Assembly (NCBI GenBank): GCA_002327235.1
Contig: DCUX01000046.1
Location: 4,032-68,031 of the forward strand
Origin: Firmicutes bacterium UBA2203
GTDB lineage: Bacteria > Bacillota > Desulfotomaculia > Desulfotomaculales > Nap2-2B
Reading direction: 5' to 3'
Length of the DNA: 64,000 nt
Part shown: positions 1 to 64,000 of the stretch, piece by piece
Layout of the letters: the number at the start of each line of letters is the position of its first letter
How positions within the stretch are numbered: position 1 is the stretch's first letter
The notes under the pieces: generated by a model
The model's input: the letters and a program-made list of their open reading frames with translations, nothing else
Told to the model about the DNA's origin: nothing
Database searches by the model: none
Position numbers and translations under genes: made by a program

Positions 1-76
1 GAATAAAAATTAGTTATATGTCAAAGCACGCGACTGGCACATTCCTTGTCCTGTAAAGCTTTAAAGGTGGTGAAAA

Positions 77-1003
77 TTGTGCATGATTGACACGAAAATA
101 TTTTTATTTATTTCTAAGAAAAACAAGGAATTCATTTCGGTAAGACAAAACAAACTTGAAGTACCTTTTTTATATCTGACTAATAGTTTTCTTGCTTCCC
201 TGGAAGGAAAAAAGGTAGAGGTTTTATCAGAAGGAATAAAAACATGGTCTAGCAATATTTTCAATGACTTAGAAGTTTCAAAACTGTTGCCCGAAGAAAA
301 ACCAGGGGAGGAAACAAAACAGGACTTTGCAAAAGTCCTGGTTAAGATTGCTGTCAACGCACCTATAAAAAACATGGTGGGAGGGCTTACTGAAAAACCT
401 GTCTGTTTATCAGGTTTTGCATTGGAAGAAGATATAGTTTTTTGGCTTGAATATTTGTTAGTCTTTTGGACTATTCATTCTTGGCTTATTCCTCAAGGAA
501 AAGGTCGGGCAGGCACAAAGGGCAGGGAAACGCCTTCCCAACGGTACGCTAAGACTTACGGGACAATGCTTTTATTCCCCAATCTGCTGGACGCATTACC
601 TTTGTTGGTGCGTATTCCAGACTTACTCCAGGTGAGCACAAAAGGAAAAATGAATGTGGACTTGTGGCATTTCTGCGCCCAGAGGTGTAAGCAGTTTTCT
701 ACCCAACCGACTTCAATTGAAATTGAAGCAACGAGTAGAAAGGCTGATACAAAAGACGGCACATTAAAAACCGTCTTAGAAAAAAGAATATTTGCCGAAC
801 AATATGCTTCCAATAGTTTACTTCCTCTTGTCTGGGCTGAATTGTTGTACTGTGTTAAGAATGATATTTTTGTTCAGTTTTGCCAGGTTTGTGGCCGTCT
901 ATTCCCGGTTTGGAAAAACCTGAAAGGTATTTACTGTTCAAGGAAGTGCTATTCGGAAGGTAAACGAAGGAAGGAAACTGCAAGAAGAAAAAGCTTCCGT
1001 TGA
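77..1003 (+). CDS. Hypothetical protein with C-terminal Cys-rich (CQVCG...CSRKC) zinc-ribbon-like and basic tail
   Basis: 308-aa ORF. Start is TTG77 or ATG83 after AAAGGTGG. No family recognised. Last gene before the partial-tRNA att-like site. Confidence 0.45.
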   Translation: MCMIDTKIFLFISKKNKEFISVRQNKLEVPFLYLTNSFLASLEGKKVEVLSEGIKTWSSNIFNDLEVSKLLPEEKPGEETKQDFAKVLVKIAVNAPIKNMVGGLTEKPVCLSGFALEEDIVFWLEYLLVFWTIHSWLIPQGKGRAGTKGRETPSQRYAKTYGTMLLFPNLLDALPLLVRIPDLLQVSTKGKMNVDLWHFCAQRCKQFSTQPTSIEIEATSRKADTKDGTLKTVLEKRIFAEQYASNSLLPLVWAELLYCVKNDIFVQFCQVCGRLFPVWKNLKGIYCSRKCYSEGKRRKETARRKSFR

Positions 1004-1170
1004 CTAACTAACCCCTTTTCTTTCCTGGTCTTAACGGCTATAAATTTTCTACTAATTTTCTACCGGATGTAGCGTTAAACTATAAAACAAGACAGGAAAA
1101 CAAGTGTTCTAAATCCAGTAAAATCAACAGTTCCAGGACAGTATAAAACACCATAAAACCTAAACTAACA

Positions 1171-1216
1171 ACTGCAAAACCGTTATTCCCCGGTTCGAAT
1201 CCGGGTGCCGCCTCCA
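1171..1216 (+). other. Partial tRNA, 3' half only (anticodon loop CTGCAAA = GCA, Cys; T-arm CCCGG-TTCGAAT-CCGGG; acceptor 3' strand + CCA). Att-like remnant.
   Basis: GGTTCGAATCC T-loop and TGCCGCCTCCA 3' end are present. No complementary 5' acceptor strand (GGCGGCA), D-arm or 5' anticodon stem lies upstream. Confidence 0.6.
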
Positions 1217-1225
1217 AAAAACTAG

Positions 1226-1270
1226 AAAAGGCAAGAATTCCGAAAGTGGAAGTTCTTGTCTTTTAGTTTT
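1226..1270 (+). terminator. Rho-independent terminator-like hairpin directly after the tRNA fragment
   Basis: AAAAGGCAAGAA...TTCTTGTCTTTT stem followed by a T-rich tail. Confidence 0.55.
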
Positions 1271-1388
1271 AAAGTGATATTTTGCGGTAAACAGAAAAAC
1301 CACCCTACCTTCGTTTACATTTTACGCTGGTTTTGATAAAATGAGAGCGCGAAGAGGGAAGAAATACTTTTAAAGAGGTGTTTTTAAA

Positions 1389-1952
1389 GTGAGAAAGCCG
1401 CAGCCTCCAGCAGGGGAAATCATTCTTAATTATGATGACTATCTTAACCTGCCTGATGATGGCAACCGGTACGAAATTTTAGAGGGGGTTTTATACGTGA
1501 CGCCTTCCCCAAACACGCGGCATCAGCGTATTTCCCGCAATTTAGAATTCCTGCTTTTTGCATTTGTAAAAAAACACGACCTAGGCGAAATTTTTTATGC
1601 CCCCCTGGATGTTATCTTCAGCCACATCAGCATCACTCAGCCGGACCTGATTTTCGTCTCTCGGGAGCGGGAAGATATTCTTACTGAAAAAAACGTTCGC
1701 GGCGCTCCCGATTTGGTGGTGGAAATTCTCTCTCCCGGCACTGCTGAACGGGACCGATTTTTAAAGGCCCAGCTTTACGCCCGCTATGGTGTAGATTACT
1801 ACTGGGTTTTAAATCCGGAAGCAGAAACCATGGAGGAATACCGCCGTGAGGGACAGATCTTTCAGCTCGTAAAACGATATCAGGGACGGGTAATGGCGCA
1901 GCCAGCCCTTTTCCCGGGCCTAACCCTGGATTTAGGAGAAGTATGGGAGTAA
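1389..1952 (+). CDS. Uma2 family (DUF820) putative restriction-type endonuclease
   Basis: 187 aa. Characteristic YEILEG...P...H, PDLIFVS, APDLVVEILSPGT...D...K..Y...GV.YYW layout. Confidence 0.8.
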   Translation: MRKPQPPAGEIILNYDDYLNLPDDGNRYEILEGVLYVTPSPNTRHQRISRNLEFLLFAFVKKHDLGEIFYAPLDVIFSHISITQPDLIFVSREREDILTEKNVRGAPDLVVEILSPGTAERDRFLKAQLYARYGVDYYWVLNPEAETMEEYRREGQIFQLVKRYQGRVMAQPALFPGLTLDLGEVWE

Positions 1953-2028
1953 TAACTAGCGGCTATAATAAACATAGTCAGGGCGAATAACATTATTTAG
2001 AAAAAATCACACATTTTTAGAAAAAAGC

Positions 2029-2057
2029 TTGACATTGTCCGTTCTCGCCTATATAAT
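2029..2057 (+). promoter_or_regulatory. Consensus sigma-A-type promoter (TTGACA-17 nt-TATAAT)
   Basis: TTGACA at 2029-2034, 17-nt spacer, TATAAT at 2052-2057, immediately upstream of the riboswitch. Confidence 0.6.
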
Positions 2058-2060
2058 AAG

Positions 2061-2299
2061 GCAAAAATCGGTTTAAGTATCCCGGAACACGGTGTGAATC
2101 CGTGGCGGTCCCGCCGCTGTAACCGGTGAGGCTCTTTAATAATGGCCAATGGCCCAGTCACTGTCGGGGCACACCCCGGCGGGAAGGCAGTAAAGAGCTT
2201 ATGAACCGGGAGCCAGAAGACCTACGAGAACCAAAACAACCCGGAATCTAATGGTAAAAGGTTCCGACTGACGCCTATAGTCTGTCGGAACCTTTTTTT
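2061..2299 (+). promoter_or_regulatory. Cobalamin (B12) riboswitch with intrinsic terminator expression platform
   Basis: Conserved blocks GGTGTGAATCC, CCCGCCGCTGTAA, GTCACTG (B12-box variant), GGGAAGGC and AGCCAGAAGACCT. Terminator AAAGGTTCCGAC...GTCGGAACCTTTTTTT at 2257-2299. Confidence 0.85.
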
Positions 2300-2356
2300 A
2301 TGGACAATATAAAAACGGGGGATGTTGAATAAATAATACAAGAAAGGAGAATAAAC

Positions 2357-2464
2357 ATGAAGGAAAAGAAAGTAAAAAAAGATGTGATCGCTTATCGCAA
2401 GAGCTGCAAGGCCAAGGGAACCGGCCTATCCCACTATATTCTAATGGACAGAAAAGCGAAGTAA
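2357..2464 (+). CDS. 35-aa Lys-rich peptide (MKEKKVKKDVIAYRKSCKAKGTGLSHYILMDRKAK), candidate RiPP precursor
   Basis: SD AAAGGAG lies about 7 nt upstream. The TAA stop overlaps the ATG of the downstream rSAM gene (TAATG). It sits between the riboswitch and the maturase. Below the ORF-track size cutoff. Confidence 0.55.
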   Translation: MKEKKVKKDVIAYRKSCKAKGTGLSHYILMDRKAK

Positions 2465-3885
2465 TGGTTGCCCCTAAAAACAACAACCTTACGGGTGCGG
2501 CGGCCCCTTCGCGGGGCCGCTTCGTAAACACAGGGAACGGTCCTGTATTTCAGGCTATTGATATCGGTCACGCCGAGTATGCAGCTGTAATCGATCCGAA
2601 TACGGCCTTCTGGTTTTTAGTAAAGAGCGAAAAACTTATTGACGCAATGCTTGGGGGTGATTTAACCAGGGTCTACGCCAAAAAGACTAAACAATTCGCC
2701 GGAGAGATGAATACCCTGCGGTTTGGGCTTACACCTTCGGCGGTCTATTTTAACCCCACCGAGCGGTGCAATATGAACTGTCCCTACTGTTATATTCCCG
2801 AAAATATGCGGCGTAACGGTGAGCACATGCCCGAAAAGAAACTGCTTTTAGCCCTCGAGAAGCTAAAAACATACTTTCACCTGAACCTGCCAAAGGATTC
2901 CACGCCTCAGATCGTCTTTCATGGGGCCGAGCCCTTGCTCAATCGTCAGGCAATCTTTGCGGGCATTAAGGAATATGGCAAGGACTTTCTATTTGGCCTC
3001 CAGACCAACGCCACGCTGTTGGACGATGAGGCCGTAGAGTTTCTGACGAGCCGCAATGTGAGCATCGGACTTTCGCTGGATGCTCCAACTGCTCAGGTTG
3101 CTGCCCGTACGCGCAAGAACTGGGATGGCCAGGGAACTTTCAAGCAGGTGGTTGCGGCCATGAAGCGGCTTAACGGCTATAAAGGCTGGAGCATTATCTG
3201 TACGGTTACCAGCGCAAACCTGCGTCACCTGACAAAGTTGGTGGATTTCTTTCATGAGAAGGAAGTGCCGACGTGCCTCATGAACATCATTCGCTGTACC
3301 CTTCCGTCATCGCGTAGCCTAAAACCCGGCGACGCAGAGGCCGCCAGATGTTTCCTGGCCGCCCTGGACAGAACTTACGAACTGTATCAGCAAACCGGCC
3401 GCAAATTACCGGTGGGTAACTTTGCCAACATCCTGCTTGCCATTATTGCGCCGGCTGCCCGCCGGCTGATGTGTGACATTTCTCCCTGTGGCGGCGGGCG
3501 TTGCTTCTTCGCTTTAGCTCCTAACGGTGATATATTCCCGTGCAGTGAATTTATCGGATTGGATCGCTTCCGGGCCGGAAATTTGTTTACGGACGAAATT
3601 TCCACCGTGCTCGAAACCGAGCCGTTCCGTCTGGTCACCGGCCGAAAGGTTGAAGATATCGAGCCGTGCCGGTGTTGCGCAATACGGCATTTCTGTGGCT
3701 CTCCCTGCCCGGCCGAAGCCTACGAAATGAACGGGGGTATAAATAAGACCGGAGCATTCTGTGAATTTTATGAGGAGCAAGTGCGATATGCTTTTCGCAT
3801 CATAGCCGACGGAAAGGTTGACGCCTACCTGTGGGACGATTGGGATAAAGGCATGAAGGACACCTTTAGCCTGAGTGGCAGCTAA
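2464..3885 (+). CDS. Radical SAM / SPASM-domain peptide-modifying enzyme
   Basis: 473 aa. CNMNCPYC (CX3CX2C) motif. C-terminal Cys clusters (CDISPCGGGRC...PCSEF; CRCCAIRHFCGSPCP...FCEF) are typical of SPASM. About 95 aa of N-terminal extension could be a peptide-recognition domain. Confidence 0.9.
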   Translation: MVAPKNNNLTGAAAPSRGRFVNTGNGPVFQAIDIGHAEYAAVIDPNTAFWFLVKSEKLIDAMLGGDLTRVYAKKTKQFAGEMNTLRFGLTPSAVYFNPTERCNMNCPYCYIPENMRRNGEHMPEKKLLLALEKLKTYFHLNLPKDSTPQIVFHGAEPLLNRQAIFAGIKEYGKDFLFGLQTNATLLDDEAVEFLTSRNVSIGLSLDAPTAQVAARTRKNWDGQGTFKQVVAAMKRLNGYKGWSIICTVTSANLRHLTKLVDFFHEKEVPTCLMNIIRCTLPSSRSLKPGDAEAARCFLAALDRTYELYQQTGRKLPVGNFANILLAIIAPAARRLMCDISPCGGGRCFFALAPNGDIFPCSEFIGLDRFRAGNLFTDEISTVLETEPFRLVTGRKVEDIEPCRCCAIRHFCGSPCPAEAYEMNGGINKTGAFCEFYEEQVRYAFRIIADGKVDAYLWDDWDKGMKDTFSLSGS

Positions 3886-4111
3886 TATTACGCTGGCCTT
3901 TTTGAACGGAACTCACTTTTATGTTGGTGAAGTGTAAGGACCGACATTGCAGATTGATTTTGGATCCCCCGCTTTTATATTTTTTATATTGCCCCTTTAT
4001 AACTGCAGGTAAGCACCCTGTTTAAAAAAATTGAGTAAGATTTTTGAGAGTTTAAAAAAGGAAAACCGGGAATAATGGAGAAATAACAAATAACAACTAA
4101 GATATTTAATT

Positions 4112-5179
4112 ATGAGGTTTATTGATTCCGTGAATACTGTGGAAAATATAAAAGACGCCTATGATGTAGTTATAGTTGGCGCGGGGCCGGCGGGTCTTGA
4201 ATGCGCTAAAAATCTTGGTGGTTCTAATTTAGATGTTTTAATAGTCGAAAAAAACAAGGTCCCTGGTGAAAAAGTTTGCGCCGGCGGGGTTACTTTTAAT
4301 GACCTGGCGTATATTCCAAAGGAAATTTTAAACTTTCCCTTAAATAACTTGCACCTAAAATATAAGAAAACGAATGTTATCCTTTCGTCACCGGAAGGGC
4401 TTATTTCTTCGGTTGATAGAGTTAAGCTGGCTTGTTATCAAATAGACTACTTAAAAAAATTTAAAAATATTCAGCTCTTAACTGGGGTAAGAGTAACAAG
4501 AATAATATCAAATTTTCTTTTAGAATTAAGTCCTGGAAGACAAATTAAATTTAAATTTTTAGTTGGGGCAGATGGTTCTGTTTCTGTGGTAAGAAGGTAT
4601 TTAAGGTTACCGGCAAACAAATTAGGGATAACCTTTCAATATACACTTCATACCCTTCCCAAAAAGCTTGAATTATTTCAAGTATTTTTAGACGACAATC
4701 TTTTTGGGAGTGGTTATCTTTGGATTTTCCCCCACCAAGATTATACCCTGGTTGGTTGTGGAAGTGATCTAAAAATAATAAACCCTAAAATATTAAAATC
4801 TAACTTTAAAAAATGGCTTAGGCTACACAAATTTAATATATCGGAGGCTAAACTCAAATCAGCTTTTATAAACTATGATTACAGAGGCTATAAATTTGAT
4901 AATATTTTTTTAATTGGTGATAGTGCAGGTTTAGCCTCAGGAATAACCGGAAAGGGGATTTACCCTGCCTTCTTATCCGGCACTCAAGCGGCGAGGGATA
5001 TTATTCAGGAGCATCATTCGCAAAATCTTATTAAAGAGTGGTTAGAGAAAAAAGAAAAGCAAGAAAAATATATGTATTTTTTAAAGAATCCTGCTTTAAG
5101 GAAATTTTTTCTTTCATCAGGAATTAAGCTTCTTTCTAATAAAAAAATACAAAAAAAGGGGATCCAGGCTTTTACTTAA
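4112..5179 (+). CDS. FAD-dependent oxidoreductase, geranylgeranyl reductase-like family
   Basis: 355 aa. N-terminal VVIVGAGPAGLECA dinucleotide-binding motif and a GDSAG motif near the C-terminus. The gene is visibly AT-rich relative to its neighbours. Confidence 0.7.
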   Translation: MRFIDSVNTVENIKDAYDVVIVGAGPAGLECAKNLGGSNLDVLIVEKNKVPGEKVCAGGVTFNDLAYIPKEILNFPLNNLHLKYKKTNVILSSPEGLISSVDRVKLACYQIDYLKKFKNIQLLTGVRVTRIISNFLLELSPGRQIKFKFLVGADGSVSVVRRYLRLPANKLGITFQYTLHTLPKKLELFQVFLDDNLFGSGYLWIFPHQDYTLVGCGSDLKIINPKILKSNFKKWLRLHKFNISEAKLKSAFINYDYRGYKFDNIFLIGDSAGLASGITGKGIYPAFLSGTQAARDIIQEHHSQNLIKEWLEKKEKQEKYMYFLKNPALRKFFLSSGIKLLSNKKIQKKGIQAFT

Positions 5180-5294
5180 GGCAAATAATAATTTAAAGGC
5201 AAAAACTCAATCGTCGTCGGTGGATATAATATAAAGATATAATATAAAAATAAAAAGCCTTATTTAAAAAATTTGAGTTTAAAGGATAATCTAA

Positions 5295-5564
5295 ATGCAT
5301 TCAAAGAACAGGGTAAGTACCGCCAAAGATAAACCGGAGTATATAACCAGTATAAATAAAAAATTATGTAAACGCTGCGGTATTTGCGTCCAATTTTGTC
5401 CTCAGGGGGTTTTTACTCAGGACGAAGAAGGGTATCCGGTGGTTAAAGAGCAAGAAAAATGTACTAGTTGCCTGTCTTGTTTTTACTATTGTCCGGATTT
5501 TGCCGTAGAAGTAAAAAAACATGAGGAAGGAAAAGATAAAAAAGATGGCGGGGGAGAAAAATAA
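5295..5564 (+). CDS. 2-oxoacid:ferredoxin oxidoreductase delta subunit (2x[4Fe-4S] ferredoxin-type)
   Basis: 89 aa with two CxxCxxCxxxCP motifs (CKRCGICVQFCP, CTSCLSCFYYCP). First gene of the four-gene OFOR operon. Confidence 0.75.
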   Translation: MHSKNRVSTAKDKPEYITSINKKLCKRCGICVQFCPQGVFTQDEEGYPVVKEQEKCTSCLSCFYYCPDFAVEVKKHEEGKDKKDGGGEK

Positions 5565-6615
5565 AGTCCAGTTTCTTTCCGGTAACGAAGCTTGCGTGTG
5601 GGCCGGTATCCACGCCAAGGCCAGGTTTTTTGCCGGTTACCCGATTAGTCCGGCCACTGAAATTGCGGAAATGTGTGCCCATGAATTACCCAGGCACGGT
5701 GGTTTTTATATTCAAATGGAGGATGAAATTGGCAGTATAGCGGCGGTAATTGGCGCCAGCCTTGGAGGACTTAGAGCCTTTACCGCTACCAGCGGACCTG
5801 GTTTAGCGCTTATGCAGGAGAACATTGGTTTTGCCGCCATGGCGGAAGTTCCTTGCGTAATTATTGAGGTGCAGCGTTTTGGACCGAGTACAGGGATAGC
5901 CACCAAACCGGCCCAGAGTGACGTTATGACTACCCGCTGGGGGACACCGGGGGACCACAGTCTTATCGTTTTGGCTCCTTCCGGAGGACAAGCGTGCTAT
6001 GATTTAACTTTTGCGGCTTTTAACTTGGCGGAATTTTTCCGTACGCCGGTTATTGTCTTAACCGATGCGGTAATTGCTCATTTAAGGGAAAAAGTAACTG
6101 TTAAATCAGAAGAAGAATTATTTTTAGTTAACCGGGATAAACGGCTTTTGCGGGTTACAGGTCTGGTTCACGATAGTTTTGGTTATTCAAGCGATGTGCC
6201 TGAAGTGGCCGGGGAATTAATTACCCGTCTGGCTCAAAAAATTGAAGGACACCAGGCATTGTTACCCGGGCCGCGTTTTTACGGCCCTGAAAGCCCTGAA
6301 GTATTAATAATCTCCTTTGGTATTTCTGCCCGGGCTGCCCGGCAGGCGGTTTTTTTGGCCGAACAAGAGGGCTTAGCGGTAAGTTTACTGGAACTTCAAA
6401 CCCTGTGGCCTTTTCCTGAAGAAGAGATTAGAAAAATGGGCGCCGAAGTAAAAACGGTGTTAGTGGCCGAATTAAACAGGGGACAAGTCCAACGGGAAGT
6501 GAGGGCCTGTGGTATTTCGCCGGAGAAGGTAAGAGGAATAAACAAAATAGACACCACGGTTATTACCCCCCGTGAAATTTTAAATGAAATTTTAACGGTA
6601 ATTATAAATAATTAA
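5545..6615 (+). CDS. 2-oxoacid:ferredoxin oxidoreductase alpha subunit (KorA/VorA-like)
   Basis: The GNEA...GYPISPATEI...MEDEIGS...TATSGPGLALM pattern is typical of OFOR alpha. The ORF opens at 5521. ATG 5545 is assumed as the start. Confidence 0.85.
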   Translation: MAGEKNKVQFLSGNEACVWAGIHAKARFFAGYPISPATEIAEMCAHELPRHGGFYIQMEDEIGSIAAVIGASLGGLRAFTATSGPGLALMQENIGFAAMAEVPCVIIEVQRFGPSTGIATKPAQSDVMTTRWGTPGDHSLIVLAPSGGQACYDLTFAAFNLAEFFRTPVIVLTDAVIAHLREKVTVKSEEELFLVNRDKRLLRVTGLVHDSFGYSSDVPEVAGELITRLAQKIEGHQALLPGPRFYGPESPEVLIISFGISARAARQAVFLAEQEGLAVSLLELQTLWPFPEEEIRKMGAEVKTVLVAELNRGQVQREVRACGISPEKVRGINKIDTTVITPREILNEILTVIINN

Positions 6616-6650
6616 GCCCAGACTAAAAATCATAAAAGACGGAGAAAAAA

Positions 6651-7409
6651 ATGGTTATTCCTGATTATAAAAAATATCTGGCCGTTGAGCGCTTACCTCA
6701 TATTTGGTGTGCCGGTTGTGGAAACGGGATAATTTTAAAGGCTTTGTTGCTAGTTTTGGCGGAGTTAAATTTTAGACCCGGGGAAATTCTTTTGGCGACC
6801 GGTATTGGTTGCATCAGCCGGGCAGGCGATTACGTAAGTTTTCAGCGCTTTCAAGGTACGCACGGCCGCACCCTGGCTTTTGTTACCGGTCTTAAAATAG
6901 CCCGGCCTGCTCTTAAGGTATTTTGTTTAATTGGCGATGGTGATTGCGCCGCTATTGGCATGGGTCATTTAATCCATGCGGCCAGGCGCAATCTCGATGT
7001 TGCTGTGCTGGTGGCCAATAACTTAAATTACGGGATGACCGGGGGACAGTTTTCGCCACTTACCCCAAATAAGAGCTTAACCAGTACCTCGCGGGCGGGA
7101 AAAATCGAAGCCTCGTTAGATATTTGCCGCCTGGCGGAGGTGGCCGGTGCAAATTACGTTGCCCGGACTTCAGTTTTTTACCACGGAGAATTACGGAAAT
7201 ACATCCGGGAGGCTATTTCAAAAACAGGTTTTTCTTTGGTTGAAATATTAACCCCTTGTCCTACCTATTACGGACGTTATAACAAAATTGGCGGCCCGGA
7301 CGAGATGTTAACCTGGTTCCGGGATAAGACCGTTCCTTTAAAAAAATACCTGCAAATGGACAAACAAGAGCAAAAGGATTTTTTTTGGCGGGGTAAATTG
7401 GTGGAGTAA
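6651..7409 (+). CDS. 2-oxoacid:ferredoxin oxidoreductase beta subunit (TPP-binding)
   Basis: 252 aa. WCAGCGNG N-terminal motif and GDGD...GMGH TPP-binding region. Confidence 0.85.
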   Translation: MVIPDYKKYLAVERLPHIWCAGCGNGIILKALLLVLAELNFRPGEILLATGIGCISRAGDYVSFQRFQGTHGRTLAFVTGLKIARPALKVFCLIGDGDCAAIGMGHLIHAARRNLDVAVLVANNLNYGMTGGQFSPLTPNKSLTSTSRAGKIEASLDICRLAEVAGANYVARTSVFYHGELRKYIREAISKTGFSLVEILTPCPTYYGRYNKIGGPDEMLTWFRDKTVPLKKYLQMDKQEQKDFFWRGKLVE

Positions 7410-7462
7410 GATGCCCCTAATTTTTATTCCTATGGCAAAAAAAATGAAGAGCCGGGTGGTTA

Positions 7463-8017
7463 ATGAAGGTGAATAATACGCCTATAAATCAGCAAATAGT
7501 TTTAAGCGGGGCCGGAGGGCAGGGACTGGGCACAGGCGGTAAAATTTTAGCCGAAGCGGCAATTTTTCAAGGATTAAACGCCGCCCAGAGTCAGACGTAT
7601 GGTGCGCAGGCCCGGGGAGGAGCAAGTTACACGGAAGTGATTATCAGTTCCGGGGAAATTTTTTATCCTTTGGTGGAAAGGGCAGATTTGCTCTTAACCT
7701 TAACTCAGCCGGCTTATCATAAATATAAATCTTTTTTAGCCCCACAGGGAATAGTTATTTATGACCTGAATTACGTTCAACCAGAGCCAGATGGCAAAAC
7801 CTATGGTTTTAATATGCTTAAATATATGCGGGAAAGAAAAAATGAAAGAAGCGTAACCATCTTTGCCCTTGGGGTTATGGCCACCCATTGGCTGCCGGTA
7901 AAAAAAGAATTTATATTAGCGGCGATTGAAAACAGTTTTACCGAAAATATAGCCGCAATCAACAAACAATACTTTTTAGCCGGCTTTGATATAGCCAGAG
8001 AATTTTTTGTATTCTAG
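7463..8017 (+). CDS. 2-oxoacid:ferredoxin oxidoreductase gamma subunit
   Basis: 184 aa. The GAGGQG...A...G..A.Q...YGAQARGG pattern is typical of the gamma subunit. Confidence 0.8.
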   Translation: MKVNNTPINQQIVLSGAGGQGLGTGGKILAEAAIFQGLNAAQSQTYGAQARGGASYTEVIISSGEIFYPLVERADLLLTLTQPAYHKYKSFLAPQGIVIYDLNYVQPEPDGKTYGFNMLKYMRERKNERSVTIFALGVMATHWLPVKKEFILAAIENSFTENIAAINKQYFLAGFDIAREFFVF

Positions 8018-8044
8018 GGACACCATACTCAATTGCGCCCCTAT
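8014..8044. repeat. Possible degenerate copy of the family-A palindrome (CTAGGGACAC...GCGCCCCTAT)
   Basis: The ends resemble GTAGGGGC...GCCCCTAC. Its TAG is the stop codon of the gamma-subunit gene. Weak and degenerate. Confidence 0.3.
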
Positions 8045-8200
8045 ATTTTGAGGGCACCATATTTAATTACGTTCTCTAATCTTCCGGATTGACATAGCTT
8101 TTCCACGCGGGGTCAGTTTATACCACCTAACGCGAGCGTTTACCGGCGGTGAGCCAAACGCAGCGAGGTGAAGCCGTCCGGTGCAACGCGTTATTGGACG

Positions 8201-8917
8201 CTATTTTTTCCTTCCGATCTCTGACAGGAGATCAAGTTGTACCTCCTGGATTTGGGCAAGGCGATCCCACTGATGCGAAAGGAGATGGTCGATCTTATCA
8301 TGAAGATGCCGGATTTCAAGTTCCGCTTTCAAGTTCACCTGGTAATCATGCTGTGAGCGAAGTCGGTCCTTTGCCTCTTGTCGATTCTGGCTCATCATGA
8401 TTATCGGTGCCTGGATCGCCGCAAGGCAAGAGAGAATCAGATTCAAAAGGATGAAGGGATAGGGATCCGGAGGATGGACGACCAGTATAACTGAGTTAAT
8501 CCCGATCCACAAAGCAAGGAAAACGCCAAAGCATATAAGGAACGTCCAACTTCCACCAAATGTCGCGATTCGATCTGCTAATCTCTCACCAAAGGACCAC
8601 TTTTGATCGAACTCTTCGTCTACGTTCTTTGCGAGCAGTTCATGGTCCCGAATACTATGCAGAACTTCCTGCTCAAGGCTGGTAATCTCTCCTTTTTCAG
8701 ACTCAAGGAGGGTGTGTACATAGTTTGTTCGGTATCGCGTCAGGTCAGGTCGACAGATGAAACTTTCAGGCGACCAGTCAGAATGATCGCGGACTATTTC
8801 CGCTGAAATAACATCGCGTACGGCCGCGCCCGGAATAAGGTCTCGAAAAGAAAAATTCTTGCCGCAAACAGTACACAAATGCATGTCACTCTTCTTGTTC
8901 ATACTGACGCCTCTCAA
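8201..8917 (-). CDS. DUF1003 family membrane protein with N-terminal CxxC zinc-ribbon
   Basis: 238 aa. Shows ADRIA.FGGSW.F, two TM segments, PYPFILLNL.LS...AIQAPIIMMSQNRQ and a coiled C-terminus. Confidence 0.75.
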   Translation of the reverse strand: MRGVSMNKKSDMHLCTVCGKNFSFRDLIPGAAVRDVISAEIVRDHSDWSPESFICRPDLTRYRTNYVHTLLESEKGEITSLEQEVLHSIRDHELLAKNVDEEFDQKWSFGERLADRIATFGGSWTFLICFGVFLALWIGINSVILVVHPPDPYPFILLNLILSCLAAIQAPIIMMSQNRQEAKDRLRSQHDYQVNLKAELEIRHLHDKIDHLLSHQWDRLAQIQEVQLDLLSEIGRKK

Positions 8918-9090
8918 TAACGCTTAACAATAATTTTATTTCAATCTATAATTTCTTAAAATTTTACGCCTACAAGTGTTTCTTGTCAATCAAGATTTCA
9001 GGGATTTCAAGGATTATGTTTTTCTTTCAAGACAAAAAATAGTAGTGAACAAAACTAAATTTCCATGCTACAATTTTATTAAGAAATAAT

Positions 9091-9122
9091 AAAGGTGCGC
9101 TTGATTAAAAGCGCACCTTTTT
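9091..9122. terminator. Bidirectional intrinsic terminator hairpin downstream of the SASP gene
   Basis: Perfect stem AAAGGTGCGC / GCGCACCTTT with A/T runs on both sides. Confidence 0.7.
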
Positions 9123-9126
9123 GCCC

Positions 9127-9309
9127 TTATTGCTGTCCCTGCGTCATGTTTTTTTCGGCCCGGGCGATGGCCAGGCGGACCAGGTTACCGCAATTTCGAG
9201 AAGAAACGCTTCCCCATCCTTCCTTGCGCACCACATCATCCACACCGAGCTCTTTGGCTAATTCATACTTCAGCCTCTCGGACATTAAGCCGCGACGCCT
9301 TCTTCTCAT
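9127..9309 (-). CDS. Alpha/beta-type small acid-soluble spore protein (SASP)
   Basis: 60 aa. The K(Y)E(L)AKELGV...GWGSVSSRNCGNLV motif is diagnostic. RBS GGAGGAAGG upstream. Confidence 0.9.
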   Translation of the reverse strand: MRRRRRGLMSERLKYELAKELGVDDVVRKEGWGSVSSRNCGNLVRLAIARAEKNMTQGQQ

Positions 9310-9509
9310 TAGCCTTCCTCCTTTTTATTAACGCAGGAACGGTCCGGGCAAGGCAATATTCTTTTTTCGAACGCATTATTAGTATTCCTTTAAAAAAAAG
9401 AAAAATGTCTGTTAAATAAATTTAAGTTTGTTATTAATTTTTAAAAAAATTATTTTTAGGTTTTTTCAAAGGGGTGTCTAGAGCTTAACCAAACACCAAT
9501 AAGGTCTTA

Positions 9510-9977
9510 CTACATTTTTACGGTTACGTTTCTTTCTTTTAGATACTGTTTGGCTTGTAAAATTGAAATTTCTCGAAAGTGAAAAATTGAAGCCGCTAAA
9601 ACTGCTGAAGCTTTACCAATTACTACAGCTTGATAAAGATGTTCTAATTTTCCTGCTCCTCCGGAAGCAATTACAGGGATATTAACTGCTTGGGCAACTG
9701 CCCTAGTCATTTCTAAGTCATATCCATCTTTGGTACCGTCAGCATCTTTGCTGGTAAGCAGTATCTCCCCTGCCCCTAGTTCCTCTACTTTTCTTGCCCA
9801 ATCAACAACATCTATTCCCGTACTTTCGTTTCCACCTTTAATTACCACTTCTAAGTAAGGAATATTGTTCCCCGGCGGATTTTTCTTTCCATCAATAGCA
9901 ACAACAATTTTCTCTTTACCAAACTTCTTTGAAGATTCTCTGATTAACTCGGGGTTCTTTACAGCAGATGAGATCAT
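9510..9977 (-). pseudogene. hisF: hisF-like imidazole glycerol phosphate synthase cyclase, C-terminal ~155 aa only
   Basis: The translation matches the C-terminal 60% of HisF (IVVAID..., [26 protein letters not shown]). The N-terminal ~100 aa are missing and are replaced by IS-derived sequence. Confidence 0.8.
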
Positions 9978-10367
9978 CTTTTCCCGGATTTTCTATGGTG
10001 TAGCGGTAGACTCGCCGCCGAAATTCGTACAAGGTGCGTTCGGCCAGATAGAGTTCACCGAGGTTACGTAGACCAACCGCATACATAACCTGGTAGTTAA
10101 AGCGAAACTGTTCGAGAATGTCTTCGTCGGGGTAATCTTTCATGTGTTTAAGGAACTCTAGGGAAAGCAGAATATTCACGGGGAAGTTGGGACGTCCGTT
10201 ATCCAAGCTGTACAAGTAGGAAAAAGGAGTCTCATCGATTTTACAAAACACATGCTCATAGAAAAGGGGGCCCAGGTTCCCTGCAAACTAGCTTGTATTT
10301 TGGGATTCATCGTCGAGTAACTGTTAAATAGTTCTGTTTGAAGGTGGTCTTTGTTTTCCCGAAACAT
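9978..10367 (-). mobile_element. IS1182/IS5-type (DUF772) transposase N-terminal remnant, frameshifted and truncated
   Basis: Two overlapping ORFs (10367-10176, 10251-9916) read MFRENKDHLQTELF...YSTMNPK... and FCKIDETPFSYLYS..GRPNFPVNILLSLEFLKH. About 130 of the ~450 aa expected remain. RBS AGGAGG upstream. Confidence 0.7.
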
Positions 10368-10591
10368 TTGAATCCTCCTAGAGCTTATTTGTTAGTTTAT
10401 CAGCAGATATCTCTTAATTTCTATAATATACTTCGATATTTAACCACATTTCTCCTGCTTCACCATGAACTAATTTTGGGTATTCTATGGGGTTTTTGCA
10501 GGGGAATCATAATTTTATTTAATTTAACTACCAAATTGAAGGTGATTAGTTTGCGTCCCGGGACAATGAAGATTTTCGTGATCTGAGCATA

Positions 10592-11310
10592 ATGAATCTT
10601 GAAAACGCCAAAAAAAATAAAACAAAAATTGTTGGCCTGTATTGCGCGTTTGCGCCCCAGGAACTTGTTCTAGCCGCGGGGGCTATTCCGGTAGGCCTTT
10701 GCGGGACAAAAAACGAGCCTATCGCGGCTGCTGAAAAGGTATTACCCCGCAACCTTTGTCCGCTAATTAAATCAAGCTTCGGATTTGCCATTACGGATAC
10801 ATGCCCTTTTTTCCGGCTTGCTGATTTTATAATTGCGGAAACCACCTGTGACGGCAAGAAAAAGATGTTTGAATTTTTGCGCCGGTATAAACCGATGCAT
10901 ATAATGCAGCTGCCACAGAGTTCAGACGGAATCAGGGCATTCGATTGGTGGCTGGCTGAGCTCTCGGTTTTGAAAATTAAACTGGAGGAGAATCTGGGCG
11001 TTGGGATTAGCGAAAATTCACTCCGGCAGGCTATTAAACTTGCCAACAGGGAACGGCGGACCATGAAGCGTCTCCATGAAATAAACAAAATCGATCCGGC
11101 TCCTCTGTCCGGTCTTGATCTGATGACAGCCCTCTGGTCTAATAACTTTACTGAAGACAAGGAAGAGGGTATCGAACTGGTTAACGGTTTAATTGGAGAA
11201 GCTGACGAAATTGCCGGCAACGGGACTTCGCCGTTTCCGAAAGGCACGCCGCGCATTCTTTTAACTGGCTGCCCTGTGGGCCTCGGGTCTGAAAAAGTTG
11301 TCATGCTGAT
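10592..11310 (+). pseudogene. 2-hydroxyacyl-CoA dehydratase / double-cubane-cluster reductase family protein, C-terminally truncated
   Basis: IVGLYCAFAPQELVLAAGAIPVGLCG...CPLIKSSFG...ETTCDGKKK fits the HgdB/YjiM-type family. The reading frame runs directly into activase sequence near 11305-11320. Confidence 0.6.
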
Positions 11311-11936
11311 TGAAAGGGGATATCGGTTTTATTGTGGGAACAGGTTATGGAAGGATATCTGTTCCCTTCATTGATCAAGCTGTTACGGAGATTACCTGTC
11401 ATGCCAAAGGGGCTCACTTTTTAGTGAAAGAAATTGACATGGTTATCGATATAGGCGGGCAGGACAGCAAGGTGATCGCCGTCGACCGTTTCGGCAATGT
11501 CACTGACTTTGCGATGAACGACAGGTGCGCAGCCGGGACGGGTAAGTTCCTGGAGGTAATAGCTGCCGCCCTAAGTCTGGACGTCAGTGAACTGGCCATG
11601 CTGTCCAAGAACGCCGATCCAATCCAGACAAGTAATATGTGTACTGTATTTGTCGAGTCGGAAGTAATCAGCCTGCTGGTGGAGGGAGTGAAGAGAGAGA
11701 GAATAATAGCCGGTATCCATCAGTCTGTGGCGGCCAGGGTGGCTGCTATGGCTGAAAGATTAGGCAAAGGTACCCATATTATATTTACCGGCGGAGTGGA
11801 AAGAAATGAGGGTGTGCGGGAGTTCTTGGGTAAAGAACTCGGGAGAGATTTGCTTGTTGTGCCGGAGTCGCAGATTGCCGGCGCCCTGGGAGCGGCTCTT
11901 CTTGCCCAGGAAGAAGTTAAACTAAAATCGCTGTAA
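11310..11936 (+). pseudogene. Acyl-CoA dehydratase activase (BcrA/BadF/HgdC ATPase family) lacking the N-terminal ~60 aa
   Basis: TGYGR...CHAKGA...IDIGGQDSKVI...NDRCAAGTGKFLE...TVFVESEVIS...IAGIHQSVA aligns from about residue 60 of HgdC. The ATP-binding GIDxGST start is absent. Confidence 0.75.
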
Positions 11937-11951
11937 ATTGGGGGGATACGG

Positions 11952-12206
11952 ATGGCGAAAGTGCAGGTTGAGTTTATCAATACCTGCCCGTCGTGCGACG
12001 GGTATGCGCGCATGATTGAAAGTGTGGCCGGCAAATTTGGCGCTGAGGTTGCCGTAAAGATATATTATACCGGCAAAGATATGGACTACATTCGGAAATA
12101 CGGAATGGTGACAAAAGGAACGATGATTATTAACGGCAAAAAGAGAATCGACAATATTACCAGATCGATTATTGAAAAAACTATCGAAGAAGAGCTGGAG
12201 CGATAA
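11952..12206 (+). CDS. Thioredoxin-fold small protein (redox-active disulfide protein-like, CPSC motif)
   Basis: 84 aa with N-terminal CPSC. Typical partner of the downstream ArsP-type permease. Confidence 0.55.
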   Translation: MAKVQVEFINTCPSCDGYARMIESVAGKFGAEVAVKIYYTGKDMDYIRKYGMVTKGTMIINGKKRIDNITRSIIEKTIEEELER

Positions 12207-12209
12207 GAA

Positions 12210-13142
12210 TTGATTTTGGGATTTATTAAGAATGTGCTTATTAACGCCTTTGAAATTTTAAACGGGGCTTCCCTGTGGCTTGTAATCAGCTTTATTCTTG
12301 CGGGACTGCTGCATAATTTTTTAAACGCCGGAAGACTCATGAACATGCTTGGGAATACAAAGATCTCTTCACTAATCAAGGCAACGGTAGCAGGAATGCT
12401 GCTGCCTATTTGCAGCTGCGGGGTGATCCCGCTCGGTTTGGGCCTTTATTACTCCGGGGCTTTTCTTGGACCGACTCTGGCTTTCATGACAGCCACACCT
12501 ATAATAAATCCTGCCGCTGTTCTTCTGGCCTATGGTTTTTTAGGACCTCAGATTGCCACCGTGTATCTTGTCTGCGGTTTAGTGATTCCTCTAATTATCG
12601 GGATGGCAGGAAATAGATTTGCCGGTCCGGAATTAAAAGTTCAGGACATTGAAGATGCTGTTGAGACAGTCAAGCTGGAAAATTCGCAGCGGCCGGGCCT
12701 GGCGGAGAAGCTGTGGTCTGGTTTGCAATGGGGATTTCTCGATCTTGGACTGACAGTGAGCAGGTACGTCTGTTTTGGAATGCTTCTTGCGGGTTTGATA
12801 ATTACACTTGTGCCCGCTGCTTTTATCCAAAAGTATTTGGGAAACCCCGGTCTGCTGTCAATCTTTAGTATAGCTGTTCTCGGGGGAATAATGTATGTCT
12901 GCGCGGTAGGCCATATCCCTTTTATCGCGGCGCTTGTGGCCAGCGGCGCCGCTCCAGGGTTGGCAATAACGTTTTTAATGACCGGCGCTGCTACCAATTT
13001 TCCTGAATTGATCAGTATTTACAAGTTAATTGGGAAAAGGGCCGCAGTAATTTATTTCTCGGTTCTGGTCGGTTTCTCTTTTTTGGCTGGTTACCTTACA
13101 AATGCACAAACTCATTCCCGGCCCCGGTTTCCAATCAGTTAA
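12210..13142 (+). CDS. Permease, COG0701/ArsP-like family
   Basis: 310 aa, multi-TM, with the LLPICSCGVIPL motif. The C-terminus may be altered (see rejected note on 13145-13291). Confidence 0.7.
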   Translation: MILGFIKNVLINAFEILNGASLWLVISFILAGLLHNFLNAGRLMNMLGNTKISSLIKATVAGMLLPICSCGVIPLGLGLYYSGAFLGPTLAFMTATPIINPAAVLLAYGFLGPQIATVYLVCGLVIPLIIGMAGNRFAGPELKVQDIEDAVETVKLENSQRPGLAEKLWSGLQWGFLDLGLTVSRYVCFGMLLAGLIITLVPAAFIQKYLGNPGLLSIFSIAVLGGIMYVCAVGHIPFIAALVASGAAPGLAITFLMTGAATNFPELISIYKLIGKRAAVIYFSVLVGFSFLAGYLTNAQTHSRPRFPIS

Positions 13143-13318
13143 TTTCATTCAGGGATATCGACCGCAAGTCTCCGGTTGAGTTCGTAGTCCAAGGAATGAA
13201 AGGCGCCAAGGTCGGCTATGCCGTATACAGGGTGGAAGGTGCCTTGCTCGAGGATCTTTTTGGCCGGGGAATGAAAGATTGCTGCTAAAACTTTCTAAAA
13301 AAGGAGATAGCTATAAAA

Positions 13319-14572
13319 ATGAAAAAACAAGGATGGGCTGTTTTAATCTTTGTGTGTATTCTTGTTCTTCTGGCAGGATGCTCGAGCAAGAAAACAGAAC
13401 AGAAGGAAACGTCCGTACAGGACAAGGACAAAGACTATATTATCCAGCTTGGTTATTATAACTGCGACCACATGACTGCCGCATGCGTGGCCAAGGACGC
13501 AGGTATTTTCGAACAATTGGGATTAAAAGTGAATGTGACCGGTAACGGAAACGTCCCGGAAGCCATGGCCGCCGGCAGGATGGACGTGGGCTACATCGGG
13601 ACGGAAGGTCTGATGAGGGCATATCTAAAAGGCTCTCCCATTTTTGTGGCGGCGAACAACCACCTGGGCGGCTCTTTTTATCTTGTTGCCTCAAACAAAA
13701 TCAAGGACACCAGAGGCCTGGTAGGTAAAAAGGTGGCGCTGGGCTCGGATCCGGAAAAGACTAATTCATCCTGGATTCAGATCGCCAACAACGCCGGTAT
13801 ACCTGCGGCCGGGGCAAAATACGAGGTCTATGATATGGATTTGAAAAATAGATTTTTAAGCTTGAAATCCGGGAAGATTGATGGTTATCTCACTTGTGAC
13901 CCATGGGCTTCAATGGCTGAATACGATAAATGCGGCCATATTGTTCAGGCGTTGGGAAAACTGCCGGACGGGGACTGGGGTTCCTGTTGTGTATATTCAA
14001 TGAACAAGAATTTTGCCGAAAATCATCCCGAACTGGCCCAAAAAATGATCCTGGCCCATACAAAGGCGCTGGAGTACATCTATACTAATCCTGTCAGCGC
14101 GGCGAAGATCTTTTCGGCCAACTACTTCGTGCCTGAAGAAGTAGCAATGATGACCATTTACGAAAAGACTGCCGGTGAGGGAAGGACCCTGACGTGGAAA
14201 GTCGATCCTAAAAAATTCACTGACGAAATAAACTACGAATTGAGAGTCAAGACTTTCGACAAAGCTCCGAACGCCTACGAAAAAGGAGCGGTTGACGCTG
14301 TTGTGACGGACGCAATTGATGCGCTGTTTCTTAAAGGCGATAAAAAGGCGCTGTCCGTCCGGGATGAAGATGCGGTTACATACACATTGGTGGTCCGAAA
14401 AAGCTTTAAAAAAGATCCCCACTATAAGGAGTTTACCAGATTATATCAAGAGGCGGTTCAGGAACTGAACCGTCCCGAAATAATCCAGAAGGAAATCAAC
14501 AGGTACAAAAAGAACCCGGCTTCAGGGGAAAAGGCGGATGAATGGATCAGGTGGGGGATAAAATTTATTTAA
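13319..14572 (+). CDS. ABC transporter substrate-binding lipoprotein (NMT1/THI5, sulfonate/nitrate/taurine-type)
   Basis: 417 aa. Lipobox LLAGCSS. NMT1-like core plus about 90 extra C-terminal residues. Confidence 0.7.
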   Translation: MKKQGWAVLIFVCILVLLAGCSSKKTEQKETSVQDKDKDYIIQLGYYNCDHMTAACVAKDAGIFEQLGLKVNVTGNGNVPEAMAAGRMDVGYIGTEGLMRAYLKGSPIFVAANNHLGGSFYLVASNKIKDTRGLVGKKVALGSDPEKTNSSWIQIANNAGIPAAGAKYEVYDMDLKNRFLSLKSGKIDGYLTCDPWASMAEYDKCGHIVQALGKLPDGDWGSCCVYSMNKNFAENHPELAQKMILAHTKALEYIYTNPVSAAKIFSANYFVPEEVAMMTIYEKTAGEGRTLTWKVDPKKFTDEINYELRVKTFDKAPNAYEKGAVDAVVTDAIDALFLKGDKKALSVRDEDAVTYTLVVRKSFKKDPHYKEFTRLYQEAVQELNRPEIIQKEINRYKKNPASGEKADEWIRWGIKFI

Positions 14573-15342
14573 AAGAAAAAACAAGCTGGCGAATATTGGA
14601 TAAGGCGCTGTGCAGGCTGCTTATGATAGCTGCGCTTTGTTTTGTCTGGCAACTGGCCGCCAACCACTACCACAGCGAGCTTTTGCTGCCCACCCCCTGG
14701 AAAACGGCATTAGCTTTAGCTTCAGCAGTTCATGATCCGGAAGTGATCAAAAATCTGATTATAACATTAAAAAGAGTCTTGACGGGCCTTGGATTTGCTC
14801 TTGCCGCCGGGTTGCCCATAGGATTTTTGATGGGCTATTCTCAAATTGCGATGCAACTTTTTGATCCCTTAATCGGTTCAGTCAGGCAGGTCCCGATAAT
14901 GGCCTGGGTACCTTTGACAATTGTCTGGTTTGGCCTGGGCGACGGTCCGACGGTATTCTTAATTGCTTTTGCGGGTGTTTTTCCCATTATTTTGAATACA
15001 ATTGCCGGAGTGCGGAATATTTCCAAAAACTATTACAATGCGGCTCACAGTATGGGCGCCGGTCCGTGGAGCATTTTTGCCAATGTTATTGTGCCGTGTT
15101 CTCTGCCGGATATCCTGACCGGGGGCAGAATTGCCGTCGGTTTAGGGTGGATGTCCGTAATATGAGCGGAATTTATTGCGACGAGTGCCGGTTTCGGCTA
15201 CTCCATGGTGGAGGCCCAGACAAGAATGCAAACAGATCTTTTGATAGCGCTGATGATTATGGCGGCTCTCGTGGGGTATGGCATCGACAGGATAATCCTG
15301 GCTTTAGAGAAAGTAATAACTAAATGGAGGTTTGTCCATTAG
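14542..15342 (+). pseudogene. ABC transporter permease (SsuC/TauC-type) interrupted by an in-frame TGA
   Basis: The frame reads ...GLGWMSVI-TGA(15163-15165)-AEFIATSAGFGYSMVEAQ...KWRFVH. Both parts are in the same frame and together form a complete permease. Confidence 0.8.
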
Positions 15343-16176
15343 TGGAGCTTAAGGTCGAGAAGATCAGCAAAGTGTTTCATAGCAACGGAAATATAAACAC
15401 AGTCCTGAAAGAAGTCAGTTTTACCATACGGGAAGGTCAGTTTGTCACTCTTTTGGGCCCGTCCGGGTGCGGGAAGACAACCCTTTTAACCATCATAGCA
15501 GGTTTCCAGAAAGCTTCCGGCGGAAGGATTCTTCTAAATGACCAGGTTGTTCAAAAGCCCGGGTCTGACAGGGGTTTTGTCTTTCAGGATTACGCTCTGT
15601 TTCCCTGGATGACGGTCAGGGAAAATATACTGTTTCCTATGAAACAAAAAGGAGTTCCCAAAAAAGAGCGTGAAGAACGTATGGAGGAACTTCTGGCTAT
15701 GGCGCGGCTTGAAGGCGTAGAACGGCTATATCCCAGTCAGCTTTCCGGCGGGATGAAGCAGCGGGCGGCTTTTATCAGGGCTTTGGCCGGCCGGCCGGCC
15801 GGAAGTGCTGTTGATGGATGAACCGCTTGGAGCGGTTGATTTTCAAATGAGAAAGGCGCTTCAGGAAGAACTGGAAACCTTGTGGAGCAAGAATAAGAAA
15901 ACCGTCTTGATGGTAACTCATGATGTTGATGAGGCTGTCTACCTCAGTGACCGCGTAATTGTTCTTTCCGCCTGGGAGGGAAGAATCTTAGAGGATCTGG
16001 CTATTACAATGGACAGGCCCCGGGACAGACAGTTGAAAGAGTATCTTTTCAATAAAGGATTTTTAGAGGATTTACTTAAAAAAGTTAAAGGAGGCCAGAA
16101 TAATGAAAGTCGCTTACGTTTTCAGCTCGACGAACTCTCAAAAAATATTGGACAAAATGATTATTCCCCAGCTTGA
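15342..16176 (+). pseudogene. ABC transporter ATP-binding protein with frameshift in a (GGCC)n run
   Basis: Walker A GPSGCGKTT, signature LSGGMKQR, then ...RALAGRP / frameshift / LLMDEPLGAVD. (GGCC)x4 lies at 15785-15800. One repeat unit fewer restores RALAGRPEVLLMDEP. GTG start overlaps the permease stop (TAGTG). Confidence 0.85.
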
Positions 16177-16261
16177 GAATCAAAGGCACGGAGCGGATGT
16201 ATTGGGTATGTTTTTCTTTATGGATAATACCTTTGCTCCAAGCTCATGTTGTTTTAAATAG
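16103..16261 (+). pseudogene. DsrE/DsrF-like sulfur-relay protein, N-terminal ~45 aa only
   Basis: The 52-codon ORF MKVAYVFSSTNSQKILDKMIIPQLENQRHGADVLGMFFFMDNTF... follows RBS AAAGGAGG. The family is normally ~115 aa. Confidence 0.45.
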
Positions 16262-16292
16262 ACAAACCGAAAAAATAAAGGGAGGAAAGCAG

Positions 16293-16930
16293 ATGAATAA
16301 AAACTTGGATTGCCGGGGGTTAGCGTGTCCCCAGCCTGTAATAAACACTAAAAAGCGCTGGAAGGAATAGAACAGGGGACCGTTCTAACCGTTATCGTTG
16401 ATAATCAGACTGCGAATGAAAATGTTGCCGCTTTTGCCGAAAATTCAGGTTGCAGTGTGGACGTAAAGGAATCTGGCGGTGATTTCATATTGGAGATAAC
16501 TGCAAAAGATAAATCCGGGGATTTGCAGCGCAGTGCTGAATGTAGTCAAAAAGTGGAAAGCGTTTATCAAAAAGACCAAGCTTACCTGATTAGTACAGGT
16601 CAGGTTTATCTGATCACAACCAACTCGTTTGGACAGGGTTCCCCGGATTTGGGCGAGGTGCTGATGAAGAGTTTCTTTACTGCTTTAATTGAACAGCCGT
16701 GCCCGGAATCTTTGATTTTTATAAACTCCGGAGTTTACCTGACAACCGAAGGCTCGCCGGTAATCGAACAATTGAATTCCCTGGTCAAAAAGGGCGCGCA
16801 GGTTCTATCCTGCGGCACATGCCTGAATTATTACAAGCTTACGGAAAAACTGCTTGTCGGAAAGGTCAGCAACATGTTTGAAATACTTGAACAGCTTACC
16901 AAATCCGGTAAAGTTATTAATATAGCCTGA
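16293..16930 (+). pseudogene. yedF: YedF-type sulfurtransferase-like selenium metabolism protein (TusA-like N-domain + DsrE-like C-domain), frameshifted
   Basis: N-terminal MNKNLDCRGLACPQPVINTKK (CPxP TusA motif). A -1 frameshift in the A5 run at 16350-16354 restores ...KKALEGIEQGTVLTVIVDNQ... continuing into ORF 16457-16930. Confidence 0.7.
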
Positions 16931-17080
16931 CAGGCGATCTCAAAGTACCGCCAATTACAGCTGCGATCAAACGGAACTAAAGCCGCGCTAACTAAAGTAA
17001 ATTTATTTAAGGATTGCCGCCTGTGCTGTTTTTATATAAAATATAGATTAAATAAGGAAAGAATCTTTGGAGGTAATCAC

Positions 17081-17545
17081 ATGGCGGGAAAAATGTTGGC
17101 TAAAGATATAATGACCAAAGAGGTCATTACAGTTAATGAAGATGATACAATAGAAAAAGTTGCCCAACTGATGCTGAAATACCATGTCAGTGGCATGCCC
17201 GTAGTCGACAGTGAAGGAAAACTAACCGGCGTCATCAGTGAGGGCGACTTGGTAATTCAGGATAAGGAAATAAAAGCGCCGGTAATGACTGTTTTTCTCG
17301 GAGGCGTTATTTATTTGGAAAACCCCGGCCGTTTCAACAAAGAATTAAAACGCATTATTGCTCTCAAGGTTAGCGAGTTAATGTCCAAGAAGGTGTATTC
17401 TGTCGGGCCGGAAGACCCGATTGAAAAAGTAATCAAAATTATTTCGGAAAAAGAAGTCAATCGTGTCCCGGTAGTGGATGAAAACAAAAGACTACTGGGA
17501 ATAATCAGCCGCCAGGATATTATCAAAGCCACACATTCCCGGTGA
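17081..17545 (+). CDS. CBS domain pair protein
   Basis: 154 aa with two CBS repeats (IMTKEVITV...MPVVD; LMSKKVYSV...VPVVD). Confidence 0.85.
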   Translation: MAGKMLAKDIMTKEVITVNEDDTIEKVAQLMLKYHVSGMPVVDSEGKLTGVISEGDLVIQDKEIKAPVMTVFLGGVIYLENPGRFNKELKRIIALKVSELMSKKVYSVGPEDPIEKVIKIISEKEVNRVPVVDENKRLLGIISRQDIIKATHSR

Positions 17546-17658
17546 GTTTGTTGCTTATAAAAACAGCGGTATTCTTTAAAAACAGCAGCCCTGCAAATTT
17601 TTTGCGGGGTTTTGACATTTTATACTTTTTTTTAAAAAAGGAAGTTGACCCAGGAGTG

Positions 17659-18235
17659 ATGAATATTCTAAGTAAAAAAGAAGTGGATGTAAACAGGATG
17701 AACAGCGGGGACATTTTGGGGTACAGGTGCCCTGTATTGTAATACTATTTCCTCTAAAGAAGCCAATAACTGCATAGAGTGCGGCCACTGGCTTTTTGAC
17801 CTCAATTTTCCCGGTACGCCAATTTACCGGGAGGGATATTTGGATGAGATTGAAGGAGAGAAAAAACCGGCATCCAAATATCTTGTTGCGCTTGTTGCCG
17901 TTATTCTTTGTGTTGTTATTTTCGCTTCGTTAATCAATATTCCCGATAATAACGTGTCAGCTTTCCTGCCAATTTCTGAAGTGCGGCAGTCTGTAGAGCC
18001 GCTTTCCTTTAACGAAAAGAGCGTAAGTAAGGCTTTTACCTGGAGTTACCAGGGAGTTGCGTATAGCTGGAATATAGGTATTCCCGCAGATTTGCTCGAA
18101 TACAGCAAAAATATAAAAGATATCGTTCAGAAGTATTATGAAAGCGACGGCGCTGAACAAAGAGCCATTTTTATAAGGTCCGACGCCAACCTGAGAAGTT
18201 TTAATCAGTTCTTTAAGGACAACTTCAAACGGTGA
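17659..18235 (+). pseudogene. Zinc-ribbon + single-TM protein, frameshifted near 17734-17738
   Basis: Frame A reads ...GYRCPVL*. Frame B continues YCNTISSKEANNCIECGHWLF...KKPASKYLVALVAVILCVVIF. Removing one T gives CPVC...CIEC. The N-terminus is uncertain (ATG 17659 or 17698). Confidence 0.45.
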
Positions 18236-18248
18236 TTTATCCCCCTGG

Positions 18249-18692
18249 GTGACAGAAGAAAAAAACTATCGATTTGCCGGTTGCATGGGGGAATCGCTGT
18301 CAGCCCTGGCTGCCGAATTAGATTACTTTCACAGGGCTGAATTTGTACTGAGTTTTATCGGAGGCGCTATCCCTTACAAAGTTGCGGATGTCCAGTTGCC
18401 GGTTCAAACACTTGCTGAAAATGGTGATTGTGACTGCAAGTCTATTCTTTTGGCTGCCATTCTGAAAAACATGGGGTATAGAGTTGCTCTGGTAGAGTTT
18501 CCGGATCACTTTGCTGTAGGAATAGCTTTTGAAGATGATCAGGTTCCGTCTAACCGAGACCTCTTATATTACGATTATGAAGGAACAAAAGGAACAAAAT
18601 ATTACTTTGCCGAGACGACAACACCGGGATGGCGAATCGGTGACGCCAGCAGCAAAAGCAGGAAAAACGCATTTTTGTTTCCCGTTAAGTAA
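18249..18692 (+). CDS. Hypothetical protein with transglutaminase-like Cys/His core (GDCDCKSILLAAILKNMGY...PDHFAVG)
   Basis: 147-aa ORF. Its frame is open from 18195 and overlaps the end of the previous ORF, so the two may be one gene split by a frameshift. Confidence 0.4.
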   Translation: MTEEKNYRFAGCMGESLSALAAELDYFHRAEFVLSFIGGAIPYKVADVQLPVQTLAENGDCDCKSILLAAILKNMGYRVALVEFPDHFAVGIAFEDDQVPSNRDLLYYDYEGTKGTKYYFAETTTPGWRIGDASSKSRKNAFLFPVK

Positions 18693-18915
18693 CAACCTGC
18701 AAATACACTTTACCTTTAAATGCTCATATTTATTTGCGCCATAATTCTAAGCCAAGTTCGCCAATTTACCATATACATAATATGGTTGATGTGACATAAT
18801 GTGCCGTCAATTAAAAGAGAAGAATCGCGGGATATTTTTTTTAATAATATTTAAATTTAGATAAAAAAAGTTATAATAATTATAGTCAATAATATTTTCT
18901 TTATTTTGGTGAAAA

Positions 18916-19926
18916 ATGAATTTAAAACAGCTGGAAGTATTTTTATGGGTTGCCGAGTTAAAAGGTTTTAACAAAGCTGCCAAAAGGTTATACATGAGCC
19001 AGCCTGCGGTAAGTTTTCAAATCCAGTCATTAGAAGAATTACTTGGTGTAAAACTCTTCTGGCGAAATGAAAAAAATGTTATTCTTACTGAAGCCGGGAA
19101 ACTGTTATTTGAGCAGGCGAAGCAGGTAGTTGCCCATTATTATAAGATTAAATCAGCCATCAATGATCTGAAAGAATTAAAAACAGGATCTTTTACAATT
19201 GGAGCGAGTACCATTCCTGGTGAATACGTACTGCCGAAATTAATCGGGAACTTTCACCGGCAGTTTCCGGGAATTCAAATAAATATGCGGATAGCGGGAA
19301 GCGCACAGGTTGAAACGTGGCTTTTAAACCGCGATATAGACATAGGTTTTTGCGGCACACCGATTTCAGGCAAGGAAATCGAATGTTTGCCTTTTCTAAC
19401 TGACCACTTGGTTTTGATTGCCCCGCCGGATCATTTCCGGAAAGCCGGCGAGGAAGTAAAGATTAACAATCTAATCAGGGAAAAGTTTATTTTAAGGGAA
19501 AGCGGCTCCGGAACACGGAAAACTTTTGAAGCAAGCCTTGCCAGGAGTGGTATTTCTAAAGAACAATTAAACGTTGTTATGGAAATGGGTAGTACCCGGG
19601 CTATAATTACCGCCGTGGAAGCCGGTTTGGGGGTAAGCGTTGTTTCGTTTTTAGCTGCCCGGGAACCTTTATTGCTTGGATTAATCAAGGAAATTCCTGT
19701 TCATGACCTTGATCTGAACAGAAAGTTATATGTTATTCGCGATCAAATCTGGATGAATAATTTTGCTGCTGAAGCATTCCATAATTTTATTTCCGCAGGG
19801 TCCCCGGATAACCAAGGACCCTTTGCAGATAAACTTTTTTACTCCTGTTTTGTGATGTCAATTTTGACTATTTTTATGTCCTGTGCTGGTTTTCCATTAG
19901 CATCGGTTTTAACGGCGGCTATTTGA
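18916..19926 (+). CDS. LysR family transcriptional regulator
   Basis: N-terminal wHTH LKQLEVFLWVAELKGFNKAAKRLYMSQPAVSFQIQSLE. About 35 aa longer than usual, running 88 nt into the convergent PPIase gene. Confidence 0.85.
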   Translation: MNLKQLEVFLWVAELKGFNKAAKRLYMSQPAVSFQIQSLEELLGVKLFWRNEKNVILTEAGKLLFEQAKQVVAHYYKIKSAINDLKELKTGSFTIGASTIPGEYVLPKLIGNFHRQFPGIQINMRIAGSAQVETWLLNRDIDIGFCGTPISGKEIECLPFLTDHLVLIAPPDHFRKAGEEVKINNLIREKFILRESGSGTRKTFEASLARSGISKEQLNVVMEMGSTRAIITAVEAGLGVSVVSFLAAREPLLLGLIKEIPVHDLDLNRKLYVIRDQIWMNNFAAEAFHNFISAGSPDNQGPFADKLFYSCFVMSILTIFMSCAGFPLASVLTAAI

Positions 19927-20600
19927 TCAACGACATCAATTCCCTCAAAAACCTGGCCAAAAACAGTATGATGGTTGTCAAGCCATGGCGTTCCGCCGTT
20001 ATTTATGTAACTGTCAATGAGTTCCTGATTAAAACCGTTCTGGCGCATCCATTGCTGGAGATTATCTTCAATCGTATTTTTTTGTACGATAAAGAATTGG
20101 CTTCCATTTGTATTGGGCCCGCTGTTGGCCATGGAAAGCGCTCCCCTGTAGTTATGCAGGTTGTCGCTGAATTCATCTTCAAAAGGTTTTTTCCAGATGC
20201 TCTGGCCTCCTGTGCCGTTTCCCAGCGGGTCACCGCCCTGGATCATAAAATTGTTAATTATTCTGTGGAAGGTTAAGCCGTTATAATAACCTGATGCTGC
20301 AAGCTTAGTGAAATTTTCTACGGCTTTGGGCGTCTCTTTGGGGAAAAACTTAACTTTTATGACTCCCATAGTAGTTGTAATAATTGCAATAATATCGCCT
20401 TTTTCGGGAGGGGCTAACTGATCCTGGTCTGGTTTCATTGGGTTATTTGCACCTGCCTCACTTGATTTTGATTCCTGTTTTATAGGTTGGGTAAATTCGG
20501 GTTTTGATGTTTTGCCGCATCCGGGTAAGATTATTAAAAGTAAAATAAGTGATAAGATAAATCTTTTTTTCATTTTTATAGCCATCCCTTTCTGAAGCAT
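19839..20600 (-). CDS. Cyclophilin-type peptidyl-prolyl cis-trans isomerase, lipoprotein
   Basis: 253 aa. Lipobox LPGCGK. FHRIINNFMIQGGDP and HTVFGQV motifs. Confidence 0.9.
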   Translation of the reverse strand: MLQKGMAIKMKKRFILSLILLLIILPGCGKTSKPEFTQPIKQESKSSEAGANNPMKPDQDQLAPPEKGDIIAIITTTMGVIKVKFFPKETPKAVENFTKLAASGYYNGLTFHRIINNFMIQGGDPLGNGTGGQSIWKKPFEDEFSDNLHNYRGALSMANSGPNTNGSQFFIVQKNTIEDNLQQWMRQNGFNQELIDSYINNGGTPWLDNHHTVFGQVFEGIDVVDQIAAVKTDANGKPAQDIKIVKIDITKQE

Positions 20601-21013
20601 AAAATTTCATGAAAGAATTTCTTTCAGATTTGCCCTCCGATAGTACACTCCTTTTTACATGTTGGTATCCTTTTTTTCAAAATATATTGTAACCCAAAAT
20701 CTGTTTTCTTGCATATTTAATTCTAACGGTTTATGGTATTTTCTAGTTTAGACATAATCTTAATCGTAAAAGGGCGCCTGCGTATAAGCTGGTTAACCTT
20801 TTTACCTTTCCTTGTGAGGAGGCGCAAGATGAATTTCAGGTTTATAGTTGGTTTATAGTTTTTAAGGCTTCCGGGCAAGGACCAGGGATGTAATTGATTT
20901 GATTTTATAATTTGTCAGGCGGAACAGACTGCATTAAGAGGAATTTTCTACTTTACCCCAAGTATAATATATCAACGCCTTGAATGTTTATTTAAGAAAA
21001 CAAGCCTGGCTAA

Positions 21014-22156
21014 TTGAAAAAAGGGGGTCGGAAGTTGGGCAGAGGGAAAATAAAACATTTATTTCCGGGAGGAAATACTTCGGTCGGCTTTTTTTCATAT
21101 TACTCAAACATAATCGATCTAACAAGGGCAACCCGTGTTTTTGTAATAAAAGGCGGGCCGGGTGTGGGGAAATCTACCTTCATGCGTAGGATTGGAGATG
21201 AGATGACGGAAAGGGGCTATGATATTGAACACCACCATTGTTCCTCGGACAATGGCTCGCTTGACGGTGTTGTTATTCCTGCGTTTGGGATTGCCCTGAT
21301 TGACGGAACCAGCCCTCATGTAGTTGATCCCCGTTATCCCGGCGCCGTTGATGAGATAATTAACCTTGGGGAATATTGGGACGAGGAAAAGCTCCGGGGA
21401 AGCAGGGAACAGATTTTGGAGGACAGCAATCTTTTGGGACAGCTTTTTCCTGCGGCATACTCTCAGCTTGCGGAGGCTAAAGCTAAAATAGCCCGGGATG
21501 ACGCTGAAGGCTGTGTTGCTGCTTGTATGGATTTCTTTGGTGTCAATAAAATTACGCTTGATTTAATTGGTGAAATAACGGGAGGTTTACGGGGCAGCGG
21601 GAAGAGTTCTCTGAAAAGGCATCTGTTCTGTTCCGCAATTACTCCCGACGGCGTAAAGCACTTTATAGAAAGTCTCCTGGATGGAATTGAGAAAATATAC
21701 CTGATTGAAGGGCGTCCTGGCAGCGGCCGCTCCTGCCTTGTGGAAAAGATAGCCTGGGAAGCGCAGCTTAGGGGACTGGACACAGAAGTTTACCACTGCG
21801 CTTTTGAGCCTCAGAAAGTGATCTTGTGATTATCCCGGAGGCGAAGTCCGCTGTACTCAAGAATGCGGAGGAATTCGGTTTTAAGCCCGAAACAGTGAGT
21901 GGTATAAATACAAATGTAATAAACCTTAACAGCTGCCTTCATCAAACAAGGTTGGAAAGCGGCAATGACCGGCTTTTCAGCGCCGGACAGCGTTTTACAG
22001 CGGCGTTCAACCGGGCGGTAGGTTATCTAAGTGAGGCCAAACAGGTCCATGACCATTTGGAGAGCTTCTATGTACAGGCGATGGATTTTGAACAGCCATA
22101 GAGAAAAAGAGAATTAACATTTTGCAGCGTATCCTCGGTTATGCGCTGGAAAAGTA
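21014..22156 (+). pseudogene. Two-P-loop ATPase of unknown function, split by two frameshifts
   Basis: GGPGVGKST and GRPGSGRS Walker A motifs. ORFs 21014-21829 and 21826-22101 plus a third-frame tail to 22156 (EKKRINILQRILGYALEK*). Adding one G at about 21818 restores ...QKVDLVIIPE... Confidence 0.6.
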
Positions 22157-22238
22157 AGTCTTATGATCGGGTTTTACGAATCAGGGTTTTCCTATTTTCC
22201 TAACCCGGCATAGCCGGAACCAAAAAGGTTTTTAACAT

Positions 22239-22277
22239 CCCATGCTGAAATATATCAGAAAATAATCTCAGCATGGG
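22239..22277. repeat. Perfect 10-bp inverted repeat (CCCATGCTGA ... TCAGCATGGG) 10 nt upstream of the next ORF
   Basis: Read directly from the sequence. Function unknown (operator, terminator or element end). Confidence 0.5.
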
Positions 22278-22286
22278 GGCAAACAA

Positions 22287-23310
22287 ATGTTGCTTACAGA
22301 ACGTTACAAAGAACAGATAACTGGAGTCATCTCCTGCTATGACAGACTGGTTATCCAGGATACTCTCCCGGGATGGTGTTTCGCCGGCGGCATGACATCG
22401 TTTCTCAATGCCAACAAGATCAGAATCTTTGACTACCCGCAGTTTGCCAATGCCTTAAGAGAAGAGATTCGCTCACATGCAGAGGCGATAGCTAGGGAAA
22501 ATGATCTTGAGATGGAGCATCATGCAGGTAGAATACGCAACCGATATTGCCTTCAAGAAACAGGCCGATCTCGGACTGCTTTATGAAACGCTGGTACGTA
22601 CCGCCGTCCACTTTCGTAAAACCGGAAAACATCGCCTCCTTCCTGGGCAGAAACTTCACTGGAACTACCAGGGCGAAATGGGCAACAACTTCAACACACG
22701 CATTCTCGGTACGAGAATCAAGCACCAGATGGGTGCAGCCTCAATTAAGATGTACGACAAGTTTGGGATCGTCTTGCGGATTGAAACAACCACCAACGAT
22801 GTCTCCCAGTTCCGACATAGGCGTGAAGTCCAGCGCCATGACGGGAGCAGGGATAGCAAGGTTGCCCCAATGAAAAAGAGCATTTATAGTCTCTACATCC
22901 TGGCCCAGTTGCTCAAAGACTCTAACCGTCGCTACCTTGAATTTATCTCCACATTTGACGATCCCAGCGACGGAATAAAGAAGCTTTTTAAAATCTCTGA
23001 TCCTGTCAAAGATGATGACAGAAGCTACAAAGGTTTCAATTTCTTCAGCCAGGCTGACCAGAAGCTTTTTGAAGTCCTGGCGCGGGGTGAATTTAACATC
23101 AATGGTTTTCAAAACAAGGTGATCCGTAAATTCATCCCTGACTCGAGCCCTTCATCCGTCACCAGGATCTTGAAGCGTCTTTCGCTCCACGGCCTCATTA
23201 AAAAAGTTGCGAGGTCCCGTAAATACTATCTCACCAAATTGGGGAAGGCCGTCATCACTACTGGATTAAAAACAAGGGCGCTTTTTGTCATCCCCAGTTT
23301 GGTTGTTTAG
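22287..23310 (+). pseudogene. Uncharacterised protein with C-terminal winged-helix-like domain, frameshifted (possibly mobile-element-borne)
   Basis: ORFs 22287-22586 and 22501-23310 overlap in different frames. C-terminus VTRILKRLSLHGLIKKVARSRKYYLTKLGK is MarR/wHTH-like. No transposase family recognised. Confidence 0.35.
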
Positions 23311-23459
23311 AGCTCACTGTTGCGAAATTTTCTTTCCACTTTGCGAAGATGTTCGGATTTAAGGGCCTAAAGAAGTATTCAAAAATGCTTGCTGATATGG
23401 CTGGGGTTGAAGATCTCACCGAGCTTGAAGATGTTTAGCCTAAAAAAATGTTTTTCAAT

Positions 23460-23520
23460 GCTCTTTGGCTAATTCGTACTTCAGCCTCTCGGACATTAAG
23501 CCGCGACGCATTCTTCCCAT
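23460..23520 (-). pseudogene. 5' fragment (about 20 codons) of an alpha/beta-type SASP gene
   Basis: 58/61 nt identical to 9249-9309. Encodes MGRMRRGLMSERLKYELAKE then H-stop. No SD upstream. Confidence 0.8.
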
Positions 23521-23549
23521 AGGCTTTTTCAAATAGGAATGAGAGCTGG

Positions 23550-25334
23550 CTATAATTTTGGGGGTAAATTTTTATCTGGGTTAACTATAATTGTGTGGTG
23601 GTTAGTATAAGTTACAAAACCAGGCCTTGTCCCAGGGGGTTTTTTAACGTGTTTCCGGTCGGTATAATCTACGGGAACATTGTGAGACTGCCGGGCCCGG
23701 CTGTAAAAAGCCGCTAATATTGCCGCTTCCTGAAGGGTGGCAGGGGGTACGGGCTGTCCGTTGGTTTTGATGATCACGTGGGAGCCGGGAATTTCCTTGG
23801 TGTGCAACCATACGTCATTTTCTTGAGCCAGGCGCATGGTCAAATAATCATTTTGCCGGTTATTTTTTCCCACGAGAATGGTTAAGTTATCGGAAGAAAT
23901 AAATTTTAAAGGGAGGCTAGTTTTTTGTTTGGGTTCGGGTTTATCTTTACTTTTTTGGCCGGTGGTTGCTTTAGCAAGGTAACCGGTATTCATAAGCTCC
24001 TGGCTTATTTCGGCCAGGTCGTCTAAGGTACCTGTCTGCTGCAAAGCGGTTTCCACGCTTAAAAGATAAAACCACTCTTGGCGCGCTTTTTCTAGCAAAG
24101 ACTGGACAGCCAGGCGGGCTTTTTTGGCTTTTTGATACTTCTTAAAAAAAGCTTTCGCGTTTTCTACCGGGGAAAACTGCGGGTCCAGGGAAATTAAAAC
24201 GCGGGATGAAGGGTCATGAAAATCGGCTAAACTTACTTCGGTTAGTCCCTTTTCTAAACAATAGGCGTTAGCCAGTAATAATTCACCGTATAACTTAAAT
24301 TTTTCCGCTTTGGCTGCTTCGGTTAGGTTTTCTTCCCAAGTGGAAATTTTTTTGACCTGGTAATCTACTTCTTTTTGTACTAAAGAAATCAAGCGCTGTT
24401 TTTTCTGGTTAAAGCTGGAACGTTCCTCCCGAAAGGTAAAAAATTGGTCAACAAGGGCATTCATGGTAGCCTTATGAGCGGCTAGTTTTTTCAAGTGGGT
24501 TAAGGGAAAAGCAGCAAATTCCACCGGCTCACCGGCTTCATTAACCATAAGCGCAGGCTGAAAGTCTCCCTGTCTGACTTTTGAGCAAAGAAGCTTTAGT
24601 TTTTGCCCCAAGACATTTACTTCGTATTCCCCGCACTCGTTTAAGGTTAGGTCTGCCGACAGCCCGGCATGGTATATTATTTCCCGGCTCATTAAGGTAC
24701 TCAATCCCTCAACGCGCCGCTGTAAAATTTGCTCTAGTTTGGCCGCTAAAGGTTGTTGCCAGATGTCCTCCTGAAAATTTGCTTCATTTAAAGTACTAAG
24801 GGCAAGCTTATCCTGTTTTGGCGGGTGAAGGTAAGGACGGCCCGGCAGGACTTCCCGGTAGCGGCTGATATTAAAAGAGTACCGTTTTATACCGTCAATA
24901 ATTGTTTGGGTGGCCGCGTCAACCAAAATAATGTTGCTATGTTTTCCCATTATTTCACAAACCAGGTTTTTTTGGGTTAACTGGTTTATCTCATTTCTTA
25001 CTTCAATTTGAAAAATTAATATTCTATCTAAACCTTCCTGAACCAGGTTAACAATACGCCCTCCCTCTAAATGTTTGCGTAAAACCATACAAAAAAGAGG
25101 CGGTGAAGCCGGATTCCCCTTGGCGTGTCCGGTCAGGTGAATTCTTGCCTCGCTGGCGTGGGCCGAAATTAAAAGCCGGTACCGTTTTCCCGGCTGGCGC
25201 AAGATAACGTTTAGCTCCAAAGGAGCAGGCTGGTATATCCGGTCAATTCGGCTGCCCAATAGGGGCGTTATATTTAACGTCCCGTCAATTAACTCTTTTT
25301 TTATGGCGGCTAAAACAAGCCCGTCAAAAGGCAT
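23550..25334 (-). CDS. rqcH: RqcH / NFACT-family ribosome quality control protein (fibronectin-binding protein A-like, YloA)
   Basis: 594 aa. N-terminal MPFDG...L, central coiled coil, C-terminal DUF814-like ...WLHTKEIPGSHVII.... Confidence 0.85.
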   Translation of the reverse strand: MPFDGLVLAAIKKELIDGTLNITPLLGSRIDRIYQPAPLELNVILRQPGKRYRLLISAHASEARIHLTGHAKGNPASPPLFCMVLRKHLEGGRIVNLVQEGLDRILIFQIEVRNEINQLTQKNLVCEIMGKHSNIILVDAATQTIIDGIKRYSFNISRYREVLPGRPYLHPPKQDKLALSTLNEANFQEDIWQQPLAAKLEQILQRRVEGLSTLMSREIIYHAGLSADLTLNECGEYEVNVLGQKLKLLCSKVRQGDFQPALMVNEAGEPVEFAAFPLTHLKKLAAHKATMNALVDQFFTFREERSSFNQKKQRLISLVQKEVDYQVKKISTWEENLTEAAKAEKFKLYGELLLANAYCLEKGLTEVSLADFHDPSSRVLISLDPQFSPVENAKAFFKKYQKAKKARLAVQSLLEKARQEWFYLLSVETALQQTGTLDDLAEISQELMNTGYLAKATTGQKSKDKPEPKQKTSLPLKFISSDNLTILVGKNNRQNDYLTMRLAQENDVWLHTKEIPGSHVIIKTNGQPVPPATLQEAAILAAFYSRARQSHNVPVDYTDRKHVKKPPGTRPGFVTYTNHHTIIVNPDKNLPPKL

Positions 25335-25495
25335 GGTCTTTTACTCCCTAATCAATTTAACCATCAGTCATTGGTAGCTCGGGGTGTTTTTCCTATGATT
25401 ACTCCTTTATGGACGAACAGCAGGTCTCCTAGGTAAAAGGCATAGCCATATTCATCACTAACGGTCAATTTTAGTTGCCTGGCTACTGGTTTAAG

Positions 25496-25523
25496 GTAGG
25501 GGCGTTAAATTTAACGCCCCTAC
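25496..25523. repeat. Family-A 28-bp palindrome GTAGGGGCGTTAAATTTAACGCCCCTAC
   Basis: Perfect palindrome. The same 28-mer or near-identical copies occur at 48488, 50487, 52080, 60438 and 62992. Confidence 0.9.
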
Positions 25524-25645
25524 TGATAGCATTATACCAATTTTTTAGCCTCTTCGCCAACTGGATTTATGGTTGGGGTGTTATAATTTTCCTTATTTTT
25601 GCGTATTTATAGTGGTAAATCCTCTATAAAGGGAGGGAAGGTATT

Positions 25646-28417
25646 ATGCACTGGTCTTCTTTAAGCTCAAAAGAGCTGGCGGAAGTTCTGCAAACTGATA
25701 TAAGCAGGGGACTGACGGAGAAAGAGGCCCGAAAAAGGCAAGCCCAGTTTGGCCCCAATCAATTAACGGCGGCCAGGCAAGCTCCTGTATGGATGGTTTT
25801 TATAAATCAGTTTGGGGATTTTATGGTCTTAATTTTACTGGCGGCGACTATTATTTCTGTTTTTTTGAGTGAATTTGCCGATGCGGCCACCATAATGATT
25901 ATTGTTGTTTTAAATGCTTGTTTGGGTTGCTTTCAGGAATACCGGGCCGAACGCTCTTTGAGGGCCTTAAAAGAACTAACCGCTCCTATGGCTTACGTAA
26001 AGAGAAACAACCTGGGACAAAAAATTCCGGCCCAAGAGATTGTGCCGGGCGACCTTGTTTTTTTGGAAACGGGGGACCGGGTACCGGCCGATATACGCCT
26101 TATCCAGGTGACTGATTTTGAAGTTGAAGAAGCCATCTTAACCGGTGAATCAATACCGGTAAAAAAAACCACGCAAACCTTGCCCAAAGCTCCCCCGTCC
26201 TTTCAAGACGCTCATAATATGGTTTATGCCGGTACCATAGTGACCCGGGGGCGGGGTCAAGGGGTAGTGGTGGGCACCGGAATGAGTACGGAAATGGGAC
26301 ATATCGCCACCATGTTACAGGAAATAACTATTCACCAGACCCCCTTGCAACAACAGTTAGCGCATACAGGCCGCTCTCTGGTTATTTTTTGCCTGGGCAT
26401 TTGCGCGCTGCTTATTCTGGCCGGCGTTTACCGGGGGGAGCCGGTTTACCAGATGCTTTTAGCCGGGGTAAGCCTGGCGGTAGCCGCAATTCCAGAGGGA
26501 CTACCGGCCATTGTAACCATAGTTTTAGCGTTAGGGGTGCAGCGAATGATCAAGCGGCAGGCAGTTATCCGGAAACTGCCGGCTGTTGAAACCCTTGGCT
26601 GTACTACGGTTATTTGTGCCGACAAGACAGGCACCCTTACCCAGAATGAAATGACCGTATGCCAAATAACTCTTGGGCAGGAGCGGATAGAGGTAACCGG
26701 GCGCGGCTACGAACCGAAAGGGGAGTTTATCCCGGCCACGGTAGATAGAAAAGATGAATTTTGGTTATTTCTTAAAACTGCCGCTTTATGCAATAACGCT
26801 ATTCTTAAGCGGGGCAAGATTAGCCTTCCCGGCTTTTGGCGGGGAACAAGACAAAATAGGCCGGAATATCTTTGGGGTATTCACGGTGATCCAACCGAAG
26901 GTGCCCTTTTAGTAATGGCCGCTAAAAAAGGAGTTTGGCGGGAAGAACTGGAAAAAAAGGAACAAAGGGTGGCCGAAATTCCTTTTGAGGCGGAGCGAAA
27001 ATTAATGACGGTGGTTTACCGCCAGGCAAATAAAAAACTAACTGCTTATACTAAGGGAGCCCCTGAAGTTTTACTTGGTTTATGTACTCATTATTGTTTA
27101 GGGGGTCGTTATATCCCTCTTAACCAGGGAGACAAGGAAAAAATCCTTAAGCTAAACAATGATTTAGCCGGTCAGGCCTTACGCGTTTTAGCCCTGGCTT
27201 ACCGTGAACTACCGCAAGACTTGGTTGAATTTAGTACTCCCGTGGTAGAGCAAAAACTTATTTTTCTTGGCCTGGTGGCCTGTATTGATCCGCCCCGGTT
27301 GAGCGCAGCGGCGGCAATAAAAAAATGCCGGCAGGCCGGAATTAAGGTTATCATGATTACAGGTGATCATTTGATTACGGCTAAAGCAATAGCCAAAGAA
27401 TTGGGTTTAGATAAACCGGAGAGTCAGGCTTTAACCGGCAATGCCTTAGAGGCTATTTCTGATGAAGAGTTAAGCCGGACCGTTAAAACAGTATCCGTGT
27501 TTGCCCGCGTTTCGCCAAAACACAAGCTGCGAATTGTCCGGTCACTAAAGAAAGCAGGTGAGGTGGTGGCTATGACTGGTGACGGGGTAAATGACGCTCC
27601 GGCCATCAAGGAGGCAAATGTAGGGATTGCCATGGGCCAAAAAGGAACTGACGTAGCCCGGGAGGCAGCCGCTATGGTATTAACGGACGATAACTTTGCT
27701 TCCATTGTGGCGGCGGTTGAAGAGGGCCGCGGGGTATACGCCAATATCCGCAAGTTTATTCGCTACCTCTTAAGCTGCAACATGGGAGAGGTACTGGTAA
27801 TGTTTCTGGCTCTGCTGTCCGGCTTGCCTCTTCCTTTAGTGCCTATTCAAATTTTATGGATGAATCTGGTCACCGACGGATTACCGGCTATGGCCTTGGG
27901 AATTGAACCACCCGAAAAAAATATTATGCACCGGCCCCCTCGCCAACCGAAAGAAAGTATTTTTGCCCAAGGCATGGGGGGACAAATTTTAAGCAGCGGT
28001 TTTTTTATTGGCCTAGGAACGTGGCTGATTTTTGCTTTTTACCTAAGGGAAAGCGGTAATTTAACTTTAGCCCGGACTATGGCTTTTTGTACCCTGGTGT
28101 TTTTCCAGTTATTTTATGTATTTACTTGCCGGACGGAAGATTATACTCTTAAATGGTCTAATCTTTTTACCAATTCCCTGCTGGTTGCGGCGGTGTTATT
28201 TTCCTTGCTATTACAAATAGCGGTAATATACTTCCCATTTTTGCAGGCTGTTTTTCACACCATTCCCTTAAACTTGGAACATTGGGTGGTGATTACTCTT
28301 ACGGCACTTACTTTGCCCTTGTTTAACCTGCTTGTTTATCAAAAAATAAGCCTGCGTAAAAAAAATTTAACTATGGAGATGAAAAAGCAGGAAATAATAA
28401 ATTTAAAGCGAATATAG
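25646..28417 (+). CDS. P-type Ca2+-transporting ATPase (P2A/YloB-like)
   Basis: 923 aa. [15 protein letters not shown] and [10 protein letters not shown] motifs, 10 TM layout. Confidence 0.9.
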
Positions 28418-28464
28418 CCGCATATAAACATAAAATCTGAAGTAGGAGTAAAAATTATAAAAAA

Positions 28465-29325
28465 ATGAAATTTGTAAAGATGCATGGTCTGGGTAATGAC
28501 TTTGTCCTTATTGATTTTGTGGGGGGCGGATCAGGGCAGGTTGGCTCTATTGAAATAAGGGACCTGAAAGCCATGGCGCAAAAAATATGCCTGCGCCGTT
28601 TTGGAATAGGGGCCGACGGATTGGTGATCCTCTTACCCGGCAAAAAAGCAAGGATAAGGATGCGGATATTTAATCCTGATGGCAGCGAAGCCGAAATGTG
28701 CGGTAATGCCATCCGTTGCGTGGCGGCGTACCTTTACCGCCATGGTTTGCTGGAGCAAGATGAAACCAGGGAGATAAATATTGAAACCTTAGCGGGAATT
28801 ATGATTCCTAAATTAATAGTTACCAGAGAAGGAGAAGTGAAAGCCGTTCAAGTAGATATGGGTGAACCCCGCCTGGAAAGGGCGGAAATTCCCATGTTTG
28901 GTCCATCAGGATCGGTAATAAACGAATCCTTAAAAGTTGGGTCAGTTACCGTTAAAATAACCGCTGTTTCCATGGGCAACCCTCACTGTCTGCTTTTTGT
29001 TGATGCGGTCAATAAAGCGCCGCTTACGGAGTTAGGGCCGCAACTGGAAAACCACCCTGTCTTTCCCCAACGGACTAACGTTGAATTTATCCAGGTCTTA
29101 AACCGGAGCCAGATAATGGTGCGGGTTTGGGAACGAGGGGCCGGAATTACTCTGGCCTGTGGGACGGGTGCTTGTGCGGCTTTAGTGGGTTGCGTTTTGA
29201 ATAATTTTACTGACCGCCGGGTAACCATACACCTGCCAGGAGGAGATTTGAACGTGTCCTGGGGGGAGGATAATCACGTATACTTAACCGGTCCGGCAGA
29301 AGAAGTCTTTACAGGAGAATTTTAA
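28465..29325 (+). CDS. dapF: Diaminopimelate epimerase
   Basis: 286 aa. MHGLGNDFV start and two active-site Cys contexts (EMCGNA, ACGTGA). Confidence 0.9.
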
Positions 29326-29374
29326 AAGTTTAAAATAGTTGTTGCCATTACTTTAAACAAGGGGGTTTTTATTT

Positions 29375-30553
29375 TTGCCCTTTATTGAAGCGCAAAGGAT
29401 TAAGGATTTACCGCCTTATTTATTTGCCCGGATTGAACAATTAATTGCCCAAAAACAAAAAGAAGGGGTAGACATTATTAATTTGGGGATTGGTGACCCG
29501 GACCAGCCTACCCCGGAACATATTGTTCAAGCCTTAATTAATGAGGCTCAGAACCCGGTCAATCATCAGTACCCTACTTCAAGCGGCCTGTTGGCCTACC
29601 GCCAGGCGGTAGCCGACTGGTACGAAGACCGCTTTGGTGTTAAACTTAATCCCCAAACAGAAATTGTTTCTTTAATTGGCTCAAAGGAAGGAATAGCTCA
29701 TATATCCTGGTGCTATCTTGACCCGGGAGATGTTGTTTTAGTGCCTGACCCGGCTTATCCTGTTTATGCCGGAGGGGCTGTTTTAGCCGGGGCAGGGCCT
29801 TATTACCTTCCTTTAAAAGAGGAGCGGGGGTATCTGCCCGATCTAGCCGCGATACCTGTCGGGGTGGCTAAAAAAGCCAAGTTAATGTTTCTTAACTATC
29901 CCAACAACCCTACCGGAGCTGTAGCCCCAAGGTCTTTTTTTCAGGAAGTAGTTGTTTTTGCCCGGGAGTTTAACCTTTTAGTATGTCATGATGCTCCATA
30001 TACCGAAATAGCTTACGACGGCTACCGGCCTTTAAGTTTTTTAGAGATTCCTTACGCTAAAGAAATAGGCCTTGAATTTCATTCTTTATCCAAGACTTTT
30101 TGCATGACTGGTTGGCGTATTGGTTGGGCAGCCGGCAACGCGGCCGCAGTTGAGGCTTTAGGGAGGCTTAAAACAAATATTGACTCAGGTCAGTTTCAGG
30201 CCATTCAGTGCGCGGCTATAGCTGCTCTGAAGGGGACTGACCACGCAATCACCCAAGTAAACAAGCTCTACCAAGAGCGGCGGGATATTTTAGTGGACGG
30301 TTTTAACTCCCTGGGTTGGCGTTTAAAAAAACCTCTGGCTAGTATTTACGTTTGGGCTCGTGTACCGTCAGGACATACCTCCGAATCTTTTGCCGAATTG
30401 GTTTTAAACAAAGCCGGGGTAGTGGTTACTCCCGGTACTGGCTATGGGGCCTATGGCGAAGGTTATTTTCGCATGTCTTTAACGGTTAGCACAGAACGCC
30501 TTACAGAAGCAATAAGGCGAATTAAAGAGAATATTGGCCCGGTAAATTTTTAA
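29375..30553 (+). CDS. dapL: LL-diaminopimelate aminotransferase-like class I aminotransferase
   Basis: 392 aa. N-terminal ...[10 protein letters not shown]...[12 protein letters not shown] and the SLSKTF PLP-lysine motif. Adjacent to dapF. Confidence 0.7.
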
Positions 30554-30635
30554 GCCGGAAATTAAGAGGAAAATAAAAAGGTGGTTACGGAGTTATTTAA
30601 AGAATAGCTCCGTAAACTGGGACAGGAGGATAGAT

Positions 30636-31829
30636 ATGCAATTAACTGCCCGGGCGCTTAATATTAGCCCTTCTCCTACTTTAACTATAGATGCCCAAGC
30701 CAAGAAAATGCAAGCGGCCGGCATAAAAGTAATTAACCTTAGCGCCGGCGAACCAGATTTTGATACCCCGGAGCACATTAAACAAGCGGCTATAACGGCT
30801 TTAAAAAAAGGGATGACTAAATATACGCCGGTGGCCGGGGTTCCTGAGCTAAAGGAGGCTATCCGCCAAAAATTAAAAAAAGATAACCAACTTGATTACC
30901 AGCCTGAGGAAATTGTGGTTACAGTTGGGGCAAAGCATGCGTTATACAATGCCTTACAGGTACTTTGCGGGGTGGGCGATGAGGTAATTTTACCCTCTCC
31001 ATATTGGGTAAGTTATTTAGAGCAAATTAAATTAGCGGGAAGTACCCCGGTAATTGTTTCCACCAAAGCAGAAAATAATTTTAAACTTACCCCCGAGGAA
31101 CTGGCGGTGGCAATTAACGAGCGGACTAAACTAGTTATTCTAAACAGCCCGGCTAATCCAACGGGAACAGTGTACACCGCCCAAGAAATGGCGGCTTTAG
31201 GAGAAATTCTGGTTAAATATAAAATCTACCTGATTTCTGATGAAATTTACGAAAAATTAGTTTATAATCAAATTAAACACATAAGTATTGCTGCCCTGGA
31301 CCAGAAATTAAAAGAGTTAACGGTGGTGGTAAACGGCGTATCCAAGACTTACGCCATGACGGGTTGGCGCATTGGTTACGCGGCCGCCCCTTTAGCTATA
31401 GCTAAAGCAATGGCAGACTTGCAAAGCCACTGTACCTCTAACCCTACCTCAATTGCGCAGGCTGCCAGCGTGGCCGCGCTCTCAGGCTCTCAAGAGGACG
31501 TTTTGGCAATGGTGGCCATCTTTCAAAAGCGGCGTGATTTTATGTATCAAGAATTGAGCGCTATTCCCGGTGTATTTTGTAACCTGCCGCAAGGTGCTTT
31601 TTACCTTTTTCCTGATTTTAGCGCTTATTTTGGAAGGCGTTTTCAGGGAAAAGAAATTAAAGGAGCCAGTGATTTAGCATCTGCCTGGTTAGAAAATATT
31701 CAGGTGGCCGCAGTTCCAGGAATTGCTTTTGGAGATGACCGGTTCATCCGTTTATCTTACGCTACGTCTTGGGAAGACATTGAAGAGGGAGTTAACCGGA
31801 TAAAAACTTTTTTGGCGCGCCTTGCATAG
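30636..31829 (+). CDS. Aspartate/aromatic class I aminotransferase (AspB-like)
   Basis: 397 aa. LSAGEPDFDTP, NPTG and GVSKTYAMTGWRIGY motifs. Confidence 0.8.
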   Translation: MQLTARALNISPSPTLTIDAQAKKMQAAGIKVINLSAGEPDFDTPEHIKQAAITALKKGMTKYTPVAGVPELKEAIRQKLKKDNQLDYQPEEIVVTVGAKHALYNALQVLCGVGDEVILPSPYWVSYLEQIKLAGSTPVIVSTKAENNFKLTPEELAVAINERTKLVILNSPANPTGTVYTAQEMAALGEILVKYKIYLISDEIYEKLVYNQIKHISIAALDQKLKELTVVVNGVSKTYAMTGWRIGYAAAPLAIAKAMADLQSHCTSNPTSIAQAASVAALSGSQEDVLAMVAIFQKRRDFMYQELSAIPGVFCNLPQGAFYLFPDFSAYFGRRFQGKEIKGASDLASAWLENIQVAAVPGIAFGDDRFIRLSYATSWEDIEEGVNRIKTFLARLA

Positions 31830-31855
31830 TTATACAGGGGAAAGATGGTGAAAAT

Positions 31856-32740
31856 TTGTTAAGCAGTATGACCGGTTTTGGCCAGGGTGAAGCGTGCGCG
31901 GAAGGAAAAAAAGTTAAAGTAGAAATAAAAACCGTAAACCATCGTTTTTGCGAAATAGGGTTGCGTTTGCCCAAAAACCTTAACTTTTTAGAAGAAAAAA
32001 TCCGGCGGAAAGTTGCCGCATATGTCCGCCGCGGAAGGGTAGATGTATTCGTTACCAGCGAAGATTTAAAAAAGAAAAATGTTACCGTAAAAGTTGACAA
32101 AGCATTAGCGGCCACGTATTATAAAGCCGTAAAAGAGTTGCAGGCTGAGCTAGAAATACCTGGTAAAATTAAACTTATGCCTTTGGTCAGTTTTCCGGGT
32201 GTTTTAGAAGTAGAAGTAATAGAAGAAAATGAAGCTTACGAAGTATGGTGGCCGGCAGTAGAAAAAGCCTTAGAGCAAGCTTTAATTAACTTGAGTTTAA
32301 TGCGTGAAAAAGAAGGCCAACAGTTGAAAAAGGACTTATCCGGCCACCTCATGAGCATGGAGAAATTAAGTCAAAAAATTGAACAGCGTGCCCCTCTGGT
32401 AGCGGAAGAACACCATAAGCGTCTTAAAGGCGCGTTAGCAAAGTGGTTAAATGATGGTCTTTTAGATATAGAAAGAGTGTACGCTGAGGCAGCTCTTTTT
32501 GCGGAACGCGTTAATATTTCCGAAGAGGTAACTCGCCTGTCCAGTCATTTAAATCAAACCCATTCCTGTCTTGAAACAAATGATCCTGTAGGGAGAAAAA
32601 TTGAATTTTTGGTTCAGGAAATGAACCGGGAAATTAACACTATTGCCGCCAAAGCAAATAGCTCAGAAATCAGCCGTTTGGTTATAGAGGTAAAAAGTGA
32701 ATTAGAGAAGATACGTGAACAGGCCCAAAATATTGAATAA
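31856..32740 (+). CDS. yicC: YicC/YloC family endoribonuclease
   Basis: 294 aa. SMTGFG start and C-terminal DUF1732-like [15 protein letters not shown] motif. Confidence 0.85.
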
Positions 32741-32759
32741 TATCAAGAGGAGGGGTTTC

Positions 32760-33050
32760 GTGGAAATCAAATTAGTAAATATCGGTTTTGGTAATATTGT
32801 TTCCGCCAATAGGATTGTGGCTATCGTTAGTCCGGAATCGGCCCCAATTAAAAGAGTTATTAATGAGGCCCGTGACCGGGGTATGTTAGTTGACGCTACT
32901 TATGGACGGCGGACGCGCGCGGTTATAGTTACGGACAGTGACCACATAATTTTATCTGCGGTGCAGCCGGAAACAGTAGCTCACCGTTTAGACAGGGAAA
33001 CAGCATCAGCCCAAACCACGGGGGGAGAGGAAGAGGAAGCTACCAGCTAA
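32760..33050 (+). CDS. remA: Extracellular matrix/biofilm regulator RemA (YlzA) homolog
   Basis: GTG 32760 after [39 protein letters not shown]...[19 protein letters not shown] is diagnostic. Acidic C-terminal extension. Confidence 0.85.
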
Positions 33051-33108
33051 ATTGTAAATAGGGTTACCTATCACAGAAAGGGAGAATAAAGGAGTCTAAA
33101 AGAAACTT

Positions 33109-33696
33109 GTGAGTCAAAACCAGGGTTTGTTGATTGTTTTATCCGGTCCTTCCGGGGTGGGAAAGGGAACAGTTTGTCATGCCCTATTGAATATGCTGCC
33201 GGGCCTTAAGTTATCCGTTTCGGTTACCACCAGACCTCCTAGAGCTGGAGAGGTAGAAGGAATTAATTATTATTTTGTAAGTAAAAAAAAGTTTTTTGAA
33301 ATGGTTGCTCAAGATAAGTTGCTGGAATGGGCGCATACCTATGATTTTTTTTATGGAACACCGCGGGAAGCGGTAAATCACGTTTTAAACCAGGGTAAAG
33401 ATTTAATACTAGAAATTGACGTTCAAGGTGGTATGCAGGTTAAGCAAAGGTTTTCAAGCGCCATAACCATTTTTCTTTACCCTCCATCAATGGAAGAATT
33501 ATTATACAGGTTAAAAAAACGGGCCAGTGATTCACCGGAGGATATTCAAAAGCGGCTACATTGGGCCGCTAAAGAAATGCAGATGTCCACTCAATATGAT
33601 TACGTAGTGGTTAACGATCTAGTAGAAAATGCCGTATCCAAAATCCTGGCTATTTTAACCGCGGAAAAATGTAAAAGGATGAGCAAAGCCCAGTAG
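33109..33696 (+). CDS. gmk: Guanylate kinase
   Basis: 195 aa. GPSGVGKGT P-loop and TTRPPR.GE..G..Y.F motif. Confidence 0.9.
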   Translation: MSQNQGLLIVLSGPSGVGKGTVCHALLNMLPGLKLSVSVTTRPPRAGEVEGINYYFVSKKKFFEMVAQDKLLEWAHTYDFFYGTPREAVNHVLNQGKDLILEIDVQGGMQVKQRFSSAITIFLYPPSMEELLYRLKKRASDSPEDIQKRLHWAAKEMQMSTQYDYVVVNDLVENAVSKILAILTAEKCKRMSKAQ

Positions 33697-33744
33697 GTTA
33701 ATCGTCCCGATTGACATCCAGTAGGTCAATTGTCCCGATTGACC
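33693..33744. repeat. Two tandem family-C hairpin units (GTAGGTTAATCGTCCCGATTGAC / GTAGGTCAATTGTCCCGATTGACC)
   Basis: Related to AGGTCAACCGGGACGGTTGACCT at 54390 and 56087, and in inverse orientation at 53005. The first unit contains the gmk TAG stop. Confidence 0.7.
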
Positions 33745-33783
33745 TTTGAGAGAATAAAGCACGGCGACTTAGGAGGTCAAGTT

Positions 33784-33987
33784 ATGAAGGAAGAGGTATC
33801 CTTTGATGAACTATTAAAAAAAGTAGACAGCCGTTTTACTTTAGTAGTTATTACCGCTAAGAGAGCCAGGGCATTGGCCGAAAAAGAAGCTGAGCAAAAT
33901 AAAAACAACACCGTGAACCCGATAGAGGCAGCTTTAGAAGAGCTAGCTAAAAACAAGATTACTTATCGGTTTCTTAAATCTGAATAA
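33784..33987 (+). CDS. rpoZ: DNA-directed RNA polymerase omega subunit
   Basis: ATG 33784 after AGGAGG. ...DSRFTLVVITAKRAR.L is diagnostic. The ORF track opens it at 33730. Confidence 0.85.
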   Translation: MKEEVSFDELLKKVDSRFTLVVITAKRARALAEKEAEQNKNNTVNPIEAALEELAKNKITYRFLKSE

Positions 33988-34001
33988 GATAAGGATAAAA
34001 T

Positions 34002-35231
34002 ATGCTGACGAAAAAATTTATTACCTTGGGAATTACAGGAGGAATTGCGGCCTATAAAGCCGCTGAATTAGCTAGCACGCTAAATCAGGCCGGGGCCGAA
34101 GTTCACGTAATTATGACCCGGGCAGCCCAAAAATTTATTAGGCCCGTAACATTTCAAGCCTTAACCGGTCAACCGGTCCACACCGCTATGTTTACCCGGT
34201 TAACTGGTTGGCGGGTGGCTCATGTTGATCTGGCTACGCGCTCCGATTTAATCGTTATAGTTCCAGCTACGGCTAATATTTTGGGTAAGTTGGCTCACGG
34301 TATTGCCGATGATTTATTAAGCACCACTCTTTTAGCGGCCACCTGCCCTGTCTTGCTTTGTCCGGCCATGAATACCGGTATGTACCAAAACCCCATTGTG
34401 CAGGCAAATATAAGCCGCTTAAAGGAACTGGGCTATTATATTATAGAACCGGCTACCGGTTGGTTGGCTTGCGGACAGGAAGGCCCTGGCAGGTTACCGG
34501 CGTTAGATTTAATTTTTAATCAGATTAAAGATTTGCTAACGAAAACAAGCAGGGCAGGTTTCCAGACGGCGCGAAGCGACTGGCAAGGACTAACGGTTAT
34601 GATTACGGCCGGAGGAACAAGAGAGCCCCTTGACCCTATCCGACATATTTCCAATCGCAGTTCGGGGAAAATGGGCTACGCTCTAGCCCGGGATGCTCTT
34701 AACCGAGGAGCCCAGGTGATTTTAATTTCCGCCCCTACAAACGTGCCTCCTCCGGTAGGCGCAAAGGTAATTTGGGTTGAAAGGACTAAAGAGATGTACG
34801 AACAGGTTTTAACCCATTTTCCAAAGGTTGACGTAGTTTTTAAAGCGGCCGCAGTAGCCGATTATTCCCCCCGGTTTAAGGCGAACCAAAAGATAAAAAA
34901 AAAGGATGAGGTATATCTGCTGGAACTGGAAAAAACTCCGGATATCCTGCTTGAATTAGGCCAACGCAAACAACCCCACCAAATCCTGGTTGGTTTTGCG
35001 GCCGAAACAGAAAATTTAGAGGAAAATGCCCGGCGTAAACTAGCTCAAAAAAATTTAGATTTAATTGTGGCTAATGACGTCACTCAGCCTGGCTCAGGAT
35101 TTGGCCAGGACACAAATATAGTTAAAATAATTTATCCCGACGGGAAGATTATCTCTTTGCCTCAAATGGAAAAAACAGCCTTAGCCCACCACATTCTTGA
35201 TTTGGTGTTACCTTTACGAGTCAAAAAATGA
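34002..35231 (+). CDS. coaBC: Bifunctional phosphopantothenoylcysteine decarboxylase / phosphopantothenate-cysteine ligase
   Basis: 409 aa. GITGGIAAYK flavoprotein N-domain. ITAGGTREPLDPIRHISNRSSGKMG ligase domain. Confidence 0.9.
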   Translation: MLTKKFITLGITGGIAAYKAAELASTLNQAGAEVHVIMTRAAQKFIRPVTFQALTGQPVHTAMFTRLTGWRVAHVDLATRSDLIVIVPATANILGKLAHGIADDLLSTTLLAATCPVLLCPAMNTGMYQNPIVQANISRLKELGYYIIEPATGWLACGQEGPGRLPALDLIFNQIKDLLTKTSRAGFQTARSDWQGLTVMITAGGTREPLDPIRHISNRSSGKMGYALARDALNRGAQVILISAPTNVPPPVGAKVIWVERTKEMYEQVLTHFPKVDVVFKAAAVADYSPRFKANQKIKKKDEVYLLELEKTPDILLELGQRKQPHQILVGFAAETENLEENARRKLAQKNLDLIVANDVTQPGSGFGQDTNIVKIIYPDGKIISLPQMEKTALAHHILDLVLPLRVKK

Positions 35232-35315
35232 AACCCCAAAAGATTACCCGGCAATCCTTCCTTTTCAAAGCATAAACAGGTCTTACTTTTCCCACATAAT
35301 ATAATAAATAAATTC

Positions 35316-35404
35316 GTAACTACTCAGGTTCAAAGGGGCAAAGGCACAAAGGCACAAAGTTTTTTCATTTTCCCTTGGACTTCTGTGCTTACCTGAATAG
35401 TTAC
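35316..35404. mobile_element. Family-D MITE-like element (89 bp) with terminal inverted repeats GTAACTACTCAGG / CCTGAATAGTTAC and 8-bp direct flank duplication
   Basis: ATAAATTC lies immediately left (35308-35315) and right (35405-35412). Internal CAAAGGCAC repeats. Related copies at 36148, 40706 and 57666. Confidence 0.75.
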
Positions 35405-35454
35405 ATAAATTCAAGGTTAACCTCCTACTTTAAAAATATAAAGCAGGTGAGAGC

Positions 35455-35544
35455 ATGGCCAAAAGGGTGCCGGTTAGTCTTTATTTCGGTATAGCATTAA
35501 TAGGCTTAGGAGGGATTATCTTAATTTTTACCGTCTTGTTTTAA
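35455..35544 (+). CDS. Possible 29-aa hydrophobic peptide (MAKRVPVSLYFGIALIGLGGIILIFTVLF)
   Basis: Short ORF after AGGTGAG. One predicted TM segment. No other support. Confidence 0.25.
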   Translation: MAKRVPVSLYFGIALIGLGGIILIFTVLF

Positions 35545-35609
35545 GAACCTAAGCTTACTCCGGCATTCCCCCGGTAATGCTAACCACCAAAGCCAGGACG
35601 AGCTTTAAT
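35543..35609 (-). pseudogene. Degenerate duplicate of the 3' end of the membrane-protein gene at 40284-40688
   Basis: Aligns with 40287-40353 (AAGA.CCTA..CTTACTCCGG....CCCCGGTAATGC...CCACCAAAGCCAGGAC.AGCTTTAA). A 1-nt deletion and an in-frame TAG are present. Confidence 0.6.
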
Positions 35610-35701
35610 CTTCTGTTGTCCGAAGACATTTTTTAGCCGGGTTAATTTATCATTGTTTTTTTCATGGTTATGGTGTTTAATTTTTATAAGGAAGGTGTTG
35701 G

Positions 35702-36133
35702 TTGATGCTTGAAAAAGAACAAAAGGAAAGATTTTTTGTTGAGGAGTTAAAAATTATTCAAGATATTATTAAACGGATGGCTTTTGATTCTTTTATGATT
35801 AAAGGATGGGCTATCACCCTGGTAATAATTACCCTTCTTTTAAAAGGCGGTAGTTTTCAGGTCTTTATTTCCTTTATTCCCCTCCTGGTTTTCTGGTATC
35901 TTGACGCTTATTTTCTCTGGCAGGAAAGAATGTATAGAAAGTTGTATAATTGGGTGGTCGAAAACAGGCTTAAAACAGAAGACTTTCTCTTTAATATGAA
36001 CGCTTACAGATTTAAAGACAAAGTGCAGGGAAAGTTAAGGATAATGTTTTCTCTTACCCTGGGGTGGTTTTATGGGTCTATAGCCGTGTTAATATTAGTA
36101 TATGCCTTTTTTATTTTAAAATGGAGGATTTAA
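35702..36133 (+). CDS. Hypothetical membrane protein (2-3 TM), AT-rich
   Basis: 143-aa ORF. No family recognised. Lies between two family-D elements. Confidence 0.45.
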   Translation: MMLEKEQKERFFVEELKIIQDIIKRMAFDSFMIKGWAITLVIITLLLKGGSFQVFISFIPLLVFWYLDAYFLWQERMYRKLYNWVVENRLKTEDFLFNMNAYRFKDKVQGKLRIMFSLTLGWFYGSIAVLILVYAFFILKWRI

Positions 36134-36147
36134 AATTAAGACAAAAG

Positions 36148-36352
36148 GTAACTATTCAGGTAGGCACGTAGGTTCAAAAGCCTGCCCGCCAGGCTGGCAG
36201 GCAGGTAATCTACCAAAAAAAGATAAATAGGCTAGCCTGCCAGACAGGCGGGGCACAAAGGTCCAAAGTGAAATGAAAACATATAGAAATTAGAAATCTG
36301 CAAGCCTGGCAAAAAACTTTGTGCCTTTGCCCCTTTGAACCTGAGTAGTTAC
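36148..36352. mobile_element. Family-D MITE-like element (205 bp) carrying a nested family-E palindrome (36181-36255)
   Basis: Ends are GTAACTATTCAGG ... CCTGAGTAGTTAC. The right 36 bp are the exact reverse complement of 35316-35351. Inside is CCTGCCCGCCAGGCTGGCAGG...CCTGCCAGACAGGCGGGGCA. Confidence 0.75.
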
Positions 36353-36381
36353 ATAAAAATTATGGTTAAGGGAGAAAATTT

Positions 36382-37291
36382 ATGGTGCCGGTTGAAAAAG
36401 TTAACCCTCGTTCCTTTGTTACGGCCTATCTTGAACGGGCCGGGGCTGTTTTAGAGGAAGCCGGTTATGAACTGCTGGAAGTACTTTTACCTGAAGGACT
36501 GCCTTTTAAAGACCAGGAAGAACTTTTACTGGCTTTTGACTATGAGGTGGCTCAGGAAAATCCAAAAGCAATCTTTGTTACTTACGGCAGCCTTTTTTTA
36601 GATCGGCGAGTGGTTAGAAGGGCATAACTTAAGGGGTTTTTACTTCCAGGCTGTATTTTCTTCATACGAAAAAACAGAGGAATTATTGGAAATTGTGGTG
36701 GATGGGCACACCGGTCTGGTAGTTTCTGATTTTAACGCCTGGTGGGGAAAGGTAGTAGCTGTAGAAGAACCTTTTTGGCAGTTGCCGCGGGCAAAAAATA
36801 TTTCCCCGGGCAAATTATACCAGGCCGCCTGCCGGGAAGCAGAAAAGCAAGCCAAAGAGCGGGCCTTAGTCTTTCAGTACCAGTCAAAAGAACGGTTAAA
36901 GAAGGAATTGGACAAAGTATCCGGGTATTACACCCAGATGAGCCGGGAAATTAAAAATAAGCTTAAAACAACCGAAGAAAAAGATAAAAGAGAACGCCTG
37001 GCAAAAAAGCTAGCGGCCGTAGAAGCGGAACGTCAGCGCCGGGAAAAGGATGCTCTTGAGCGCTACGCCATAGAAATTGCCCTGCACCTGGACCATATTG
37101 TGGACTACAGCCTGCCCCGCCTGCACGTTAAGCTGGAAGTACAACATAAAAAGCAGCTATTAAATACTACTGTCTTATACAACTTATTAGCCCACCACCT
37201 GGAAGCGCCTGTTTGCCCCCTTTGCGGCCATCCTTCCAAATGCTTGCTTCCGGATGATCAGAAAAACCGGTTTATTTGTCCTCGCCATTAA
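36382..37291 (+). pseudogene. Hypothetical coiled-coil protein with C-terminal CPLCG...CPRH zinc-ribbon-like motif, apparently frameshifted
   Basis: ORF 36382-36627 and the frame open from 36602 (continuing into ORF 36686-37291) overlap at 36602-36627. Both look coding. No family recognised. Confidence 0.4.
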
Positions 37292-37444
37292 ATAGATTTA
37301 ATGACTTGCGTTTTGAGTACCTTTATTTGGGCATTACGTCATTCATTGGGAAGCGCTCAGGTAGCTTCTTACCCTTGATTTCAGCTTCTTAATTATCAAG
37401 GGCTTTGGCGTTTGAAAGGGTGAAGTTGGGTTAACAACCCGTTC

Positions 37445-40015
37445 CTATTTTTCCGAAAATTTAACCTTTCCTGGCCACCAGTTCCATTTCCCAAGTAGAT
37501 AAGCTATGGCTGGGACTAAAATTGCCCGGACAAGAAAAGTATCAATTAAAATTCCAATGGCTACAGAACACCCAATTTGGAAGAGAGTTTGCAAAGGAGA
37601 AGTGGTTAGAGCAGCAAAAGTACCTGCCAGGATTATTCCACAGGCGGTTATCGTCCCGCCCGTTTTACGGGCAGCCTCCCGTACTCCTTGTTTAACCTCC
37701 ATTTTTTCTGATTCTTCCCGAAAACGGGAACTCAAAAAGATATTATAATCTTCCCCTAAAGTAATAAGCAGAACAAAAATTAATATTGGGATGGCATAAC
37801 TTAATCCTCCCTGTCCAAAAACGTCCTGGAATAGCCAGGTAACAATTCCCAGCGTAGTTCCATAGCTTAAGAGAACCGTGGCCAAGAGGTACAAAGGAGC
37901 AACCAGACTTTTCAAGAGGACAATCAGCACCAAAAGAACTCCCGCCATAACCATAACCATTACTTTATTGAAGTCTTTATCGATTACTTCCCGGATATCG
38001 GCAAATTCAGCCGTCTGGCCACCCACATATTTTTCAAACCGGCCGTCAAAATTTTGCCCAAGACATTCCCTTAGCTTATGAACTACCTGAAATGCCTGAG
38101 GTGAGTAAGGGTCCTCTTTTAAAATTACATGGAAGCGAAGGGTTTTTTTATCTTTTGAAAAGTAAAAAGCGGTTAATTTTTGTAATTGCTCATTTTTGGC
38201 TACTAAAGATTGTGGATAAAAATAAGCGTGAGGCTTTCGGGAAAAAACATTTTCTAGTTCGCCCAAATTAACTTCTAGTCTTTTCATGGCGTCTTTTAGC
38301 CTGGTTAAAGCAACGGGGGGAAAGGTGAAAGTCTGAGGAGGTTGACCTCCGTTTTGTTGAAAACTTAAGGTCGCTAGAAGGGCAAAACTTTGCTTATAAG
38401 CAGGATGTTCCTTAATTTCTGGGTAAGTATCCCCTAATTCTGTAAGATAATCACGAAAAGTTTCGGAGAAATCCGCTAAAAAAGCAGGTTTTAATTCTGT
38501 ATTTATTCCCGGTAAGATTAATTCTTTAACCTGGCTAAGTTGGGCTCTTAAACCTTTAAGTTGGTTTTTCACTAAAAATGGAGAATTAGAAAGTTTTCCG
38601 TCCGGGGCGATAATGCTCTCTATTTTGGCCACACCTTCGATTTGCGAAATTTTGCTGATTGCCCTTTCTAAAGTGGAAAAATAAGCCTTTAAATCTTTCT
38701 CTGGCGAGTTAATAATTACCACCAAAGGCATCATTTCCCCTTGAGAAAAGTGGTTTTTTAAAATTTCAAAACCCATGACGGAATCTTTATCTTTAGGTAT
38801 TTCAGCCAGAAGATCAAAAGATGTCTTCAACTGGGGAAGCTTCAAGTAAGGGATGAGCAAAAGAAAAATCAGGAGAGGGACGATTATTTTTGCCTTGTTG
38901 GTAACAAAATCGGTAATTCTGGACCAGTTAAAGAAAAGCGCCTGGCGTGGCCTTTCCACAACTGAAAAAGGCCAGAAAAGTTTGGCGCCCAGGATACTGG
39001 CTAAAGCGGGGGTAAAGGTAAGACTGGCCAAAAGAGTAACGCTGATAGCAATAGCAAGCACCGGCCCGATCGTTTTAAGCATCCCGAAGCTTGCGGTGGC
39101 AAGGCCCAGGAAGCCAATGATAACAGTAGCGGCAGAAGCAGTGATTACTGCCCCAATCTTATTTACCGTGATTAAAGAGGCCTTATCTGGGGAGTTGCCA
39201 CGGGCCATTTCTTCCTTTAGGCGGGAAATAATAAACAAACAATAATCAGTTCCGATTCCAAAACTTAAGACGATTAAAAATGAATCTATGGTGGAGGAAA
39301 TTTTCCACCCGGCCTGAGCCAGAAAACCAACAATACCACGGGAAATAAGAAAAGCAACTGTGATTGTGGCTAGGGGAAGCAAAAAAGCAACCGGCGAGCG
39401 GTAAATAAGTAAAAGTAAGATAATTACTAAAATTATTGTAGTAAGGGTGGTACGGTCAATGCTTTCTTCAACTGTTGTTGCAAGATCGGCGCCTATTCCT
39501 GCAGGACCGGTTAAATGAACGACTAAATTTGCTGGTTTATTTTCTTTTAAATGTTGGCGGATTGCCTTTACAGTTTCCCTGCTCTTTTCCTCAAAAGAAA
39601 GGGTGGTAAAATTAACTTGCATAATCATTGTGGTTTTATCAGCGCTGAGAAAAAGAGAGGCAGTTTCCGGACGGGTAAATGCAGAAAATACTTCTTTAAC
39701 TCCCCGGGGTTTTTGGGTGGAAGACAGCCATCTGGAAATTTTTTGCGCGTAATTAAAATCATTTTTTTGCAACCCCGCGGGGCGGAAAAATACCAGCGTC
39801 CCTGTTCTTGCCAAAGATTCTTCAGGAAATTTTTCTTTAATTAAATCCCGAACTTTTATCGATTCAACATTCCGGGGCAAAAAATCTGAATCATCTATCG
39901 TTCCTACTTTACTAAGCGAAGGGGCTTTCAGGCCAAGAACCAAAGCCAGAATTACCCAGAAGGCGAGAATCAAATAGCGGTAAGAAACAACTTTGGCTCC
40001 GATTTTTTCAAACAT
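37445..40015 (-). CDS. MMPL/RND-superfamily membrane transporter
   Basis: 856 aa with two repeated 6-TM MMPL modules (...GTDYCLF..SR..EE...; ...GEDYNIFLSSRFREE...). Confidence 0.85.
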   Translation of the reverse strand: MFEKIGAKVVSYRYLILAFWVILALVLGLKAPSLSKVGTIDDSDFLPRNVESIKVRDLIKEKFPEESLARTGTLVFFRPAGLQKNDFNYAQKISRWLSSTQKPRGVKEVFSAFTRPETASLFLSADKTTMIMQVNFTTLSFEEKSRETVKAIRQHLKENKPANLVVHLTGPAGIGADLATTVEESIDRTTLTTIILVIILLLLIYRSPVAFLLPLATITVAFLISRGIVGFLAQAGWKISSTIDSFLIVLSFGIGTDYCLFIISRLKEEMARGNSPDKASLITVNKIGAVITASAATVIIGFLGLATASFGMLKTIGPVLAIAISVTLLASLTFTPALASILGAKLFWPFSVVERPRQALFFNWSRITDFVTNKAKIIVPLLIFLLLIPYLKLPQLKTSFDLLAEIPKDKDSVMGFEILKNHFSQGEMMPLVVIINSPEKDLKAYFSTLERAISKISQIEGVAKIESIIAPDGKLSNSPFLVKNQLKGLRAQLSQVKELILPGINTELKPAFLADFSETFRDYLTELGDTYPEIKEHPAYKQSFALLATLSFQQNGGQPPQTFTFPPVALTRLKDAMKRLEVNLGELENVFSRKPHAYFYPQSLVAKNEQLQKLTAFYFSKDKKTLRFHVILKEDPYSPQAFQVVHKLRECLGQNFDGRFEKYVGGQTAEFADIREVIDKDFNKVMVMVMAGVLLVLIVLLKSLVAPLYLLATVLLSYGTTLGIVTWLFQDVFGQGGLSYAIPILIFVLLITLGEDYNIFLSSRFREESEKMEVKQGVREAARKTGGTITACGIILAGTFAALTTSPLQTLFQIGCSVAIGILIDTFLVRAILVPAIAYLLGKWNWWPGKVKFSEK

Positions 40016-40283
40016 TTTTTGTTCCTCGTTTTATCTTTATAAAATTGAAATTAGTTATTTGCTATAAACTTGAGATTTATACTAAGGAAAATCAACTGGG
40101 GAGTAGACGTCGATATATCTGGTATACCGTGAGGGTTCCAAAAATGCTTCATAAACGTCTCGCAATTGAGGCATAAAGGAAAGAGGTATCGCTTAACCAG
40201 TATCTTGTCTATAAGTTGAGCCGCTAAGTTTCCCTATCAGAACTGTACGGTTCATCAACAGCGCAATATATCTCAAAACTCCT

Positions 40284-40688
40284 TTAAGAGCCTAGACTTA
40301 CTCCGGCCGTCCCCCCGGTAATGCCGGCCACCAAAGCCAGGACAAGCTTTAACCCTAAGGGAGCCACGGATACGGAAAAAGAAAAAAATACAGCCGCCGT
40401 AATTAAAGCCAGCAAAAAGAAAAGTACCGCCACCCCCAGTCCATGGTAAATACCCTTGTTTTTTGTTTGTTGGGCGGTCCACCAAGCCCCTAAAAAAATG
40501 CTAAGAAAAAATAGGCCATTTATTATCCAAGGCAAACTGCTTTCGGTAAAATCAGCAAAGTAATAAACAAGCCCAATAATAACACTTCCTAAAACAGATG
40601 CAGCCAAACTTAACAAGGTCCCTTTAATTATAGCCAGCCAATTTAGGAAAGTACCGCGTTCTTGTTTTAAAACAACCACCTTTTTCAC
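40284..40688 (-). CDS. Small 4-TM membrane protein (resembles the TIGR04086-type Firmicute family)
   Basis: 134 aa, four hydrophobic segments. Family assignment is from memory only. Confidence 0.5.
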   Translation of the reverse strand: MKKVVVLKQERGTFLNWLAIIKGTLLSLAASVLGSVIIGLVYYFADFTESSLPWIINGLFFLSIFLGAWWTAQQTKNKGIYHGLGVAVLFFLLALITAAVFFSFSVSVAPLGLKLVLALVAGITGGTAGVSLGS

Positions 40689-40705
40689 CCCTTGCTTTAA
40701 AATAA

Positions 40706-40820
40706 GTAACTACTCAGGCACAAAGGCACAAAGTTTTTGTCTATTTATTACTTAATGTTTTTATTTCCCTTTGTGCCTTTGTGCCTTTGTGCCTTTGCCC
40801 CTTTGTGCCTGAGTAGTTAC
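40706..40820. mobile_element. Family-D MITE-like element (115 bp)
   Basis: GTAACTACTCAGGCACAAAGGCACAAAG ... CTTTGTGCCTTTGTGCCTTTGTGCCTTTGCCCCTTTGTGCCTGAGTAGTTAC. Confidence 0.75.
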
Positions 40821-40935
40821 ATTAATTCTATGTAATAAGGCATAGAAAATATAACCTTTAGATTAGAAAATAAAACGGTCGAAAAATTAGAGAACATGTT
40901 GGTAAATTTTGTTTTAAACAGGCAGGAAATTAAAG

Positions 40936-41940
40936 GTGGAGAAGAGAAATAATGTATTAAGGAGGGATGCTAAAGTGCTTAAGTCAACTAAACTACCAAG
41001 AGTACTTGCCAAAGGTGTTTTAGGGCGGGTAATAGCCTTAATATTGGAGGTTTTGGGGGCAGAGGAGCAAGCCTTACGTTGGGTTAGCCGCAGCTTAAAA
41101 TGGGTTTCTGAGCCGTCCCAGGTACATTTTCAAGCGACCAGGCTTTGTTTAAAAAGGGGCCGGGTAGACCAGGCTATGTGGCACTGGAAAAAAGCGGTTG
41201 GTGAAGAGCAAAGTAAAGCCAGTTTACTTTACTGGTTAAAGCGTACCAATCACCTCCCCGATTCACCAGCGTATTTAGTTTCTTTTCCGGGTAAGCTCAA
41301 TTCCAATTTTTCTCACGACAGGCTTGACTCTTGCGCTCTTCTTTTTAACTTAAGCCTGGCCTTAAGCAAGACAGGCTACCATCAAAAAGCGCTAGAATGT
41401 TATCAGCTTTTACAGGCAAAAGGCATAAACACGGTAGAGTTATTAAACAATAAGGGCTATAACTTTTATCATCTGGGGCGTTACGAAGAGGCTGTCTTAT
41501 GTTACGAACTGGCCAGGGAAATGTCTTTGGGAAACGGATTATTACTAACCAACCTGGCTGCCTGTTACCAGCGGTTAAAAATCTATCCGCAAGCCTTAAA
41601 ACATTACGAAGCCGCCCTGCAAAGTGCGGCTAACGACACGATAACCCTTAATAATTATGCTTGTTGCTTAATGGAAATAGGCCGGCCCGAAGAAGCGCTT
41701 GAATTATATAACCGGGCTCTAGCGATTTCTCCTGAGCATAAAACTTATTTATTGAATAAAGCTGTTTGTTTATTTACCCTCCAGCGTAATAAAGATTCAT
41801 TGATTATTTGTGATCAAGTCCTGGCCCAAGAACCCTATTGTTTTGAAGCCTGGGGGCTGCGGGGTAATTTATTAAATGTAACCGGTCAATCCAAAGAGGC
41901 CGCGTTTTGTTACTGCCGGGCTTTAGGACTGGCCTGTTGA
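40936..41940 (+). CDS. Tetratricopeptide repeat protein
   Basis: 334 aa with several 34-aa TPR-like units (...YHQKALECYQLL..., GRYEEAVLCYELA, IYPQALKHYEAAL, GRPEEALELYNRAL). Confidence 0.75.
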   Translation: MEKRNNVLRRDAKVLKSTKLPRVLAKGVLGRVIALILEVLGAEEQALRWVSRSLKWVSEPSQVHFQATRLCLKRGRVDQAMWHWKKAVGEEQSKASLLYWLKRTNHLPDSPAYLVSFPGKLNSNFSHDRLDSCALLFNLSLALSKTGYHQKALECYQLLQAKGINTVELLNNKGYNFYHLGRYEEAVLCYELAREMSLGNGLLLTNLAACYQRLKIYPQALKHYEAALQSAANDTITLNNYACCLMEIGRPEEALELYNRALAISPEHKTYLLNKAVCLFTLQRNKDSLIICDQVLAQEPYCFEAWGLRGNLLNVTGQSKEAAFCYCRALGLAC

Positions 41941-42584
41941 GGCACGATAAGGATCATTTTGCCTAAACGCCGTAAAAACCTGCCCAGGAAATAAAAAAGG
42001 AATATAATCATAATTTTTATCCCGGCCATTAAAAAATAACCTGCCCGGACGGTAAAGACGCTGTTTATTAAAAAAACAAAAGCAGACCTAGAAAAATCAG
42101 GTGTTACGACCACCACCGGCTTAGTGGCGGGCGGACCTATATAACGATAAATTATAGCTAGAAATAACCCTTTAATTGACCAGACCCAACCTGTGGCCAT
42201 GGCGGTTAAAGCTGCATCAGACAGCCCAATTTTCGTCTGCCAGTATAGTTGTTGAGGTTTTAATTTTTTTATAAAATATAACATAACAGGGAATAGTTTT
42301 AATAACAAGGGCCGGTAATAAACAATAAACCGAAAAATATTCCCCAGGGGTGAATCAGGGCATTTCTTTTTTCCCTCGCCTTTAAATTTGTTTTTAAAAA
42401 ATAATTTCCGGTAAACACGTATCCCAGGCCATAATTTTATTTCCAGCCTAAAATAACTGTTTTCCCCCTGGTAAAAATAACGCAGCTTTATTTTTAAGGG
42501 GAGTAAGATAAAGATGAAACCAAAAACAAAAAGTAGGCTGATTAAAAATAAAGAAAAAAATAAACCTAAAGGCATAATTTTCAT
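41910..42584 (-). CDS. Hypothetical membrane protein (possibly DUF2953/YtfI-like)
   Basis: 224 aa. N-terminal TM then ...LKIKLRYFYQGENSYFRLEIKLWPG.... Overlaps the TPR gene end by 31 nt. Confidence 0.35.
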   Translation of the reverse strand: MKIMPLGLFFSLFLISLLFVFGFIFILLPLKIKLRYFYQGENSYFRLEIKLWPGIRVYRKLFFKNKFKGEGKKKCPDSPLGNIFRFIVYYRPLLLKLFPVMLYFIKKLKPQQLYWQTKIGLSDAALTAMATGWVWSIKGLFLAIIYRYIGPPATKPVVVVTPDFSRSAFVFLINSVFTVRAGYFLMAGIKIMIIFLFYFLGRFLRRLGKMILIVPQQASPKARQ

Positions 42585-42631
42585 CTCTTTTCTTCTTGCG
42601 TTTATTTTACCTTTGGAGGTATTATTTTATT

Positions 42632-43012
42632 ATGTATGAAATAACCGTTAAAAAAACTTTTGCGGCAGCGCACCGTTTACCTAATTACAAAGGACGGTGC
42701 GCTGCCGTGCACGGACATACCTGGACGGTGGAAGTCTCGGTAGCTGGAGTATCTTTAGATGAAAACGGTATGCTTATAGATTTTATCCAGCTTAAAGAAA
42801 TGGTGACGCAAATTACTATAGATTTCGACCACCAGTATTTAAATGAGTTAAAATTAGCCGATTCAGCAGTTACTGCTTATCCTACGGCGGAAAATTTAGC
42901 GGGTTATATTTTTAAGCAGTTAGGTAAATTACTGCCGCCTAACCTTAGTTTAACCAAAGTAAAGGTGTGGGAATCAGCAGATGCTGCTGCTTCTTATCAG
43001 GAGGGGGTTTAG
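42632..43012 (+). CDS. queD: 6-carboxy-5,6,7,8-tetrahydropterin synthase
   Basis: The MYEITVKKTFAAAHRL....C...HGHTW pattern is diagnostic. The ORF track opens it at 42596. Confidence 0.85.
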   Translation: MYEITVKKTFAAAHRLPNYKGRCAAVHGHTWTVEVSVAGVSLDENGMLIDFIQLKEMVTQITIDFDHQYLNELKLADSAVTAYPTAENLAGYIFKQLGKLLPPNLSLTKVKVWESADAAASYQEGV

Positions 43013-43684
43013 TTGCTTTTGAAAAGTGTTGTTTTGCTTTCTGGCGGCCTTGATTCTACCGTTTCTTTGGCCCAGGCCATGCGGGAAAGCAAAGTAGAAC
43101 TTTGTTTAACCATGGATTATGGTCAACGGGCGGCCCCCCGGGAAATAAAAGCGGCTAAGGAAATTTGCCTTTATTACCATATACCCCATCAGGTGATAGA
43201 ATTACCTTTTTTAAAACAAATTACGCGTACGGCTCTAACTGACCGGGAAGCTAAAATACCTGAACCGGCCGAAGAAAGTTTAAACGACCTGACTATTATC
43301 CGGGGTACCGCGACGGAGGTTTGGGTTCCCAACCGCAATGGTTTGTTTATTAACCTGGCGGCTTGTTTTGCGGAAAGCCTGGGCTGCAATTTGATTGTTA
43401 CCGGTTTTAACCGGGAAGAAGCCGCTACTTTTCCTGATAACAGTGAAGATTTTGTTCACGCCGTTAATCGCGCCCTAAACTTTACGCTTACCTCCCGTAA
43501 GGTTAAGGTGGTCAGTTACACCCAAAGACTGGATAAAGCAGAAATCGTTTATTTAGGACAACGTCTGGGTATTCCTTGGGGCTTGTTATGGAGTTGCTAT
43601 TTTGGCGGGCAAGCGGCTTGCGGGCGGTGTGAAAGCTGTCTTCGTTACAGGCGGGCTTGTAAATCGGCAAATCTTTCTTTATAA
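43013..43684 (+). CDS. queC: 7-cyano-7-deazaguanine synthase
   Basis: VVLLSGGLDSTV PP-loop and C-terminal CGRCESC zinc site. TTG start abuts the queD stop. Confidence 0.9.
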   Translation: MLLKSVVLLSGGLDSTVSLAQAMRESKVELCLTMDYGQRAAPREIKAAKEICLYYHIPHQVIELPFLKQITRTALTDREAKIPEPAEESLNDLTIIRGTATEVWVPNRNGLFINLAACFAESLGCNLIVTGFNREEAATFPDNSEDFVHAVNRALNFTLTSRKVKVVSYTQRLDKAEIVYLGQRLGIPWGLLWSCYFGGQAACGRCESCLRYRRACKSANLSL

Positions 43685-44253
43685 TGACTATGCATACTTA
43701 TTATTTGGCGGAAAAATTGTTATATGACGGTACTCAACTGGCTTCTTTATGGGCCCTGCGGAATTTTCGCCTGCAAGGGGACAGTATTGTTAGTTTTCGG
43801 GGTCCCTGCCGGGTGGATTGTTCGGCGCTGGTTGACGTAAAAGATGTTCTTGATCAAGCACCCATTTTTAGTGAAGATATGCTGCATTTTATTGTGGAGC
43901 ATTTTGAGCTGGATTTATCTAAAACTATTTTGCGGCAACGGATTTTAATATCCTTAATTAAAGAAATTTTAGAGACCAAAGGGAACTTGAGTTGTAACCG
44001 CCGCGGTGATGACCTTTTTATAGCGGGAAAAAAGCTTTCGGTTTCTATTGCTACTCTTACGCCGGTATCCACCATGATTCATGTCGGGTTAAATACAACC
44101 AGCAAAAATACCCCGGTGGTAACCATAGGACTTTTAGAAATGGGTTGGACCGAAAAAGAGCTTCCGGTCCTGGCAGAATTGATCTGCCAGTCATACGCCC
44201 GTGAAATGCGGGAAGTACAGCAGGCCCGGTGTAAAGTGAGGGGTGTGGGATAA
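43684..44253 (+). CDS. DUF366-like protein embedded in the queuosine operon
   Basis: 189 aa. ATG overlaps the queC stop (TAATG). Family assignment is from memory of DUF366/COG2029 co-occurring with que genes. Confidence 0.45.
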   Translation: MTMHTYYLAEKLLYDGTQLASLWALRNFRLQGDSIVSFRGPCRVDCSALVDVKDVLDQAPIFSEDMLHFIVEHFELDLSKTILRQRILISLIKEILETKGNLSCNRRGDDLFIAGKKLSVSIATLTPVSTMIHVGLNTTSKNTPVVTIGLLEMGWTEKELPVLAELICQSYAREMREVQQARCKVRGVG

Positions 44254-44307
44254 ATAAAAGGGGGGACTGCCGGAAACGCGTGCTCTTTAAGAGAAATCTT
44301 TTCTTCT

Positions 44308-45009
44308 ATGCAGGGGGAAGGTTTAGCTTTAGGGCAGCGTCATATTTTTTTACGTTTTCCTGCCTGCAACCTTAATTGTGCTTATTGCGATACTCCCCGG
44401 GACCCTTACCCTGACTTTTGTTATTGGGAGCGGACGCCAGGAAAACGGGACTTTGAACTTTTGCCTAACCCGCTTACGCCAGACCAAATCATAGCGGCCG
44501 TAAATAAATGGGACTTGACTTTGCCCCACGCATTTAGCTTAACCGGGGGGGAGCCCCTTTTGTACGCGGATTTTCTAACCCGGTTAATCCCCTTATTAAC
44601 CAAAACCCGGAAGGGCATTTATCTGGAAACTAATGGTACCTTACCGGAGCAGCTAAAGCAGATTATTTCACGGGTAAATATAATCGCCATGGACTTTAAA
44701 TTGCCAAGTTCTTCCCGTTTACCGCCGCTTTGGGAAAAACACTGGCAATTTTTAAGTGTAGCGCAGCAAAAAGATGTTTTTGTAAAAATTGTAGTTACGG
44801 AAAATACTACTGATGAGGAAATAAAACAGGCCCTTAAAGTAATTAAAGCGGTAAAGGAAGTAGCTGTAATTATTCAGCCCGTAACCTTACCCGTTAATAG
44901 ACCAGGGGTTAGCCCGGCAAGAGTACTGGCTATTCAGGAACTGGCTTTACGTGAACTAAATGAAGTCAGGATAATTCCCCAGGTCCATAAATGGTTACAA
45001 CAACTTTAG
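44308..45009 (+). CDS. queE: 7-carboxy-7-deazaguanine synthase (radical SAM)
   Basis: QGEG...FLRFPACNLNCAYCDT motif. The conserved EIFSS residues lie in frame upstream of ATG 44308 without a canonical start codon. Confidence 0.8.
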   Translation: MQGEGLALGQRHIFLRFPACNLNCAYCDTPRDPYPDFCYWERTPGKRDFELLPNPLTPDQIIAAVNKWDLTLPHAFSLTGGEPLLYADFLTRLIPLLTKTRKGIYLETNGTLPEQLKQIISRVNIIAMDFKLPSSSRLPPLWEKHWQFLSVAQQKDVFVKIVVTENTTDEEIKQALKVIKAVKEVAVIIQPVTLPVNRPGVSPARVLAIQELALRELNEVRIIPQVHKWLQQL

Positions 45010-45035
45010 GTAAATTAGGGAGAAAATTAAATTAA

Positions 45036-45599
45036 ATGATTGACCGGCCAAAGGTAGAACAAGCAGTACGTTTATTTTTAGAGGCAATTGGCGAGGACCC
45101 TATCCGGGAAGGCTTACGGGAAACACCGGCTCGGGTGGCCAGCATGTGTCAGGAAATTTTTTGCGGTCTATGGGAAGATCCCCAGGAACACCTGCAAACT
45201 GTTATTTCCGAAGAGCATGACGAAATGATTTTAGTTAAAGATATTCCTTTTTACGCTATTTGTGAACACCACTTGTTACCATTTTTTGGCAAGGCGCACG
45301 TGGCTTACATTCCTCGGCACAATAAACTAACCGGTCTTTCTAAATTAGCCCGGGTAGTCGCAGGTTTTTGTACCCGTCCGCAATTACAGGAACGGTTAAC
45401 CACTCAAATAGCCGATACTATTAATACTAAACTCAATACTATGGGTGTACTGGTGGTAATTGAAGCTGAACATATGTGCATGACTATGCGGGGGGTAAAA
45501 AAACCTGGTTCAAAAACAATTACTTCGGCCGTACGCGGCGTTTTCCGTAAAAATGCCGTTACCAGGGCCGAAGCTTTAGCGTTAATTAAAGACAAATAA
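45036..45599 (+). CDS. folE: GTP cyclohydrolase I
   Basis: 187 aa. ...[17 protein letters not shown] and ...QERLT.QIA motifs. Confidence 0.9.
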
Positions 45600-45691
45600 A
45601 ATGTATAAACCTAAAAACAAAAGAGCAGCCGTTTTGCTTAAAATTCGTTTTCTGAAGCCTGGTGACTGACGACTATTTTTGGAGGTTGTTT

Positions 45692-46444
45692 ATGCGCATT
45701 TTAATTAGTAATGATGACGGTATTCAGGCTGAAGGGCTAAAGGCTCTGATTAACAGCTTACAGGAAGTAGAAGATATTAAGTTATATGTAGCGGCTCCCG
45801 ACCGGGAACGCAGCGCGGCCGGCCACGGGATTACCGTTCACCGCCCCTTACGCGTGCAAACGGTAGATATTTCTTTTGGTCAGGGATGGGCAGTAGACGG
45901 AACGCCGGCTGATTGTGTTAAGTTGGCCATTGAAGCCTTGCTGCCTGAACCGCCAGATTTAATCATCACCGGCATTAACCAAGGCCCAAATTTAGGAACG
46001 GATGTTTTATATTCAGGAACAGTTTCGGCCGCGATCGAAGGGGTGATTAATGGTTTTCAATCCCTGGCGGTATCCTTAGCCAGTTATGCTTACCATGATT
46101 TTGCCCTGGCCCAAAGTTTTATTAAACAATTGCTGTCCCTGATTAAGAAAAGGGAGATTCCCTCAGGTACTCTTTTAAATATAAATATTCCGGCCGGACA
46201 ATGGCGCGGGGTTAAAATTACCAGACTTGGCAACCGGCGGTACATTAACGTTTTTGATAAACGCACCGATCCCCGCGGGCGGGTTTATTACTGGATGGGC
46301 GGGGAAGCTATGGACGTAGAGGATAATAATAACAACGATACAGACGTTGGCGCCGTAAAAGCCCAATATATTTCCATTACCCCTATCCAGTTGGATTTAA
46401 CCGACTACCGCACCATAATAAAATTGCAGCATTGGCCCTGGTAG
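45692..46444 (+). CDS. surE: 5'/3'-nucleotidase SurE
   Basis: MRILISNDDGI start and GINQGPNLG..V.YSGTV motif. The ORF track opens it at 45662. Confidence 0.9.
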   Translation: MRILISNDDGIQAEGLKALINSLQEVEDIKLYVAAPDRERSAAGHGITVHRPLRVQTVDISFGQGWAVDGTPADCVKLAIEALLPEPPDLIITGINQGPNLGTDVLYSGTVSAAIEGVINGFQSLAVSLASYAYHDFALAQSFIKQLLSLIKKREIPSGTLLNINIPAGQWRGVKITRLGNRRYINVFDKRTDPRGRVYYWMGGEAMDVEDNNNNDTDVGAVKAQYISITPIQLDLTDYRTIIKLQHWPW

Positions 46445-46696
46445 TACGCAGGGTAATTTGTTAGAATAAGACGGAAAAAAATAAAAATAAACGGCATGAA
46501 ATAACATAATATACCAACTCTGGCATTATATAATAGAGCTAGAGTTTTTTATTTTCCAGGTATATTTCTTATGTCCGGGCATATATTTAGGAAAATAAAT
46601 ATTGAGTTAAGACAAGCGCACTCGCAAGAACAAGCTTCCTTTTTAAGGGTGATCAGTAGATTTAATGCCTCTTTTGAAATGAAAAGGGGTTGAATA

Positions 46697-47608
46697 ATGC
46701 AAAATTATATAGTATACGTAGACCAGGTTTTTTTAGCCAATTTGTTTATTAATTACTTAATTTTATGGCTTACCGGCCTGTTTTGCGAGGCAAAAAGCAG
46801 TTTTTTTCGTCTTTTGCTTGGGGCCGCGGCAGGTAGTTTTTATTCCCTGGCCTTATTTTTACCGGAGCTAAGCCCCCTGTTCAGTATCCCTTTAAAACTT
46901 TTATTTTCTCTTTTTATGATTTTAACTGCTTTTGCTCCTTTACCAAAACTACGGTTTTTAAGCTGTTTAGGGATATTTTATTTAATATCCTTTTCATTAG
47001 GGGGGTTTTTATTAGGGTTTCTTTATTTCCTGAATAATACGGCCGGAATAACGGTGAGTCAAGATTTAACGGCTATTAAAGTTTATTTTTGGCCGGGCCT
47101 GCTCCTGGCTTTTTTAGCGGCTTGGTTAGCGTGCCGGACGGGGGCTCAAATTTTATTTAAAAGGTTCCAGCGGCTTCATCTTCAAGTGCTCTTAAAGATT
47201 TACCTGGCGGGAACGGAGGTAGAACTGACGGGTCTTATAGATACAGGCAACAGCTTGAAAGACCCGCTTACCGGTAACCCCGTAATCATAGTCGAGTATA
47301 AGGCTTTAAGTAAAGCATTGCCGGAAAAAATGAAAAAGCTTTTTGAAAGCGGTTTTACGGCAAATAAATTTAACGTTAGAGAATTAGAAACAAATAGTTG
47401 GGCCACTAGGCTACGTTTAATTCCTTACCGGTCCCTGGGACAAAATAATGGTTTTCTAATTGGTCTTAAACCTGACCGGGTGGAGGTTTACCGGGAGGGA
47501 AAAATGATAGTGATAGAAAAAGTTATAATCGGTATTTATTTGAATAGTCTTAATTCCGGTCAAGTCTATCAGGCTTTACTTCACCCTAATCTTTTGGCGG
47601 TGGCTTAA
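46697..47608 (+). CDS. spoIIGA: Sigma-E processing peptidase SpoIIGA
   Basis: 303 aa. N-terminal multi-TM and the DTGNSLKDPLTGNPV aspartic protease motif. Directly upstream of sigE. Confidence 0.85.
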   Translation: MQNYIVYVDQVFLANLFINYLILWLTGLFCEAKSSFFRLLLGAAAGSFYSLALFLPELSPLFSIPLKLLFSLFMILTAFAPLPKLRFLSCLGIFYLISFSLGGFLLGFLYFLNNTAGITVSQDLTAIKVYFWPGLLLAFLAAWLACRTGAQILFKRFQRLHLQVLLKIYLAGTEVELTGLIDTGNSLKDPLTGNPVIIVEYKALSKALPEKMKKLFESGFTANKFNVRELETNSWATRLRLIPYRSLGQNNGFLIGLKPDRVEVYREGKMIVIEKVIIGIYLNSLNSGQVYQALLHPNLLAVA

Positions 47609-47657
47609 ATTTATAATTTTAATATTTTATAATTTAATATTAGGAGTGTGATTAAAA

Positions 47658-48386
47658 ATGAAAATGAAATGGTGGCGGTTCAAATTACTTATTCAGCTAA
47701 CGATAGTTAAGATTTTACAGTGGCTGGGGCAGCAACGCGAAGTTTATTATATCGGAAGCAGCGAGACTTTGCCCCCTCCCCTTACTATTGAGGAGGAATC
47801 TTATCTAATTAATAAACTTGAAGCCGGCGAGGGGGCTGTCCGGACTGTTTTAATTGAACGCAACCTAAGGCTGGTAGTTTATATTGCCCGAAAATTTGAA
47901 AATACCGGGGTAGATGTTGAAGATTTAATTTCTATCGGTACCATTGGTTTAATTAAGGCGGTTAACTCCTTTGACCCCGTCAAAAAAATTAAATTGGCCA
48001 CTTATGCCTCCCGCTGCATTGAAAATGAAATTTTAATGTACTTACGCCGTAATAACAAGACCCGCCTAGAAGTTTCTTTTGACGAGCCCCTAAGTATTGA
48101 TTGGGACGGAAACGAATTGCTTTTTTCTGATGTTTTAGGCACTGAAAACGATCTTACCTATAAAAGCTTAGAGGAAGAGGTAGATAAAAAAGTTCTTTTT
48201 CTGGCTCTGCAAAAACTTAATAAACGTGAGCGTAAGATTATGGAGTTACGTTACGGCTTAAACAACAATACCGAGAAAACCCAAAAAGAAGTAGCTGACT
48301 TGCTGGGTATCTCGCAGTCTTATATTTCCCGGTTGGAAAAAAGAATTATCTTTCGTTTGAGAAGAGAGATGCTCCGGATGGAATAA
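47658..48386 (+). CDS. sigE: Sporulation sigma factor E (pro-sigma-E)
   Basis: 242 aa. [13 protein letters not shown] pro-sequence junction and sigma-70 regions 2-4. Confidence 0.9.
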
Positions 48387-48430
48387 CCTAAGTAATTTAA
48401 GGGACAAAGTTTATAATAGTGGTGCCGTTG

Positions 48431-48596
48431 GTAGAGGCGTTTAATTTAATACCCCTACCAAGTGACACCAACTTGGTAGGTGCGCAAGTAGGGGCGTTAA
48501 ATTTAACGCCCCTATCGGTGCTTTTGGAGATTGGAAGTTGGAAGTTGGAACCAAAAAGTTCTAACCTCTAACCCCCAACCTCCAATTTCCAACTTC
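48431..48596. repeat. Repeat cluster: degenerate family-A palindrome (48431-48458), small hairpin, canonical family-A (48488-48515), family-B hexamer-periodic hairpin (48525-48596)
   Basis: GTAGAGGCGTTTAATTTAATACCCCTAC; GTAGGGGCGTTAAATTTAACGCCCCTAT; GGAGATTGGAAGTTGGAAGTTGGAAC...CCAACCTCCAATTTCCAACTTC. Confidence 0.8.
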
Positions 48597-48798
48597 AAAA
48601 AGGCAGGGTTTGCCTTTAGCCTAATCATATAGCATCTTTTTTGTTTCTCCTTGGTTAGCCAAGGGTTTTTTTATTTTTAACCTTTTTAGTTGTTTCATGG
48701 GAAAAGAATAAAACTATGTTATTAAGGCAATAATGAAATTGAGGTAATACGGAAAATAAGCTAAAAAAGATTAAAAAATTAGGAGTGAAGGAACAACG

Positions 48799-49572
48799 AT
48801 GTTGGTGAATAAGGTAGAAATATGCGGGGTAAATACATCAAAGCTCCCGGTACTTACCGAAAACCAAAAGCGTCAGTTGTTCGAAGCGATGCAGCAGGGA
48901 GATCTTTCAGCCCGGACAAACCTTATTAACGGAAACCTTCGCCTGGTCCTAAGCGTTATTCAGCGTTTTGGCAACCGGGGGGAATATGTGGATGATTTAT
49001 TTCAAGTTGGTTGTATTGGTTTAATAAAAGCAATTGATAATTTTGATTTATCTCAAAACGTAAAATTTTCTACTTACGCTGTTCCTATGATTATTGGCGA
49101 AATACGGCGTTATTTACGGGATAATAATTCGGTCCGGGTTAGCCGTTCCTTACGGGATACAGCTTATAAAGCCCTACAAGTCAGGGATAACCTGGTTAAC
49201 CGGCATTCCCGGGAACCTTCAATTAACGAAATTGCCCGCGAGTTAAAAATGCCCAGGGAAGAGATTGTTTTTGCTTTGGATGCTATTCAAGAACCTATTT
49301 CTCTTTTTGAGCCTGTTTACCATGACGATGGTGACCCTATTTACATAATGGATCAAATAAACGACGAAAAAAGCCAGGACTTATACTGGCTGGAAAATAT
49401 AGCTATTCAAGATGCCTTGCGCAAATTGAGTAACCGGGAAAAACTTATTCTCAATTTGCGCTTTTACGCGGGTAAGACACAAATGGAAGTAGCCGAAGAG
49501 ATTGGAATTTCCCAAGCCCAGGTTTCCCGACTGGAAAAAGCCGCCTTAAATCATATCCGTAAATACCTGTGA
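48799..49572 (+). CDS. sigG: Sporulation sigma factor G
   Basis: 257 aa. N-terminal NKVEICGVNTSKLPVL is diagnostic of SigG. Follows sigE. Confidence 0.9.
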   Translation: MLVNKVEICGVNTSKLPVLTENQKRQLFEAMQQGDLSARTNLINGNLRLVLSVIQRFGNRGEYVDDLFQVGCIGLIKAIDNFDLSQNVKFSTYAVPMIIGEIRRYLRDNNSVRVSRSLRDTAYKALQVRDNLVNRHSREPSINEIARELKMPREEIVFALDAIQEPISLFEPVYHDDGDPIYIMDQINDEKSQDLYWLENIAIQDALRKLSNREKLILNLRFYAGKTQMEVAEEIGISQAQVSRLEKAALNHIRKYL

Positions 49573-49581
49573 ATACCAGGT

Positions 49582-50445
49582 TTGAAAAAGCAAAACCATG
49601 GGAAAACTAACGTTAAAAGTACTTCAAAAAGTATCTTAATTAAGAAGGGACAGGGGCTTATGATTAATAACAACAAAAAAACGCAAAAATATCGAAAATA
49701 TACGGTGATAGGGCTGGTAGGCTTATTAGCCTTAGGACTGGGGCTGAGTGGTTTTTGGTTACACCGGCAAAATGACCAGACTTGTTTTTACCCCGGCTTG
49801 ATTCGCTTTCACGTAATTGCCAACAGCAACAGCGTGGTTGACCAGGCCTTAAAATATCAGGTGCGTGACGTAATTATTAAAGATATGTCTGATAAATTTA
49901 CCGGGGTAAAAGATATAACCACGGCAAGAAAAGTTGCTCAGGTAAATTTAAAGCGTATTCACGATTTAACGAGACAACAAATAAGTAACGAAGGTAAAAA
50001 TTATTCGGCAAGGGTAGAAATGGGAAGATATTTTTTCCCGCCCCGGAAATACAAGTATAAGGTAGCTAGTATGACTAATGTTTCAACCCGGGAAATAACC
50101 TTACCGGCCGGCCGTTATGAAACAGTCCGGGTGGTTATTGGTCAGGGTAAAGGGGATAATTGGTGGTGTGTTTTGTTCCCTCCTTTATGTTTAACTGACC
50201 CGGTAGGAGTTGTTAAAACCACAAAATCACCGTCAAAGGCAAAGGAAACAGAGCCGGCCTTTCGTTTGGATACACCGCAAACAATAACCGCCTGGGCGCC
50301 AATACCGGCGGAAGCAAAGGAAAAAACGCCGGCTGAAGCTAAGGATAAAGCATCGTTAGTTAAAAAGACTCAAAAAACACAGGTTGAATTTCGCTTTAAG
50401 TCCTTGGAATTAATCCGTCAGGCCATAGCCCGGTGGAAGAGCTAA
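49582..50445 (+). CDS. spoIIR: Stage II sporulation protein R
   Basis: IRFHVIANSNS..DQALKYQVRD and GDNWWCVLFPPLC motifs. Lys/Ala/Glu-rich repeat tail. The true start may be the internal ATG (MINNNKK). Confidence 0.8.
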   Translation: MKKQNHGKTNVKSTSKSILIKKGQGLMINNNKKTQKYRKYTVIGLVGLLALGLGLSGFWLHRQNDQTCFYPGLIRFHVIANSNSVVDQALKYQVRDVIIKDMSDKFTGVKDITTARKVAQVNLKRIHDLTRQQISNEGKNYSARVEMGRYFFPPRKYKYKVASMTNVSTREITLPAGRYETVRVVIGQGKGDNWWCVLFPPLCLTDPVGVVKTTKSPSKAKETEPAFRLDTPQTITAWAPIPAEAKEKTPAEAKDKASLVKKTQKTQVEFRFKSLELIRQAIARWKS

Positions 50446-50478
50446 GGTAAAAAAGTCACATCATCATTAATAATTTTG

Positions 50479-50514
50479 TAGGGGTTATAGGGGCGTTAAA
50501 TTTAACGCTCCTAA
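50479..50514. repeat. Family-A palindrome (ATAGGGGCGTTAAATTTAACGCTCCTAA) preceded by a partial GTAGGGGTT duplication
   Basis: 25/28 match to the canonical 28-mer. Confidence 0.75.
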
Positions 50515-50581
50515 TTATTATTTATTATGGTCTACCCAGCCCTCTTTTTAACATAAATATGTACAAGGGGGTGCGGGTAAA

Positions 50582-50827
50582 ATGATCAAAATTTCTGATT
50601 TACGGGTGCGTGAAGTAATTAATATCGTTGATGGGCGGCGCTTGGGACCGGTAAAAGATATTGACCTTGACTTGACCAAAGGTTACCTGAGCGCTTTAAT
50701 TTTGCCCGGACAAAGCCATTTTTTTAGGGGATTTTTTGGCCGGGAAGAGGAAATAATTGTACCCTGGGAAAAGATTGTTAAAATTGGGGTAGACGTAATA
50801 CTGGTTGAATTGGGCAACGGCGGCTAA
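50582..50827 (+). CDS. YlmC/YmxH family sporulation protein (PRC-barrel)
   Basis: 81 aa. The ISDLR.REVINI.DGRRLG...D.D.D pattern. Confidence 0.85.
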   Translation: MIKISDLRVREVINIVDGRRLGPVKDIDLDLTKGYLSALILPGQSHFFRGFFGREEEIIVPWEKIVKIGVDVILVELGNGG

Positions 50828-50917
50828 ACTTTATTTATGCCATTAATAGATAAGGCCCGGTTTTATTGAAAATCACACTCCTTTAACCGTAAACAAAAAA
50901 TAAATTAATAAAAAATG

Positions 50918-50946
50918 TTGCCAAGCAAAAAGTCTTGTGTTAAAAT
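50918..50946 (+). promoter_or_regulatory. Candidate sigma-A promoter TTGCCA-17 nt-TAAAAT
   Basis: Read directly. Lies 220 nt upstream of the pan operon and about 75 nt upstream of two tandem hairpins. Confidence 0.4.
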
Positions 50947-51019
50947 TTTTTCGAGGATAAAATCAACAAAGAAGTATACCTCAAGAATAACTAATTAAAA
51001 AGATTAATACGAAAGTTAT

Positions 51020-51053
51020 CCGCTTGGAGCCAAATGGACCAAGACGGTTTTTT
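51020..51053 (+). terminator. Hairpin with bulged A followed by T6 run
   Basis: CCGCTTGG...CCAAGACGG stem (A51044 bulged) followed by TTTTTT. Confidence 0.55.
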
Positions 51054-51066
51054 GGTCAATGGAATG

Positions 51067-51091
51067 CTTACGGGTAGCCGTAAGTTTTTTT
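51067..51091 (+). terminator. Perfect 7-bp hairpin CTTACGG-GTAG-CCGTAAG followed by T7 run
   Basis: Read directly. Second of two tandem terminator-like hairpins 75 nt before the pan operon start. Confidence 0.65.
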
Positions 51092-51165
51092 ATGTATTAT
51101 GTGTTCAGAAAATTAAAAATTTTAAAATAGCCTAAAAATTTCAAGTTTTAAGGAAATAAAAGCAA

Positions 51166-52083
51166 ATGTTAAAACCTTCATTTGTCTTAATAGGGTGCGG
51201 TAAGGTAGGTAGTGCTCTAGCCTGTCTTTTGCAAGAAAAAAATTACCCGCTAGTTGGGGTAGCGAGTAAAAGCCTTGCTTCGGCTCAAAGATTAGCTGAA
51301 AAATTAAATTGTCAAGCCGCAAATAAACCAGAAAAAATAACCCCTCAAGCAGAGCTGGTTTTTATTACTACGCCTGACCGGGAGATTGCTCAGGTGGCCC
51401 AAAGGGTAGCTAAAAAAGGAGGTTTTCACCGAGGCCAAGTAGTTATTCATACCAGTGGTGTTTGTGAGGCCGGCGAATTACGTGGGGTACGGGAAGCAGG
51501 GGCCTTTGCCGCATCCATGCACCCAATTCAAGCGGTAGCTGATGTAGAAACAGCCCTTAAGAATTTACCGGGCTCTTATTTTGCCCTGGAAGGAGATACC
51601 GAGGCTTTACCGGTAGTAACCACCTTAGTTTCTGATTTAGGAGGACGTTTTTTCTTTATTCAGGCTAAAGATAAGCCTCTTTACCATACCGCGGCCTGCG
51701 TAATTTCAAACTATTTAGTGGGTTTGGCTCATTTTAGTACGGGATTATATCAAAGTTTTGGCTTGTCAAGAAAAGAGGCTTTTCAAGCCTTGTTACCTCT
51801 TATTCGGGGTACGCTTGATAACATTGAGCAAAATGGTCCTATCTTAGCTCTTACCGGGCCGGTAGATAGAGATGACGAAGAAACCATTAAAAGTCATTTA
51901 AATGCATTAACGCAAAAAGTGACCCAGGAGGAAATTAATCTATACTGTGCTCTTGGGCTATACATCATTTCTATTGCCCGGGAAAAGGGGAGTCTTAACG
52001 CTGAGCAGGCCGCAAGATTACAGACAATTTTTACTACAGGAAGAATTCAGCCGCGTATTTTAGAAAGGCTAAAAATCAAGTAG
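51166..52083 (+). CDS. Rossmann-fold / DUF2520-type protein, putative ketopantoate reductase-like first gene of the pan operon
   Basis: 305 aa. N-terminal IGCGKVGSALA dinucleotide-binding motif. The position upstream of panBCD suggests a role in pantoate synthesis (inference). Confidence 0.6.
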   Translation: MLKPSFVLIGCGKVGSALACLLQEKNYPLVGVASKSLASAQRLAEKLNCQAANKPEKITPQAELVFITTPDREIAQVAQRVAKKGGFHRGQVVIHTSGVCEAGELRGVREAGAFAASMHPIQAVADVETALKNLPGSYFALEGDTEALPVVTTLVSDLGGRFFFIQAKDKPLYHTAACVISNYLVGLAHFSTGLYQSFGLSRKEAFQALLPLIRGTLDNIEQNGPILALTGPVDRDDEETIKSHLNALTQKVTQEEINLYCALGLYIISIAREKGSLNAEQAARLQTIFTTGRIQPRILERLKIK

Positions 52084-52107
52084 GGGCGTTAAATTTAACG
52101 CCCCTAC
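52080..52107. repeat. Family-A 28-bp palindrome (canonical)
   Basis: GTAGGGGCGTTAAATTTAACGCCCCTAC. Its TAG (52081-52083) is the stop codon of the preceding gene. Confidence 0.9.
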
Positions 52108-52136
52108 AAGGGTCGTCTTAAAAGGGGGATGTATTT

Positions 52137-52985
52137 TTGAATAAGCAAGTAACTACGGCCTACTTTAGGCAGGCTAAAAAAGAAGGCCAACCAATTACGA
52201 TGCTTACGGCCTATGATTACGCGATGGCCAGGCTTACAGACGCTGCCGGAATAGATGCTATTTTAGTCGGCGATTCCTTGGGTAATGTAATGCTGGGTTA
52301 TAATTCTACTATTCCGGTAACTATGGATGATATGATTCATCACCTTAAAGCAGTATGCCGGGGGGTAAACAGGGCCATGGTAGTTGGTGACTTGCCTTTT
52401 CTTTCTTATCACGGCTCTCTTGAGCAAAGCATAAAAAATGCCGGTCGTATCTTGCAAGAAGGCGGGGCCCAGGCCGTTAAATTAGAAGGGGGACAAGAAG
52501 TTGTACCGGTGATTCGGACCCTTACGGCAGCCGGGATTCCGGTTATGGGTCATTTGGGTCTTACCCCCCAGTCAATTTACCAGTTTGGCGGCTATAAGGT
52601 ACAAGGTAAAGAAGAAGCTGCCGCCAGAAAGCTTATTTATGATGCCCGTGCTCTTCAAGAGGCCGGGGTTTTTGCTTTGGTTTTAGAATGTATCCCGGCT
52701 GCGTTGGCCCGCTATTTGACTGAAAAATTAACTGTTCCTACCATTGGGATTGGGGCAGGGGTAGACTGCAATGGGCAGATTTTGGTAATTCATGATTTAC
52801 TTGGTATGCTTGAGGGACAAGCTCCCAAGTTTGTAAAACAATACGCTAAATTAAGGGAAGAAATTGTTCAGGCTATTCAAACTTACCGGGCAGAAGTACA
52901 AAATAGTATTTTTCCCGGTTCGGAACAAAGTTACACTATGGCTAAAGAAGTTATCGATAAGATAGTAACGGAAGAATTTCTTTAA
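52137..52985 (+). CDS. panB: 3-methyl-2-oxobutanoate hydroxymethyltransferase
   Basis: 282 aa. MLTAYDY, LVGDSLG and KLEGG motifs. Confidence 0.9.
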   Translation: MNKQVTTAYFRQAKKEGQPITMLTAYDYAMARLTDAAGIDAILVGDSLGNVMLGYNSTIPVTMDDMIHHLKAVCRGVNRAMVVGDLPFLSYHGSLEQSIKNAGRILQEGGAQAVKLEGGQEVVPVIRTLTAAGIPVMGHLGLTPQSIYQFGGYKVQGKEEAAARKLIYDARALQEAGVFALVLECIPAALARYLTEKLTVPTIGIGAGVDCNGQILVIHDLLGMLEGQAPKFVKQYAKLREEIVQAIQTYRAEVQNSIFPGSEQSYTMAKEVIDKIVTEEFL

Positions 52986-53004
52986 AAGATAATTATTCAA
53001 TGAT

Positions 53005-53024
53005 AGGTCAACCGTCCCGGTTGA
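53005..53024. repeat. Family-C hairpin in inverse orientation (AGGTCAACCGTCCCGGTTGA)
   Basis: Reverse-complement form of GGTCAACCGGGACGGTTGACC. Confidence 0.7.
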
Positions 53025-53050
53025 TAAAAACAATAGATGGAGCGTAAAAA

Positions 53051-53926
53051 GTGTTAGTTTGCCATACAATTAACGAAATAAAATCTTTTATCCGTCAAGC
53101 CGCGTCTTTGGGAAAAACAATTGGTTTTGTTCCCACTATGGGTTATTTCCACGCCGGCCATTTAGCTTTAATGAGTGAAGCGAAAAAAACCTGTGGCGTG
53201 GTGGTATGCAGTATTTTTGTAAACCAACTCCAGTTTGGTCCGCAAGAAGATTTTGCCTGCTACCCCCGGGATATTGAGCGGGATAAAAGATTAGCTGAAG
53301 AAGTTGGAGTAGATGCTATATTTATTCCCTCGGCGGAAGAAATGTACCCCCCCCGTTTTTCTACCTTTGTGGAGACAAAAAAAATAACCGATTGTTTGTG
53401 TGGAAAGTCGCGGCCTGGTCATTTTCGGGGGGTAACTACGGTAGTAACCAAGCTTTTTAATATTATCCAACCTAATATGGCTTTTTTTGGTCAAAAGGAT
53501 TTTCAGCAAGCGGCTACTATTCAAAGAATGGTGGAAGACCTTAACATTGAGGTAAAAATAGTGCTTGTGCCTACCGTGCGGGATAAAGATGGCTTAGCGT
53601 TGAGTTCACGAAATATTTACCTTAAAGGCGCTCAAAGACAGGCCGCCTTAAACATCCCCCGTAGCCTGGCTTTGGCGGCCCAAGCAGTAGAAAATGGCGA
53701 AAGGGACCCGGCTAAAGTAAAAATGGCCGTTTGTAATAAGCTAACCGCCGAGCCTTTAGTAGAAATAGATTATGTAGAAATTTATTCCTTGCCCTATTTA
53801 GAGGAAATAAGTCTTTTGCAAGGAGAGGTTCTTTTAGCTATAGCCGCTAAAATTGGTAAGACCAGGCTAATTGATAATCTGGTTTTAAAAGTACCAGATA
53901 ATGGTCAATCATCCCCTAAGAGGTGA
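53051..53926 (+). CDS. panC: Pantoate-beta-alanine ligase
   Basis: 291 aa. VPTMGYFHAGHL and FGQKDFQQ motifs. Confidence 0.9.
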   Translation: MLVCHTINEIKSFIRQAASLGKTIGFVPTMGYFHAGHLALMSEAKKTCGVVVCSIFVNQLQFGPQEDFACYPRDIERDKRLAEEVGVDAIFIPSAEEMYPPRFSTFVETKKITDCLCGKSRPGHFRGVTTVVTKLFNIIQPNMAFFGQKDFQQAATIQRMVEDLNIEVKIVLVPTVRDKDGLALSSRNIYLKGAQRQAALNIPRSLALAAQAVENGERDPAKVKMAVCNKLTAEPLVEIDYVEIYSLPYLEEISLLQGEVLLAIAAKIGKTRLIDNLVLKVPDNGQSSPKR

Positions 53927-53931
53927 TTTAA

Positions 53932-54303
53932 TTGTTTTTAACCATGTTGAAATCTAAAATTCACCGGGCCACGGTAACAGAGGCAAACTTGAATTACACC
54001 GGTAGTATTACTATTGACCAGACTTTGCTTGAAGCAAGCAATATTCTGCCTCACGAGAAAGTACAGGTAGTCAACATTAATAATGGCGCGCGCTTTGAGA
54101 CTTATGTAATTACCGGTCCGCCAAATTCAGGAGTGGTTTGTTTAAATGGGGCCGCCGCTAGATTGGTGCAGCCCGGTGATATGATCATTATTATTTCTTA
54201 TATGCTGGTAACTGCAGAAGAGGCGCAAGCTATTAAGCCTACCATCGTGATGGTAAACGAACAAAATCAAATTACGGAAGTAGGCCGATCTGGCGAGAAG
54301 TGA
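53932..54303 (+). CDS. panD: Aspartate 1-decarboxylase
   Basis: [12 protein letters not shown] start and YTGSITID self-processing site. Confidence 0.9.
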
Positions 54304-54417
54304 GAGGTGAAAAGTCGGAAAGGAGAATAAGAAGGGATTTGGTGGTGCCGAATCTCCCTATTAAAGTTCTACCTCCAACTTCTGTTTTTGTCAACCGGGA
54401 CGGTTGACCTACCATTT
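54303..54417. repeat. Degenerate family-B arm(s) plus family-C palindrome (54390-54417)
   Basis: ...GATTTGGTGGTGCC...AGTTCTACCTCCAACTTC...GTCAACCGGGACGGTTGACCTACCATTT. Same module order, inverted, as at 56087-56185. Confidence 0.65.
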
Positions 54418-54467
54418 CTTATCCACGGCCGAACAAACAACCCAGCAAAGGGTTTTAATGAGTTTTA

Positions 54468-56075
54468 ATGAGTTTTAAGGAGGAAGTATATTTGTTCAAA
54501 CCCTATTTAGTAAATTTTGATACCCGGCAGTTACCGGTGGAAACATATGAATATGTTATTATTGGCGGGGGTATTGCCGGGTTATATACGGCTTGTAAAG
54601 TGGCCCGGGAGGGGGGACAGGTTTTGGTCCTTACCAAGCATACCCTGGAAGATACCAGCACTGATAAGGCCCAAGGGGGAATCGCGGCTGCTTTAGGTCA
54701 ATCTGATTCACCGGAATTGCACTTTAAAGATACTATTTTTGCCGGGGCAGGATTATGCGATCCTAAAGCAGTTGAAATATTGGTTAATGAAGGGGTAAGC
54801 CGGGTTAAAGAATTGATTGAGTGGGGGGCTCAGTTTGACTACGATGAAGGGGAGTTGGCGTTAACCAGGGAAGGAGCGCATAGCCAGCGTCGCATTTTGC
54901 ACGCGGCCGGTGACGCTACCGGAGCAGAAATTCAACGTGCTCTTGCCTACCAGGCCAATCAAATTCCTAACCTTAAAATATACGAAAACTATTTTGTAGT
55001 AGATTTACTGGTAGCCGATGATATTTGTTACGGAGTCCTGGCCTGGGATAATGTTAACCAGTGTTTTAAGGTGTTTTACGGCCGGGTGGTTGTTCTGGCT
55101 ACCGGTGGTACGGGCCAGGTATACGAACATAATACTAATCCTGAAATAGCTACGGGTGATGGTATTGCCATGGCTTATCGGGCCGGGGCGGAAGTTATGG
55201 ACATGGAATTTATCCAGTTCCATCCCACCGTGCTTTGTTTACCCGGGGCGCCCTCTTTTTTAATTTCTGAGGCCGTACGTGGTGAAGGCGCCCGGTTGCG
55301 AAATTGTTACGGCGAGCAGTTTATGCCATGTTATCATCAATTGGCAGAGTTAGCCCCCCGCGATATAGTGGTCCAAAGTATGCTTAAAGAAATGGTCCGG
55401 ACAGGTTCAAAAAACGTTTTTTTAGACCTGTCTCCCCTACCGGCGGAGGTAATCCAGCAACGTTTTCCTAATATCACCCGTACATGCGCTACTTACGGCC
55501 TGGATATTACTAAGGACCCTATCCCGGTTGCTCCGGCGGCTCATTATATGATGGGAGGGGTAAAAACTAATCTGCACGGTGAAACCAACATCAAGGGGCT
55601 TTACGCTTGCGGCGAGGTAGCCTGCCAGGGGGTCCACGGGGCTAATCGCCTGGCTAGCAATTCTTTACTGGATGGCTTGGTTTTTGGTTTTCGGATTGTA
55701 AAAGAAAGTATGCGTTTTTTAACCAGTTACGTTCCTTCGTCAGTTGAATTCGTTTGTAATTATTTAAAACCGCCTGAGGAAATAAAAATAAATGGCCTAA
55801 CGCGTGAGTTACGGGCGGTAATGAATAAATGTGCCGGTCCTGTTCGCTCATGCCAAAGATTAACGGGAGCTTTAAGTTTTTTTGAAAACCAGGCTGATTT
55901 GTTCTTAAGTGAAGCAAAAAATATCGCCGAAATGGAGTTACGTAATATGCTCCTGGTTGGTCAACTAATTTGTGAGGCCGCTTTAATGAGGACAGAAAGC
56001 CGGGGGGCGCATTACCGGGAAGATCATCCTGCCGCAAGTGAGCGGTGGGTTAAACATATAATTTTACGTTTATAG
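54468..56075 (+). CDS. nadB: L-aspartate oxidase
   Basis: 535 aa. YVIIGGGIAGL FAD motif and the HYMMGG / RGAHYRED motifs. A likelier start is TTG 54492, 8 nt after AAGGAGG. ATG 54468 lies in a 10-bp tandem repeat (AGTTTTAATG x2). Confidence 0.9.
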   Translation: MSFKEEVYLFKPYLVNFDTRQLPVETYEYVIIGGGIAGLYTACKVAREGGQVLVLTKHTLEDTSTDKAQGGIAAALGQSDSPELHFKDTIFAGAGLCDPKAVEILVNEGVSRVKELIEWGAQFDYDEGELALTREGAHSQRRILHAAGDATGAEIQRALAYQANQIPNLKIYENYFVVDLLVADDICYGVLAWDNVNQCFKVFYGRVVVLATGGTGQVYEHNTNPEIATGDGIAMAYRAGAEVMDMEFIQFHPTVLCLPGAPSFLISEAVRGEGARLRNCYGEQFMPCYHQLAELAPRDIVVQSMLKEMVRTGSKNVFLDLSPLPAEVIQQRFPNITRTCATYGLDITKDPIPVAPAAHYMMGGVKTNLHGETNIKGLYACGEVACQGVHGANRLASNSLLDGLVFGFRIVKESMRFLTSYVPSSVEFVCNYLKPPEEIKINGLTRELRAVMNKCAGPVRSCQRLTGALSFFENQADLFLSEAKNIAEMELRNMLLVGQLICEAALMRTESRGAHYREDHPAASERWVKHIILRL

Positions 56076-56193
56076 GGCGTTAATTTAGGTCAACCGGGAC
56101 GGTTGACCTACCATTTTGGTGGTAAGAGGTTGGAGGTTGGAACTTCTTGATTCCAACTTCCAACTTCCAACTTCCAACTTCCAATCGGAGGTG
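56072..56193. repeat. Mosaic repeat block: family-A half-site (56072-56087), family-C palindrome (56087-56117), family-B hairpin (56125-56185) ending in CCAATCGGAGGTG
   Basis: TATAGGGCGTTAATTTA; AGGTCAACCGGGACGGTTGACCTACCATTTT; GAGGTTGGAGGTTGGAAC...TTCCAACTTCCAACTTCCAACTTCCAATCGGAGGTG. Contains the nadB TAG stop and the nadC SD. Confidence 0.8.
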
Positions 56194-56203
56194 GGTTTAA
56201 AAA

Positions 56204-57052
56204 GTGACTTTAAGTTTTAATATTTTAAGAGAAATAATTGACCGTGCCCTGCATGAGGATATTGGCCCCGGTGATATAACTACTTCAAGCGTAATCGATC
56301 CTGACTTAACTGGCAGAGGCTATATCCGGACCAAAGAAAAGGGTGTAATGGCGGGATTACCTGTGGCGGCTGCTGTTTTTCAGCGTTTGGACCAGGAAAT
56401 ATTATTTACCCCTCAAGTTCGTGAGGGAACTTACGCTAGCGCCGCGCAAATAGTGGCGGTGGTAGAAGGCAGGTTACAGTCTATATTGAGCGGGGAGCGC
56501 TTGGCCTTAAACTTTTTACAGCGCCTATCGGGCATTGCCACCTATACAGCCACCCTTAAAGAAATAATTAAAGATTTTCCGGTAAATATTATTGATACCC
56601 GCAAAACAATCCCGGGATTACGGGTTTTGGAAAAGTACGCCGTACGCGTGGGTGGGGGATATAACCACCGTTTTGGTTTATTTGACGGCATACTAATTAA
56701 AAACAACCATCTTAAGATTGCCGGAGGTGTTACCCGGGCCGTCCAAAAGGCGCGTAAAAATATATCCCCGCTAATAAAGATTGAGGTAGAAGTGGAGGAT
56801 TTAGCCGGGGTGGAGGAAGCGCTGGCGGCGGGGGTAGATATTATTATGCTGGATAATATGGCTCCGGAAGTTATGCGTCAGGCCGTAAAGATAATTGACG
56901 GACGGGCCCGTACAGAAGCTTCAGGGAAAGTTAATGAAGCAAATATTTTAGAGGTGGCAAAATCGGGGGTTGATTTCATTTCGGTAGGGGCAATTACACA
57001 TTCAGCCAGGGCCTTAGACATTAGCTTAAGCGCCGTGCTTGCTGGCAGGTAG
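56204..57052 (+). CDS. nadC: Nicotinate-nucleotide pyrophosphorylase (carboxylating)
   Basis: 282 aa. GTG start. ...ERLALNFLQRLSGIAT..., DTRKT.PG.R and IMLDNM motifs. Confidence 0.9.
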   Translation: MTLSFNILREIIDRALHEDIGPGDITTSSVIDPDLTGRGYIRTKEKGVMAGLPVAAAVFQRLDQEILFTPQVREGTYASAAQIVAVVEGRLQSILSGERLALNFLQRLSGIATYTATLKEIIKDFPVNIIDTRKTIPGLRVLEKYAVRVGGGYNHRFGLFDGILIKNNHLKIAGGVTRAVQKARKNISPLIKIEVEVEDLAGVEEALAAGVDIIMLDNMAPEVMRQAVKIIDGRARTEASGKVNEANILEVAKSGVDFISVGAITHSARALDISLSAVLAGR

Positions 57053-57730
57053 GTGGAAGGGAAAAAAATAAGGGTGAAGCAGCGCTTTTTTTACTGTCCT
57101 AAATGCGGCGGAAATTTAAAATATAAACGGTACCGAGAGCGTCCCCGTTTGGTTTGCGTTAGGTGCAGTTATGTCTTTTATGAAAACCCGGCCGTAGGGG
57201 TAGCCGCCATTGTTTTAAATAAAGACAGGCAGATATTGCTAGGAAGGCGCGGTACCACATTGGTGGATATTAGTCATCAGATGTCGGGCGTTAGAAGAAA
57301 AAAACAAACTAATTCTTCAACCATACCGGCGACCGGCAATGAACAACCGGCGAGCTTATATAAAGGACTTTGGTGCATCCCCTGTGGCTACGTTGAATAC
57401 GATGAAGATGTTTACCAGGCGGTGATCCGGGAATTTAAAGAGGAAACCAATTTGGACATTATCTTAAATGGGGTTTTTACGGTACAGTCTAATTTCCATA
57501 ATCCTGAACTGCATACCGTAGGAATATGGTTTATGGCTAAAGTAACGGGGGGAGAATTGCGGGCGGGAGACGATTTAGACCAACTGGCTTATTGTAGTTT
57601 AACTGACCCGCCACCGCTTGCTTTTCCTACGGATAAAATTGTCCTGGACATGCTGGCTAAAACCTTTCAGGTAGGCACAGAGGAGCAAAGGCACAGAGGC
57701 ACAAAGGGAAATGAAACAACCATGCTGTAG
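57053..57730 (+). CDS. NUDIX hydrolase with N-terminal zinc ribbon, an internal ~30-aa insertion and a repeat-derived C-terminal tail
   Basis: CPKCGG...CVRC ribbon. Nudix box GYVEYDEDVYQAVIREFKEETNL. About 40 residues lie between LLGRRG and GLW, where I recall roughly 8-10 in NUDIX proteins. The last ~20 codons lie in the family-D element. Confidence 0.75.
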   Translation: MEGKKIRVKQRFFYCPKCGGNLKYKRYRERPRLVCVRCSYVFYENPAVGVAAIVLNKDRQILLGRRGTTLVDISHQMSGVRRKKQTNSSTIPATGNEQPASLYKGLWCIPCGYVEYDEDVYQAVIREFKEETNLDIILNGVFTVQSNFHNPELHTVGIWFMAKVTGGELRAGDDLDQLAYCSLTDPPPLAFPTDKIVLDMLAKTFQVGTEEQRHRGTKGNETTML

Positions 57731-57850
57731 GGGCATATTGCAATACGCCCCTACAAAGGAGAATGAAAATCCAAGGATTTTCGGATGAAAACATATAGAG
57801 ATCTGCAGGTCTGGCAAAAAAACTTTGTGCCTTTGAACCTGAGTAGTTAC
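57666..57850. mobile_element. Family-D element lacking its left terminal repeat, carrying a nested variant family-A palindrome (57727-57754)
   Basis: TTCAGGTAGGCAC... shared with 36155. Right end ...CTGGCAAAAAAACTTTGTGCCTTTGAACCTGAGTAGTTAC shared with 36305-36352. Nested GTAGGGGCATATTGCAATACGCCCCTAC contains the NUDIX TAG stop. Confidence 0.7.
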
Positions 57851-57864
57851 ACAATAACGGAAAA

Positions 57865-58842
57865 ATGAAAAAACAAATTTTATATTTATTGAAAAATGGT
57901 TATCCACAAGCTGTTTCAGGAGAAAGTATATGTAAAGCTCTGGGCGTTTCCAGGACCTCGGTATGGAAACATATCCAGGTGCTGCGTAAAGATGGATACG
58001 AAATAGCGGCTCAGCCCAACGTTGGTTACCGCCTGGTGAGTGTGCCTGATTTTTTATACCCGGAAGAAGTTACCTATAATTTGGATACTGATTTTTTGGG
58101 TCGCACGGTTTATTATTATAAGGAGGCAGATTCAACAAATCAAATAGCTAAAGGTTTAGCCAGGCAGGGGGCGGCCGATGGCAGCCTGGTAGTTGCTGAA
58201 GCGCAAAGTGCGGGTCACGGCCGCCTATCGAGAGGCTGGTTTTCCCCTTACGGCAAAGGAATATGGTGTTCGGTTATCCTTTACCCGAAAATTAATCCAA
58301 TTGAGGTACCGCCAATAACTATGTTAACATCGGTAGCCATAGCCCGGGCAATAAAGGAGGTAGTTGGGATCGAAGCCGGCATTAAGTGGCCTAATGATAT
58401 ATACCTTAAGGGGAAAAAGGTGTGTGGCATTCTCACGGAAATGGGGGCCGAGATGGAGCAGGTAAAGTATCTGGTTTTAGGGGTAGGCCTTAATGTAAAT
58501 ATTGAGGCGGAAGACTTTCCCTCCCCTTTAAAAGAAGTAGCCACTTCTTTAAAAATTGAAAGCACTCAGCCCGTAAGCCGGCTGCGTCTTTTGCAGGTGA
58601 TTTTAAAGGAACTAGAAAAGTTATATTTTGTTTGGCTAAAAGAAGGATTTGCTCCGATTCTAATCCAATGGAAAAAGTTATGTGTGCACCTGCCTGGTTT
58701 AGTGCGTCTGGACAGCTTAAAAGAAAGCTGGGAAGGATGGACGGAAGATGTTGATTTAAGTGGGGCCTTATTATTGCGCTTATCCACCGGGGAGATACGT
58801 CGTTTTATCACGGGGGAAATTTCTTTGCGTGAGGTGACTTAA
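57865..58842 (+). CDS. birA: Bifunctional biotin-[acetyl-CoA-carboxylase] ligase / biotin operon repressor
   Basis: 325 aa. N-terminal w[15 protein letters not shown] and KWPNDI motifs. Confidence 0.9.
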
Positions 58843-58847
58843 AATAT

Positions 58848-59630
58848 ATGCTTTTAGGGTTTGATGTGGGCAACACTAATATTGTCTTAGGGGTATATCA
58901 GCATAAAGAATTGCTGAAACACTGGCGTTTGTCTACTTTTCCTTACCGTACGGCTGATGAGTACGGGATGTTGTTAATGGATCTTTTTGGCCATGCCGGT
59001 ATCATTTTTCAAGATATTAAAGCCTTAATTATTTCCTCGGTGGTTCCTCCTCTTATGCTGGCTTTAGAACAAATGGCAAAGAATTACTTTAATTTAACTC
59101 CTTTAATTGTTGGGCCCGGCATAAAAACAGGTATGCCTATAAAATATGAAAATCCGCGTGAAATTGGGGCCGACCGGATTGTCAATGCCGTTGCCGGACA
59201 CGCTTTATACGGTAGCCCGCTTATTATCGTAGATTTTGGCACCGCCACCACTTTTTGCGTTATTTCCGCACACGGGGAATATTTGGGAGGGGCTATCGCT
59301 CCAGGGATTAATATTTCGACCGAAGCCTTGTTTACCCGGGCGGCCAAACTCCCCCGCGTTGAACTGGTAAAACCCCCCACCGTTATCGGTAAAAATACGG
59401 TTAACAGTATGCAGTCAGGTATTCTTTACGGTTTCGTGGGTCAGGTTGACGAAATTGTTCGCCGGATTAGAAAAGAACTGGGGGAGAATCCCTTTGTCCT
59501 GGCTACGGGAGGGTTGGCGGAGCTAATTGCCAAAGAATCAAGCACAATTAACGAGGTTGATCCTTTGCTTACTTTAAAAGGATTACAAATTATTTACGAG
59601 CGCAACAGCCAGTTGGAAGTTGGAAGTTAG
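58848..59630 (+). CDS. coaX: Type III pantothenate kinase
   Basis: 260 aa. [11 protein letters not shown] start, GADR and DFGTATT motifs. The last 6 codons and TAG lie in a family-B repeat. Confidence 0.9.
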
Positions 59631-59682
59631 AAGTTGGAAGTTGGAATTAAAAAGTTCCAACTTCCAACCTCCAATCGGAGGT
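59611..59682. repeat. Family-B hexamer-periodic hairpin ending in CCAATCGGAGGT
   Basis: AGTTGGAAGTTGGAAGTTAGAAGTTGGAAGTTGGAATTAAAAAGTTCCAACTTCCAACCTCCAATCGGAGGT. Holds the coaX stop (59628-59630) and the nadE SD (GGAGG 5 nt before ATG 59687). Confidence 0.85.
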
Positions 59683-59686
59683 AAAG

Positions 59687-61468
59687 ATGAGAATTGCCCT
59701 TGCCCAACTCAACCCTATAATTGCCAATATTAAGTATAATACGGTTAGGATTTTACAGGCTATAGATTTTGCCGGCCGGTTAAAAGCTGATTTAGTTATC
59801 TTTCCTGAACTGGCGATAATAGGTTACCCGCCGCGCGATCTTTTGTGGCGCCAGGATATTTTAGAGCAGGTAGAAACAGCTTTAAAAAAAGATATCGCGC
59901 CCAAAAGCAGAGAGCTAGGAGTGCTAATTGGGGCTCCGGTAGTTGATGCCGGGAATCTTTACAATGCGGCCTTGCTTTTTTACGAAGGCAGGCTATTGGG
60001 TCGCCAGGATAAAACATTGCTGCCGGATTATGATGTCTTTGAAGAAAACCGGTATTTTAAACCGGCCCTAAAACGCGAACCGCTTTTATTTAAAGGAGTA
60101 AAGTTTGGTCTGACCGTTTGCGAAGACATTTGGAACGATAAAGATTACTGGAACAGGCGCCATTACTCGGTTGATCCCGTGGAAGAATTAATTGCCCAAG
60201 GGGCAGATTTGATCATTAATATTTCTGCTTCCCCTTATTATTACGGTAAGATTGATTTGCGCTCCGATATGCTGCAAAAAATGGCCGCTAAGTATCAAAA
60301 AATTTTTATTTACGCTAACCAAGTGGGCGGTAATGATGAGCTTATTTTTGACGGGTCCAGTTTAGCCGTTAATTCTAAAGGGGAAATAATAGGCCGGGCC
60401 GGAAGCTTTGGTGAAGATATGCTGTTCTTTAGCCTTTGGAGGGGCGTTAAATTTAACGCCCCTACTATGTACTTAGAAAGTTGGGCACCTGCCCGTCAGG
60501 CTGGCAGAAGGAATAATGATGGTATGATAAATAATCTAACAGCCTGCCAGACAGGCGGGCAGACAGTCGGGAAGGATAAAGAGGAGCGTTTTCCTCAAAA
60601 AATTTACTACGCGTCCTCGCCGGAGGATATAGGTTGTCTTTATCATGCTCTGGTGCTAGGAATTAAGGATTATTTGCGCAAAACCGGCTTTAAACGGGTC
60701 CTGGTGGGTTTAAGCGGGGGCATTGATTCTTCTGTTGTTGCTGCTCTTTCTGCTGCTGCCTGCGGTAAGGAAAATGTTTTAGGGGTGGCCATGCCCTCAA
60801 AATACTCTTCCCCGGGCAGCCTAGCCGATGCACGCCAGTTGGCTTTAAACCTGGGTATAGCGTACCGGGAAATACCTATTCAAGATATCTTTGATAAATA
60901 TCTGGCCACTTTAAACAAAGAAGGCGTTCCTCTGGTTGATTTGGCCGAAGAAAATATTCAGGCCCGCATTCGCGGCAATATTTTAATGTTCATTTCTAAC
61001 CGGGAGGGTTACCTTACCTTAAGCACGGGAAACAAATCGGAGTTGGCGGTAGGGTACTGCACCCTTTACGGGGACATGTGCGGCGGTCTGGCCGTTATTT
61101 CTGACGTCCCTAAAACAATGGTTTATGTTTTGGCCAGGTACATTAACCGGGAACGGGAAATCATCCCCGCCTCAGTGCTGGTTAAGCCTCCCTCTGCCGA
61201 ACTAAGGCCGAACCAAACCGATCAAGATTCTTTACCCCCTTACGAAATCCTGGACGCTATCTTGCACCTGTATATTGAAGAAAATAAACCGGCGGCCGAA
61301 ATTATCGCCGCCGGCTATGATGCGGCACTAGTGCGGGAAATTATCCGAAAAATTGACCGGGCAGAATATAAACGGCGCCAAGCTGCCCTGGGTCTTAAAG
61401 TAACCACCAAGGCCTTTGGTATGGGGCGGCGGATACCCATTGCGTGGCAGCAGCCAATTAGAAGTTAG
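59687..61468 (+). CDS. nadE: Glutamine-dependent NAD+ synthetase (CN-hydrolase + NAD synthetase domains) with repeat-derived in-frame insertion in the interdomain linker
   Basis: 593 aa. N-terminal nitrilase-type domain (FPELAIIGYPP..., C in GLTVCEDIW). C-terminal GLSGGIDSS PP-loop. Insertion at about residues 251-292. Confidence 0.9.
   Translation: MRIALAQLNPIIANIKYNTVRILQAIDFAGRLKADLVIFPELAIIGYPPRDLLWRQDILEQVETALKKDIAPKSRELGVLIGAPVVDAGNLYNAALLFYEGRLLGRQDKTLLPDYDVFEENRYFKPALKREPLLFKGVKFGLTVCEDIWNDKDYWNRRHYSVDPVEELIAQGADLIINISASPYYYGKIDLRSDMLQKMAAKYQKIFIYANQVGGNDELIFDGSSLAVNSKGEIIGRAGSFGEDMLFFSLWRGVKFNAPTMYLESWAPARQAGRRNNDGMINNLTACQTGGQTVGKDKEERFPQKIYYASSPEDIGCLYHALVLGIKDYLRKTGFKRVLVGLSGGIDSSVVAALSAAACGKENVLGVAMPSKYSSPGSLADARQLALNLGIAYREIPIQDIFDKYLATLNKEGVPLVDLAEENIQARIRGNILMFISNREGYLTLSTGNKSELAVGYCTLYGDMCGGLAVISDVPKTMVYVLARYINREREIIPASVLVKPPSAELRPNQTDQDSLPPYEILDAILHLYIEENKPAAEIIAAGYDAALVREIIRKIDRAEYKRRQAALGLKVTTKAFGMGRRIPIAWQQPIRS
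60438..60562. repeat. Family-A palindrome (60438-60465) plus family-E palindrome (60486-60562) inside the nadE reading frame
   Basis: GGAGGGGCGTTAAATTTAACGCCCCTAC (27/28 to canonical). CACCTGCCCGTCAGGCTGGCAG...AGCCTGCCAGACAGGCGGGCAG resembles 36181-36255. Translated as WRGVKFNAPT...WAPARQAGRR...LTACQTGGQT without stops. Confidence 0.85.
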
Positions 61469-61528
61469 AAGTTAGAATTAAAAAGTTCCAACCTCCAACC
61501 TCCAACCTCCAACTTCCAACTTCCAACC
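61458..61528. repeat. Family-B hexamer-periodic hairpin
   Basis: TTAGAAGTTAGAAGTTAGAATTAAAAAGTTCCAACCTCCAACCTCCAACCTCCAACTTCCAACTTCCAACC. Holds the nadE TAG stop (61466-61468). Confidence 0.85.
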
Positions 61529-61575
61529 ACGATAAGACAGGCCTTCGGCCTGCCCAAGCAAAGCGAGGAATTTAT

Positions 61576-62982
61576 TTGGCGGAGCATTTACAGGTTATTC
61601 TAGCGATTGCTATTTTTTTACTTACTTACGCCGTAATTATATCGGAGAAAATTCACCGGGCCGTGGCCGCCATGATTGGGGCCGCTTTACTGGCCCTAAC
61701 CCAAATTTTAAGCGTTGAACAGGCTGTTCAGGCCATTGACTTTAACACCATCGGTTTATTAATTGGGATGATGATTATTGTCGGTATCACCAGACAAACC
61801 GGTTTTTTTGAGTATATGGCTATAAAAGCGGCCAAGTTAGGAAAAGGCGAGCCTTTTCGAATTATCGGCTCTTTAGCGCTGGTCACGGCAGTAACCTCTG
61901 CTTTTTTAGATAATGTTACTACGGTATTGCTTATTGTTCCCGTGACCTTTGCCATTGCAAAACAGCTTGAAGTCAGCCCTATCCCCTTTTTAGTGGCGGA
62001 AATAATTTCTTCTAATATTGGCGGCACCGCCACGCTTATTGGAGACCCGCCTAACATCATGATCGGCAGCAGGGCCGGCCTGGGTTTTATGGACTTTTTT
62101 CTTAACCTGACCCCGGTTATTATCGTTATTTTTATTATTACCATTTTAGCTATCCAGGTTATTTATCGCCGGCAACTCTTTACCCGCCCGGAATTGCAGG
62201 AAAACATCCAGCAGTTAAACGAAAAAGATGAGATTAAGGATTACCTTTTACTAAAGAAATGTTTGATTGTAATTACCTTGACGGTAGCCGGATTTGTTTT
62301 ACACCAGTACCTGCACCTGGAATCTTCGGTAATTGCCTTAAGCGGGGCTAGTTTGCTGCTCCTGATTACCAGAGAGGACCCGGCTAAGGTCTTTCAGACG
62401 GTAGAATGGCCGGTGATTTTCTTTTTTGTGGGTTTATTTGTTGTCGTTGGGGCCCTGGATAAGGTTGGGGTAATTGAAAAGATAGCCAAATTTTCCTTAG
62501 ACGTAACTAAGGGAGCATTAGTTCCAACCGCCACCTTAATCTTATGGCTTTCGGCAGTTGCCTCTGCCTTTGTAGACAATATTCCTTTTGTAGCCACGAT
62601 GATTCCGCTTATCCAGGATATGGGGAGACTGGGTCACATAAGCAATCTGAACCTGCTTTGGTGGAGCTTGTCTCTGGGAGCTTGTTTAGGGGGCAACGGA
62701 ACGATCATAGGGGCGTCGGCCAACGTGGTGGTGGTTGGAATGGCCGAAAAAAAAGGGTTTCTTATTTCCTTTATTAGCTACCTAAAGGTCGCTTTTCCTT
62801 TAATGATTATGTCTATTATTGTTTCTCACCTTTACTTATTGTTTTGGCACCATTATCCCGGTCTGATATCCTTTGCGGGTACATTGCTGGCCGCGGTTAT
62901 TTTGGGACTAGCTTCAAGGCTGCTTAACGGCCGGTTAATCAAACGAGAGCAGTATAAAACAAAAATTGAACCGGATATTTAA
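61576..62982 (+). CDS. ArsB/NhaD-superfamily permease (YbiR/citrate-transporter-like)
   Basis: 468 aa, about 12 TM. ...FLDNVTTVLL..P... and ...GGTATLIGDPPNIMI... motifs, repeated in the second half (FVDNIPFVATMIP; GGNGTIIGASANVV). Confidence 0.75.
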   Translation: MAEHLQVILAIAIFLLTYAVIISEKIHRAVAAMIGAALLALTQILSVEQAVQAIDFNTIGLLIGMMIIVGITRQTGFFEYMAIKAAKLGKGEPFRIIGSLALVTAVTSAFLDNVTTVLLIVPVTFAIAKQLEVSPIPFLVAEIISSNIGGTATLIGDPPNIMIGSRAGLGFMDFFLNLTPVIIVIFIITILAIQVIYRRQLFTRPELQENIQQLNEKDEIKDYLLLKKCLIVITLTVAGFVLHQYLHLESSVIALSGASLLLLITREDPAKVFQTVEWPVIFFFVGLFVVVGALDKVGVIEKIAKFSLDVTKGALVPTATLILWLSAVASAFVDNIPFVATMIPLIQDMGRLGHISNLNLLWWSLSLGACLGGNGTIIGASANVVVVGMAEKKGFLISFISYLKVAFPLMIMSIIVSHLYLLFWHHYPGLISFAGTLLAAVILGLASRLLNGRLIKREQYKTKIEPDI

Positions 62983-62991
62983 CCCGGATAA

Positions 62992-63019
62992 GTAGGGGCG
63001 TTAAATTTAACGCCCCTAC
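62992..63019. repeat. Family-A 28-bp palindrome (canonical)
   Basis: GTAGGGGCGTTAAATTTAACGCCCCTAC, between the permease stop and the rmuC SD. Confidence 0.9.
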
Positions 63020-63041
63020 TTGGAGGAAAGGAGGAAACAAG

Positions 63042-64000
63042 ATGCCTAACATTATTATCATAGGACTTTTATTTTTGTTGATTTTAGGGGTAATTGTGCT
63101 TCAAATTATTCTCTGGTCAAAATTAAAAGAATTAAACCCTTTAATACGTCCTGTTAACGATAATTTTGTTAACTTAAATAACTCCTTTCAACAGTTAAAT
63201 TTTGGCTTGACCGTCTTAAGTAAAACACAGGAAAAAATCGAATATTCCCTGCGCGAAGAGATAGGGAAAAACAGGGAAGAAGTTACGGGTTCTTTAAATC
63301 TTTTTGGCGGGTCTATATCAGCCCGGATAGCCGAAATGGCAACCCTTCAACAAAACCAGTTGGATGGAGTGTTAAAACAAATCAACGCCCTGACCCAATC
63401 AAACGAACAAAAATTAGAAACAGTAAGAGCCACCGTTGAGGGAAACCTTCGCTACCTTCAGGAAAACAACGCTAAGAAACTGGAAGAAATGCGGGCTACG
63501 GTGGACGAAAAATTGCACCATACGCTGGAGCAAAGATTAGGTGAATCGTTTAAGCTGGTCAGCGAACGTTTAGAACAGGTATATAAGGGCCTGGGGGAAA
63601 TGCAGACGTTGGCCGTCGGCGTGGGTGACCTCAAAAAAGTGCTCACTAACGTTAAGGCCCGGGGTATCTTTGGCGAAATTCAGTTGGGAAATATTCTGGA
63701 AGAAATACTCATTCCTGAACAGTATCTTAAAAACGTACCGACTAAAAAGAACAGCAGTGAAATAGTAGAGTACGCCGTGAAGCTGCCAGGTCCGGATGAT
63801 GCTGGGCCGGTGCTTTTGCCTATTGACGCTAAATTTTCCCAGGAAGACTATTTGCGTTTGTTGGACGCCTATGAAACAGGTAATGTAGAATTAATTGAGC
63901 AGGCAGGTAAAGGCTTGGAAAGCAGGATTAAGTCCCAGGCTAAAGACATTTGCGCTAAGTACATTTCAGTTCCCGAAACTACCGATTTTGGCATAATGTT
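63042..64000 (+). CDS. rmuC: DNA recombination protein RmuC (5' part; runs off the window)
   Basis: ATG 63042 after GGAGGAAAGGAGG. N-terminal TM, long coiled coil, then ...GDLKKVLTNVKARGIFGEIQLGNILEE...LPIDAKF is diagnostic. It has no stop within the window and is therefore absent from the ORF track. Confidence 0.85.
   Translation, partial: MPNIIIIGLLFLLILGVIVLQIILWSKLKELNPLIRPVNDNFVNLNNSFQQLNFGLTVLSKTQEKIEYSLREEIGKNREEVTGSLNLFGGSISARIAEMATLQQNQLDGVLKQINALTQSNEQKLETVRATVEGNLRYLQENNAKKLEEMRATVDEKLHHTLEQRLGESFKLVSERLEQVYKGLGEMQTLAVGVGDLKKVLTNVKARGIFGEIQLGNILEEILIPEQYLKNVPTKKNSSEIVEYAVKLPGPDDAGPVLLPIDAKFSQEDYLRLLDAYETGNVELIEQAGKGLESRIKSQAKDICAKYISVPETTDFGIM

Follow-up and report, generated by a model that had tools for sequence, protein, structure and literature searches.

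The cobT riboswitch of Alkalihalobacillus halodurans (Procknow et al., 2023; PMC10327014 / PMC10653944) is alone among corrinoid riboswitches in having been shown, by mutagenesis, to switch expression on, and it responds best to cobinamide, a corrinoid without the lower ligand (PMC10327014). Every other natural corrinoid riboswitch that has been tested represses expression (PMC9600662, PMC10327014). Among radical SAM enzymes, the best solved relatives of the protein described here are CteB, the SCIFF thioether maturase (PDB 5WGG/5WHY), and anSME, the anaerobic sulfatase maturase (PDB 4K36), both of which combine a radical SAM barrel with a SPASM domain that holds two auxiliary clusters. The two subjects meet in a pair of families catalogued in NCBIfam/TIGRFAMs, TIGR04164 (cobo_pep) and TIGR04163 (rSAM_cobopep), that were defined by comparative genomics alone and in which the genes of a peptide, CbpA, and of a radical SAM enzyme, CbpB, are adjacent. 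The cobalamin riboswitch found upstream of the pair is what we take to be the source of the name of TIGR04163.

The cassette is named in the databases and highly conserved, and our literature search found no paper on the product, function or regulatory sign of CbpA/CbpB, in agreement with the first-pass annotation of this DNA, which knew of no determined product or function either. What is new here is the distribution of CbpAB, the conservation of the peptide, the cob genes in the neighborhood and the layout that bears on the sign of the regulation.

A self-contained cbpA-cbpB cassette

The locus that we analyzed lies in the window, that is, the whole stretch of 64,000 nucleotides of Firmicutes bacterium UBA2203. 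It is a self-contained CbpA/CbpB cassette with a promoter, a corrinoid-riboswitch leader, the gene of a 35-aa peptide and a radical SAM/SPASM gene (Table 1). Both proteins pass the cutoffs of their families, and therefore the cassette is an already catalogued one. CbpB scored 692.2 bits against TIGR04163 (cutoff 375), with residues 29-456 covering profile positions 1-428 of 428, and CbpA scored 62.5 bits against TIGR04164 (cutoff 35), with residues 10-34 covering positions 1-25 of 25. The locus shares with the described families the adjacent genes and the upstream cobalamin riboswitch, shows no differences and is a full member; its close homologues bear the public annotation name "peptide-modifying radical SAM enzyme CbpB". 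The first-pass annotation had correctly brought up the rSAM_cobopep/CbpB family, and its description of the pair as a peptide and its radical SAM/SPASM maturase led by a B12 riboswitch agrees with the family models, Pfam and Rfam. All the sequence features that it had listed (consensus promoter, B12 riboswitch, strong terminator, Shine-Dalgarno sequence with a 35-codon ORF, overlapping stop and start codons, CNMNCPYC and SPASM cysteines in an enzyme lacking a cobalamin-binding domain) were present where it had placed them.

Table 1. Features of the cbpA-cbpB locus (positions in the window).
Feature	Position	Strand	Basis
Sigma-70 type promoter TTGACA-17-TATAAT	2029..2057	+	12/12 consensus matches
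Cobalamin (corrinoid) riboswitch aptamer	2069..2233	+	RF00174 79.1 bits, E 8e-18
P13-like hairpin, predicted antiterminator	2242..2266	+	stem 2242-2248 with 2260-2266, 7 bp, -9.6 kcal/mol
Intrinsic terminator	2256..2299	+	stem 2256-2272 with 2280-2296, U-run to 2299
Shine-Dalgarno sequence AGGAG of cbpA	2345..2349	+	read from sequence
cbpA, 35-aa precursor peptide MKEKKVKKDVIAYRKSCKAKGTGLSHYILMDRKAK	2357..2464	+	TIGR04164 match; in 80/80 loci
cbpB, 473-aa radical SAM/SPASM peptide-modifying enzyme	2464..3885	+	TIGR04163; Pfam Radical_SAM and SPASM
CbpB N-terminal domain, residues 29-90, three strands and two helices	2548..2733	+	pLDDT 83-92 over 31-80
Radical SAM motif C102-x3-C106-x2-C109 (CNMNCPYC)	2767..2790	+	invariant in 78 homologues
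SPASM region: C337, C342, C347, C360, C402, C405, C411, C415, C433	3472..3762	+	PF13186

The transcript is predicted to start near 2064. AGGAG or GGAG is also found upstream of cbpA in many related leaders, and in the window the TAA of cbpA (2462-2464) overlaps the ATG of cbpB (2464-2466) as TAATG, coupling the start of cbpB to the stop of cbpA. The C-terminal 26 residues of the peptide hardly vary between phyla, of which at least 10 are represented, and R14, C17, G21, G23, L24, S25, H26 and Y27 do not vary at all. The entropy of cbpA per codon position was 0.44, 0.28 and 1.25, and this concentration of the variation at the third position shows that cbpA is translated and that selection acts strongly on the protein.

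Pfam recognized the radical SAM (PF04055, 64.8 bits) and SPASM (PF13186, 26.1 bits) domains of CbpB and no cobalamin-binding domain. The seven-Cys motif of SPASM proteins is found as C347-x7-G-x4-C360, C402-x2-C405-x5-C411-x3-C415 and C433, in a region whose counterpart in the alignment with anSME holds the auxiliary clusters. All nine cysteines of this region are invariant in 78 homologues and, by count, they suffice as ligands for two auxiliary [4Fe-4S] clusters. An AlphaFold2 model built from 78 sequences reached a pLDDT of 78.3 (a version built from 12 sequences, with 52.6, was unusable), and the confidence of the N-terminal domain falls at the edges of residues 31-80. This domain is a candidate peptide-recognition (RRE-like) domain in the model, with no PqqD/RRE sequence match in Pfam. 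It occupies the position of the N-terminal peptide-binding domain of CteB, and the Foldseek alignment between the two enzymes spans 465-470 columns and therefore reaches into it.

The nearest sequences and folds to CbpB are CteB, anSME, TigE and ChlB. It shares the domain architecture of CteB and anSME, and the relationship shows in the sequences (E 2.7e-25 and 1.7e-26, respectively) and in Foldseek comparisons of the fold (E 3e-16 to 2e-14), although identities are only 19-22%. Its scores are far below the cutoffs of their family models (SCIFF maturase, 103 vs 425; anSME, 114.8 vs 349) and do not reach that of PapB either (126.6 vs 340). The substrates differ too, CbpA having one Cys whereas the SCIFF substrate of CteB has six. 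The C-x-A-x-G of CbpA was considered as a sulfatase-like motif, C-x-(P/A)-x-R, but an invariant Gly stands where the sulfatase motif requires Arg, and the resemblance remains a lead only.

Distribution and gene neighborhood

Relatives of CbpB are encoded in 397 species genomes of at least 10 phyla (the carriers include Bacillota, Syntrophales, Planctomycetota, Verrucomicrobiota, Nitrospirota, Chloroflexota and other phyla) and are 64-95% identical across phyla. The counts at the level of the locus were taken from 80 cbpB loci that were fetched. The first-pass annotation had asked whether a short ORF and a B12 riboswitch precede the homologous enzymes. Both do, cbpA directly in 80 of 80 loci and the riboswitch in 73 of 80, or 73 of the 78 with sufficient upstream DNA. 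No riboswitch was detected at the Rfam threshold in L058, L060, L061, L062 and L070; L062 lacks one of its own because its cbpAB ends a cobU-cobT-cobS-cobD/Q operon.

When the ORFs around the 80 loci were clustered, the only recurrent neighbors were the cobamide nucleotide-loop genes cobT, cobS, cobU, cobC and cobD/Q, present within 6 kb in 18 of the 80 loci and in three different arrangements. At one locus (L006) cobT starts 33 nt after cbpB with its own Shine-Dalgarno sequence, and in two more (L013 and L017) neither terminator nor promoter was found on the cbpB-cobT strand. The same clustering gave no conserved protease, exporter, receptor or immunity gene nearby. The role in acquisition or signalling that the first-pass annotation had put forward is not favored by these neighbors. 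In the window, cbpAB has no cob neighbors and is flanked by genes for Uma2, a geranylgeranyl-reductase-family protein and a 2-oxoacid:ferredoxin oxidoreductase; a search of the window for cob genes gave a single weak match, to the gene of an LL-diaminopimelate aminotransferase.

The leader and the sign of the regulation

The RF00174 match runs along the plus strand from 2028 to 2243, with a score (Table 1) above the gathering score of 31.5 bits, which was the test that the first-pass annotation had suggested for the riboswitch. The first part of this match (2028-2048) falls within the promoter, and the true P1 helix, formed by 2070-2079 with 2223-2232, agrees in fold and alignment (A2) with the family consensus GGUUUCAGCA/UGCUGAAACC. 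P1, the loop L5 (UCCCG, 2109-2113) and the B12 box are conserved across the leaders of this alignment. Both strands of P1 were located in 61 leaders, and for most of these the duplex energy is -8 to -20 kcal/mol. As for the descent of the aptamer, a close relationship to that of A. halodurans cobT is not supported, since the latter scored 13 bits against the profile of the cbpA leaders and three repressing riboswitches scored 31-41 bits.

Two hairpins follow the aptamer. The loop of P13, L13, has 11 nt (2249-2259, UAAUGGUAAAA) and is conserved, with an invariant GG at 2253-2254. Over 55 leaders, 94% of the cells of the P13 stem were paired, four of its seven pairs changed on both sides, and the covariation score was reached by none of 500 shuffles. 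The terminator folds with -24.4 kcal/mol (z -7.3; none of 200 shuffles fold as well), was detected in 68 of the 73 riboswitch leaders and covaries as well, with 94% of cells paired and compensatory changes in 15 of 16 pairs. The 3' strand of P13 is part of the 5' strand of the terminator, so that the two hairpins are mutually exclusive, and both covary; they overlap in columns 22-28 of alignment A4, one of which, column 26, has two covarying partners, columns 6 and 58. The NCCCG of L5 is complementary to the GG of L13; these residues, which would form the kiss, cannot covary because they are invariant, and the single variable pair between the loops was A:U in 25 cases, U:U in 13, U:C in 11, A:C in 5 and U:A in 2.

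The same layout is found in the A. halodurans cobT riboswitch, where a UGAGG-CAUGGCAUAC-CCUCA hairpin overlaps the terminator, sharing a strand with it and excluding it. In both kinds of leader L13 has 10-11 nt, contains AUGG(C/U)A and faces an NCCCG in L5, and neither leaves a spacer for a separate antiterminator. The first genes controlled are different, cbpA and cbpB in the window and cobT in A. halodurans, although in some cbpAB lineages cobT is part of the regulated operon, as in A. halodurans. By contrast, at one locus (L067) that was inspected by hand, the riboswitch that lies toward the cob operon forms its P13-like hairpin apart from its terminator, the layout of a repressing switch.

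We think it somewhat probable, by analogy with the A. halodurans cobT switch, that the cbpA-cbpB leader activates upon corrinoid binding. Without ligand, the terminator would form and transcription would halt ahead of cbpA; P13 has -9.6 kcal/mol and the terminator -24.4, which argues for termination as the default state. In the corrinoid-bound aptamer, L5 would kiss the GG of L13, and the kiss would stabilize P13, block the terminator and switch cbpA-cbpB on. As the A. halodurans switch is best triggered by cobinamide, the cbpA leader may likewise prefer this corrinoid.

A classical repressing riboswitch would work the other way around: the corrinoid would favor the terminator, and CbpA/CbpB would be made only under cobamide scarcity, when they might aid the supply of corrinoid or cobalt or substitute for a B12-dependent function. 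Characterized corrinoid riboswitches nearly all repress (PMC9600662, PMC10327014), and therefore the prior favors this reading. The low score of the A. halodurans aptamer against the profile of the cbpA leaders also speaks against activation. B12 also normally represses cobT and other cob genes, and the Syntrophales loci have cobT behind the cbpA leader. Even a mechanism offers itself in the window, where the B12-box region can pair with the 5' arm of the terminator at -17 to -20 kcal/mol, yet across the family this antiterminator candidate is at the level of shuffled sequences (median -9.1 kcal/mol vs -9.7 for shuffled arms). The other candidate, the 3' strand of P1 with the same arm, is not significant either (median -6.2 vs -5.8, Wilcoxon p = 0.10). 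P13 is left as the sole alternative to the terminator supported by covariation, and in known riboswitches it is stabilized by the ligand, not destabilized. Being far weaker than the terminator, P13 alone gives no visible basis to a ligand-free read-through state. We consider repression rather unlikely on this balance. The first-pass annotation had proposed that the peptide is made only when cobalamin is low, which presumes a repressing switch; given that P13 and the terminator share a strand as in the activating cobT switch, that proposal is probably to be reversed.

If the cbpA leader does activate, what is now one laboratory example would become a widespread natural class, the first of this breadth among activating corrinoid riboswitches and one that spans hundreds of species from at least 10 phyla, and dozens of natural sequence variants would be available for biosensor design.

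Proposed chemistry and cellular role

In the reaction that we propose, the N-terminal domain of CbpB would bind the conserved VIAYRK segment of CbpA, and the enzyme would split SAM to give a 5'-deoxyadenosyl radical that would abstract a hydrogen within C17...G23-L-S-H-Y27 of the peptide. The most likely product would be an intramolecular cross-link in CbpA, for example a thioether from Cys17; oxidation of Cys17 to formylglycine would be the alternative. The modified peptide would remain intracellular. Tentatively, and with less confidence than in the sign of the regulation, we suggest that it acts when cobamides are completed or salvaged, at the final stage, in the supply or attachment of the lower ligand beside CobT, CobU, CobS and CobC. 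It counts against this role that cob neighbors occur at only 18 of the 80 loci, and not at that of the window. Regulation, chemistry and role taken as a whole, this best explanation has in our opinion an even chance of being right. A more daring version, unlikely as it stands, would have CbpA/CbpB as a missing peptide-based step of cobamide completion that supplies, carries or helps to attach the lower ligand or the nucleotide loop, perhaps via a product derived from the invariant Ser-His-Tyr, and that is induced by incomplete corrinoids through the activating riboswitch.

Two other readings of the pair have to be considered. The layout of peptide plus radical SAM/SPASM enzyme is typical of RiPP pathways, and so are the nearest relatives PapB, DynA and CteB, so that CbpA could be exported after cleavage of a leader and work as an antibiotic, a signal or a scavenger of cobalt or corrinoid. 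However, the 80 loci have no recurrent gene for a protease, an ABC exporter or immunity, CbpA has no recognizable leader cleavage motif, and both the near invariance of its C-terminal part over so many phyla, where antibiotic cores diversify, and the identity of the enzyme between phyla (64-95%) make an exported product improbable. NirJ is a SPASM enzyme with a tetrapyrrole substrate. Another, AhbD, likewise acts on tetrapyrroles (PMC10452713). CbpB might in the same way modify a non-peptide such as a corrinoid, with CbpA as a small partner or regulator, which would suit the corrinoid-sensing leader and the cob neighbors. Against this, the best family and fold matches of CbpB all modify peptides or proteins, its N-terminal domain sits where CteB has its peptide-recognition domain, and the overlapping stop and start codons together with the invariant Cys, His and Tyr of CbpA suit a substrate; a mere partner role for CbpA appears very improbable.

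The bza operons for the lower ligand, in work attributed to Hazra et al. 2015, are reportedly led by riboswitches and next to cobT. The bza operons and the cbpAB loci of Syntrophales and Smithella have the same gene order, from the riboswitch through the radical SAM gene(s) to cobT, although BzaA, BzaB and BzaF resemble ThiC, use aminoimidazole ribotide as their substrate, are not SPASM proteins and have no peptide partner. If CbpA works with CobT, CobU, CobS and CobC, a ribosomal-peptide step would be added to vitamin B12 biosynthesis. It could also bear on the gap in the prediction of lower ligands from genomes, which fails for 42% of the predicted cobamide producers (PMC6461909).

PqqA/PqqE and MftA/MftC are similar to CbpA/CbpB in having a short, highly conserved peptide beside a radical SAM/SPASM enzyme. 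Both belong to primary metabolism rather than to antibiotic production, and their peptides carry an invariant Tyr. The difference is that they require PqqB/C/D/F and MftB/D/E/F, respectively, to excise a small molecule, whereas cbpAB has no such conserved partners. PqqE itself is a weak fold match to CbpB (E 5e-6).

The cassette and its family

All the elements that the first-pass annotation had read from the DNA (promoter, riboswitch, terminator, Shine-Dalgarno sequence, overlapping ORFs and cysteine motifs) are present in the window, as listed in the table. The leader matches the cobalamin riboswitch family RF00174 above threshold, one of only two Rfam matches in the whole 64 kb. The first 20 bases of this alignment are inside the promoter and would be absent from the transcript. 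In the true P1 helix, 2070-2079 pairs with 2223-2232, matching the family consensus GGUUUCAGCA/UGCUGAAACC; Rfam puts the 5' strands of P1 and P2 at 2028-2048, in the promoter spacer and upstream of the likely transcription start.

Features of the cassette and of other regions of the window
Feature	Position	Strand	Remarks
Uma2-family gene	1389-1952		upstream of cassette
Cobalamin riboswitch (Rfam match)	2028-2243	+	79.1 bits, gathering score 31.5, E 8e-18
Promoter TTGACA-17-TATAAT	2029-2057	+	12/12 consensus positions matched
Terminator hairpin, then U-run	2256-2296 (hairpin)	+	-24.4 kcal/mol, z-score -7.3; 0/200 shuffles fold equally well
Shine-Dalgarno AGGAG	2345-2349	+	5' of cbpA
cbpA	2357-2464	+	35 codons
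cbpB	2464-3885	+	473 aa; ATG overlapped by TAA of cbpA
Geranylgeranyl-reductase-family gene	4112-5179		GC 0.31-0.34, directly downstream of cassette
pan motif RF01749	50954-51051	+	41.8 bits, gathering score 36.2
Unannotated ORF	51166-52083		305 aa, downstream of pan motif
panB	52137-52985		
panC	53051-53926		
panD	53932-54303		

The family named in the first-pass annotation (rSAM_cobopep/CbpB) was the right one. With TIGR04163 ("peptide-modifying radical SAM enzyme CbpB", cutoff 375) the enzyme reaches 692 bits over the entire profile, and with TIGR04164 ("modified peptide precursor CbpA", cutoff 35) the peptide reaches 62.5 bits. The runner-up enzyme families (PapB, DynA, anSME, QhpD and the SCIFF maturase) were each far under their own cutoff. 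An identical protein is already public in the metagenome-assembled genome GCA_002403265.1 and in several metagenomes, and close homologues are annotated as CbpB. Thus, as a genomic object the cassette is already known and catalogued in a curated, named family. Our literature search found no paper on its product, function or regulation.

With one genome scanned per species, CbpB relatives turned up in 397 genomes, and our locus comparisons rest on the best 80 (64-95% identity to the window protein). They come from Bacillota, Syntrophales/Smithella, Planctomycetota, Brocadiia, Verrucomicrobiota (including Methylacidiphilum), Kiritimatiellia, Nitrospirota, Armatimonadota, Myxococcota, Chloroflexota and Thermoleophilia. 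Whether a short ORF and a B12 riboswitch precede homologous enzymes had been raised as a question; the CbpA gene is directly upstream of cbpB in 80/80 loci and a riboswitch lies 5' of cbpA in 73 (two have no upstream DNA, five no riboswitch at the Rfam threshold). Four loci (L058, L060, L061 and L070) have ample upstream DNA and no riboswitch at that threshold and, unlike L062, no upstream cob operon that might explain it. The closest relative (L001, Desulfotomaculum sp. UBA9916, 95% identity) carries a tRNA 3' fragment at its contig end (1-50), ca. 200 nt upstream of the riboswitch; ARAGORN detected no tRNA in the window.

The peptide and its enzyme

Among 78 CbpA peptides (71 distinct), R14, C17, G21, G23, L24, S25, H26 and Y27 are invariant and V10, I11, A12, T22, I28, L29 and M30 nearly so, with variation confined to the Lys-rich N-terminus. 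The invariant residues are encoded by diverse codons (entropy by codon position 0.44, 0.28 and 1.25), so conservation acts on the protein.

CbpB has the motif C102-x3-C106-x2-C109 and nine C-terminal SPASM cysteines. All nine are invariant, and they would suffice to ligate two auxiliary clusters fully. In Pfam the protein matches Radical_SAM and SPASM but no cobalamin-binding domain, in agreement with the first reading. The AlphaFold2 model, built from a 78-sequence alignment (mean pLDDT 78.3, pTM 0.83), had as its best solved-structure matches the SCIFF thioether maturase CteB (E 3e-16, 465-470 aligned columns), anSME, TigE and ChlB. A profile search of PDB sequences agrees (anSME 1.7e-26, CteB 2.7e-25). 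A domain of three strands and two helices (residues 29-90), mostly well predicted, occupies the position of the peptide-recognition domain of CteB. Since the N-terminal domain gave no PqqD sequence match, we call it RRE-like only tentatively. CbpB would recognise the VIAYRK segment of CbpA and use a 5'-deoxyadenosyl radical to modify its invariant C17...GLSHY27 region. Judging from the nearest relatives, the product is most likely a thioether or other cross-link, the alternative being oxidation of the Cys to formylglycine. That CbpB instead acts on a corrinoid, with CbpA as its partner and not its substrate, seems very improbable.

Two competing structures in the leader

Of 73 leaders, 68 have a terminator after the aptamer. 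Both its sequence and a segment that precedes it, CCGGAAUC-YGAUGGYAAAG-GGUUCC, are conserved across phyla. In an alignment of 55 leaders, 94% of the terminator cells are paired and 15/16 pairs change on both sides, a result matched by 0/500 shuffles. An upstream hairpin of 7 bp is also 94% paired, with 4/7 pairs changing on both sides and a covariation score reached by 0/500 shuffles. Both use alignment columns 22-28 and are therefore mutually exclusive; column 26 covaries with both alternative partners. In position and loop the upstream hairpin is as expected for P13/L13, with an invariant GG opposite UCCCG of the aptamer loop L5. The energies in the window are -9.6 kcal/mol for P13 and -24.4 for the terminator, so transcription would terminate by default as long as nothing stabilises P13. 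Two further candidate antiterminators were no better than shuffled controls.

Procknow et al. (PMC10327014) established by mutagenesis how two known layouts of corrinoid riboswitches differ. In the repressing one, P13 and terminator are present together, and the antiterminator is a distinct structure, formed when P13 is undocked. In the only known activating one, that of Alkalihalobacillus halodurans cobT, which cobinamide induces 8-fold, P13 overlaps the terminator and serves as antiterminator once the L5-L13 kissing loop forms; the published sequence is UGAGG-CAUGGCAUAC-CCUCA, with CCUCA reused in the terminator. The cbpA leader has this same layout, including the AUGG(C/U)A loop. In L067 the riboswitch facing cbpA-cbpB has P13 and terminator overlapping, whereas the second one, facing a cobC-cobU-cobT-cobS-cobD/Q operon, has a P13-like hairpin and a terminator that are separate. 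On these grounds we lean towards an ON switch. Our confidence is held back by the strong prior for repression, by an aptamer with no special similarity to that of A. halodurans and by the invariance of the kissing-loop bases, which prevents covariation from confirming the contact. The less probable reading, although a serious one, is a repressing switch of the classical type, whose role would be induced by scarcity. The first-pass annotation had the peptide made only when cobalamin is low, and this sign is probably reversed.

Under activation, the aptamer would bind a corrinoid, which may be incomplete as cobinamide is, L5 would dock on L13 and P13 would hold, so that the terminator fails and cbpA-cbpB are transcribed. 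The cbpA leaders point to activating corrinoid riboswitches as a possibly large family in nature. The two riboswitches of L067 are back to back in a single intergenic region (5361-5771); such pairs, also found in L025, L029, L031, L033, L036, L038, L056, L059, L066 and L069, may be opposite in sign or differ in the ligands they prefer.

Neighbouring genes and possible role

ORF clustering of the 80 loci gave no universally conserved partner and no conserved protease, exporter or immunity gene; we regard a secreted RiPP as improbable. Only one functional theme comes up repeatedly, assembly of the cobamide nucleotide loop: CobT (441 bits against TIGR03160), CobS, CobU, CobC and a CobD-CobQ fusion recur, at least one of their genes being within 6 kb in 18/80 loci. 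Three arrangements were found. In six Syntrophales and Smithella loci, riboswitch, cbpA, cbpB and cobT follow on one strand; in L006 cobT starts 33 nt past cbpB with its own Shine-Dalgarno sequence, and in L013 and L017 neither terminator nor promoter was detected on that strand. In some lineages cobT may be co-transcribed with cbpA-cbpB. In ten Planctomycetota-type loci a second riboswitch precedes a cobC-U-T-S-D/Q operon on the opposite strand, and L062 is colinear (cobU-cobT-cobS-cobD/Q-cbpA-cbpB). The cassette is probably corrinoid-induced and linked to cobamide completion, and probably not the scarcity-induced acquisition or signalling system first proposed. Its product would be intracellular and serve to complete the lower ligand or nucleotide loop, or take part in salvage.

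The genes next to the cassette in the window have nothing to do with cobamides (Uma2, the geranylgeranyl-reductase-family protein and a 2-oxoacid:ferredoxin oxidoreductase), and the 64 kb contain no cobT, cobS, cobU, cobC or cobD/Q homologue. The only weak match in that search (29375-30553, +) is an LL-diaminopimelate aminotransferase (TIGR03540, 609 bits). GC is 0.50-0.54 in the cassette and falls to 0.31-0.34 directly downstream (measured over positions 1-4200 and 4001-5400). This contrast and the high identity across phyla suggest horizontal transfer of the cassette as a whole. Upstream of it, the matching public contig carries an HTH_17 excisionase-like and a TubC_N-domain gene; together with Uma2 and the GC contrast, they hint at horizontal acquisition near a mobile region. 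In five Syntrophales-type loci (L007, 8319-9041; L015, L021, L024 and L027; minus strand) a conserved protein of ca. 240 aa without NCBIfam match is encoded directly downstream of cbpB and convergent to it.

Follow-up and report, generated by a model that had tools for sequence, protein, structure and literature searches.

A selenium/organometal gene block, probably native and relocated, lies decayed between rqcH and a SASP gene

Results

The interval between ssp and rqcH

The window, the whole 64,000-nucleotide stretch of Firmicutes bacterium UBA2203 DNA analyzed here, carries on its minus strand an intact alpha/beta-type SASP gene, ssp (9127..9309, 60 aa), and an intact rqcH (NFACT; 23550..25334), which ends 7 codons early via a CAG-to-TAG change. 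The SASP protein matches PF00269 weakly and shares 96-97% amino acid identity with its orthologues in two sister species (L008 and L009). Still joined to ssp is its native upstream region (U; 9310..9457, minus strand), with the RBS and promoter region, and beyond it lie the final native bases before the insert, the left copy (T′; 9458..9470) of a 13-14-bp motif, AGGYTTTTTCAAA. The copy next to rqcH (T; 23521..23533) is native spacer over the ancestral rqcH stop codon (TGA 23529-23531, minus strand). An earlier note on this DNA had described a 61-bp direct repeat of the SASP 5′ end around the interval, and we find the same: the first 61 bp of ssp (S; 9249-9309, minus strand) and a second copy (S′; 23460..23520, minus strand) agree at 58 of 61 positions in the same orientation, and no internal repeat of the window is stronger (BLAST E 3e-20). 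The right copy is dead, as had also been stated; it reads MGRMRRGLMSERLKYELAKEH-stop and has no Shine-Dalgarno sequence. SASP codons 21-60 and the terminator are replaced in it by 89 bp (23371..23459) that are common to the sister-strain contig described below.

Next to the left motif copy is a hisF pseudogene (9471..9977, minus strand), comprising the C-terminal 155 codons (9510-9977; Pfam His_biosynth positions 103-227 of 228) and 39 bp of its own 3′ flank. Adjoining it is an IS1182-type remnant (9978..10508, minus strand), made up of a frameshifted transposase N-terminus (to 10367) and the 5′ end of the element; DUF772 is retained (E 3e-7) and the DDE part is deleted, so that the stub consists of the family-typical N-terminus only. 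The junction of a hisF C-terminal fragment with an IS1182-type stub was thus read correctly from the outset. The end of the IS1182-type element abuts native upstream DNA of a reductase gene at ~10505-10509.

A selenium-associated gene block with an intact counterpart

From 10509 to 22197 the plus strand holds a block of genes running from a double-cubane reductase to a PRK06851-type ATPase. The same genes (double-cubane reductase, activase, yedF, CBS, LysR, PPIase and ATPase) are intact in another chromosomal context on sister-strain contigs L185-L190, which are 96-97% identical to window positions 10509-11998 and 16281-22197, that is, to the block except its SAO part; homology to L185 begins at 10509. 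For the SAO part, a more distant relative (L183) has an intact saoTECXBPAD in the same block. SAO denotes the selenocysteine-assisted organometallic locus, which a double-cubane reductase and an activase adjoin (Haft 2022, bioRxiv 10.1101/2022.07.06.499078). The window resembles that locus in gene families and order, with saoT-E-C-X-B-P-A-D beside the double-cubane protein and activase, and in having a selenium-associated LysR gene and yedF nearby. It differs in that the operon is wrecked, with saoE/C, saoX/B and saoD fused or truncated by deletions and saoA frameshifted, and in lacking saoL, which is also missing from the intact relative L183.

The first gene is a fusion of reductase and activase remnants (10592..11936; NF040772 positions 11-251 of 372, TIGR00241 53-248 of 248) created by a 547-bp deletion at 11315 relative to L185. 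The fusion had been recognized before as that of a dehydratase with an activase; its first partner is instead the double-cubane reductase of NF040772. An intact saoT, thioredoxin-like, follows (11952..12206; NF040730, positions 1-82 of 83). Compared with L183, the remaining operon has lost 492, 643 and ~287 bp and gained one +4 frameshift. The 492-bp deletion, at 13103, joins saoE without its C-terminus (NF040736, 3-296 of 352) to a saoC tail (...KDCC-stop) that bears the CC-COOH motif of SaoC (12210..13310), and the 643-bp deletion, at 14271, makes one ORF of SaoX positions 1-284 of 330 and SaoB positions 160-258 of 262 (13319..14572); these two fusions add to the disruptions listed earlier. 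The ABC ATPase reported with a 4-nt repeat frameshift proves to be saoA (15324..16176), with an extra GGCC in the GGCC run at 15785-15802, and the reported DsrE stub is SaoD (16103..16261), reduced to positions 1-45 of 110 of NF040732 by the ~287-bp deletion (L183 6866/7154 versus window 16234/16253). NCBIfam bit scores, with cut-offs in parentheses, are 134.6 (65) for SaoT, 471 (325) for SaoE, 432 (300) for SaoX, 414 (295) for SaoP and 411 (360) for SaoA (NF040729) after repair; the fragments of SaoB and SaoD do not reach theirs.

One supposed lesion is not a lesion. The ABC permease gene with an in-frame TGA is saoP (14542..15342), whose ORF is intact and matches NF040733, 'ABC_perm_U', over positions 7-250 of 251 across the TGA (15163-15165). 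This codon, number 208, aligns with Cys in proteins P0241 and P0249, and P0242, P0248 and P0256 terminate exactly there; the SaoP of C. difficile was itself corrected from 209 to 268 aa, with Sec-210 (Haft 2022, bioRxiv 10.1101/2022.07.06.499078). On this alignment evidence the TGA is the predicted, conserved selenocysteine codon of SaoP, at the gating position, where the SaoP of SAO loci has Sec or Cys. A hairpin downstream of the UGA is predicted as a candidate SECIS, with a z-score of just -0.53. The window contains no tRNA genes and hence no tRNA-Sec, and no sel genes were recognized in the parts of it examined.

Downstream of the operon, disrupted and intact genes alternate. As claimed before, yedF is frameshifted (16293..16930, -1 in an A run at 16350), as is a zinc-ribbon/transglutaminase-like membrane protein gene (17542..18692; +T at 17737 and +T at 18199; 379 aa if intact), and the P-loop ATPase gene of PRK06851 type carries two frameshifts (21014..22157; -1 at 21820 and +2 at 22092). 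Intact are the genes for a CBS-pair protein (17081..17545), with the same length as in L185 and L183, a selenium-metabolism-associated LysR regulator (18916..19926; NF040786, 321.6 bits) and, on the minus strand, a cyclophilin-type PPIase (19839..20600). The frames still open are therefore those of saoT, saoP (with its Sec-TGA), CBS, LysR and PPIase.

The lesions recur in other assemblies and are confined to the segment

We aligned metagenome assemblies (ENA MEGAHIT, JGI and Logan) to the window. The ~11 lesions recur across the independent assemblies compared, which are 99.8-100% identical to the window over them, and all 19 contigs with the exact LysR sequence are of the decayed type, with the same split ORFs in the 10 of 19 listed. 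In the ~12 kb to the right (23550-35231), 9/9 genes are full length relative to their orthologues, with zero lesions. The claims that the decay is real and that it clusters in the segment are both upheld by these comparisons. The GC content of the segment, 43.9% versus 43.2%, reveals no anomaly, so the compositional profile once proposed as a check gives no sign of foreign DNA.

An unclassified 1.7-kb element at the right border

Between the block and the dead SASP copy lies a degenerate copy of an unclassified 1.7-kb element, which we call ISx (22199..23370, plus strand). It corresponds to the wHTH gene reported as frameshifted, and besides the frameshift it has an internal deletion of ~470-480 nt. 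Its two flanks come from different places: the left one is the native-block site, empty in L185, which reads GTTTTCCTAATTG, and the right one is the rqcH-ssp site, empty in L180, which reads GGACCTAAAAAGAAG. The left junction has an extra 8 bp (TTTTCCTA). Elsewhere, an identical 502-aa ISx protein occurs on 17 contigs, with several distinct flank pairs among the 9 of 17 listed. The copies share the ends CCTAACCCGG...GAGCCTAA, without terminal inverted repeats, and instead of a variable target-site duplication CCTAA stands at both ends of every copy. By eye only, short subterminal hairpins can be seen. The single protein of ~505 aa has no detectable transposase, recombinase or nuclease domain and no match in Pfam, NCBIfam, PHROG or PDB sequences, and Foldseek against PDB matches it at the C-terminal wHTH only. 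Its homologues, named MarR-family regulators by PGAP, number more than 8000 across Bacillota, Nitrospirota, Calditrichota and Caldatribacteriota.

Relatives with an empty site and with an earlier insert

In both sister species the SASP gene directly follows rqcH and the 14 kb is absent, which was the outcome anticipated if the segment had been inserted; the distance from rqcH to ssp downstream of it is ~165 bp in the closest species. Window positions 9071-9470, including U, are 92.8% identical to L009 and 88.3% to L008. Homology to these empty sites stops at 9470 and 23520, leaving the left repeat copy 150 bp inside conserved DNA, and the AGGYTTTTTCAAA motif, present once in L009, stands twice in the window (9458-9470 and 23521-23533), at the homology boundaries.

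An intermediate state is found in L180, a metagenome contig from a sister strain with 96% identity. L185 is a different contig, each of the two being of short or medium length, and they are assigned to one sister strain solely by their equal divergence. In gene orientation, rqcH, T, S′ and the 89 bp stand in this order in L180, with no ISx after them; then come D′, a segment that matches window 9039-8925 at 83% identity, Mrr and hisF, the latter intact, and after these the rqcH 3′ end once more, with T and U. The hisF remnant of the window, with its 3′ flank, is 95.4% identical in nucleotides to this intact hisF. The second rqcH copy is 135 bp long, ~6% diverged, and carries the same lineage-specific TAG. 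Mrr-hisF is thus enclosed by pieces of a single uninterrupted stretch of the locus. The rqcH 3′ end and T occur twice, once to either side of it; S′ and D′ lie toward rqcH and U toward ssp, a gene that the contig does not reach. The left motif copy of the window is a remnant of this longer second copy (rqcH 3′ fragment and T), still present in L180. Because the L180 repeats extend from the rqcH 3′ end to DNA downstream of the SASP gene, they point to a decayed ~670-bp duplication rather than to a short core site, and the att-like role first proposed for the 61-bp repeat is not supported. As far as the contigs allow, this arrangement marks the repeat as the relic of a target duplication of ~670 bp, from the rqcH 3′ end through the spacer and the SASP gene to the downstream promoter, around an older 2.2-kb Mrr-hisF insert.

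Discussion

We consider it likely that the 14-kb stretch is the bacterium's own selenium/organometal gene block, now wedged between two neighboring housekeeping genes and decayed. Its divergence from the intact sister-strain block (96-97% identity over the part of 10509-22197 shared with it) equals that of the flanks, so the DNA is apparently native to the clade and relocated, and the description of the segment as acquired is not supported. An IS1182 stub at one end of the block and a recombinant ISx copy at the other suggest IS-mediated movement followed by decay.

The history that we propose would start from the state of the closest species, with ssp ~165 bp downstream of rqcH. In the ancestor that this strain shares with the sister strain (96% identical), a module of 2.2 kb, Mrr-hisF, would have been inserted, flanked by a direct duplication of ~670 bp of the target that took in 121 bp at the 3′ end of rqcH, the spacer, ssp and the promoter region of the next gene. 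We favor single-crossover, Campbell-type integration of a circular DNA with that homology, in which an insert likewise ends up between two copies of one chromosomal stretch, here with one copy decayed. No plasmid or circular form is known here, however, and the copies have shrunk to 61 bp and 13 bp in the present strain; tandem duplication with junctional insertion fits the L180 structure equally well. The redundant ssp copy proximal to rqcH would then have lost its 149-bp upstream region and everything after codon 20, leaving the 61-bp right repeat.

In a second step, the ISx and IS1182-type copies at this site may have recombined with copies flanking the native 11.7-kb block (double-cubane reductase, activase, SAO operon, yedF, CBS, Zn-ribbon protein, LysR, PPIase and ATPase), which would have moved to the rqcH-ssp site and replaced Mrr and the 5′ half of hisF. 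The hybrid junctions suggest such recombination between insertion-sequence copies. Known IS-mediated relocations with pseudogenization combine recombination between IS copies with a bias toward deletion in DNA that no longer functions. As in these, IS remnants bound the block, one of them has flanks from two loci, and it is in the moved DNA that the many small frameshifts and mid-size deletions cluster. Here, however, the bounding elements belong to different families, the receiving site held an older insertion within a duplication, and no reciprocal IS junctions were seen. Finally, the block decayed through four 0.3-0.65-kb deletions that fused neighboring genes and six 1-4-nt frameshifts at short repeats, while the IS copies were truncated and a 188-bp deletion took out the second rqcH fragment.

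It is also conceivable, though unlikely, that the block is a redundant second copy, duplicated within the genome or brought in from a close relative through homologous or IS recombination, and that its decay is due to an intact copy retained at another site of the genome. Redundancy predicts the simultaneous decay of many unrelated genes, and the same family of metagenomes does contain an intact version, whose LysR is 97% identical. Against this, every exact-LysR contig (19/19) is of the decayed type, the intact and decayed versions come from different samples, and the ~4% divergence between them matches that of the flanks to L180, as for an orthologue of another strain.

We regard it as improbable that one 14-kb insertion event left the 13-14-bp motif as its target-site duplication or att core. 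The single occurrence of the motif in L009 and its two copies exactly at the homology boundaries fit such an event, but in L180 a further 121 bp of duplicated rqcH sequence precedes the left copy, which makes the motif a mere residue of a longer repeat after the 188-bp deletion, and the insert has at least two layers of different age.

More improbable still is a site-specific element integrated in the SASP 5′ end, with the 61-bp repeats as attL and attR and a new 5′ end supplied by the element. The repeat is direct, and as in att-flanked islands that restore their target gene, a gene-end repeat brackets DNA missing in relatives, here the sister species. No integrase or recombinase was found, however: a Pfam/NCBIfam scan of the ORFs in 9472-23459 detected no tyrosine or serine recombinase, only the IS1182 stub and the ISx gene, bearing out the remark that no integrase is visible. 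The boundaries of homology to the empty sites, at 9470 and 23520, do not coincide with the repeat, the duplication in L180 takes in the 3′ end of rqcH and sequence downstream of ssp as well, and the cargo is native. The 150 bp of native upstream DNA are still joined to the intact gene and are missing from the dead copy, the opposite of what a replacement 5′ end predicts.

That the disruptions are errors of one low-quality assembly is scarcely credible, for although several frameshifts sit in homopolymers or short repeats, four lesions are 0.3-0.65-kb deletions, the adjacent 12 kb has none, and the other assemblies and exact-LysR contigs repeat them.

We prefer to read the region as a native block moved by recombination, probably the scar of a multi-step rearrangement rather than an integrated element. 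The decay at the rqcH-SASP locus is of an ordinary kind; the detail in which it can be traced is unusual. The most novel by-product of the analysis is the unclassified ISx, which, we speculate tentatively, may represent an uncharacterized insertion-sequence family, possibly with an undescribed mechanism of transposition, that inserts at CCTAA and may have driven the relocation of the selenium/SAO block in this strain.

The 14-kb segment is an insertion between rqcH and ssp

Related loci were retrieved with RqcH as the query. Closest to the window stand the genomes of Firmicutes bacterium UBA4795 (L008) and Peptococcaceae bacterium SCADC1_2_3 (L009), with RqcH at ~87% identity and collinearity extending over 12 kb. 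The earlier note had proposed looking for relatives in which the SASP gene (ssp) follows rqcH directly without the 14 kb, and this is the arrangement in both: window 9071-9470 and 23520-35316 align to adjacent positions, and the ~14 kb between them is absent. These alignments indicate that the segment is an insertion relative to L008 and L009. The window rqcH stops seven codons before that of L009 through a CAG-to-TAG change (23529-23552), and the ancestral TGA persists in frame at 23529-23531. The sister-strain contig L180 has this change as well, both in rqcH and in its duplicated rqcH fragment. Scanning metagenome contigs with RqcH for population variants returned a best identity of 52% and nothing closer. 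The idea of an insertion hotspot was dropped, as the rqcH-ssp spacer in L010 and L018-L026 holds housekeeping genes (pyrE and others) and no mobile DNA.

Synteny with L008 and L009 is also lost just past the SASP terminator (window positions below 9071). Here the window carries DUF1003 and PFOR genes, L008 a phosphoesterase and nadA, and L009 ORFs assigned by eye, one of 338 aa and others ABC-transporter-like. With variable regions on both sides, the 0.4-kb ssp unit forms a conserved island.

The disruptions are clustered, and one is a probable selenocysteine codon

Over the lesions, the assemblies that were aligned with the window show 99.8-100% identity. The exact LysR protein occurs on 19 contigs; every one is of the decayed type, with the same split ORFs in the 10 shown. 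Alignment to intact relatives gave a catalogue of deletions of 547 bp (11315), 492 bp (13103), 643 bp (14271) and ~287 bp (16234/16253), insertions of GGCC (15785), T (17737), T (18199) and AC (22092), and losses of an A at 16350 and 21820. A truncated hisF, an IS1182 stub and a degenerate copy of a second element, ISx, add to the wreckage, and all nine genes of the adjoining 12 kb on the right are full length compared with their orthologues. The lesions are real and clustered, as the earlier note had argued. The GC profile suggested there as a check showed no anomaly (43.9% versus 43.2%), and an Rfam scan found no match within the segment.

Eight of the nine disruptions listed previously stand, and two deletion fusions, saoE'::saoC' and saoX'::saoB', had been overlooked. 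The remaining one, an in-frame TGA in an ABC permease, belongs to the SAO system described by Haft (2022, bioRxiv 10.1101/2022.07.06.499078). Read through the TGA, SaoP matches the 'ABC_perm_U' model along its whole length (414 bits); full-length homologues carry Cys at this position (GWMSVICAEFIATS), and other database entries end exactly there. A comparable correction lengthened the C. difficile SaoP from 209 to 268 aa (Haft 2022). Folding for a SECIS at saoP was not significant. The TGA is best read as the conserved selenocysteine codon of SaoP, so one of the nine would be no disruption at all.

Elsewhere in the window, two elements score above the Rfam gathering thresholds: a cobalamin riboswitch at 2028-2243, upstream of a radical-SAM gene, and, at 50954-51051, a pan motif. 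A 28-bp perfect palindrome, GTAGGGGCGTTAAATTTAACGCCCCTAC, REP-like or terminator-like in appearance, recurs between genes at 25496-25524, 48485-48514, 50488-50516, 52077-52107, 60440-60466 and 62990-63020. The right half also holds two more families of short dispersed repeats (40-70 bp), each in both orientations, one at 35316-35359, 36317-36357, 40777-40825 and 57818-57857, the other at 48530-48599, 56126-56184, 59613-59674 and 61457-61526.

The decayed block appears native and relocated through IS elements

A LysR search reached two kinds of intact relative. In L185-L190 (LysR 97% aa) we found intact genes for Aminotran_5, the double-cubane reductase (388 aa), activase (259), YedF (212), CBS, a 379-aa Zn-ribbon protein, LysR, PPIase and the ATPase (371), followed by cell-envelope genes. 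In L183/L184 (LysR 89% aa) the same block holds an intact saoT-E-C-X-B-P-A-D between activase and yedF. At window 10509-11998 and 16281-22197 the identity to the L185-L190 block is 96-97%, matching the divergence of the window flanks from L180. This suggests that the block (10509-22197) is native and not foreign, which speaks against the acquired segment proposed earlier; L180 and L185 probably represent one sister strain, a reading that rests on the equal divergence. That the block is a redundant copy seems unlikely; an exact-LysR search found no intact twin in the same strain. The LysR regulator (18916-19926) is longer than its model (336 aa, 298 model positions) and shares 88 nt with the convergent PPIase gene (19839-20600); length and overlap are the same in L185 and L183, and the L181 orthologue has 302 aa.

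At L185 7430-7545, all that remains of the SAO operon is a saoT stub of ~47 bp, which indicates that this strain lost the whole operon by a single clean deletion. SAO loss would therefore be independent in the two sister strains, by clean deletion in one and piecemeal decay in the other.

The disrupted wHTH 'gene' (22287-23310) is a dead copy of ISx, a 1.73-kb element with copies at window 22199-23370, at 12088-13602 of L004 and in L089-L097. Its ~505-aa protein has >8000 homologues, chiefly on contigs of 1.6-2.5 kb and named 'MarR family' by PGAP; one identical protein occurs on 17 contigs, with several different flank pairs among the nine shown. The copies share the ends CCTAACCCGG...GAGCCTAA (the right end also given as GCCTAA) and have no inverted repeats. 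No known transposase domain was recognised in the protein, only a C-terminal wHTH, and a Foldseek comparison of its confident AlphaFold model (pLDDT 80) with the PDB likewise recognised the wHTH alone. ISx may represent an IS family not yet classified.

To the left of ISx the window runs on into the native block, where L185 is empty with CCTAA at the insertion point; to the right it runs on into the rqcH-ssp site, where L180 is empty, also with CCTAA. The left junction carries an extra 8 bp. Hybrid flanks of this kind point to recombination between two ISx copies. At the opposite border, the IS1182 remnant (9978-10508) abuts the native reductase upstream region and is deletion-fused to hisF on its other side. 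We infer that IS-mediated relocation moved the 11.7-kb block into an older insertion site. In sample ERZ27315071, the ISx copy retains 466 nt deleted in the window, and next to S' (the right-hand copy of the repeat described below) lie an IS256 and a divergent, intact ISx; flux at the site continues.

The flanking repeats are probably residues of a larger duplication

The 61-bp direct repeat reported to bracket the segment is real: 9249-9309 (S) and 23460-23520 (S') are 58/61 identical in the same orientation, the top internal repeat of the window (BLAST, E 3e-20). S, on the minus strand, comprises codons 1-20 of the intact 60-aa alpha/beta-type SASP gene (9127-9309). S' encodes MGRMRRGLMSERLKYELAKEH followed by a stop, lies 8 nt past the ancestral rqcH stop, lacks a ribosome-binding site and directly joins T (23521-23533), a 13-bp spacer motif overlapping that stop. 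The intact SASP gene retains its 150 bp of native upstream DNA (U, 9310-9457), since homology to L008 and L009 ends at 9470 and 23520 and not at the repeat. An att-like element supplying a new SASP 5' end predicts the opposite topology, and the att-like reading finds no support.

The origin is suggested by L180, found through a HisF search and 96% identical to the window. In gene orientation it carries the rqcH 3' end, T, S', the same 89 bp as the window, no ISx, D', Mrr_cat and an intact hisF, then 42 bp common to the window, 67 bp, a second rqcH end with T, and U, where the contig ends. D' is a copy of the DNA beyond the SASP terminator (83% identical to window 9039-8925), and the second rqcH copy comprises the last 121 bp plus T, ~6% diverged, with the lineage-specific CAG-to-TAG stop. 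This structure argues that the repeats of 61 and 13 bp are what is left, after erosion, of a single larger duplication. In the founding event a ~670-bp stretch, running from the rqcH 3' end across ssp as far as D, would have been duplicated on either side of a 2.2-kb Mrr-hisF module; the ssp copy nearer rqcH would then have lost U and everything beyond codon 20; and in the window lineage a 188-bp deletion would have removed the second rqcH fragment, leaving only T' (9458-9470). Campbell-type single-crossover integration and tandem duplication with junctional insertion would each produce the L180 structure and are equal on sequence. The proposal that the 14-bp motif at the junctions is a TSD or an att core was rejected, the duplicated stretch in L180 being longer.

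The 89-bp filler between ISx and S' (23371-23459) matches only L180, and alignment did not support deriving it from the 3' half of the SASP gene. It holds a second TTTAGCCTAA (23434-23443), similar to the ISx right terminus. An exact SASP protein lookup returned one short contig, ending inside hisF'. The stand-alone hisF (L178/L179 compared with L180 and window 9510-9977) occurs at 96-97% nucleotide identity in three or more distinct gene neighbourhoods, with homology stopping at the stop codon or just past it.

Together this describes an ordinary but well-resolved case in which a known gene system was probably relocated by IS elements and has since decayed. The move and dismantling of a functional block can be followed through a series of stages: empty site, small insert, 14-kb wreck and further IS polymorphism. 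A short 'att-like' repeat at a gene end can be the worn-down remainder of a far larger duplication, and, as the probable selenoprotein SaoP illustrates, in-frame TGA codons in anaerobic Bacillota should not be annotated as lesions. The CCTAA-associated ISx is the most novel lead here and deserves study of its own. Because its loss appears independent in two sister strains, the SAO organometallic-transport operon would be dispensable in these hydrocarbon-degrading communities.

What the first reader, a model, noticed from the sequence alone, without database searches (positions are those of the whole stretch)
25496..63019. Five interlinked families of small palindromic/MITE-like repeats saturate the core half of the window and form mosaics
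Seen in the sequence.

Families:
- Family A is the 28-bp palindrome GTAGGGGCGTTAAATTTAACGCCCCTAC. Copies lie at 25496, 48431 (degenerate), 48488, 50487, 52080, 60438 and 62992. There is a half-site at 56072. A variant at 57727 has a different but still self-complementary core.
- Family B consists of hairpins built from hexamer-periodic GGAAGT/TGGAAG arms, at 48525, 56125, 59611 and 61458, with a degenerate copy at 54303.
- Family C is AGGTCAACCGGGACGGTTGACCT, at 54390, 56087, 53005 (inverted) and 33693-33744 (a tandem variant).
- Family D comprises 89-205 bp elements with GTAACTAYTCAGG terminal inverted repeats, at 35316, 36148, 40706 and 57666.
- Family E is CCTGCCCGCCAGGCTGGCAGG...CCTGCCAGACAGGCGGGG, at 36181 and 60486.

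Mosaics: A or E modules are nested inside D elements. A+E are adjacent in nadE. A-half+C+B are contiguous at 56072-56193. C and B are joined by a shared ATTTTGGTGG-like linker at two loci.

Distribution: I spotted no canonical copy in 1-25 kb, only a weak A-like site at 8014.

Inference: this is an active or recently active non-autonomous element system, REP/BIME- or Correia-like. I do not recognise these sequences as described repeats.
Basis: seen in the sequence. Interest (0 to 1): 0.7.

Follow-up and report, generated by a model that had tools for sequence, protein, structure and literature searches.

The report
Mosaic of REPs, MITEs and hairpins
The core half of this window, from an uncultured Peptococcaceae bacterium, really is peppered with several families of small hairpin-forming repeats, but they are separate kinds of element that nest in one another, and the main one is a known type of REP tied to RayT transposases and found unchanged in many phyla.

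Summary
All five families are at or near the stated coordinates and far exceed chance. All recur in three related genomes.

- Family B arms have a 7-nt period, not 6.
- C is a GTAG-tagged REP.
- E is a discrete 75-nt element with 20-nt inverted ends and no target duplication.
- D is a true MITE with a 13-bp inverted end starting GTAA and an 8-bp target duplication.
- A sixth composite family carries A copies.

Family A is exactly 28 nt, GTAG…CTAC. It matches the "double-foot" REPs described for RayT/TnpA_REP subclass 2.4. The same 28-mer lies in frame inside RayT genes, and abuts some of them, on unrelated metagenome contigs. Exact copies occur in genomes assigned to eight or more phyla, but 75 of 96 exact cores lie in three Peptococcaceae-lineage genomes.

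Comparison with genomes at about 86-95% identity shows gains, losses and replacements at the same intergenic spots, nesting in hairpin loops, and in-frame copies inside nadE.

No RayT was found in any sequence held for this lineage, so current activity is unproven.

Verdict: real, and a new member of known kinds (REP, MITE, periodic hairpins). It is not one interlinked system. Interest is moderate.

The parts
25496..25523 (.). Family A, exact 28-bp double-foot REP GTAGGGGCGTTAAATTTAACGCCCCTAC. It lies in the divergent intergenic region between rqcH (-) and a P-type ATPase gene (+).
25256..25285 (.). Degenerate A copy (80% to the reference), in frame near the N-terminus of the NFACT/RqcH gene 23550-25334(-). 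The peptide reads DGTLNITPL. The protein has 6 extra residues here relative to solved RqcH.
48431..48458 (.). Degenerate A copy GTAGAGGCGTTTAATTTAATACCCCTAC, downstream of a sigma-factor gene. UBA9916 also has this copy.
48459..48487 (+). Left arm of a composite 'F' element (CCAAGTGACACCAACTTGGTAGGTGCGCAA) that precedes A in at least 6 loci of relatives. Together with the next A copy it forms a 57-nt segment that UBA9916 lacks.
48488..48515 (.). Family A copy with an exact 26-nt core and 1 mismatch at the last base. It is gained in the window relative to UBA9916.
48524..48599 (+). Family B hairpin with heptamer-periodic arms: (TTGGAAG)n, loop, (AACCTCC/TTCCAAC)n. Its loop is the empty site for an E insertion present in UBA9916.
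50487..50514 (.). Family A copy with 3 mismatches, downstream of spoIIR. It is present at the orthologous site in all four genomes.
52080..52107 (.). Family A, exact copy. Its TAG supplies the stop codon of the DUF2520 gene (51166-52083). Present in the window and UBA9916, absent in SCADC1_2_3 and UBA4795.
33690..33743 (+). Family C as a tandem of two 28-nt units (CCAGTAGGTCAATCGTCCCGATTGACAT), with the GTAG tag on the + strand.
53003..53027 (+). Family C copy (ATAG-GTCAACCG-TCC-CGGTTGA). SCADC1_2_3 has an A-variant palindrome at the same spot and UBA4795 has neither.
54296..54384 (+). B2 sub-type hairpin with arms of other heptamers and a conserved central hairpin (GGGATTTGGTGGTGCCGAATCTCCC). 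At this intergenic site the three relatives carry an A copy instead.
54388..54412 (-). Family C copy, with the GTAG tag on the - strand (GTAGGTCAACCGTCCCGGTTGAC).
56072..56086 (.). Left half of an old A copy (ATAGGGCGTTAATTT), interrupted at its centre. UBA4795 keeps TAGGGGCGTTAA followed by a different insert.
56086..56111 (-). Family C, best copy (TAGGTCAACCGGGACGGTTGACCTAC). Absent at this site in UBA9916, which is about 94% identical.
56115..56190 (+). Family B hairpin, with (TTCCAAC) x4.9 at 100% matches. Its right end runs into the ribosome-binding site of nadC.
35316..35404 (+). Family D MITE, 89 nt. It has GTAACTAYTCAGG inverted ends, octamer (CACAAAGG) arms, and a perfect 8-bp target duplication, ATAAATTC.
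36148..36352 (+). Family D MITE, 205 nt, carrying a nested E element.
36181..36255 (+). Family E element of 75 nt, nested in D.
40706..40820 (+). Family D MITE, 115 nt, with 28-nt arms that are 93% complementary.
57664..57850 (+). Family D MITE with a truncated left end and a nested A-variant. Absent from the orthologous site in UBA4795 and present in UBA9916.
57727..57754 (.). A-variant REP GTAGGGGCATATTGCAATACGCCCCTAC. Its TAG is the stop codon of the NUDIX gene. The perfect form (…GCGTATTGCAATACGC…) occurs in UBA9916 and in a Sumerlaeota MAG.
59611..59674 (+). Family B hairpin between coaX and nadE. The coaX stop codon lies in its first arm. UBA9916 has a B2-type hairpin here instead.
60438..60465 (.). 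Family A copy (1 mismatch) inside nadE, read in frame as RGVKFNAPT.
60488..60571 (+). Family E element (75 nt plus a 9-nt partial tandem) inside nadE. Together with A it forms a 47-residue insert in the linker between the glutaminase and synthetase domains.
61458..61528 (+). Family B hairpin just after nadE, with the nadE stop codon in its first heptamer. SCADC1_2_3 has an A copy at this spot and UBA9916 has GTAGG followed by E.
62992..63019 (.). Family A, exact copy, 20 nt upstream of the ribosome-binding site of the next gene. It marks the right edge of a 1.5-kb segment (B plus the CitMHS transporter gene) that UBA9916 lacks.

Best explanation
The window comes from an uncultured Peptococcaceae/Desulfotomaculum-like bacterium. 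It holds at least six independent families of small structured repeats that have piled into the same short spacers of co-directional housekeeping operons.

**Families A and C: GTAG-tagged REPs**
- A is a 28-bp perfect palindrome with GTAG at one end and CTAC at the other, a 'double foot'. This is the REP type that goes with RayT/TnpA_REP HUH-tyrosine nucleases of subclass 2.4 (RAYT group 4).
- Inferred mechanism: the nuclease binds the hairpin formed in single-stranded DNA, reads the GTAG foot, cuts at the foot and rejoins. The 28-mer therefore spreads as a sharply bounded unit without target duplication, on either strand because it is symmetric.
- The same 28-mer rides in frame inside the RayT gene. 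This plausibly explains why it is carried unchanged between phyla.

**Family D**
- D is a conventional MITE moved in trans by a DDE transposase. It has a 13-bp inverted end starting GTAA and an 8-bp AT-rich target duplication.

**Family E**
- E is a 75-nt hairpin element that enters hairpin loops without target duplication. It probably also moves through single-stranded DNA.

**Family B**
- B, and the arms of D, are palindromes whose arms are tandem 7- or 8-nt units.
- They most likely grow, shrink and homogenise by slippage and intrastrand template switching.

**Nesting**
- Nesting arises because hairpin loops and existing repeats are accessible and harmless targets.

**Consequences shown in the sequence**
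- Repeats supply stop codons.
- They reshape protein C-termini.
- They abut ribosome-binding sites.
- They add an in-frame 47-residue linker to NadE.

Effects on mRNA stability or termination are inferred, not tested.
For: **Unit boundaries of A**
- In 93 distinct copies, position -1 is G in 92%. Positions from -2 outward are random.

**Distribution of A**
- The exact core occurs in 14 genomes of about eight phyla. Of 96 exact cores, 75 lie in the three Peptococcaceae-lineage genomes.
- The outer stem TAGGGGCG/CGCCCCTA is kept constant while the inner palindrome varies.

**Link between A and RayT**
- An Edwardsbacteria RayT-like gene carries A in frame and has a related REP at its 5' end.
- Thirteen clusters of RayT proteins read RGVKFNAPT directly after the HUH motif.
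- DNA confirms the exact 28-mer in the open reading frame, with degenerate or exact A copies abutting the gene.
- Ten of 48 non-lineage metagenome loci that hold A encode a RayT.
- RayT core identity is 0.56-0.84 within an embedded-REP type and 0.50 between types.

**Literature**
- Quentin et al. 2018 (PMC6006769) describe subclass 2.4 with double-foot REPs, three G-C pairs at the stem foot, in-frame REPs inside tnpA_REP, and a patchy distribution across phyla.
- Di Nocera et al. 2013 (PMC3733652) describe the GTAG superfamily.

**Hairpin constraint on A**
- There are 11 symmetric compensatory changes against 3.0 expected (P about 0.0005).

**Family D**
- Six of 11 complete copies have flanking 8-mers matching at 7 or 8 of 8 positions. 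The control gives 0 of 11.

**Family E**
- E is a constant 75 nt.
- A filled site in UBA9916 and the empty site in the window, within the B loop, show no duplication.

**Turnover between genomes at 86-95% identity**
- Gains, losses and replacements occur at seven intergenic spots.

**In-frame copies**
- NadE carries a 47-residue insert relative to solved NadE.

**Lineage restriction**
- B-E are restricted to this lineage.
Against: - No RayT gene was found in the window, in 66 loci of three related genomes, or in 32 contigs of the UBA9916 source metagenome. About 0.5 Mb was held, all of it chosen to lie near exact A copies. None of the top hits of two protein searches was named as Peptococcaceae.
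- No clean empty site for an A insertion was obtained, so the absence of a target duplication for A is not directly shown.
- The transposase for D and the mobilising activity for E are unknown.
- The slippage and template-switch origin of B is inference only.
- Phylum assignments of the non-Firmicute copies rest on the titles of MAG records.
- REP dissemination by RayT has itself never been reconstituted. The literature calls the mechanism poorly understood (PMC8266576 abstract).
Confidence: 0.65

Rival explanations
1. Fossil repeats. A and C were seeded by a RayT that this lineage has since lost. The copies no longer move. Differences between genomes come from deletion, recombination between repeats and replacement. 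Exact copies persist through selection on the hairpin or through gene conversion.
For: - No RayT was found in about 100 lineage loci.
- Most A copies are shared by the window and UBA9916, and several are degenerate (25256, 48431, 50487, 56072).
- A 1.5-kb segment bounded by repeats is missing in UBA9916, which shows repeat-associated deletion.
- Contigs of the same strain from different samples are 99.98-100% identical.
- RAYT loss is known in E. coli strains (PMC3733652).
Against: - There are 14-35 exact 26-nt cores per related genome. That is hard to keep without recent copying.
- An exact A copy with 29 nt of carrier sequence is present in the window but not in UBA9916 at about 94% identity.
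- The assemblies are fragmented and break at repeats, so a RayT gene could simply be unassembled.
Confidence: 0.2
2. One interlinked non-autonomous system. All five families are modules of a single MITE-like element family mobilised by one transposase.
For: - The families are physically nested and adjacent at several loci.
- They share the same lineage and the same kinds of intergenic spots.
Against: - The end structures differ: GTAG/CTAC for A and C, GTAA… with an 8-bp duplication for D, and 20-nt inverted ends without duplication for E.
- The distribution differs. A occurs in about eight phyla without B-E.
- Each family also occurs alone.
Confidence: 0.08
3. Conserved cis-regulatory sites, such as operators, terminators or attenuators, kept by selection and not mobile.
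For: - Some copies are conserved at orthologous sites in four genomes (50487).
- Many sit at gene 3' ends or just upstream of ribosome-binding sites.
- Compensatory changes keep the hairpin.
Against: - Orthologous sites differ in presence, absence and element type.
- There are in-frame copies inside nadE, rqcH and RayT genes.
- Identical 28-mers lie in unrelated flanks in many phyla.
- No T-tract follows the elements and terminator-like sites are not enriched: 32 found against 24.9 ± 5.4.
- No Rfam family matches.
Confidence: 0.05
4. The cross-phylum spread of A is an artefact of mis-binned contigs in MAGs, and A is really confined to one lineage.
For: All non-Firmicute carriers are MAGs.
Against: - The carrier contigs have G+C of 0.33-0.56 and no similarity to the lineage.
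- They lack B-E.
- They carry their own REP variants and RayT genes.
- RayT proteins with the embedded peptide are only about 58% identical to one another.
Confidence: 0.02

Closest known systems
Double-foot GTAG REPs of TnpA_REP subclass 2.4 / RAYT group 4 (Quentin et al. 2018, PMC6006769)
   Same: - 5' GTAG and 3' CTAC ends.
- Three or more G-C pairs at the foot of the stem.
- Long perfect hairpin.
- The same REP lies in frame inside RayT genes, between the HuH and Tyr motifs, and abuts some of them.
- Patchy distribution across phyla.
   Different: - Here the carrier lineage is a Firmicute (Peptococcaceae). The main text of neither REP survey I searched names Firmicutes as a host.
- No RayT was found in the lineage.
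- One exact 28-mer is shared by about eight phyla.
GTAG-tagged REP superfamily and E. coli BIMEs (Di Nocera et al. 2013, PMC3733652)
   Same: - Palindromes of 20-40 bp with a terminal GTAG (A and C).
- Several REP families coexist in one genome.
- Location downstream of genes.
- Intragenic in-frame copies.
- Clustering into mosaics.
   Different: - Copy number is tens, not hundreds.
- A is fully symmetric.
- The mosaics here mix REPs with unrelated element types (a MITE, a 75-nt hairpin element, periodic hairpins) rather than REPs joined by fixed linker motifs.
Bacterial MITEs (Correia/NEMIS, Nezha, IS66-derived elements)
   Same: D is 89-205 nt, has no open reading frame, has terminal inverted repeats and a target-site duplication, is multi-copy, and sits next to genes. 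IS66 ends start GTAA… and make 8-bp duplications (PMC11946415), as D does.
   Different: - The D end is GTAACTAYTCAGG, not the IS66 GTAAGCG.
- No autonomous partner was found.
- D arms are tandem octamers or heptamers whose unit differs between copies.
- The Correia features recalled from memory (a 26-bp inverted repeat and a TA duplication) do not fit.
REPINs (Bertels and Rainey 2011, PMC3116915)
   Same: E is a doublet of two inverted ~20-nt units with a spacer that folds into one long hairpin. It inserts without target duplication.
   Different: - E units have no GTAG tag.
- No RAYT link is shown.
- A occurs mostly as single units.
Cyanobacterial STRR heptamer repeats and small dispersed repeats (Elhai et al. 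2008; recalled from memory, paper not held)
   Same: - Tandem heptamers in intergenic DNA.
- Very small palindromic repeats nested in other repeats.
- Co-occurrence with subclass 2.4 RayT-type REPs.
   Different: - Here the heptamer arrays come as inverted pairs that form hairpins.
- The host is a Firmicute.
- The resemblance was not tested against cyanobacterial sequence.

Membership tests
GTAG-tagged REP superfamily | Short (20-40 bp) palindrome able to form a stem-loop | tested here: met
   A is a 28-bp perfect palindrome. C has a 10-11-bp stem and a 3-nt loop.
GTAG-tagged REP superfamily | Conserved GT[AG]G tetranucleotide at the foot | tested here: met
   - A: G at position -1 in 92% of 93 copies, followed by TAG.
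- C: GTAGGTCAACCG….
GTAG-tagged REP superfamily | Dispersed, multi-copy, mostly extragenic | tested here: met
   - 14-35 exact A cores in each related genome.
- 173 distinct A-like sites are held.
- In the window, 7 of 10 A-type sites are outside or at the very end of genes.
- C is a small family: 5 matches in the window and 3 in relatives.
Double-foot REP of TnpA_REP subclass 2.4 | 5' GT[AG]G plus its reverse complement C[TC]AC at the 3' end | tested here: met
   GTAG…CTAC is present. Both end bases are paired in 84 of 93 copies.
Double-foot REP of TnpA_REP subclass 2.4 | The same REP lies beside and, in frame, inside a tnpA_REP gene between the HuH and Tyr motifs | tested here: met
   Seen in L013, L089, L090, L116, L154, L156, L164, L169 and L176. 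The proteins match NF047646 at E 1e-12 to 1e-16 and are named RayT by their sources.
Double-foot REP of TnpA_REP subclass 2.4 | A cognate tnpA_REP gene in the same genome | tested here: inconclusive
   None was found in the window or in about 0.5 Mb of lineage sequence near A copies.
REPIN | [quoted passage not shown] | tested here: not met
   A copies are mostly singletons. The 48431/48488 pair is separated by a carrier arm rather than being a hairpin doublet. E has the doublet shape but no GTAG.
MITE (family D) | Terminal inverted repeats, target-site duplication, under 300 bp, no open reading frame, multi-copy | tested here: met
   - Exact 13-bp inverted ends.
- 8-bp duplications in 6 of 11 complete copies against 0 of 11 in the control.
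- Length 89-214 nt.
- 27 ends found in the four genomes.
IS66-derived MITE (family D) | Ends starting GTAAGCG, an 8-bp duplication, and an autonomous IS66 with the same ends | tested here: inconclusive
   The GTAA start and the 8-bp duplication are met. GTAAGCG is not met, because D has GTAACTA. No autonomous copy was seen in the held loci.
Correia/NEMIS element | 100-155 bp, 26-bp inverted repeats, TA target duplication (recalled from memory) | tested here: not met
   D has 13-bp ends and 8-bp duplications. No family shows a TA duplication.
Intrinsic terminator | G+C-rich hairpin directly followed by a T-tract | tested here: not met
   Flanks of A are compositionally random from position ±2 outward. 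Terminator-like sites are not enriched.
Known RNA families (Rfam 15) | A match at the gathering score | tested here: not met
   The only matches are a cobalamin riboswitch and a pan motif. Neither overlaps a repeat.

The most novel reading that the evidence does not exclude
The 28-mer, and its companion variant GTAGGGGCGTATTGCAATACGCCCCTAC, would be a pan-phylum REP 'species'. Its master copy is kept inside the RayT reading frame and is re-seeded into each new host after horizontal transfer. This Peptococcaceae lineage would be its largest known expansion and the first in Firmicutes. The accompanying palindromes with tandem 7-8-nt arms also occur beside A in unrelated contigs (L057, L116, L159) and recall cyanobacterial STRRs. 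They would be a by-product of the same single-strand hairpin-processing activity rather than of ordinary slippage.
Probability: 0.15. Interest if true: 0.65.

Novelty: new member of a known kind. Interest (0 to 1): 0.45.

Why it matters
**Host range and conservation**
- The result extends GTAG REPs of the RayT subclass 2.4 type to a Firmicute lineage of hydrocarbon-degrading methanogenic communities.
- A single REP sequence can be identical in genomes assigned to about eight phyla. REPs are usually regarded as lineage-specific and vertically inherited.

**A compact natural test case**
- Within 40 kb, REPs, a true MITE, a loop-targeting 75-nt element and periodic hairpins replace one another at the same operon spacers.
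- They supply stop codons.
- They add a 47-residue linker to an essential enzyme, NadE.
- They bound a gene-sized deletion.

**Practical uses**
- The repeats explain why MAGs of this group are fragmented.
- They offer markers for strain typing.

Tried and rejected
- **Cyanobacterial origin.** A HIP1 (GCGATCGC) search gave 0 hits, so the window is not cyanobacterial.
- **Crude motif search for RayT.** A regular-expression search for HUH…Y..NP found nothing and was too strict. phmmer with E. coli RayT then pointed to L013.
- **Literature search by sequence strings.** It returned only primer matches.
- **Elhai et al. 2008.** The paper is not held, so the comparison with small dispersed repeats rests on memory.
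- **Strand asymmetry of B hairpins.** Three copies fold better on the - strand and one on the + strand. This is inconsistent, so no inference was drawn.
- **Within-strain polymorphism.** Six contigs carrying the identical NadE are 99.98-100% identical to the window, so they carry no information.
- **Search for a Peptococcaceae RayT.**
  - phmmer on all held loci found none.
  - Two large protein searches found none named as Peptococcaceae.
  - Cluster names gave no lineage hit.
  - The metagenome scan returned contigs of UBA9916's source but none with a RayT.
- **The 68-nt direct repeat at 9249/23460.** It is a fragment duplication of a small acid-soluble spore protein gene, not a repeat element.
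- **The multi-copy flanks of A on six short SCADC contigs.** They belong to repeated PD-(D/E)XK (Rpn/YhgA-like) genes identified by eye, not to a transposon carrying A.
- **Terminator and Rfam explanations.** Both were rejected.

Full report

Yes.

- **Family A.** The palindrome GTAGGGGCGTTAAATTTAACGCCCCTAC has six matches with at most 3 mismatches, at the stated positions, where none is expected. Repeat finding adds degenerate copies at 48431 and 25256. A relaxed stem search recovers the variant at 57727.
- **Family C.** It has five matches and a 28-nt tandem at 33690-33743.
- **Families D, E and B.** The D ends (7 exact; 0.07 expected), the E units (5; 0 expected) and the B arms (15; 0.02 expected) are all far above chance.
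- **Distribution.** None of these patterns hits the first 25 kb. That stretch encodes accessory metabolism: a radical SAM enzyme behind a cobalamin riboswitch, a 2-oxoacid:ferredoxin oxidoreductase, transport proteins and a LysR regulator. The second half is housekeeping: a P-type ATPase, spoIIR, and the pan, nad, birA, coaX and nadE genes.

- The period of the B arms is 7, not 6. Examples are TTCCAAC x4.9 at 100% matches and AGTTGGA x5.1.
- The D arms have period 8.
- The C copy said to be at 54390 starts at 54388.
- The site at 8014 is not a palindrome.
- 'Saturate' overstates numbers that are tens per genome.

**2. Whose genome is it?**

The window is 94-95% identical to contigs of Desulfotomaculum sp. 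UBA9916, about 90% to Peptococcaceae bacterium SCADC1_2_3 and about 86% to Firmicutes bacterium UBA4795. Contigs 99.98-100% identical to it occur in several JGI, ENA and Logan assemblies. All five families recur in the relatives. B-E were not found in the loci of other phyla.

**3. Family A is a sharply bounded 28-nt unit.**

- In 93 distinct copies the base before TAGGGG is G in 92%. Everything further out is compositionally random. The end pair G/C is kept in 84 of 93 copies, whereas the next positions pair at chance level.
- The exact 26-nt core occurs in 14 of 185,579 species-representative genomes. The counts are 35, 26 and 14 in the three Peptococcaceae-lineage genomes, and 1-5 in MAGs labelled Cyanobacteria, Nitrospinota, Nitrospirae/Nitrospiria, Edwardsbacteria, Sumerlaeota, Thermodesulfobacteriota/Syntrophaceae and unclassified bacteria. 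Every copy has unrelated flanks.
- Around these copies sit relatives with the same outer stem (TAGGGGCG/CGCCCCTA) and other inner palindromes.
- The window's variant at 57727 is one of these. Its perfect form occurs in UBA9916 and, exactly, in a Sumerlaeota MAG.
- Degenerate copies show symmetric, pair-preserving double changes more often than shuffling gives: 11 against 3.0 (P about 0.0005). The hairpin itself is therefore maintained.

**4. The link to RayT.**

- GTAG at the foot of a palindrome is the hallmark of REPs associated with RAYT/TnpA_REP nucleases (PMC3733652).
- A phmmer search with E. coli RayT pointed weakly (E = 0.17) to one open reading frame, in the Edwardsbacteria locus L013. 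It is a 187-residue protein with the motifs NHIHGII and YILENP. It matches Pfam Y1_Tnp weakly and NCBIfam 'REP-associated tyrosine transposase' at E 3e-12. It has a related REP at its 5' end and the exact A palindrome inside the reading frame.
- Its family is large: 6354 hits, many named RayT by their sources.
- Nearly every member has, directly after the HUH motif, a variable insert that is the translation of a GTAG palindrome. RGVKFNAPT is family A. VGVQNFEPL, VGAKNFSPL, RDVACxVST and others correspond to other palindromes.
- DNA of two such genes shows the exact 28-mer in frame, with degenerate A copies just outside the gene.
- In a metagenome scan for the A core, 10 of the 48 contigs not belonging to UBA9916's source encode a RayT. 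Nine of these have A inside the gene, and four also have a second exact A core on the contig, three of them abutting the gene end.
- RayT cores are more alike within an embedded-REP type (0.56-0.84) than between types (0.50). REP type therefore tracks RayT lineage.
- All of this is already described as a class. Quentin et al. 2018 define TnpA_Y1 subclass 2.4 (RAYT group 4) by 'double foot' REPs, three G-C pairs at the stem foot, in-frame REPs inside tnpA_REP between HuH and Y, and a patchy, horizontal-transfer-like distribution (PMC6006769).
- Family A is therefore a new member of a described kind.

**5. What is missing.**

No RayT was found in the window, in 66 loci of the three related genomes or in 32 contigs of UBA9916's source metagenome. 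None of the best hits of two protein searches was named as Peptococcaceae. These sequences were all selected to contain exact A cores, where a REP-flanked RayT would be expected. The assemblies are fragmented and break at repeats, and whole genomes could not be scanned. The lineage either has a RayT that is unassembled or carries a diverged REP, or it has lost the gene.

**6. The other families are different kinds of thing.**

- **C** is an ordinary single-foot GTAG REP: GTAG-GTCAACCG-TCC-CGGTTGAC. It occurs in both orientations.
- **D** is a MITE.
  - It has exact 13-bp ends, GTAACTAYTCAGG.
  - Arms are tandem octamers, or other 7-8-nt units in some copies.
  - It has a conserved inner module.
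  - It has 8-bp AT-rich target duplications in 6 of 11 complete copies, against 0 of 11 in a shifted control.
  - IS66 elements have ends starting GTAAGCG and make 8-bp duplications (PMC11946415). D shares only the GTAA start and the 8 bp, so that parentage is a lead, not a finding.
- **E** is a discrete 75-nt element. It has two imperfect 20-nt inverted units around a conserved AT-rich spacer. UBA9916 has one in the loop of the B hairpin, where the window has the empty site, with no duplication.
- **B** hairpins have arms of tandem heptamers. At 59.6 kb the window and UBA9916 carry hairpins with different heptamer units, and the UBA9916 one has a central module like the window's 54.3-kb copy. 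Folding gave no consistent strand preference.
- **A sixth family, 'F'.** This composite surrounds A in at least six UBA9916 loci and at 48.46-48.62 kb in the window.

**7. Turnover.** Alignments of orthologous junctions give the following.

| Window position | Window | UBA9916 | SCADC1_2_3 | UBA4795 |
|---|---|---|---|---|
| 48.4-48.6 kb | Exact A (48488) plus a 29-nt F arm, a 57-nt segment, next to the older degenerate copy; B loop empty | Lacks the 57-nt segment; keeps the degenerate A; has E in the B loop | Lacks A and B; has a different periodic hairpin | Not compared |
| 50487 | A | A | A | A |
| 52080 | A | A | Absent | Absent |
| 53005 | C | C | A-variant palindrome | Nothing |
| About 54.4 kb | B2 plus C | A | A | A |
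| 56.07 kb | Interrupted A with C inserted | Only ATAGGGGCGC remains | Not compared | Half of A plus a different insert |
| 57.66-57.85 kb | D with nested A-variant | Present | Not compared | Absent |
| 59.6 kb | B | B2-type hairpin | Not compared | Not compared |
| 61.46 kb | B | GTAGG plus E | A | Not compared |

UBA9916 also lacks the 1.5 kb that holds the CitMHS transporter gene. There, an E element joins directly to the A copy at 62992.

Nesting goes in several directions: E in B, E in D, an A-variant in D, C in A, and A in E (L052). This is what loop- or repeat-targeted insertion would give.

**8. Effects visible in the sequence.**

- TAG within GTAG is the stop codon of the DUF2520 gene (52081-52083) and of the NUDIX gene (57728-57730).
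- The coaX and nadE stop codons lie in B heptamers.
- Two B elements end in TCCAATCGGAGGT, which carries the ribosome-binding site of the next gene.
- In nadE, A and E are read through in frame. A is read in the same frame, RGVKFNAPT, as in RayT genes. Together with adjoining sequence, A and E account for the 47 extra residues (255-301) that the window NadE has relative to the solved NadE 5kha, placed between the CN-hydrolase (2-246) and NAD-synthase (319-566) domains.
- UBA9916's copy differs by a 12-nt deletion that keeps the frame.
- A degenerate A lies in frame near the N-terminus of RqcH, which is 6 residues longer there than solved homologues.
- The hairpins are not canonical terminators and match no Rfam family.

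**9. Verdict.**

- The families are not one system. The main one belongs to a described class. Current activity is unproven.
- I file A and C as new members of the GTAG-REP kind, with A in the double-foot, subclass 2.4 type, and D as a new MITE family.
- E and B are lineage-specific hairpin elements whose drivers are unknown.
- The least ordinary points are three. An identical 28-mer occurs across about eight phyla. Its largest expansion is in a Firmicute lineage with no RayT in sight. Palindromes with tandem 7-8-nt arms keep appearing beside these REPs.

Noticed in passing
window 48459-48487 and 48600-48625; L015, L054, L074, L028, L041, L002: A sixth repeat family ('F'). About 45 nt of conserved sequence lies to the left of A (…TTAGCTAAAGCCAAACGCCACCAGCTTGGTAGGTACGCAAG). 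About 35 nt lies to its right (…TTTAGAGAGGAAAGAAAGGCTTGCCTTTAG). The ends are partly inverted. Some A copies therefore travel as passengers in a larger element.
   Followed up: partly
window 61455-62991 versus L118 9518-9592 and L086 3685-3777: UBA9916 lacks the B hairpin and the whole CitMHS transporter gene (61576-62982). The junction reads GCAGCAGC-AGTAGG-[E element]-GTAGGGGCG…. SCADC1_2_3 has A copies on both sides of the gene. This looks like a repeat-bounded deletion.
   Followed up: partly
L057 7000-8000 (Sumerlaeota); L159 400-600 and 6150-6225; L116 2790-2840: Contigs of other organisms that carry the A palindrome also carry palindromes with tandem 7-9-nt arms of quite different unit sequence, as well as clusters of other GTAGGGGC-type REPs.
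   Followed up: partly
L013 5483-6031 (Edwardsbacteria): A biotin-carrier-like open reading frame holds two in-frame REP copies, read as VGATPRVAPT and VGATQRVAPT, of the variant GTAGGGGCGACCC…GGGTCGCCCCTAC.
   Followed up: no
L019, L022, L031, L032, L048, L069 (SCADC1_2_3): Six short contigs share the same flanks around an A copy. The shared sequence encodes repeated 309- and 322-residue proteins that look like PD-(D/E)XK Rpn/YhgA-type 'putative transposases', with EKGI or EARG tandem repeats. They were identified by eye only.
   Followed up: partly
window 9249-9316 and 23460-23527: A 61-68-nt direct repeat (91-95% identical) is the 5' part of an alpha/beta-type small acid-soluble spore protein gene on the - strand. 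The intact copy lies at about 9.2-9.4 kb. A truncated fragment lies just downstream of rqcH.
   Followed up: yes
window 2028-2243 and 50954-51051: A cobalamin riboswitch (79 bits) lies upstream of a radical SAM gene. A pan motif (41.8 bits) lies upstream of the DUF2520/panB-panC-panD cluster.
   Followed up: no
window 54452-54482: A 10-nt tandem repeat, GTTTTAATGA x3.1, lies immediately upstream of the nadB ribosome-binding site. It sits in the stretch where the relatives have an A copy instead.
   Followed up: no
window 9510-9977(-), 10592-11374(+) and 11310-11936(+): A 155-residue open reading frame matches only the C-terminal half of the His_biosynth family. The HGD-D dehydratase region is split over overlapping reading frames. 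These are possible pseudogenes in the repeat-free first part of the window.
   Followed up: no
L034 2096-2170 (UBA9916): Next to a run of N, the A palindrome is followed by tandem half-copies (…CTACAAGTTAAATTTAACGCCCCTACAAGTTAAATTTAACGCCCCTAC). This may be an assembly artefact at a repeat or a real tandem array.
   Followed up: no
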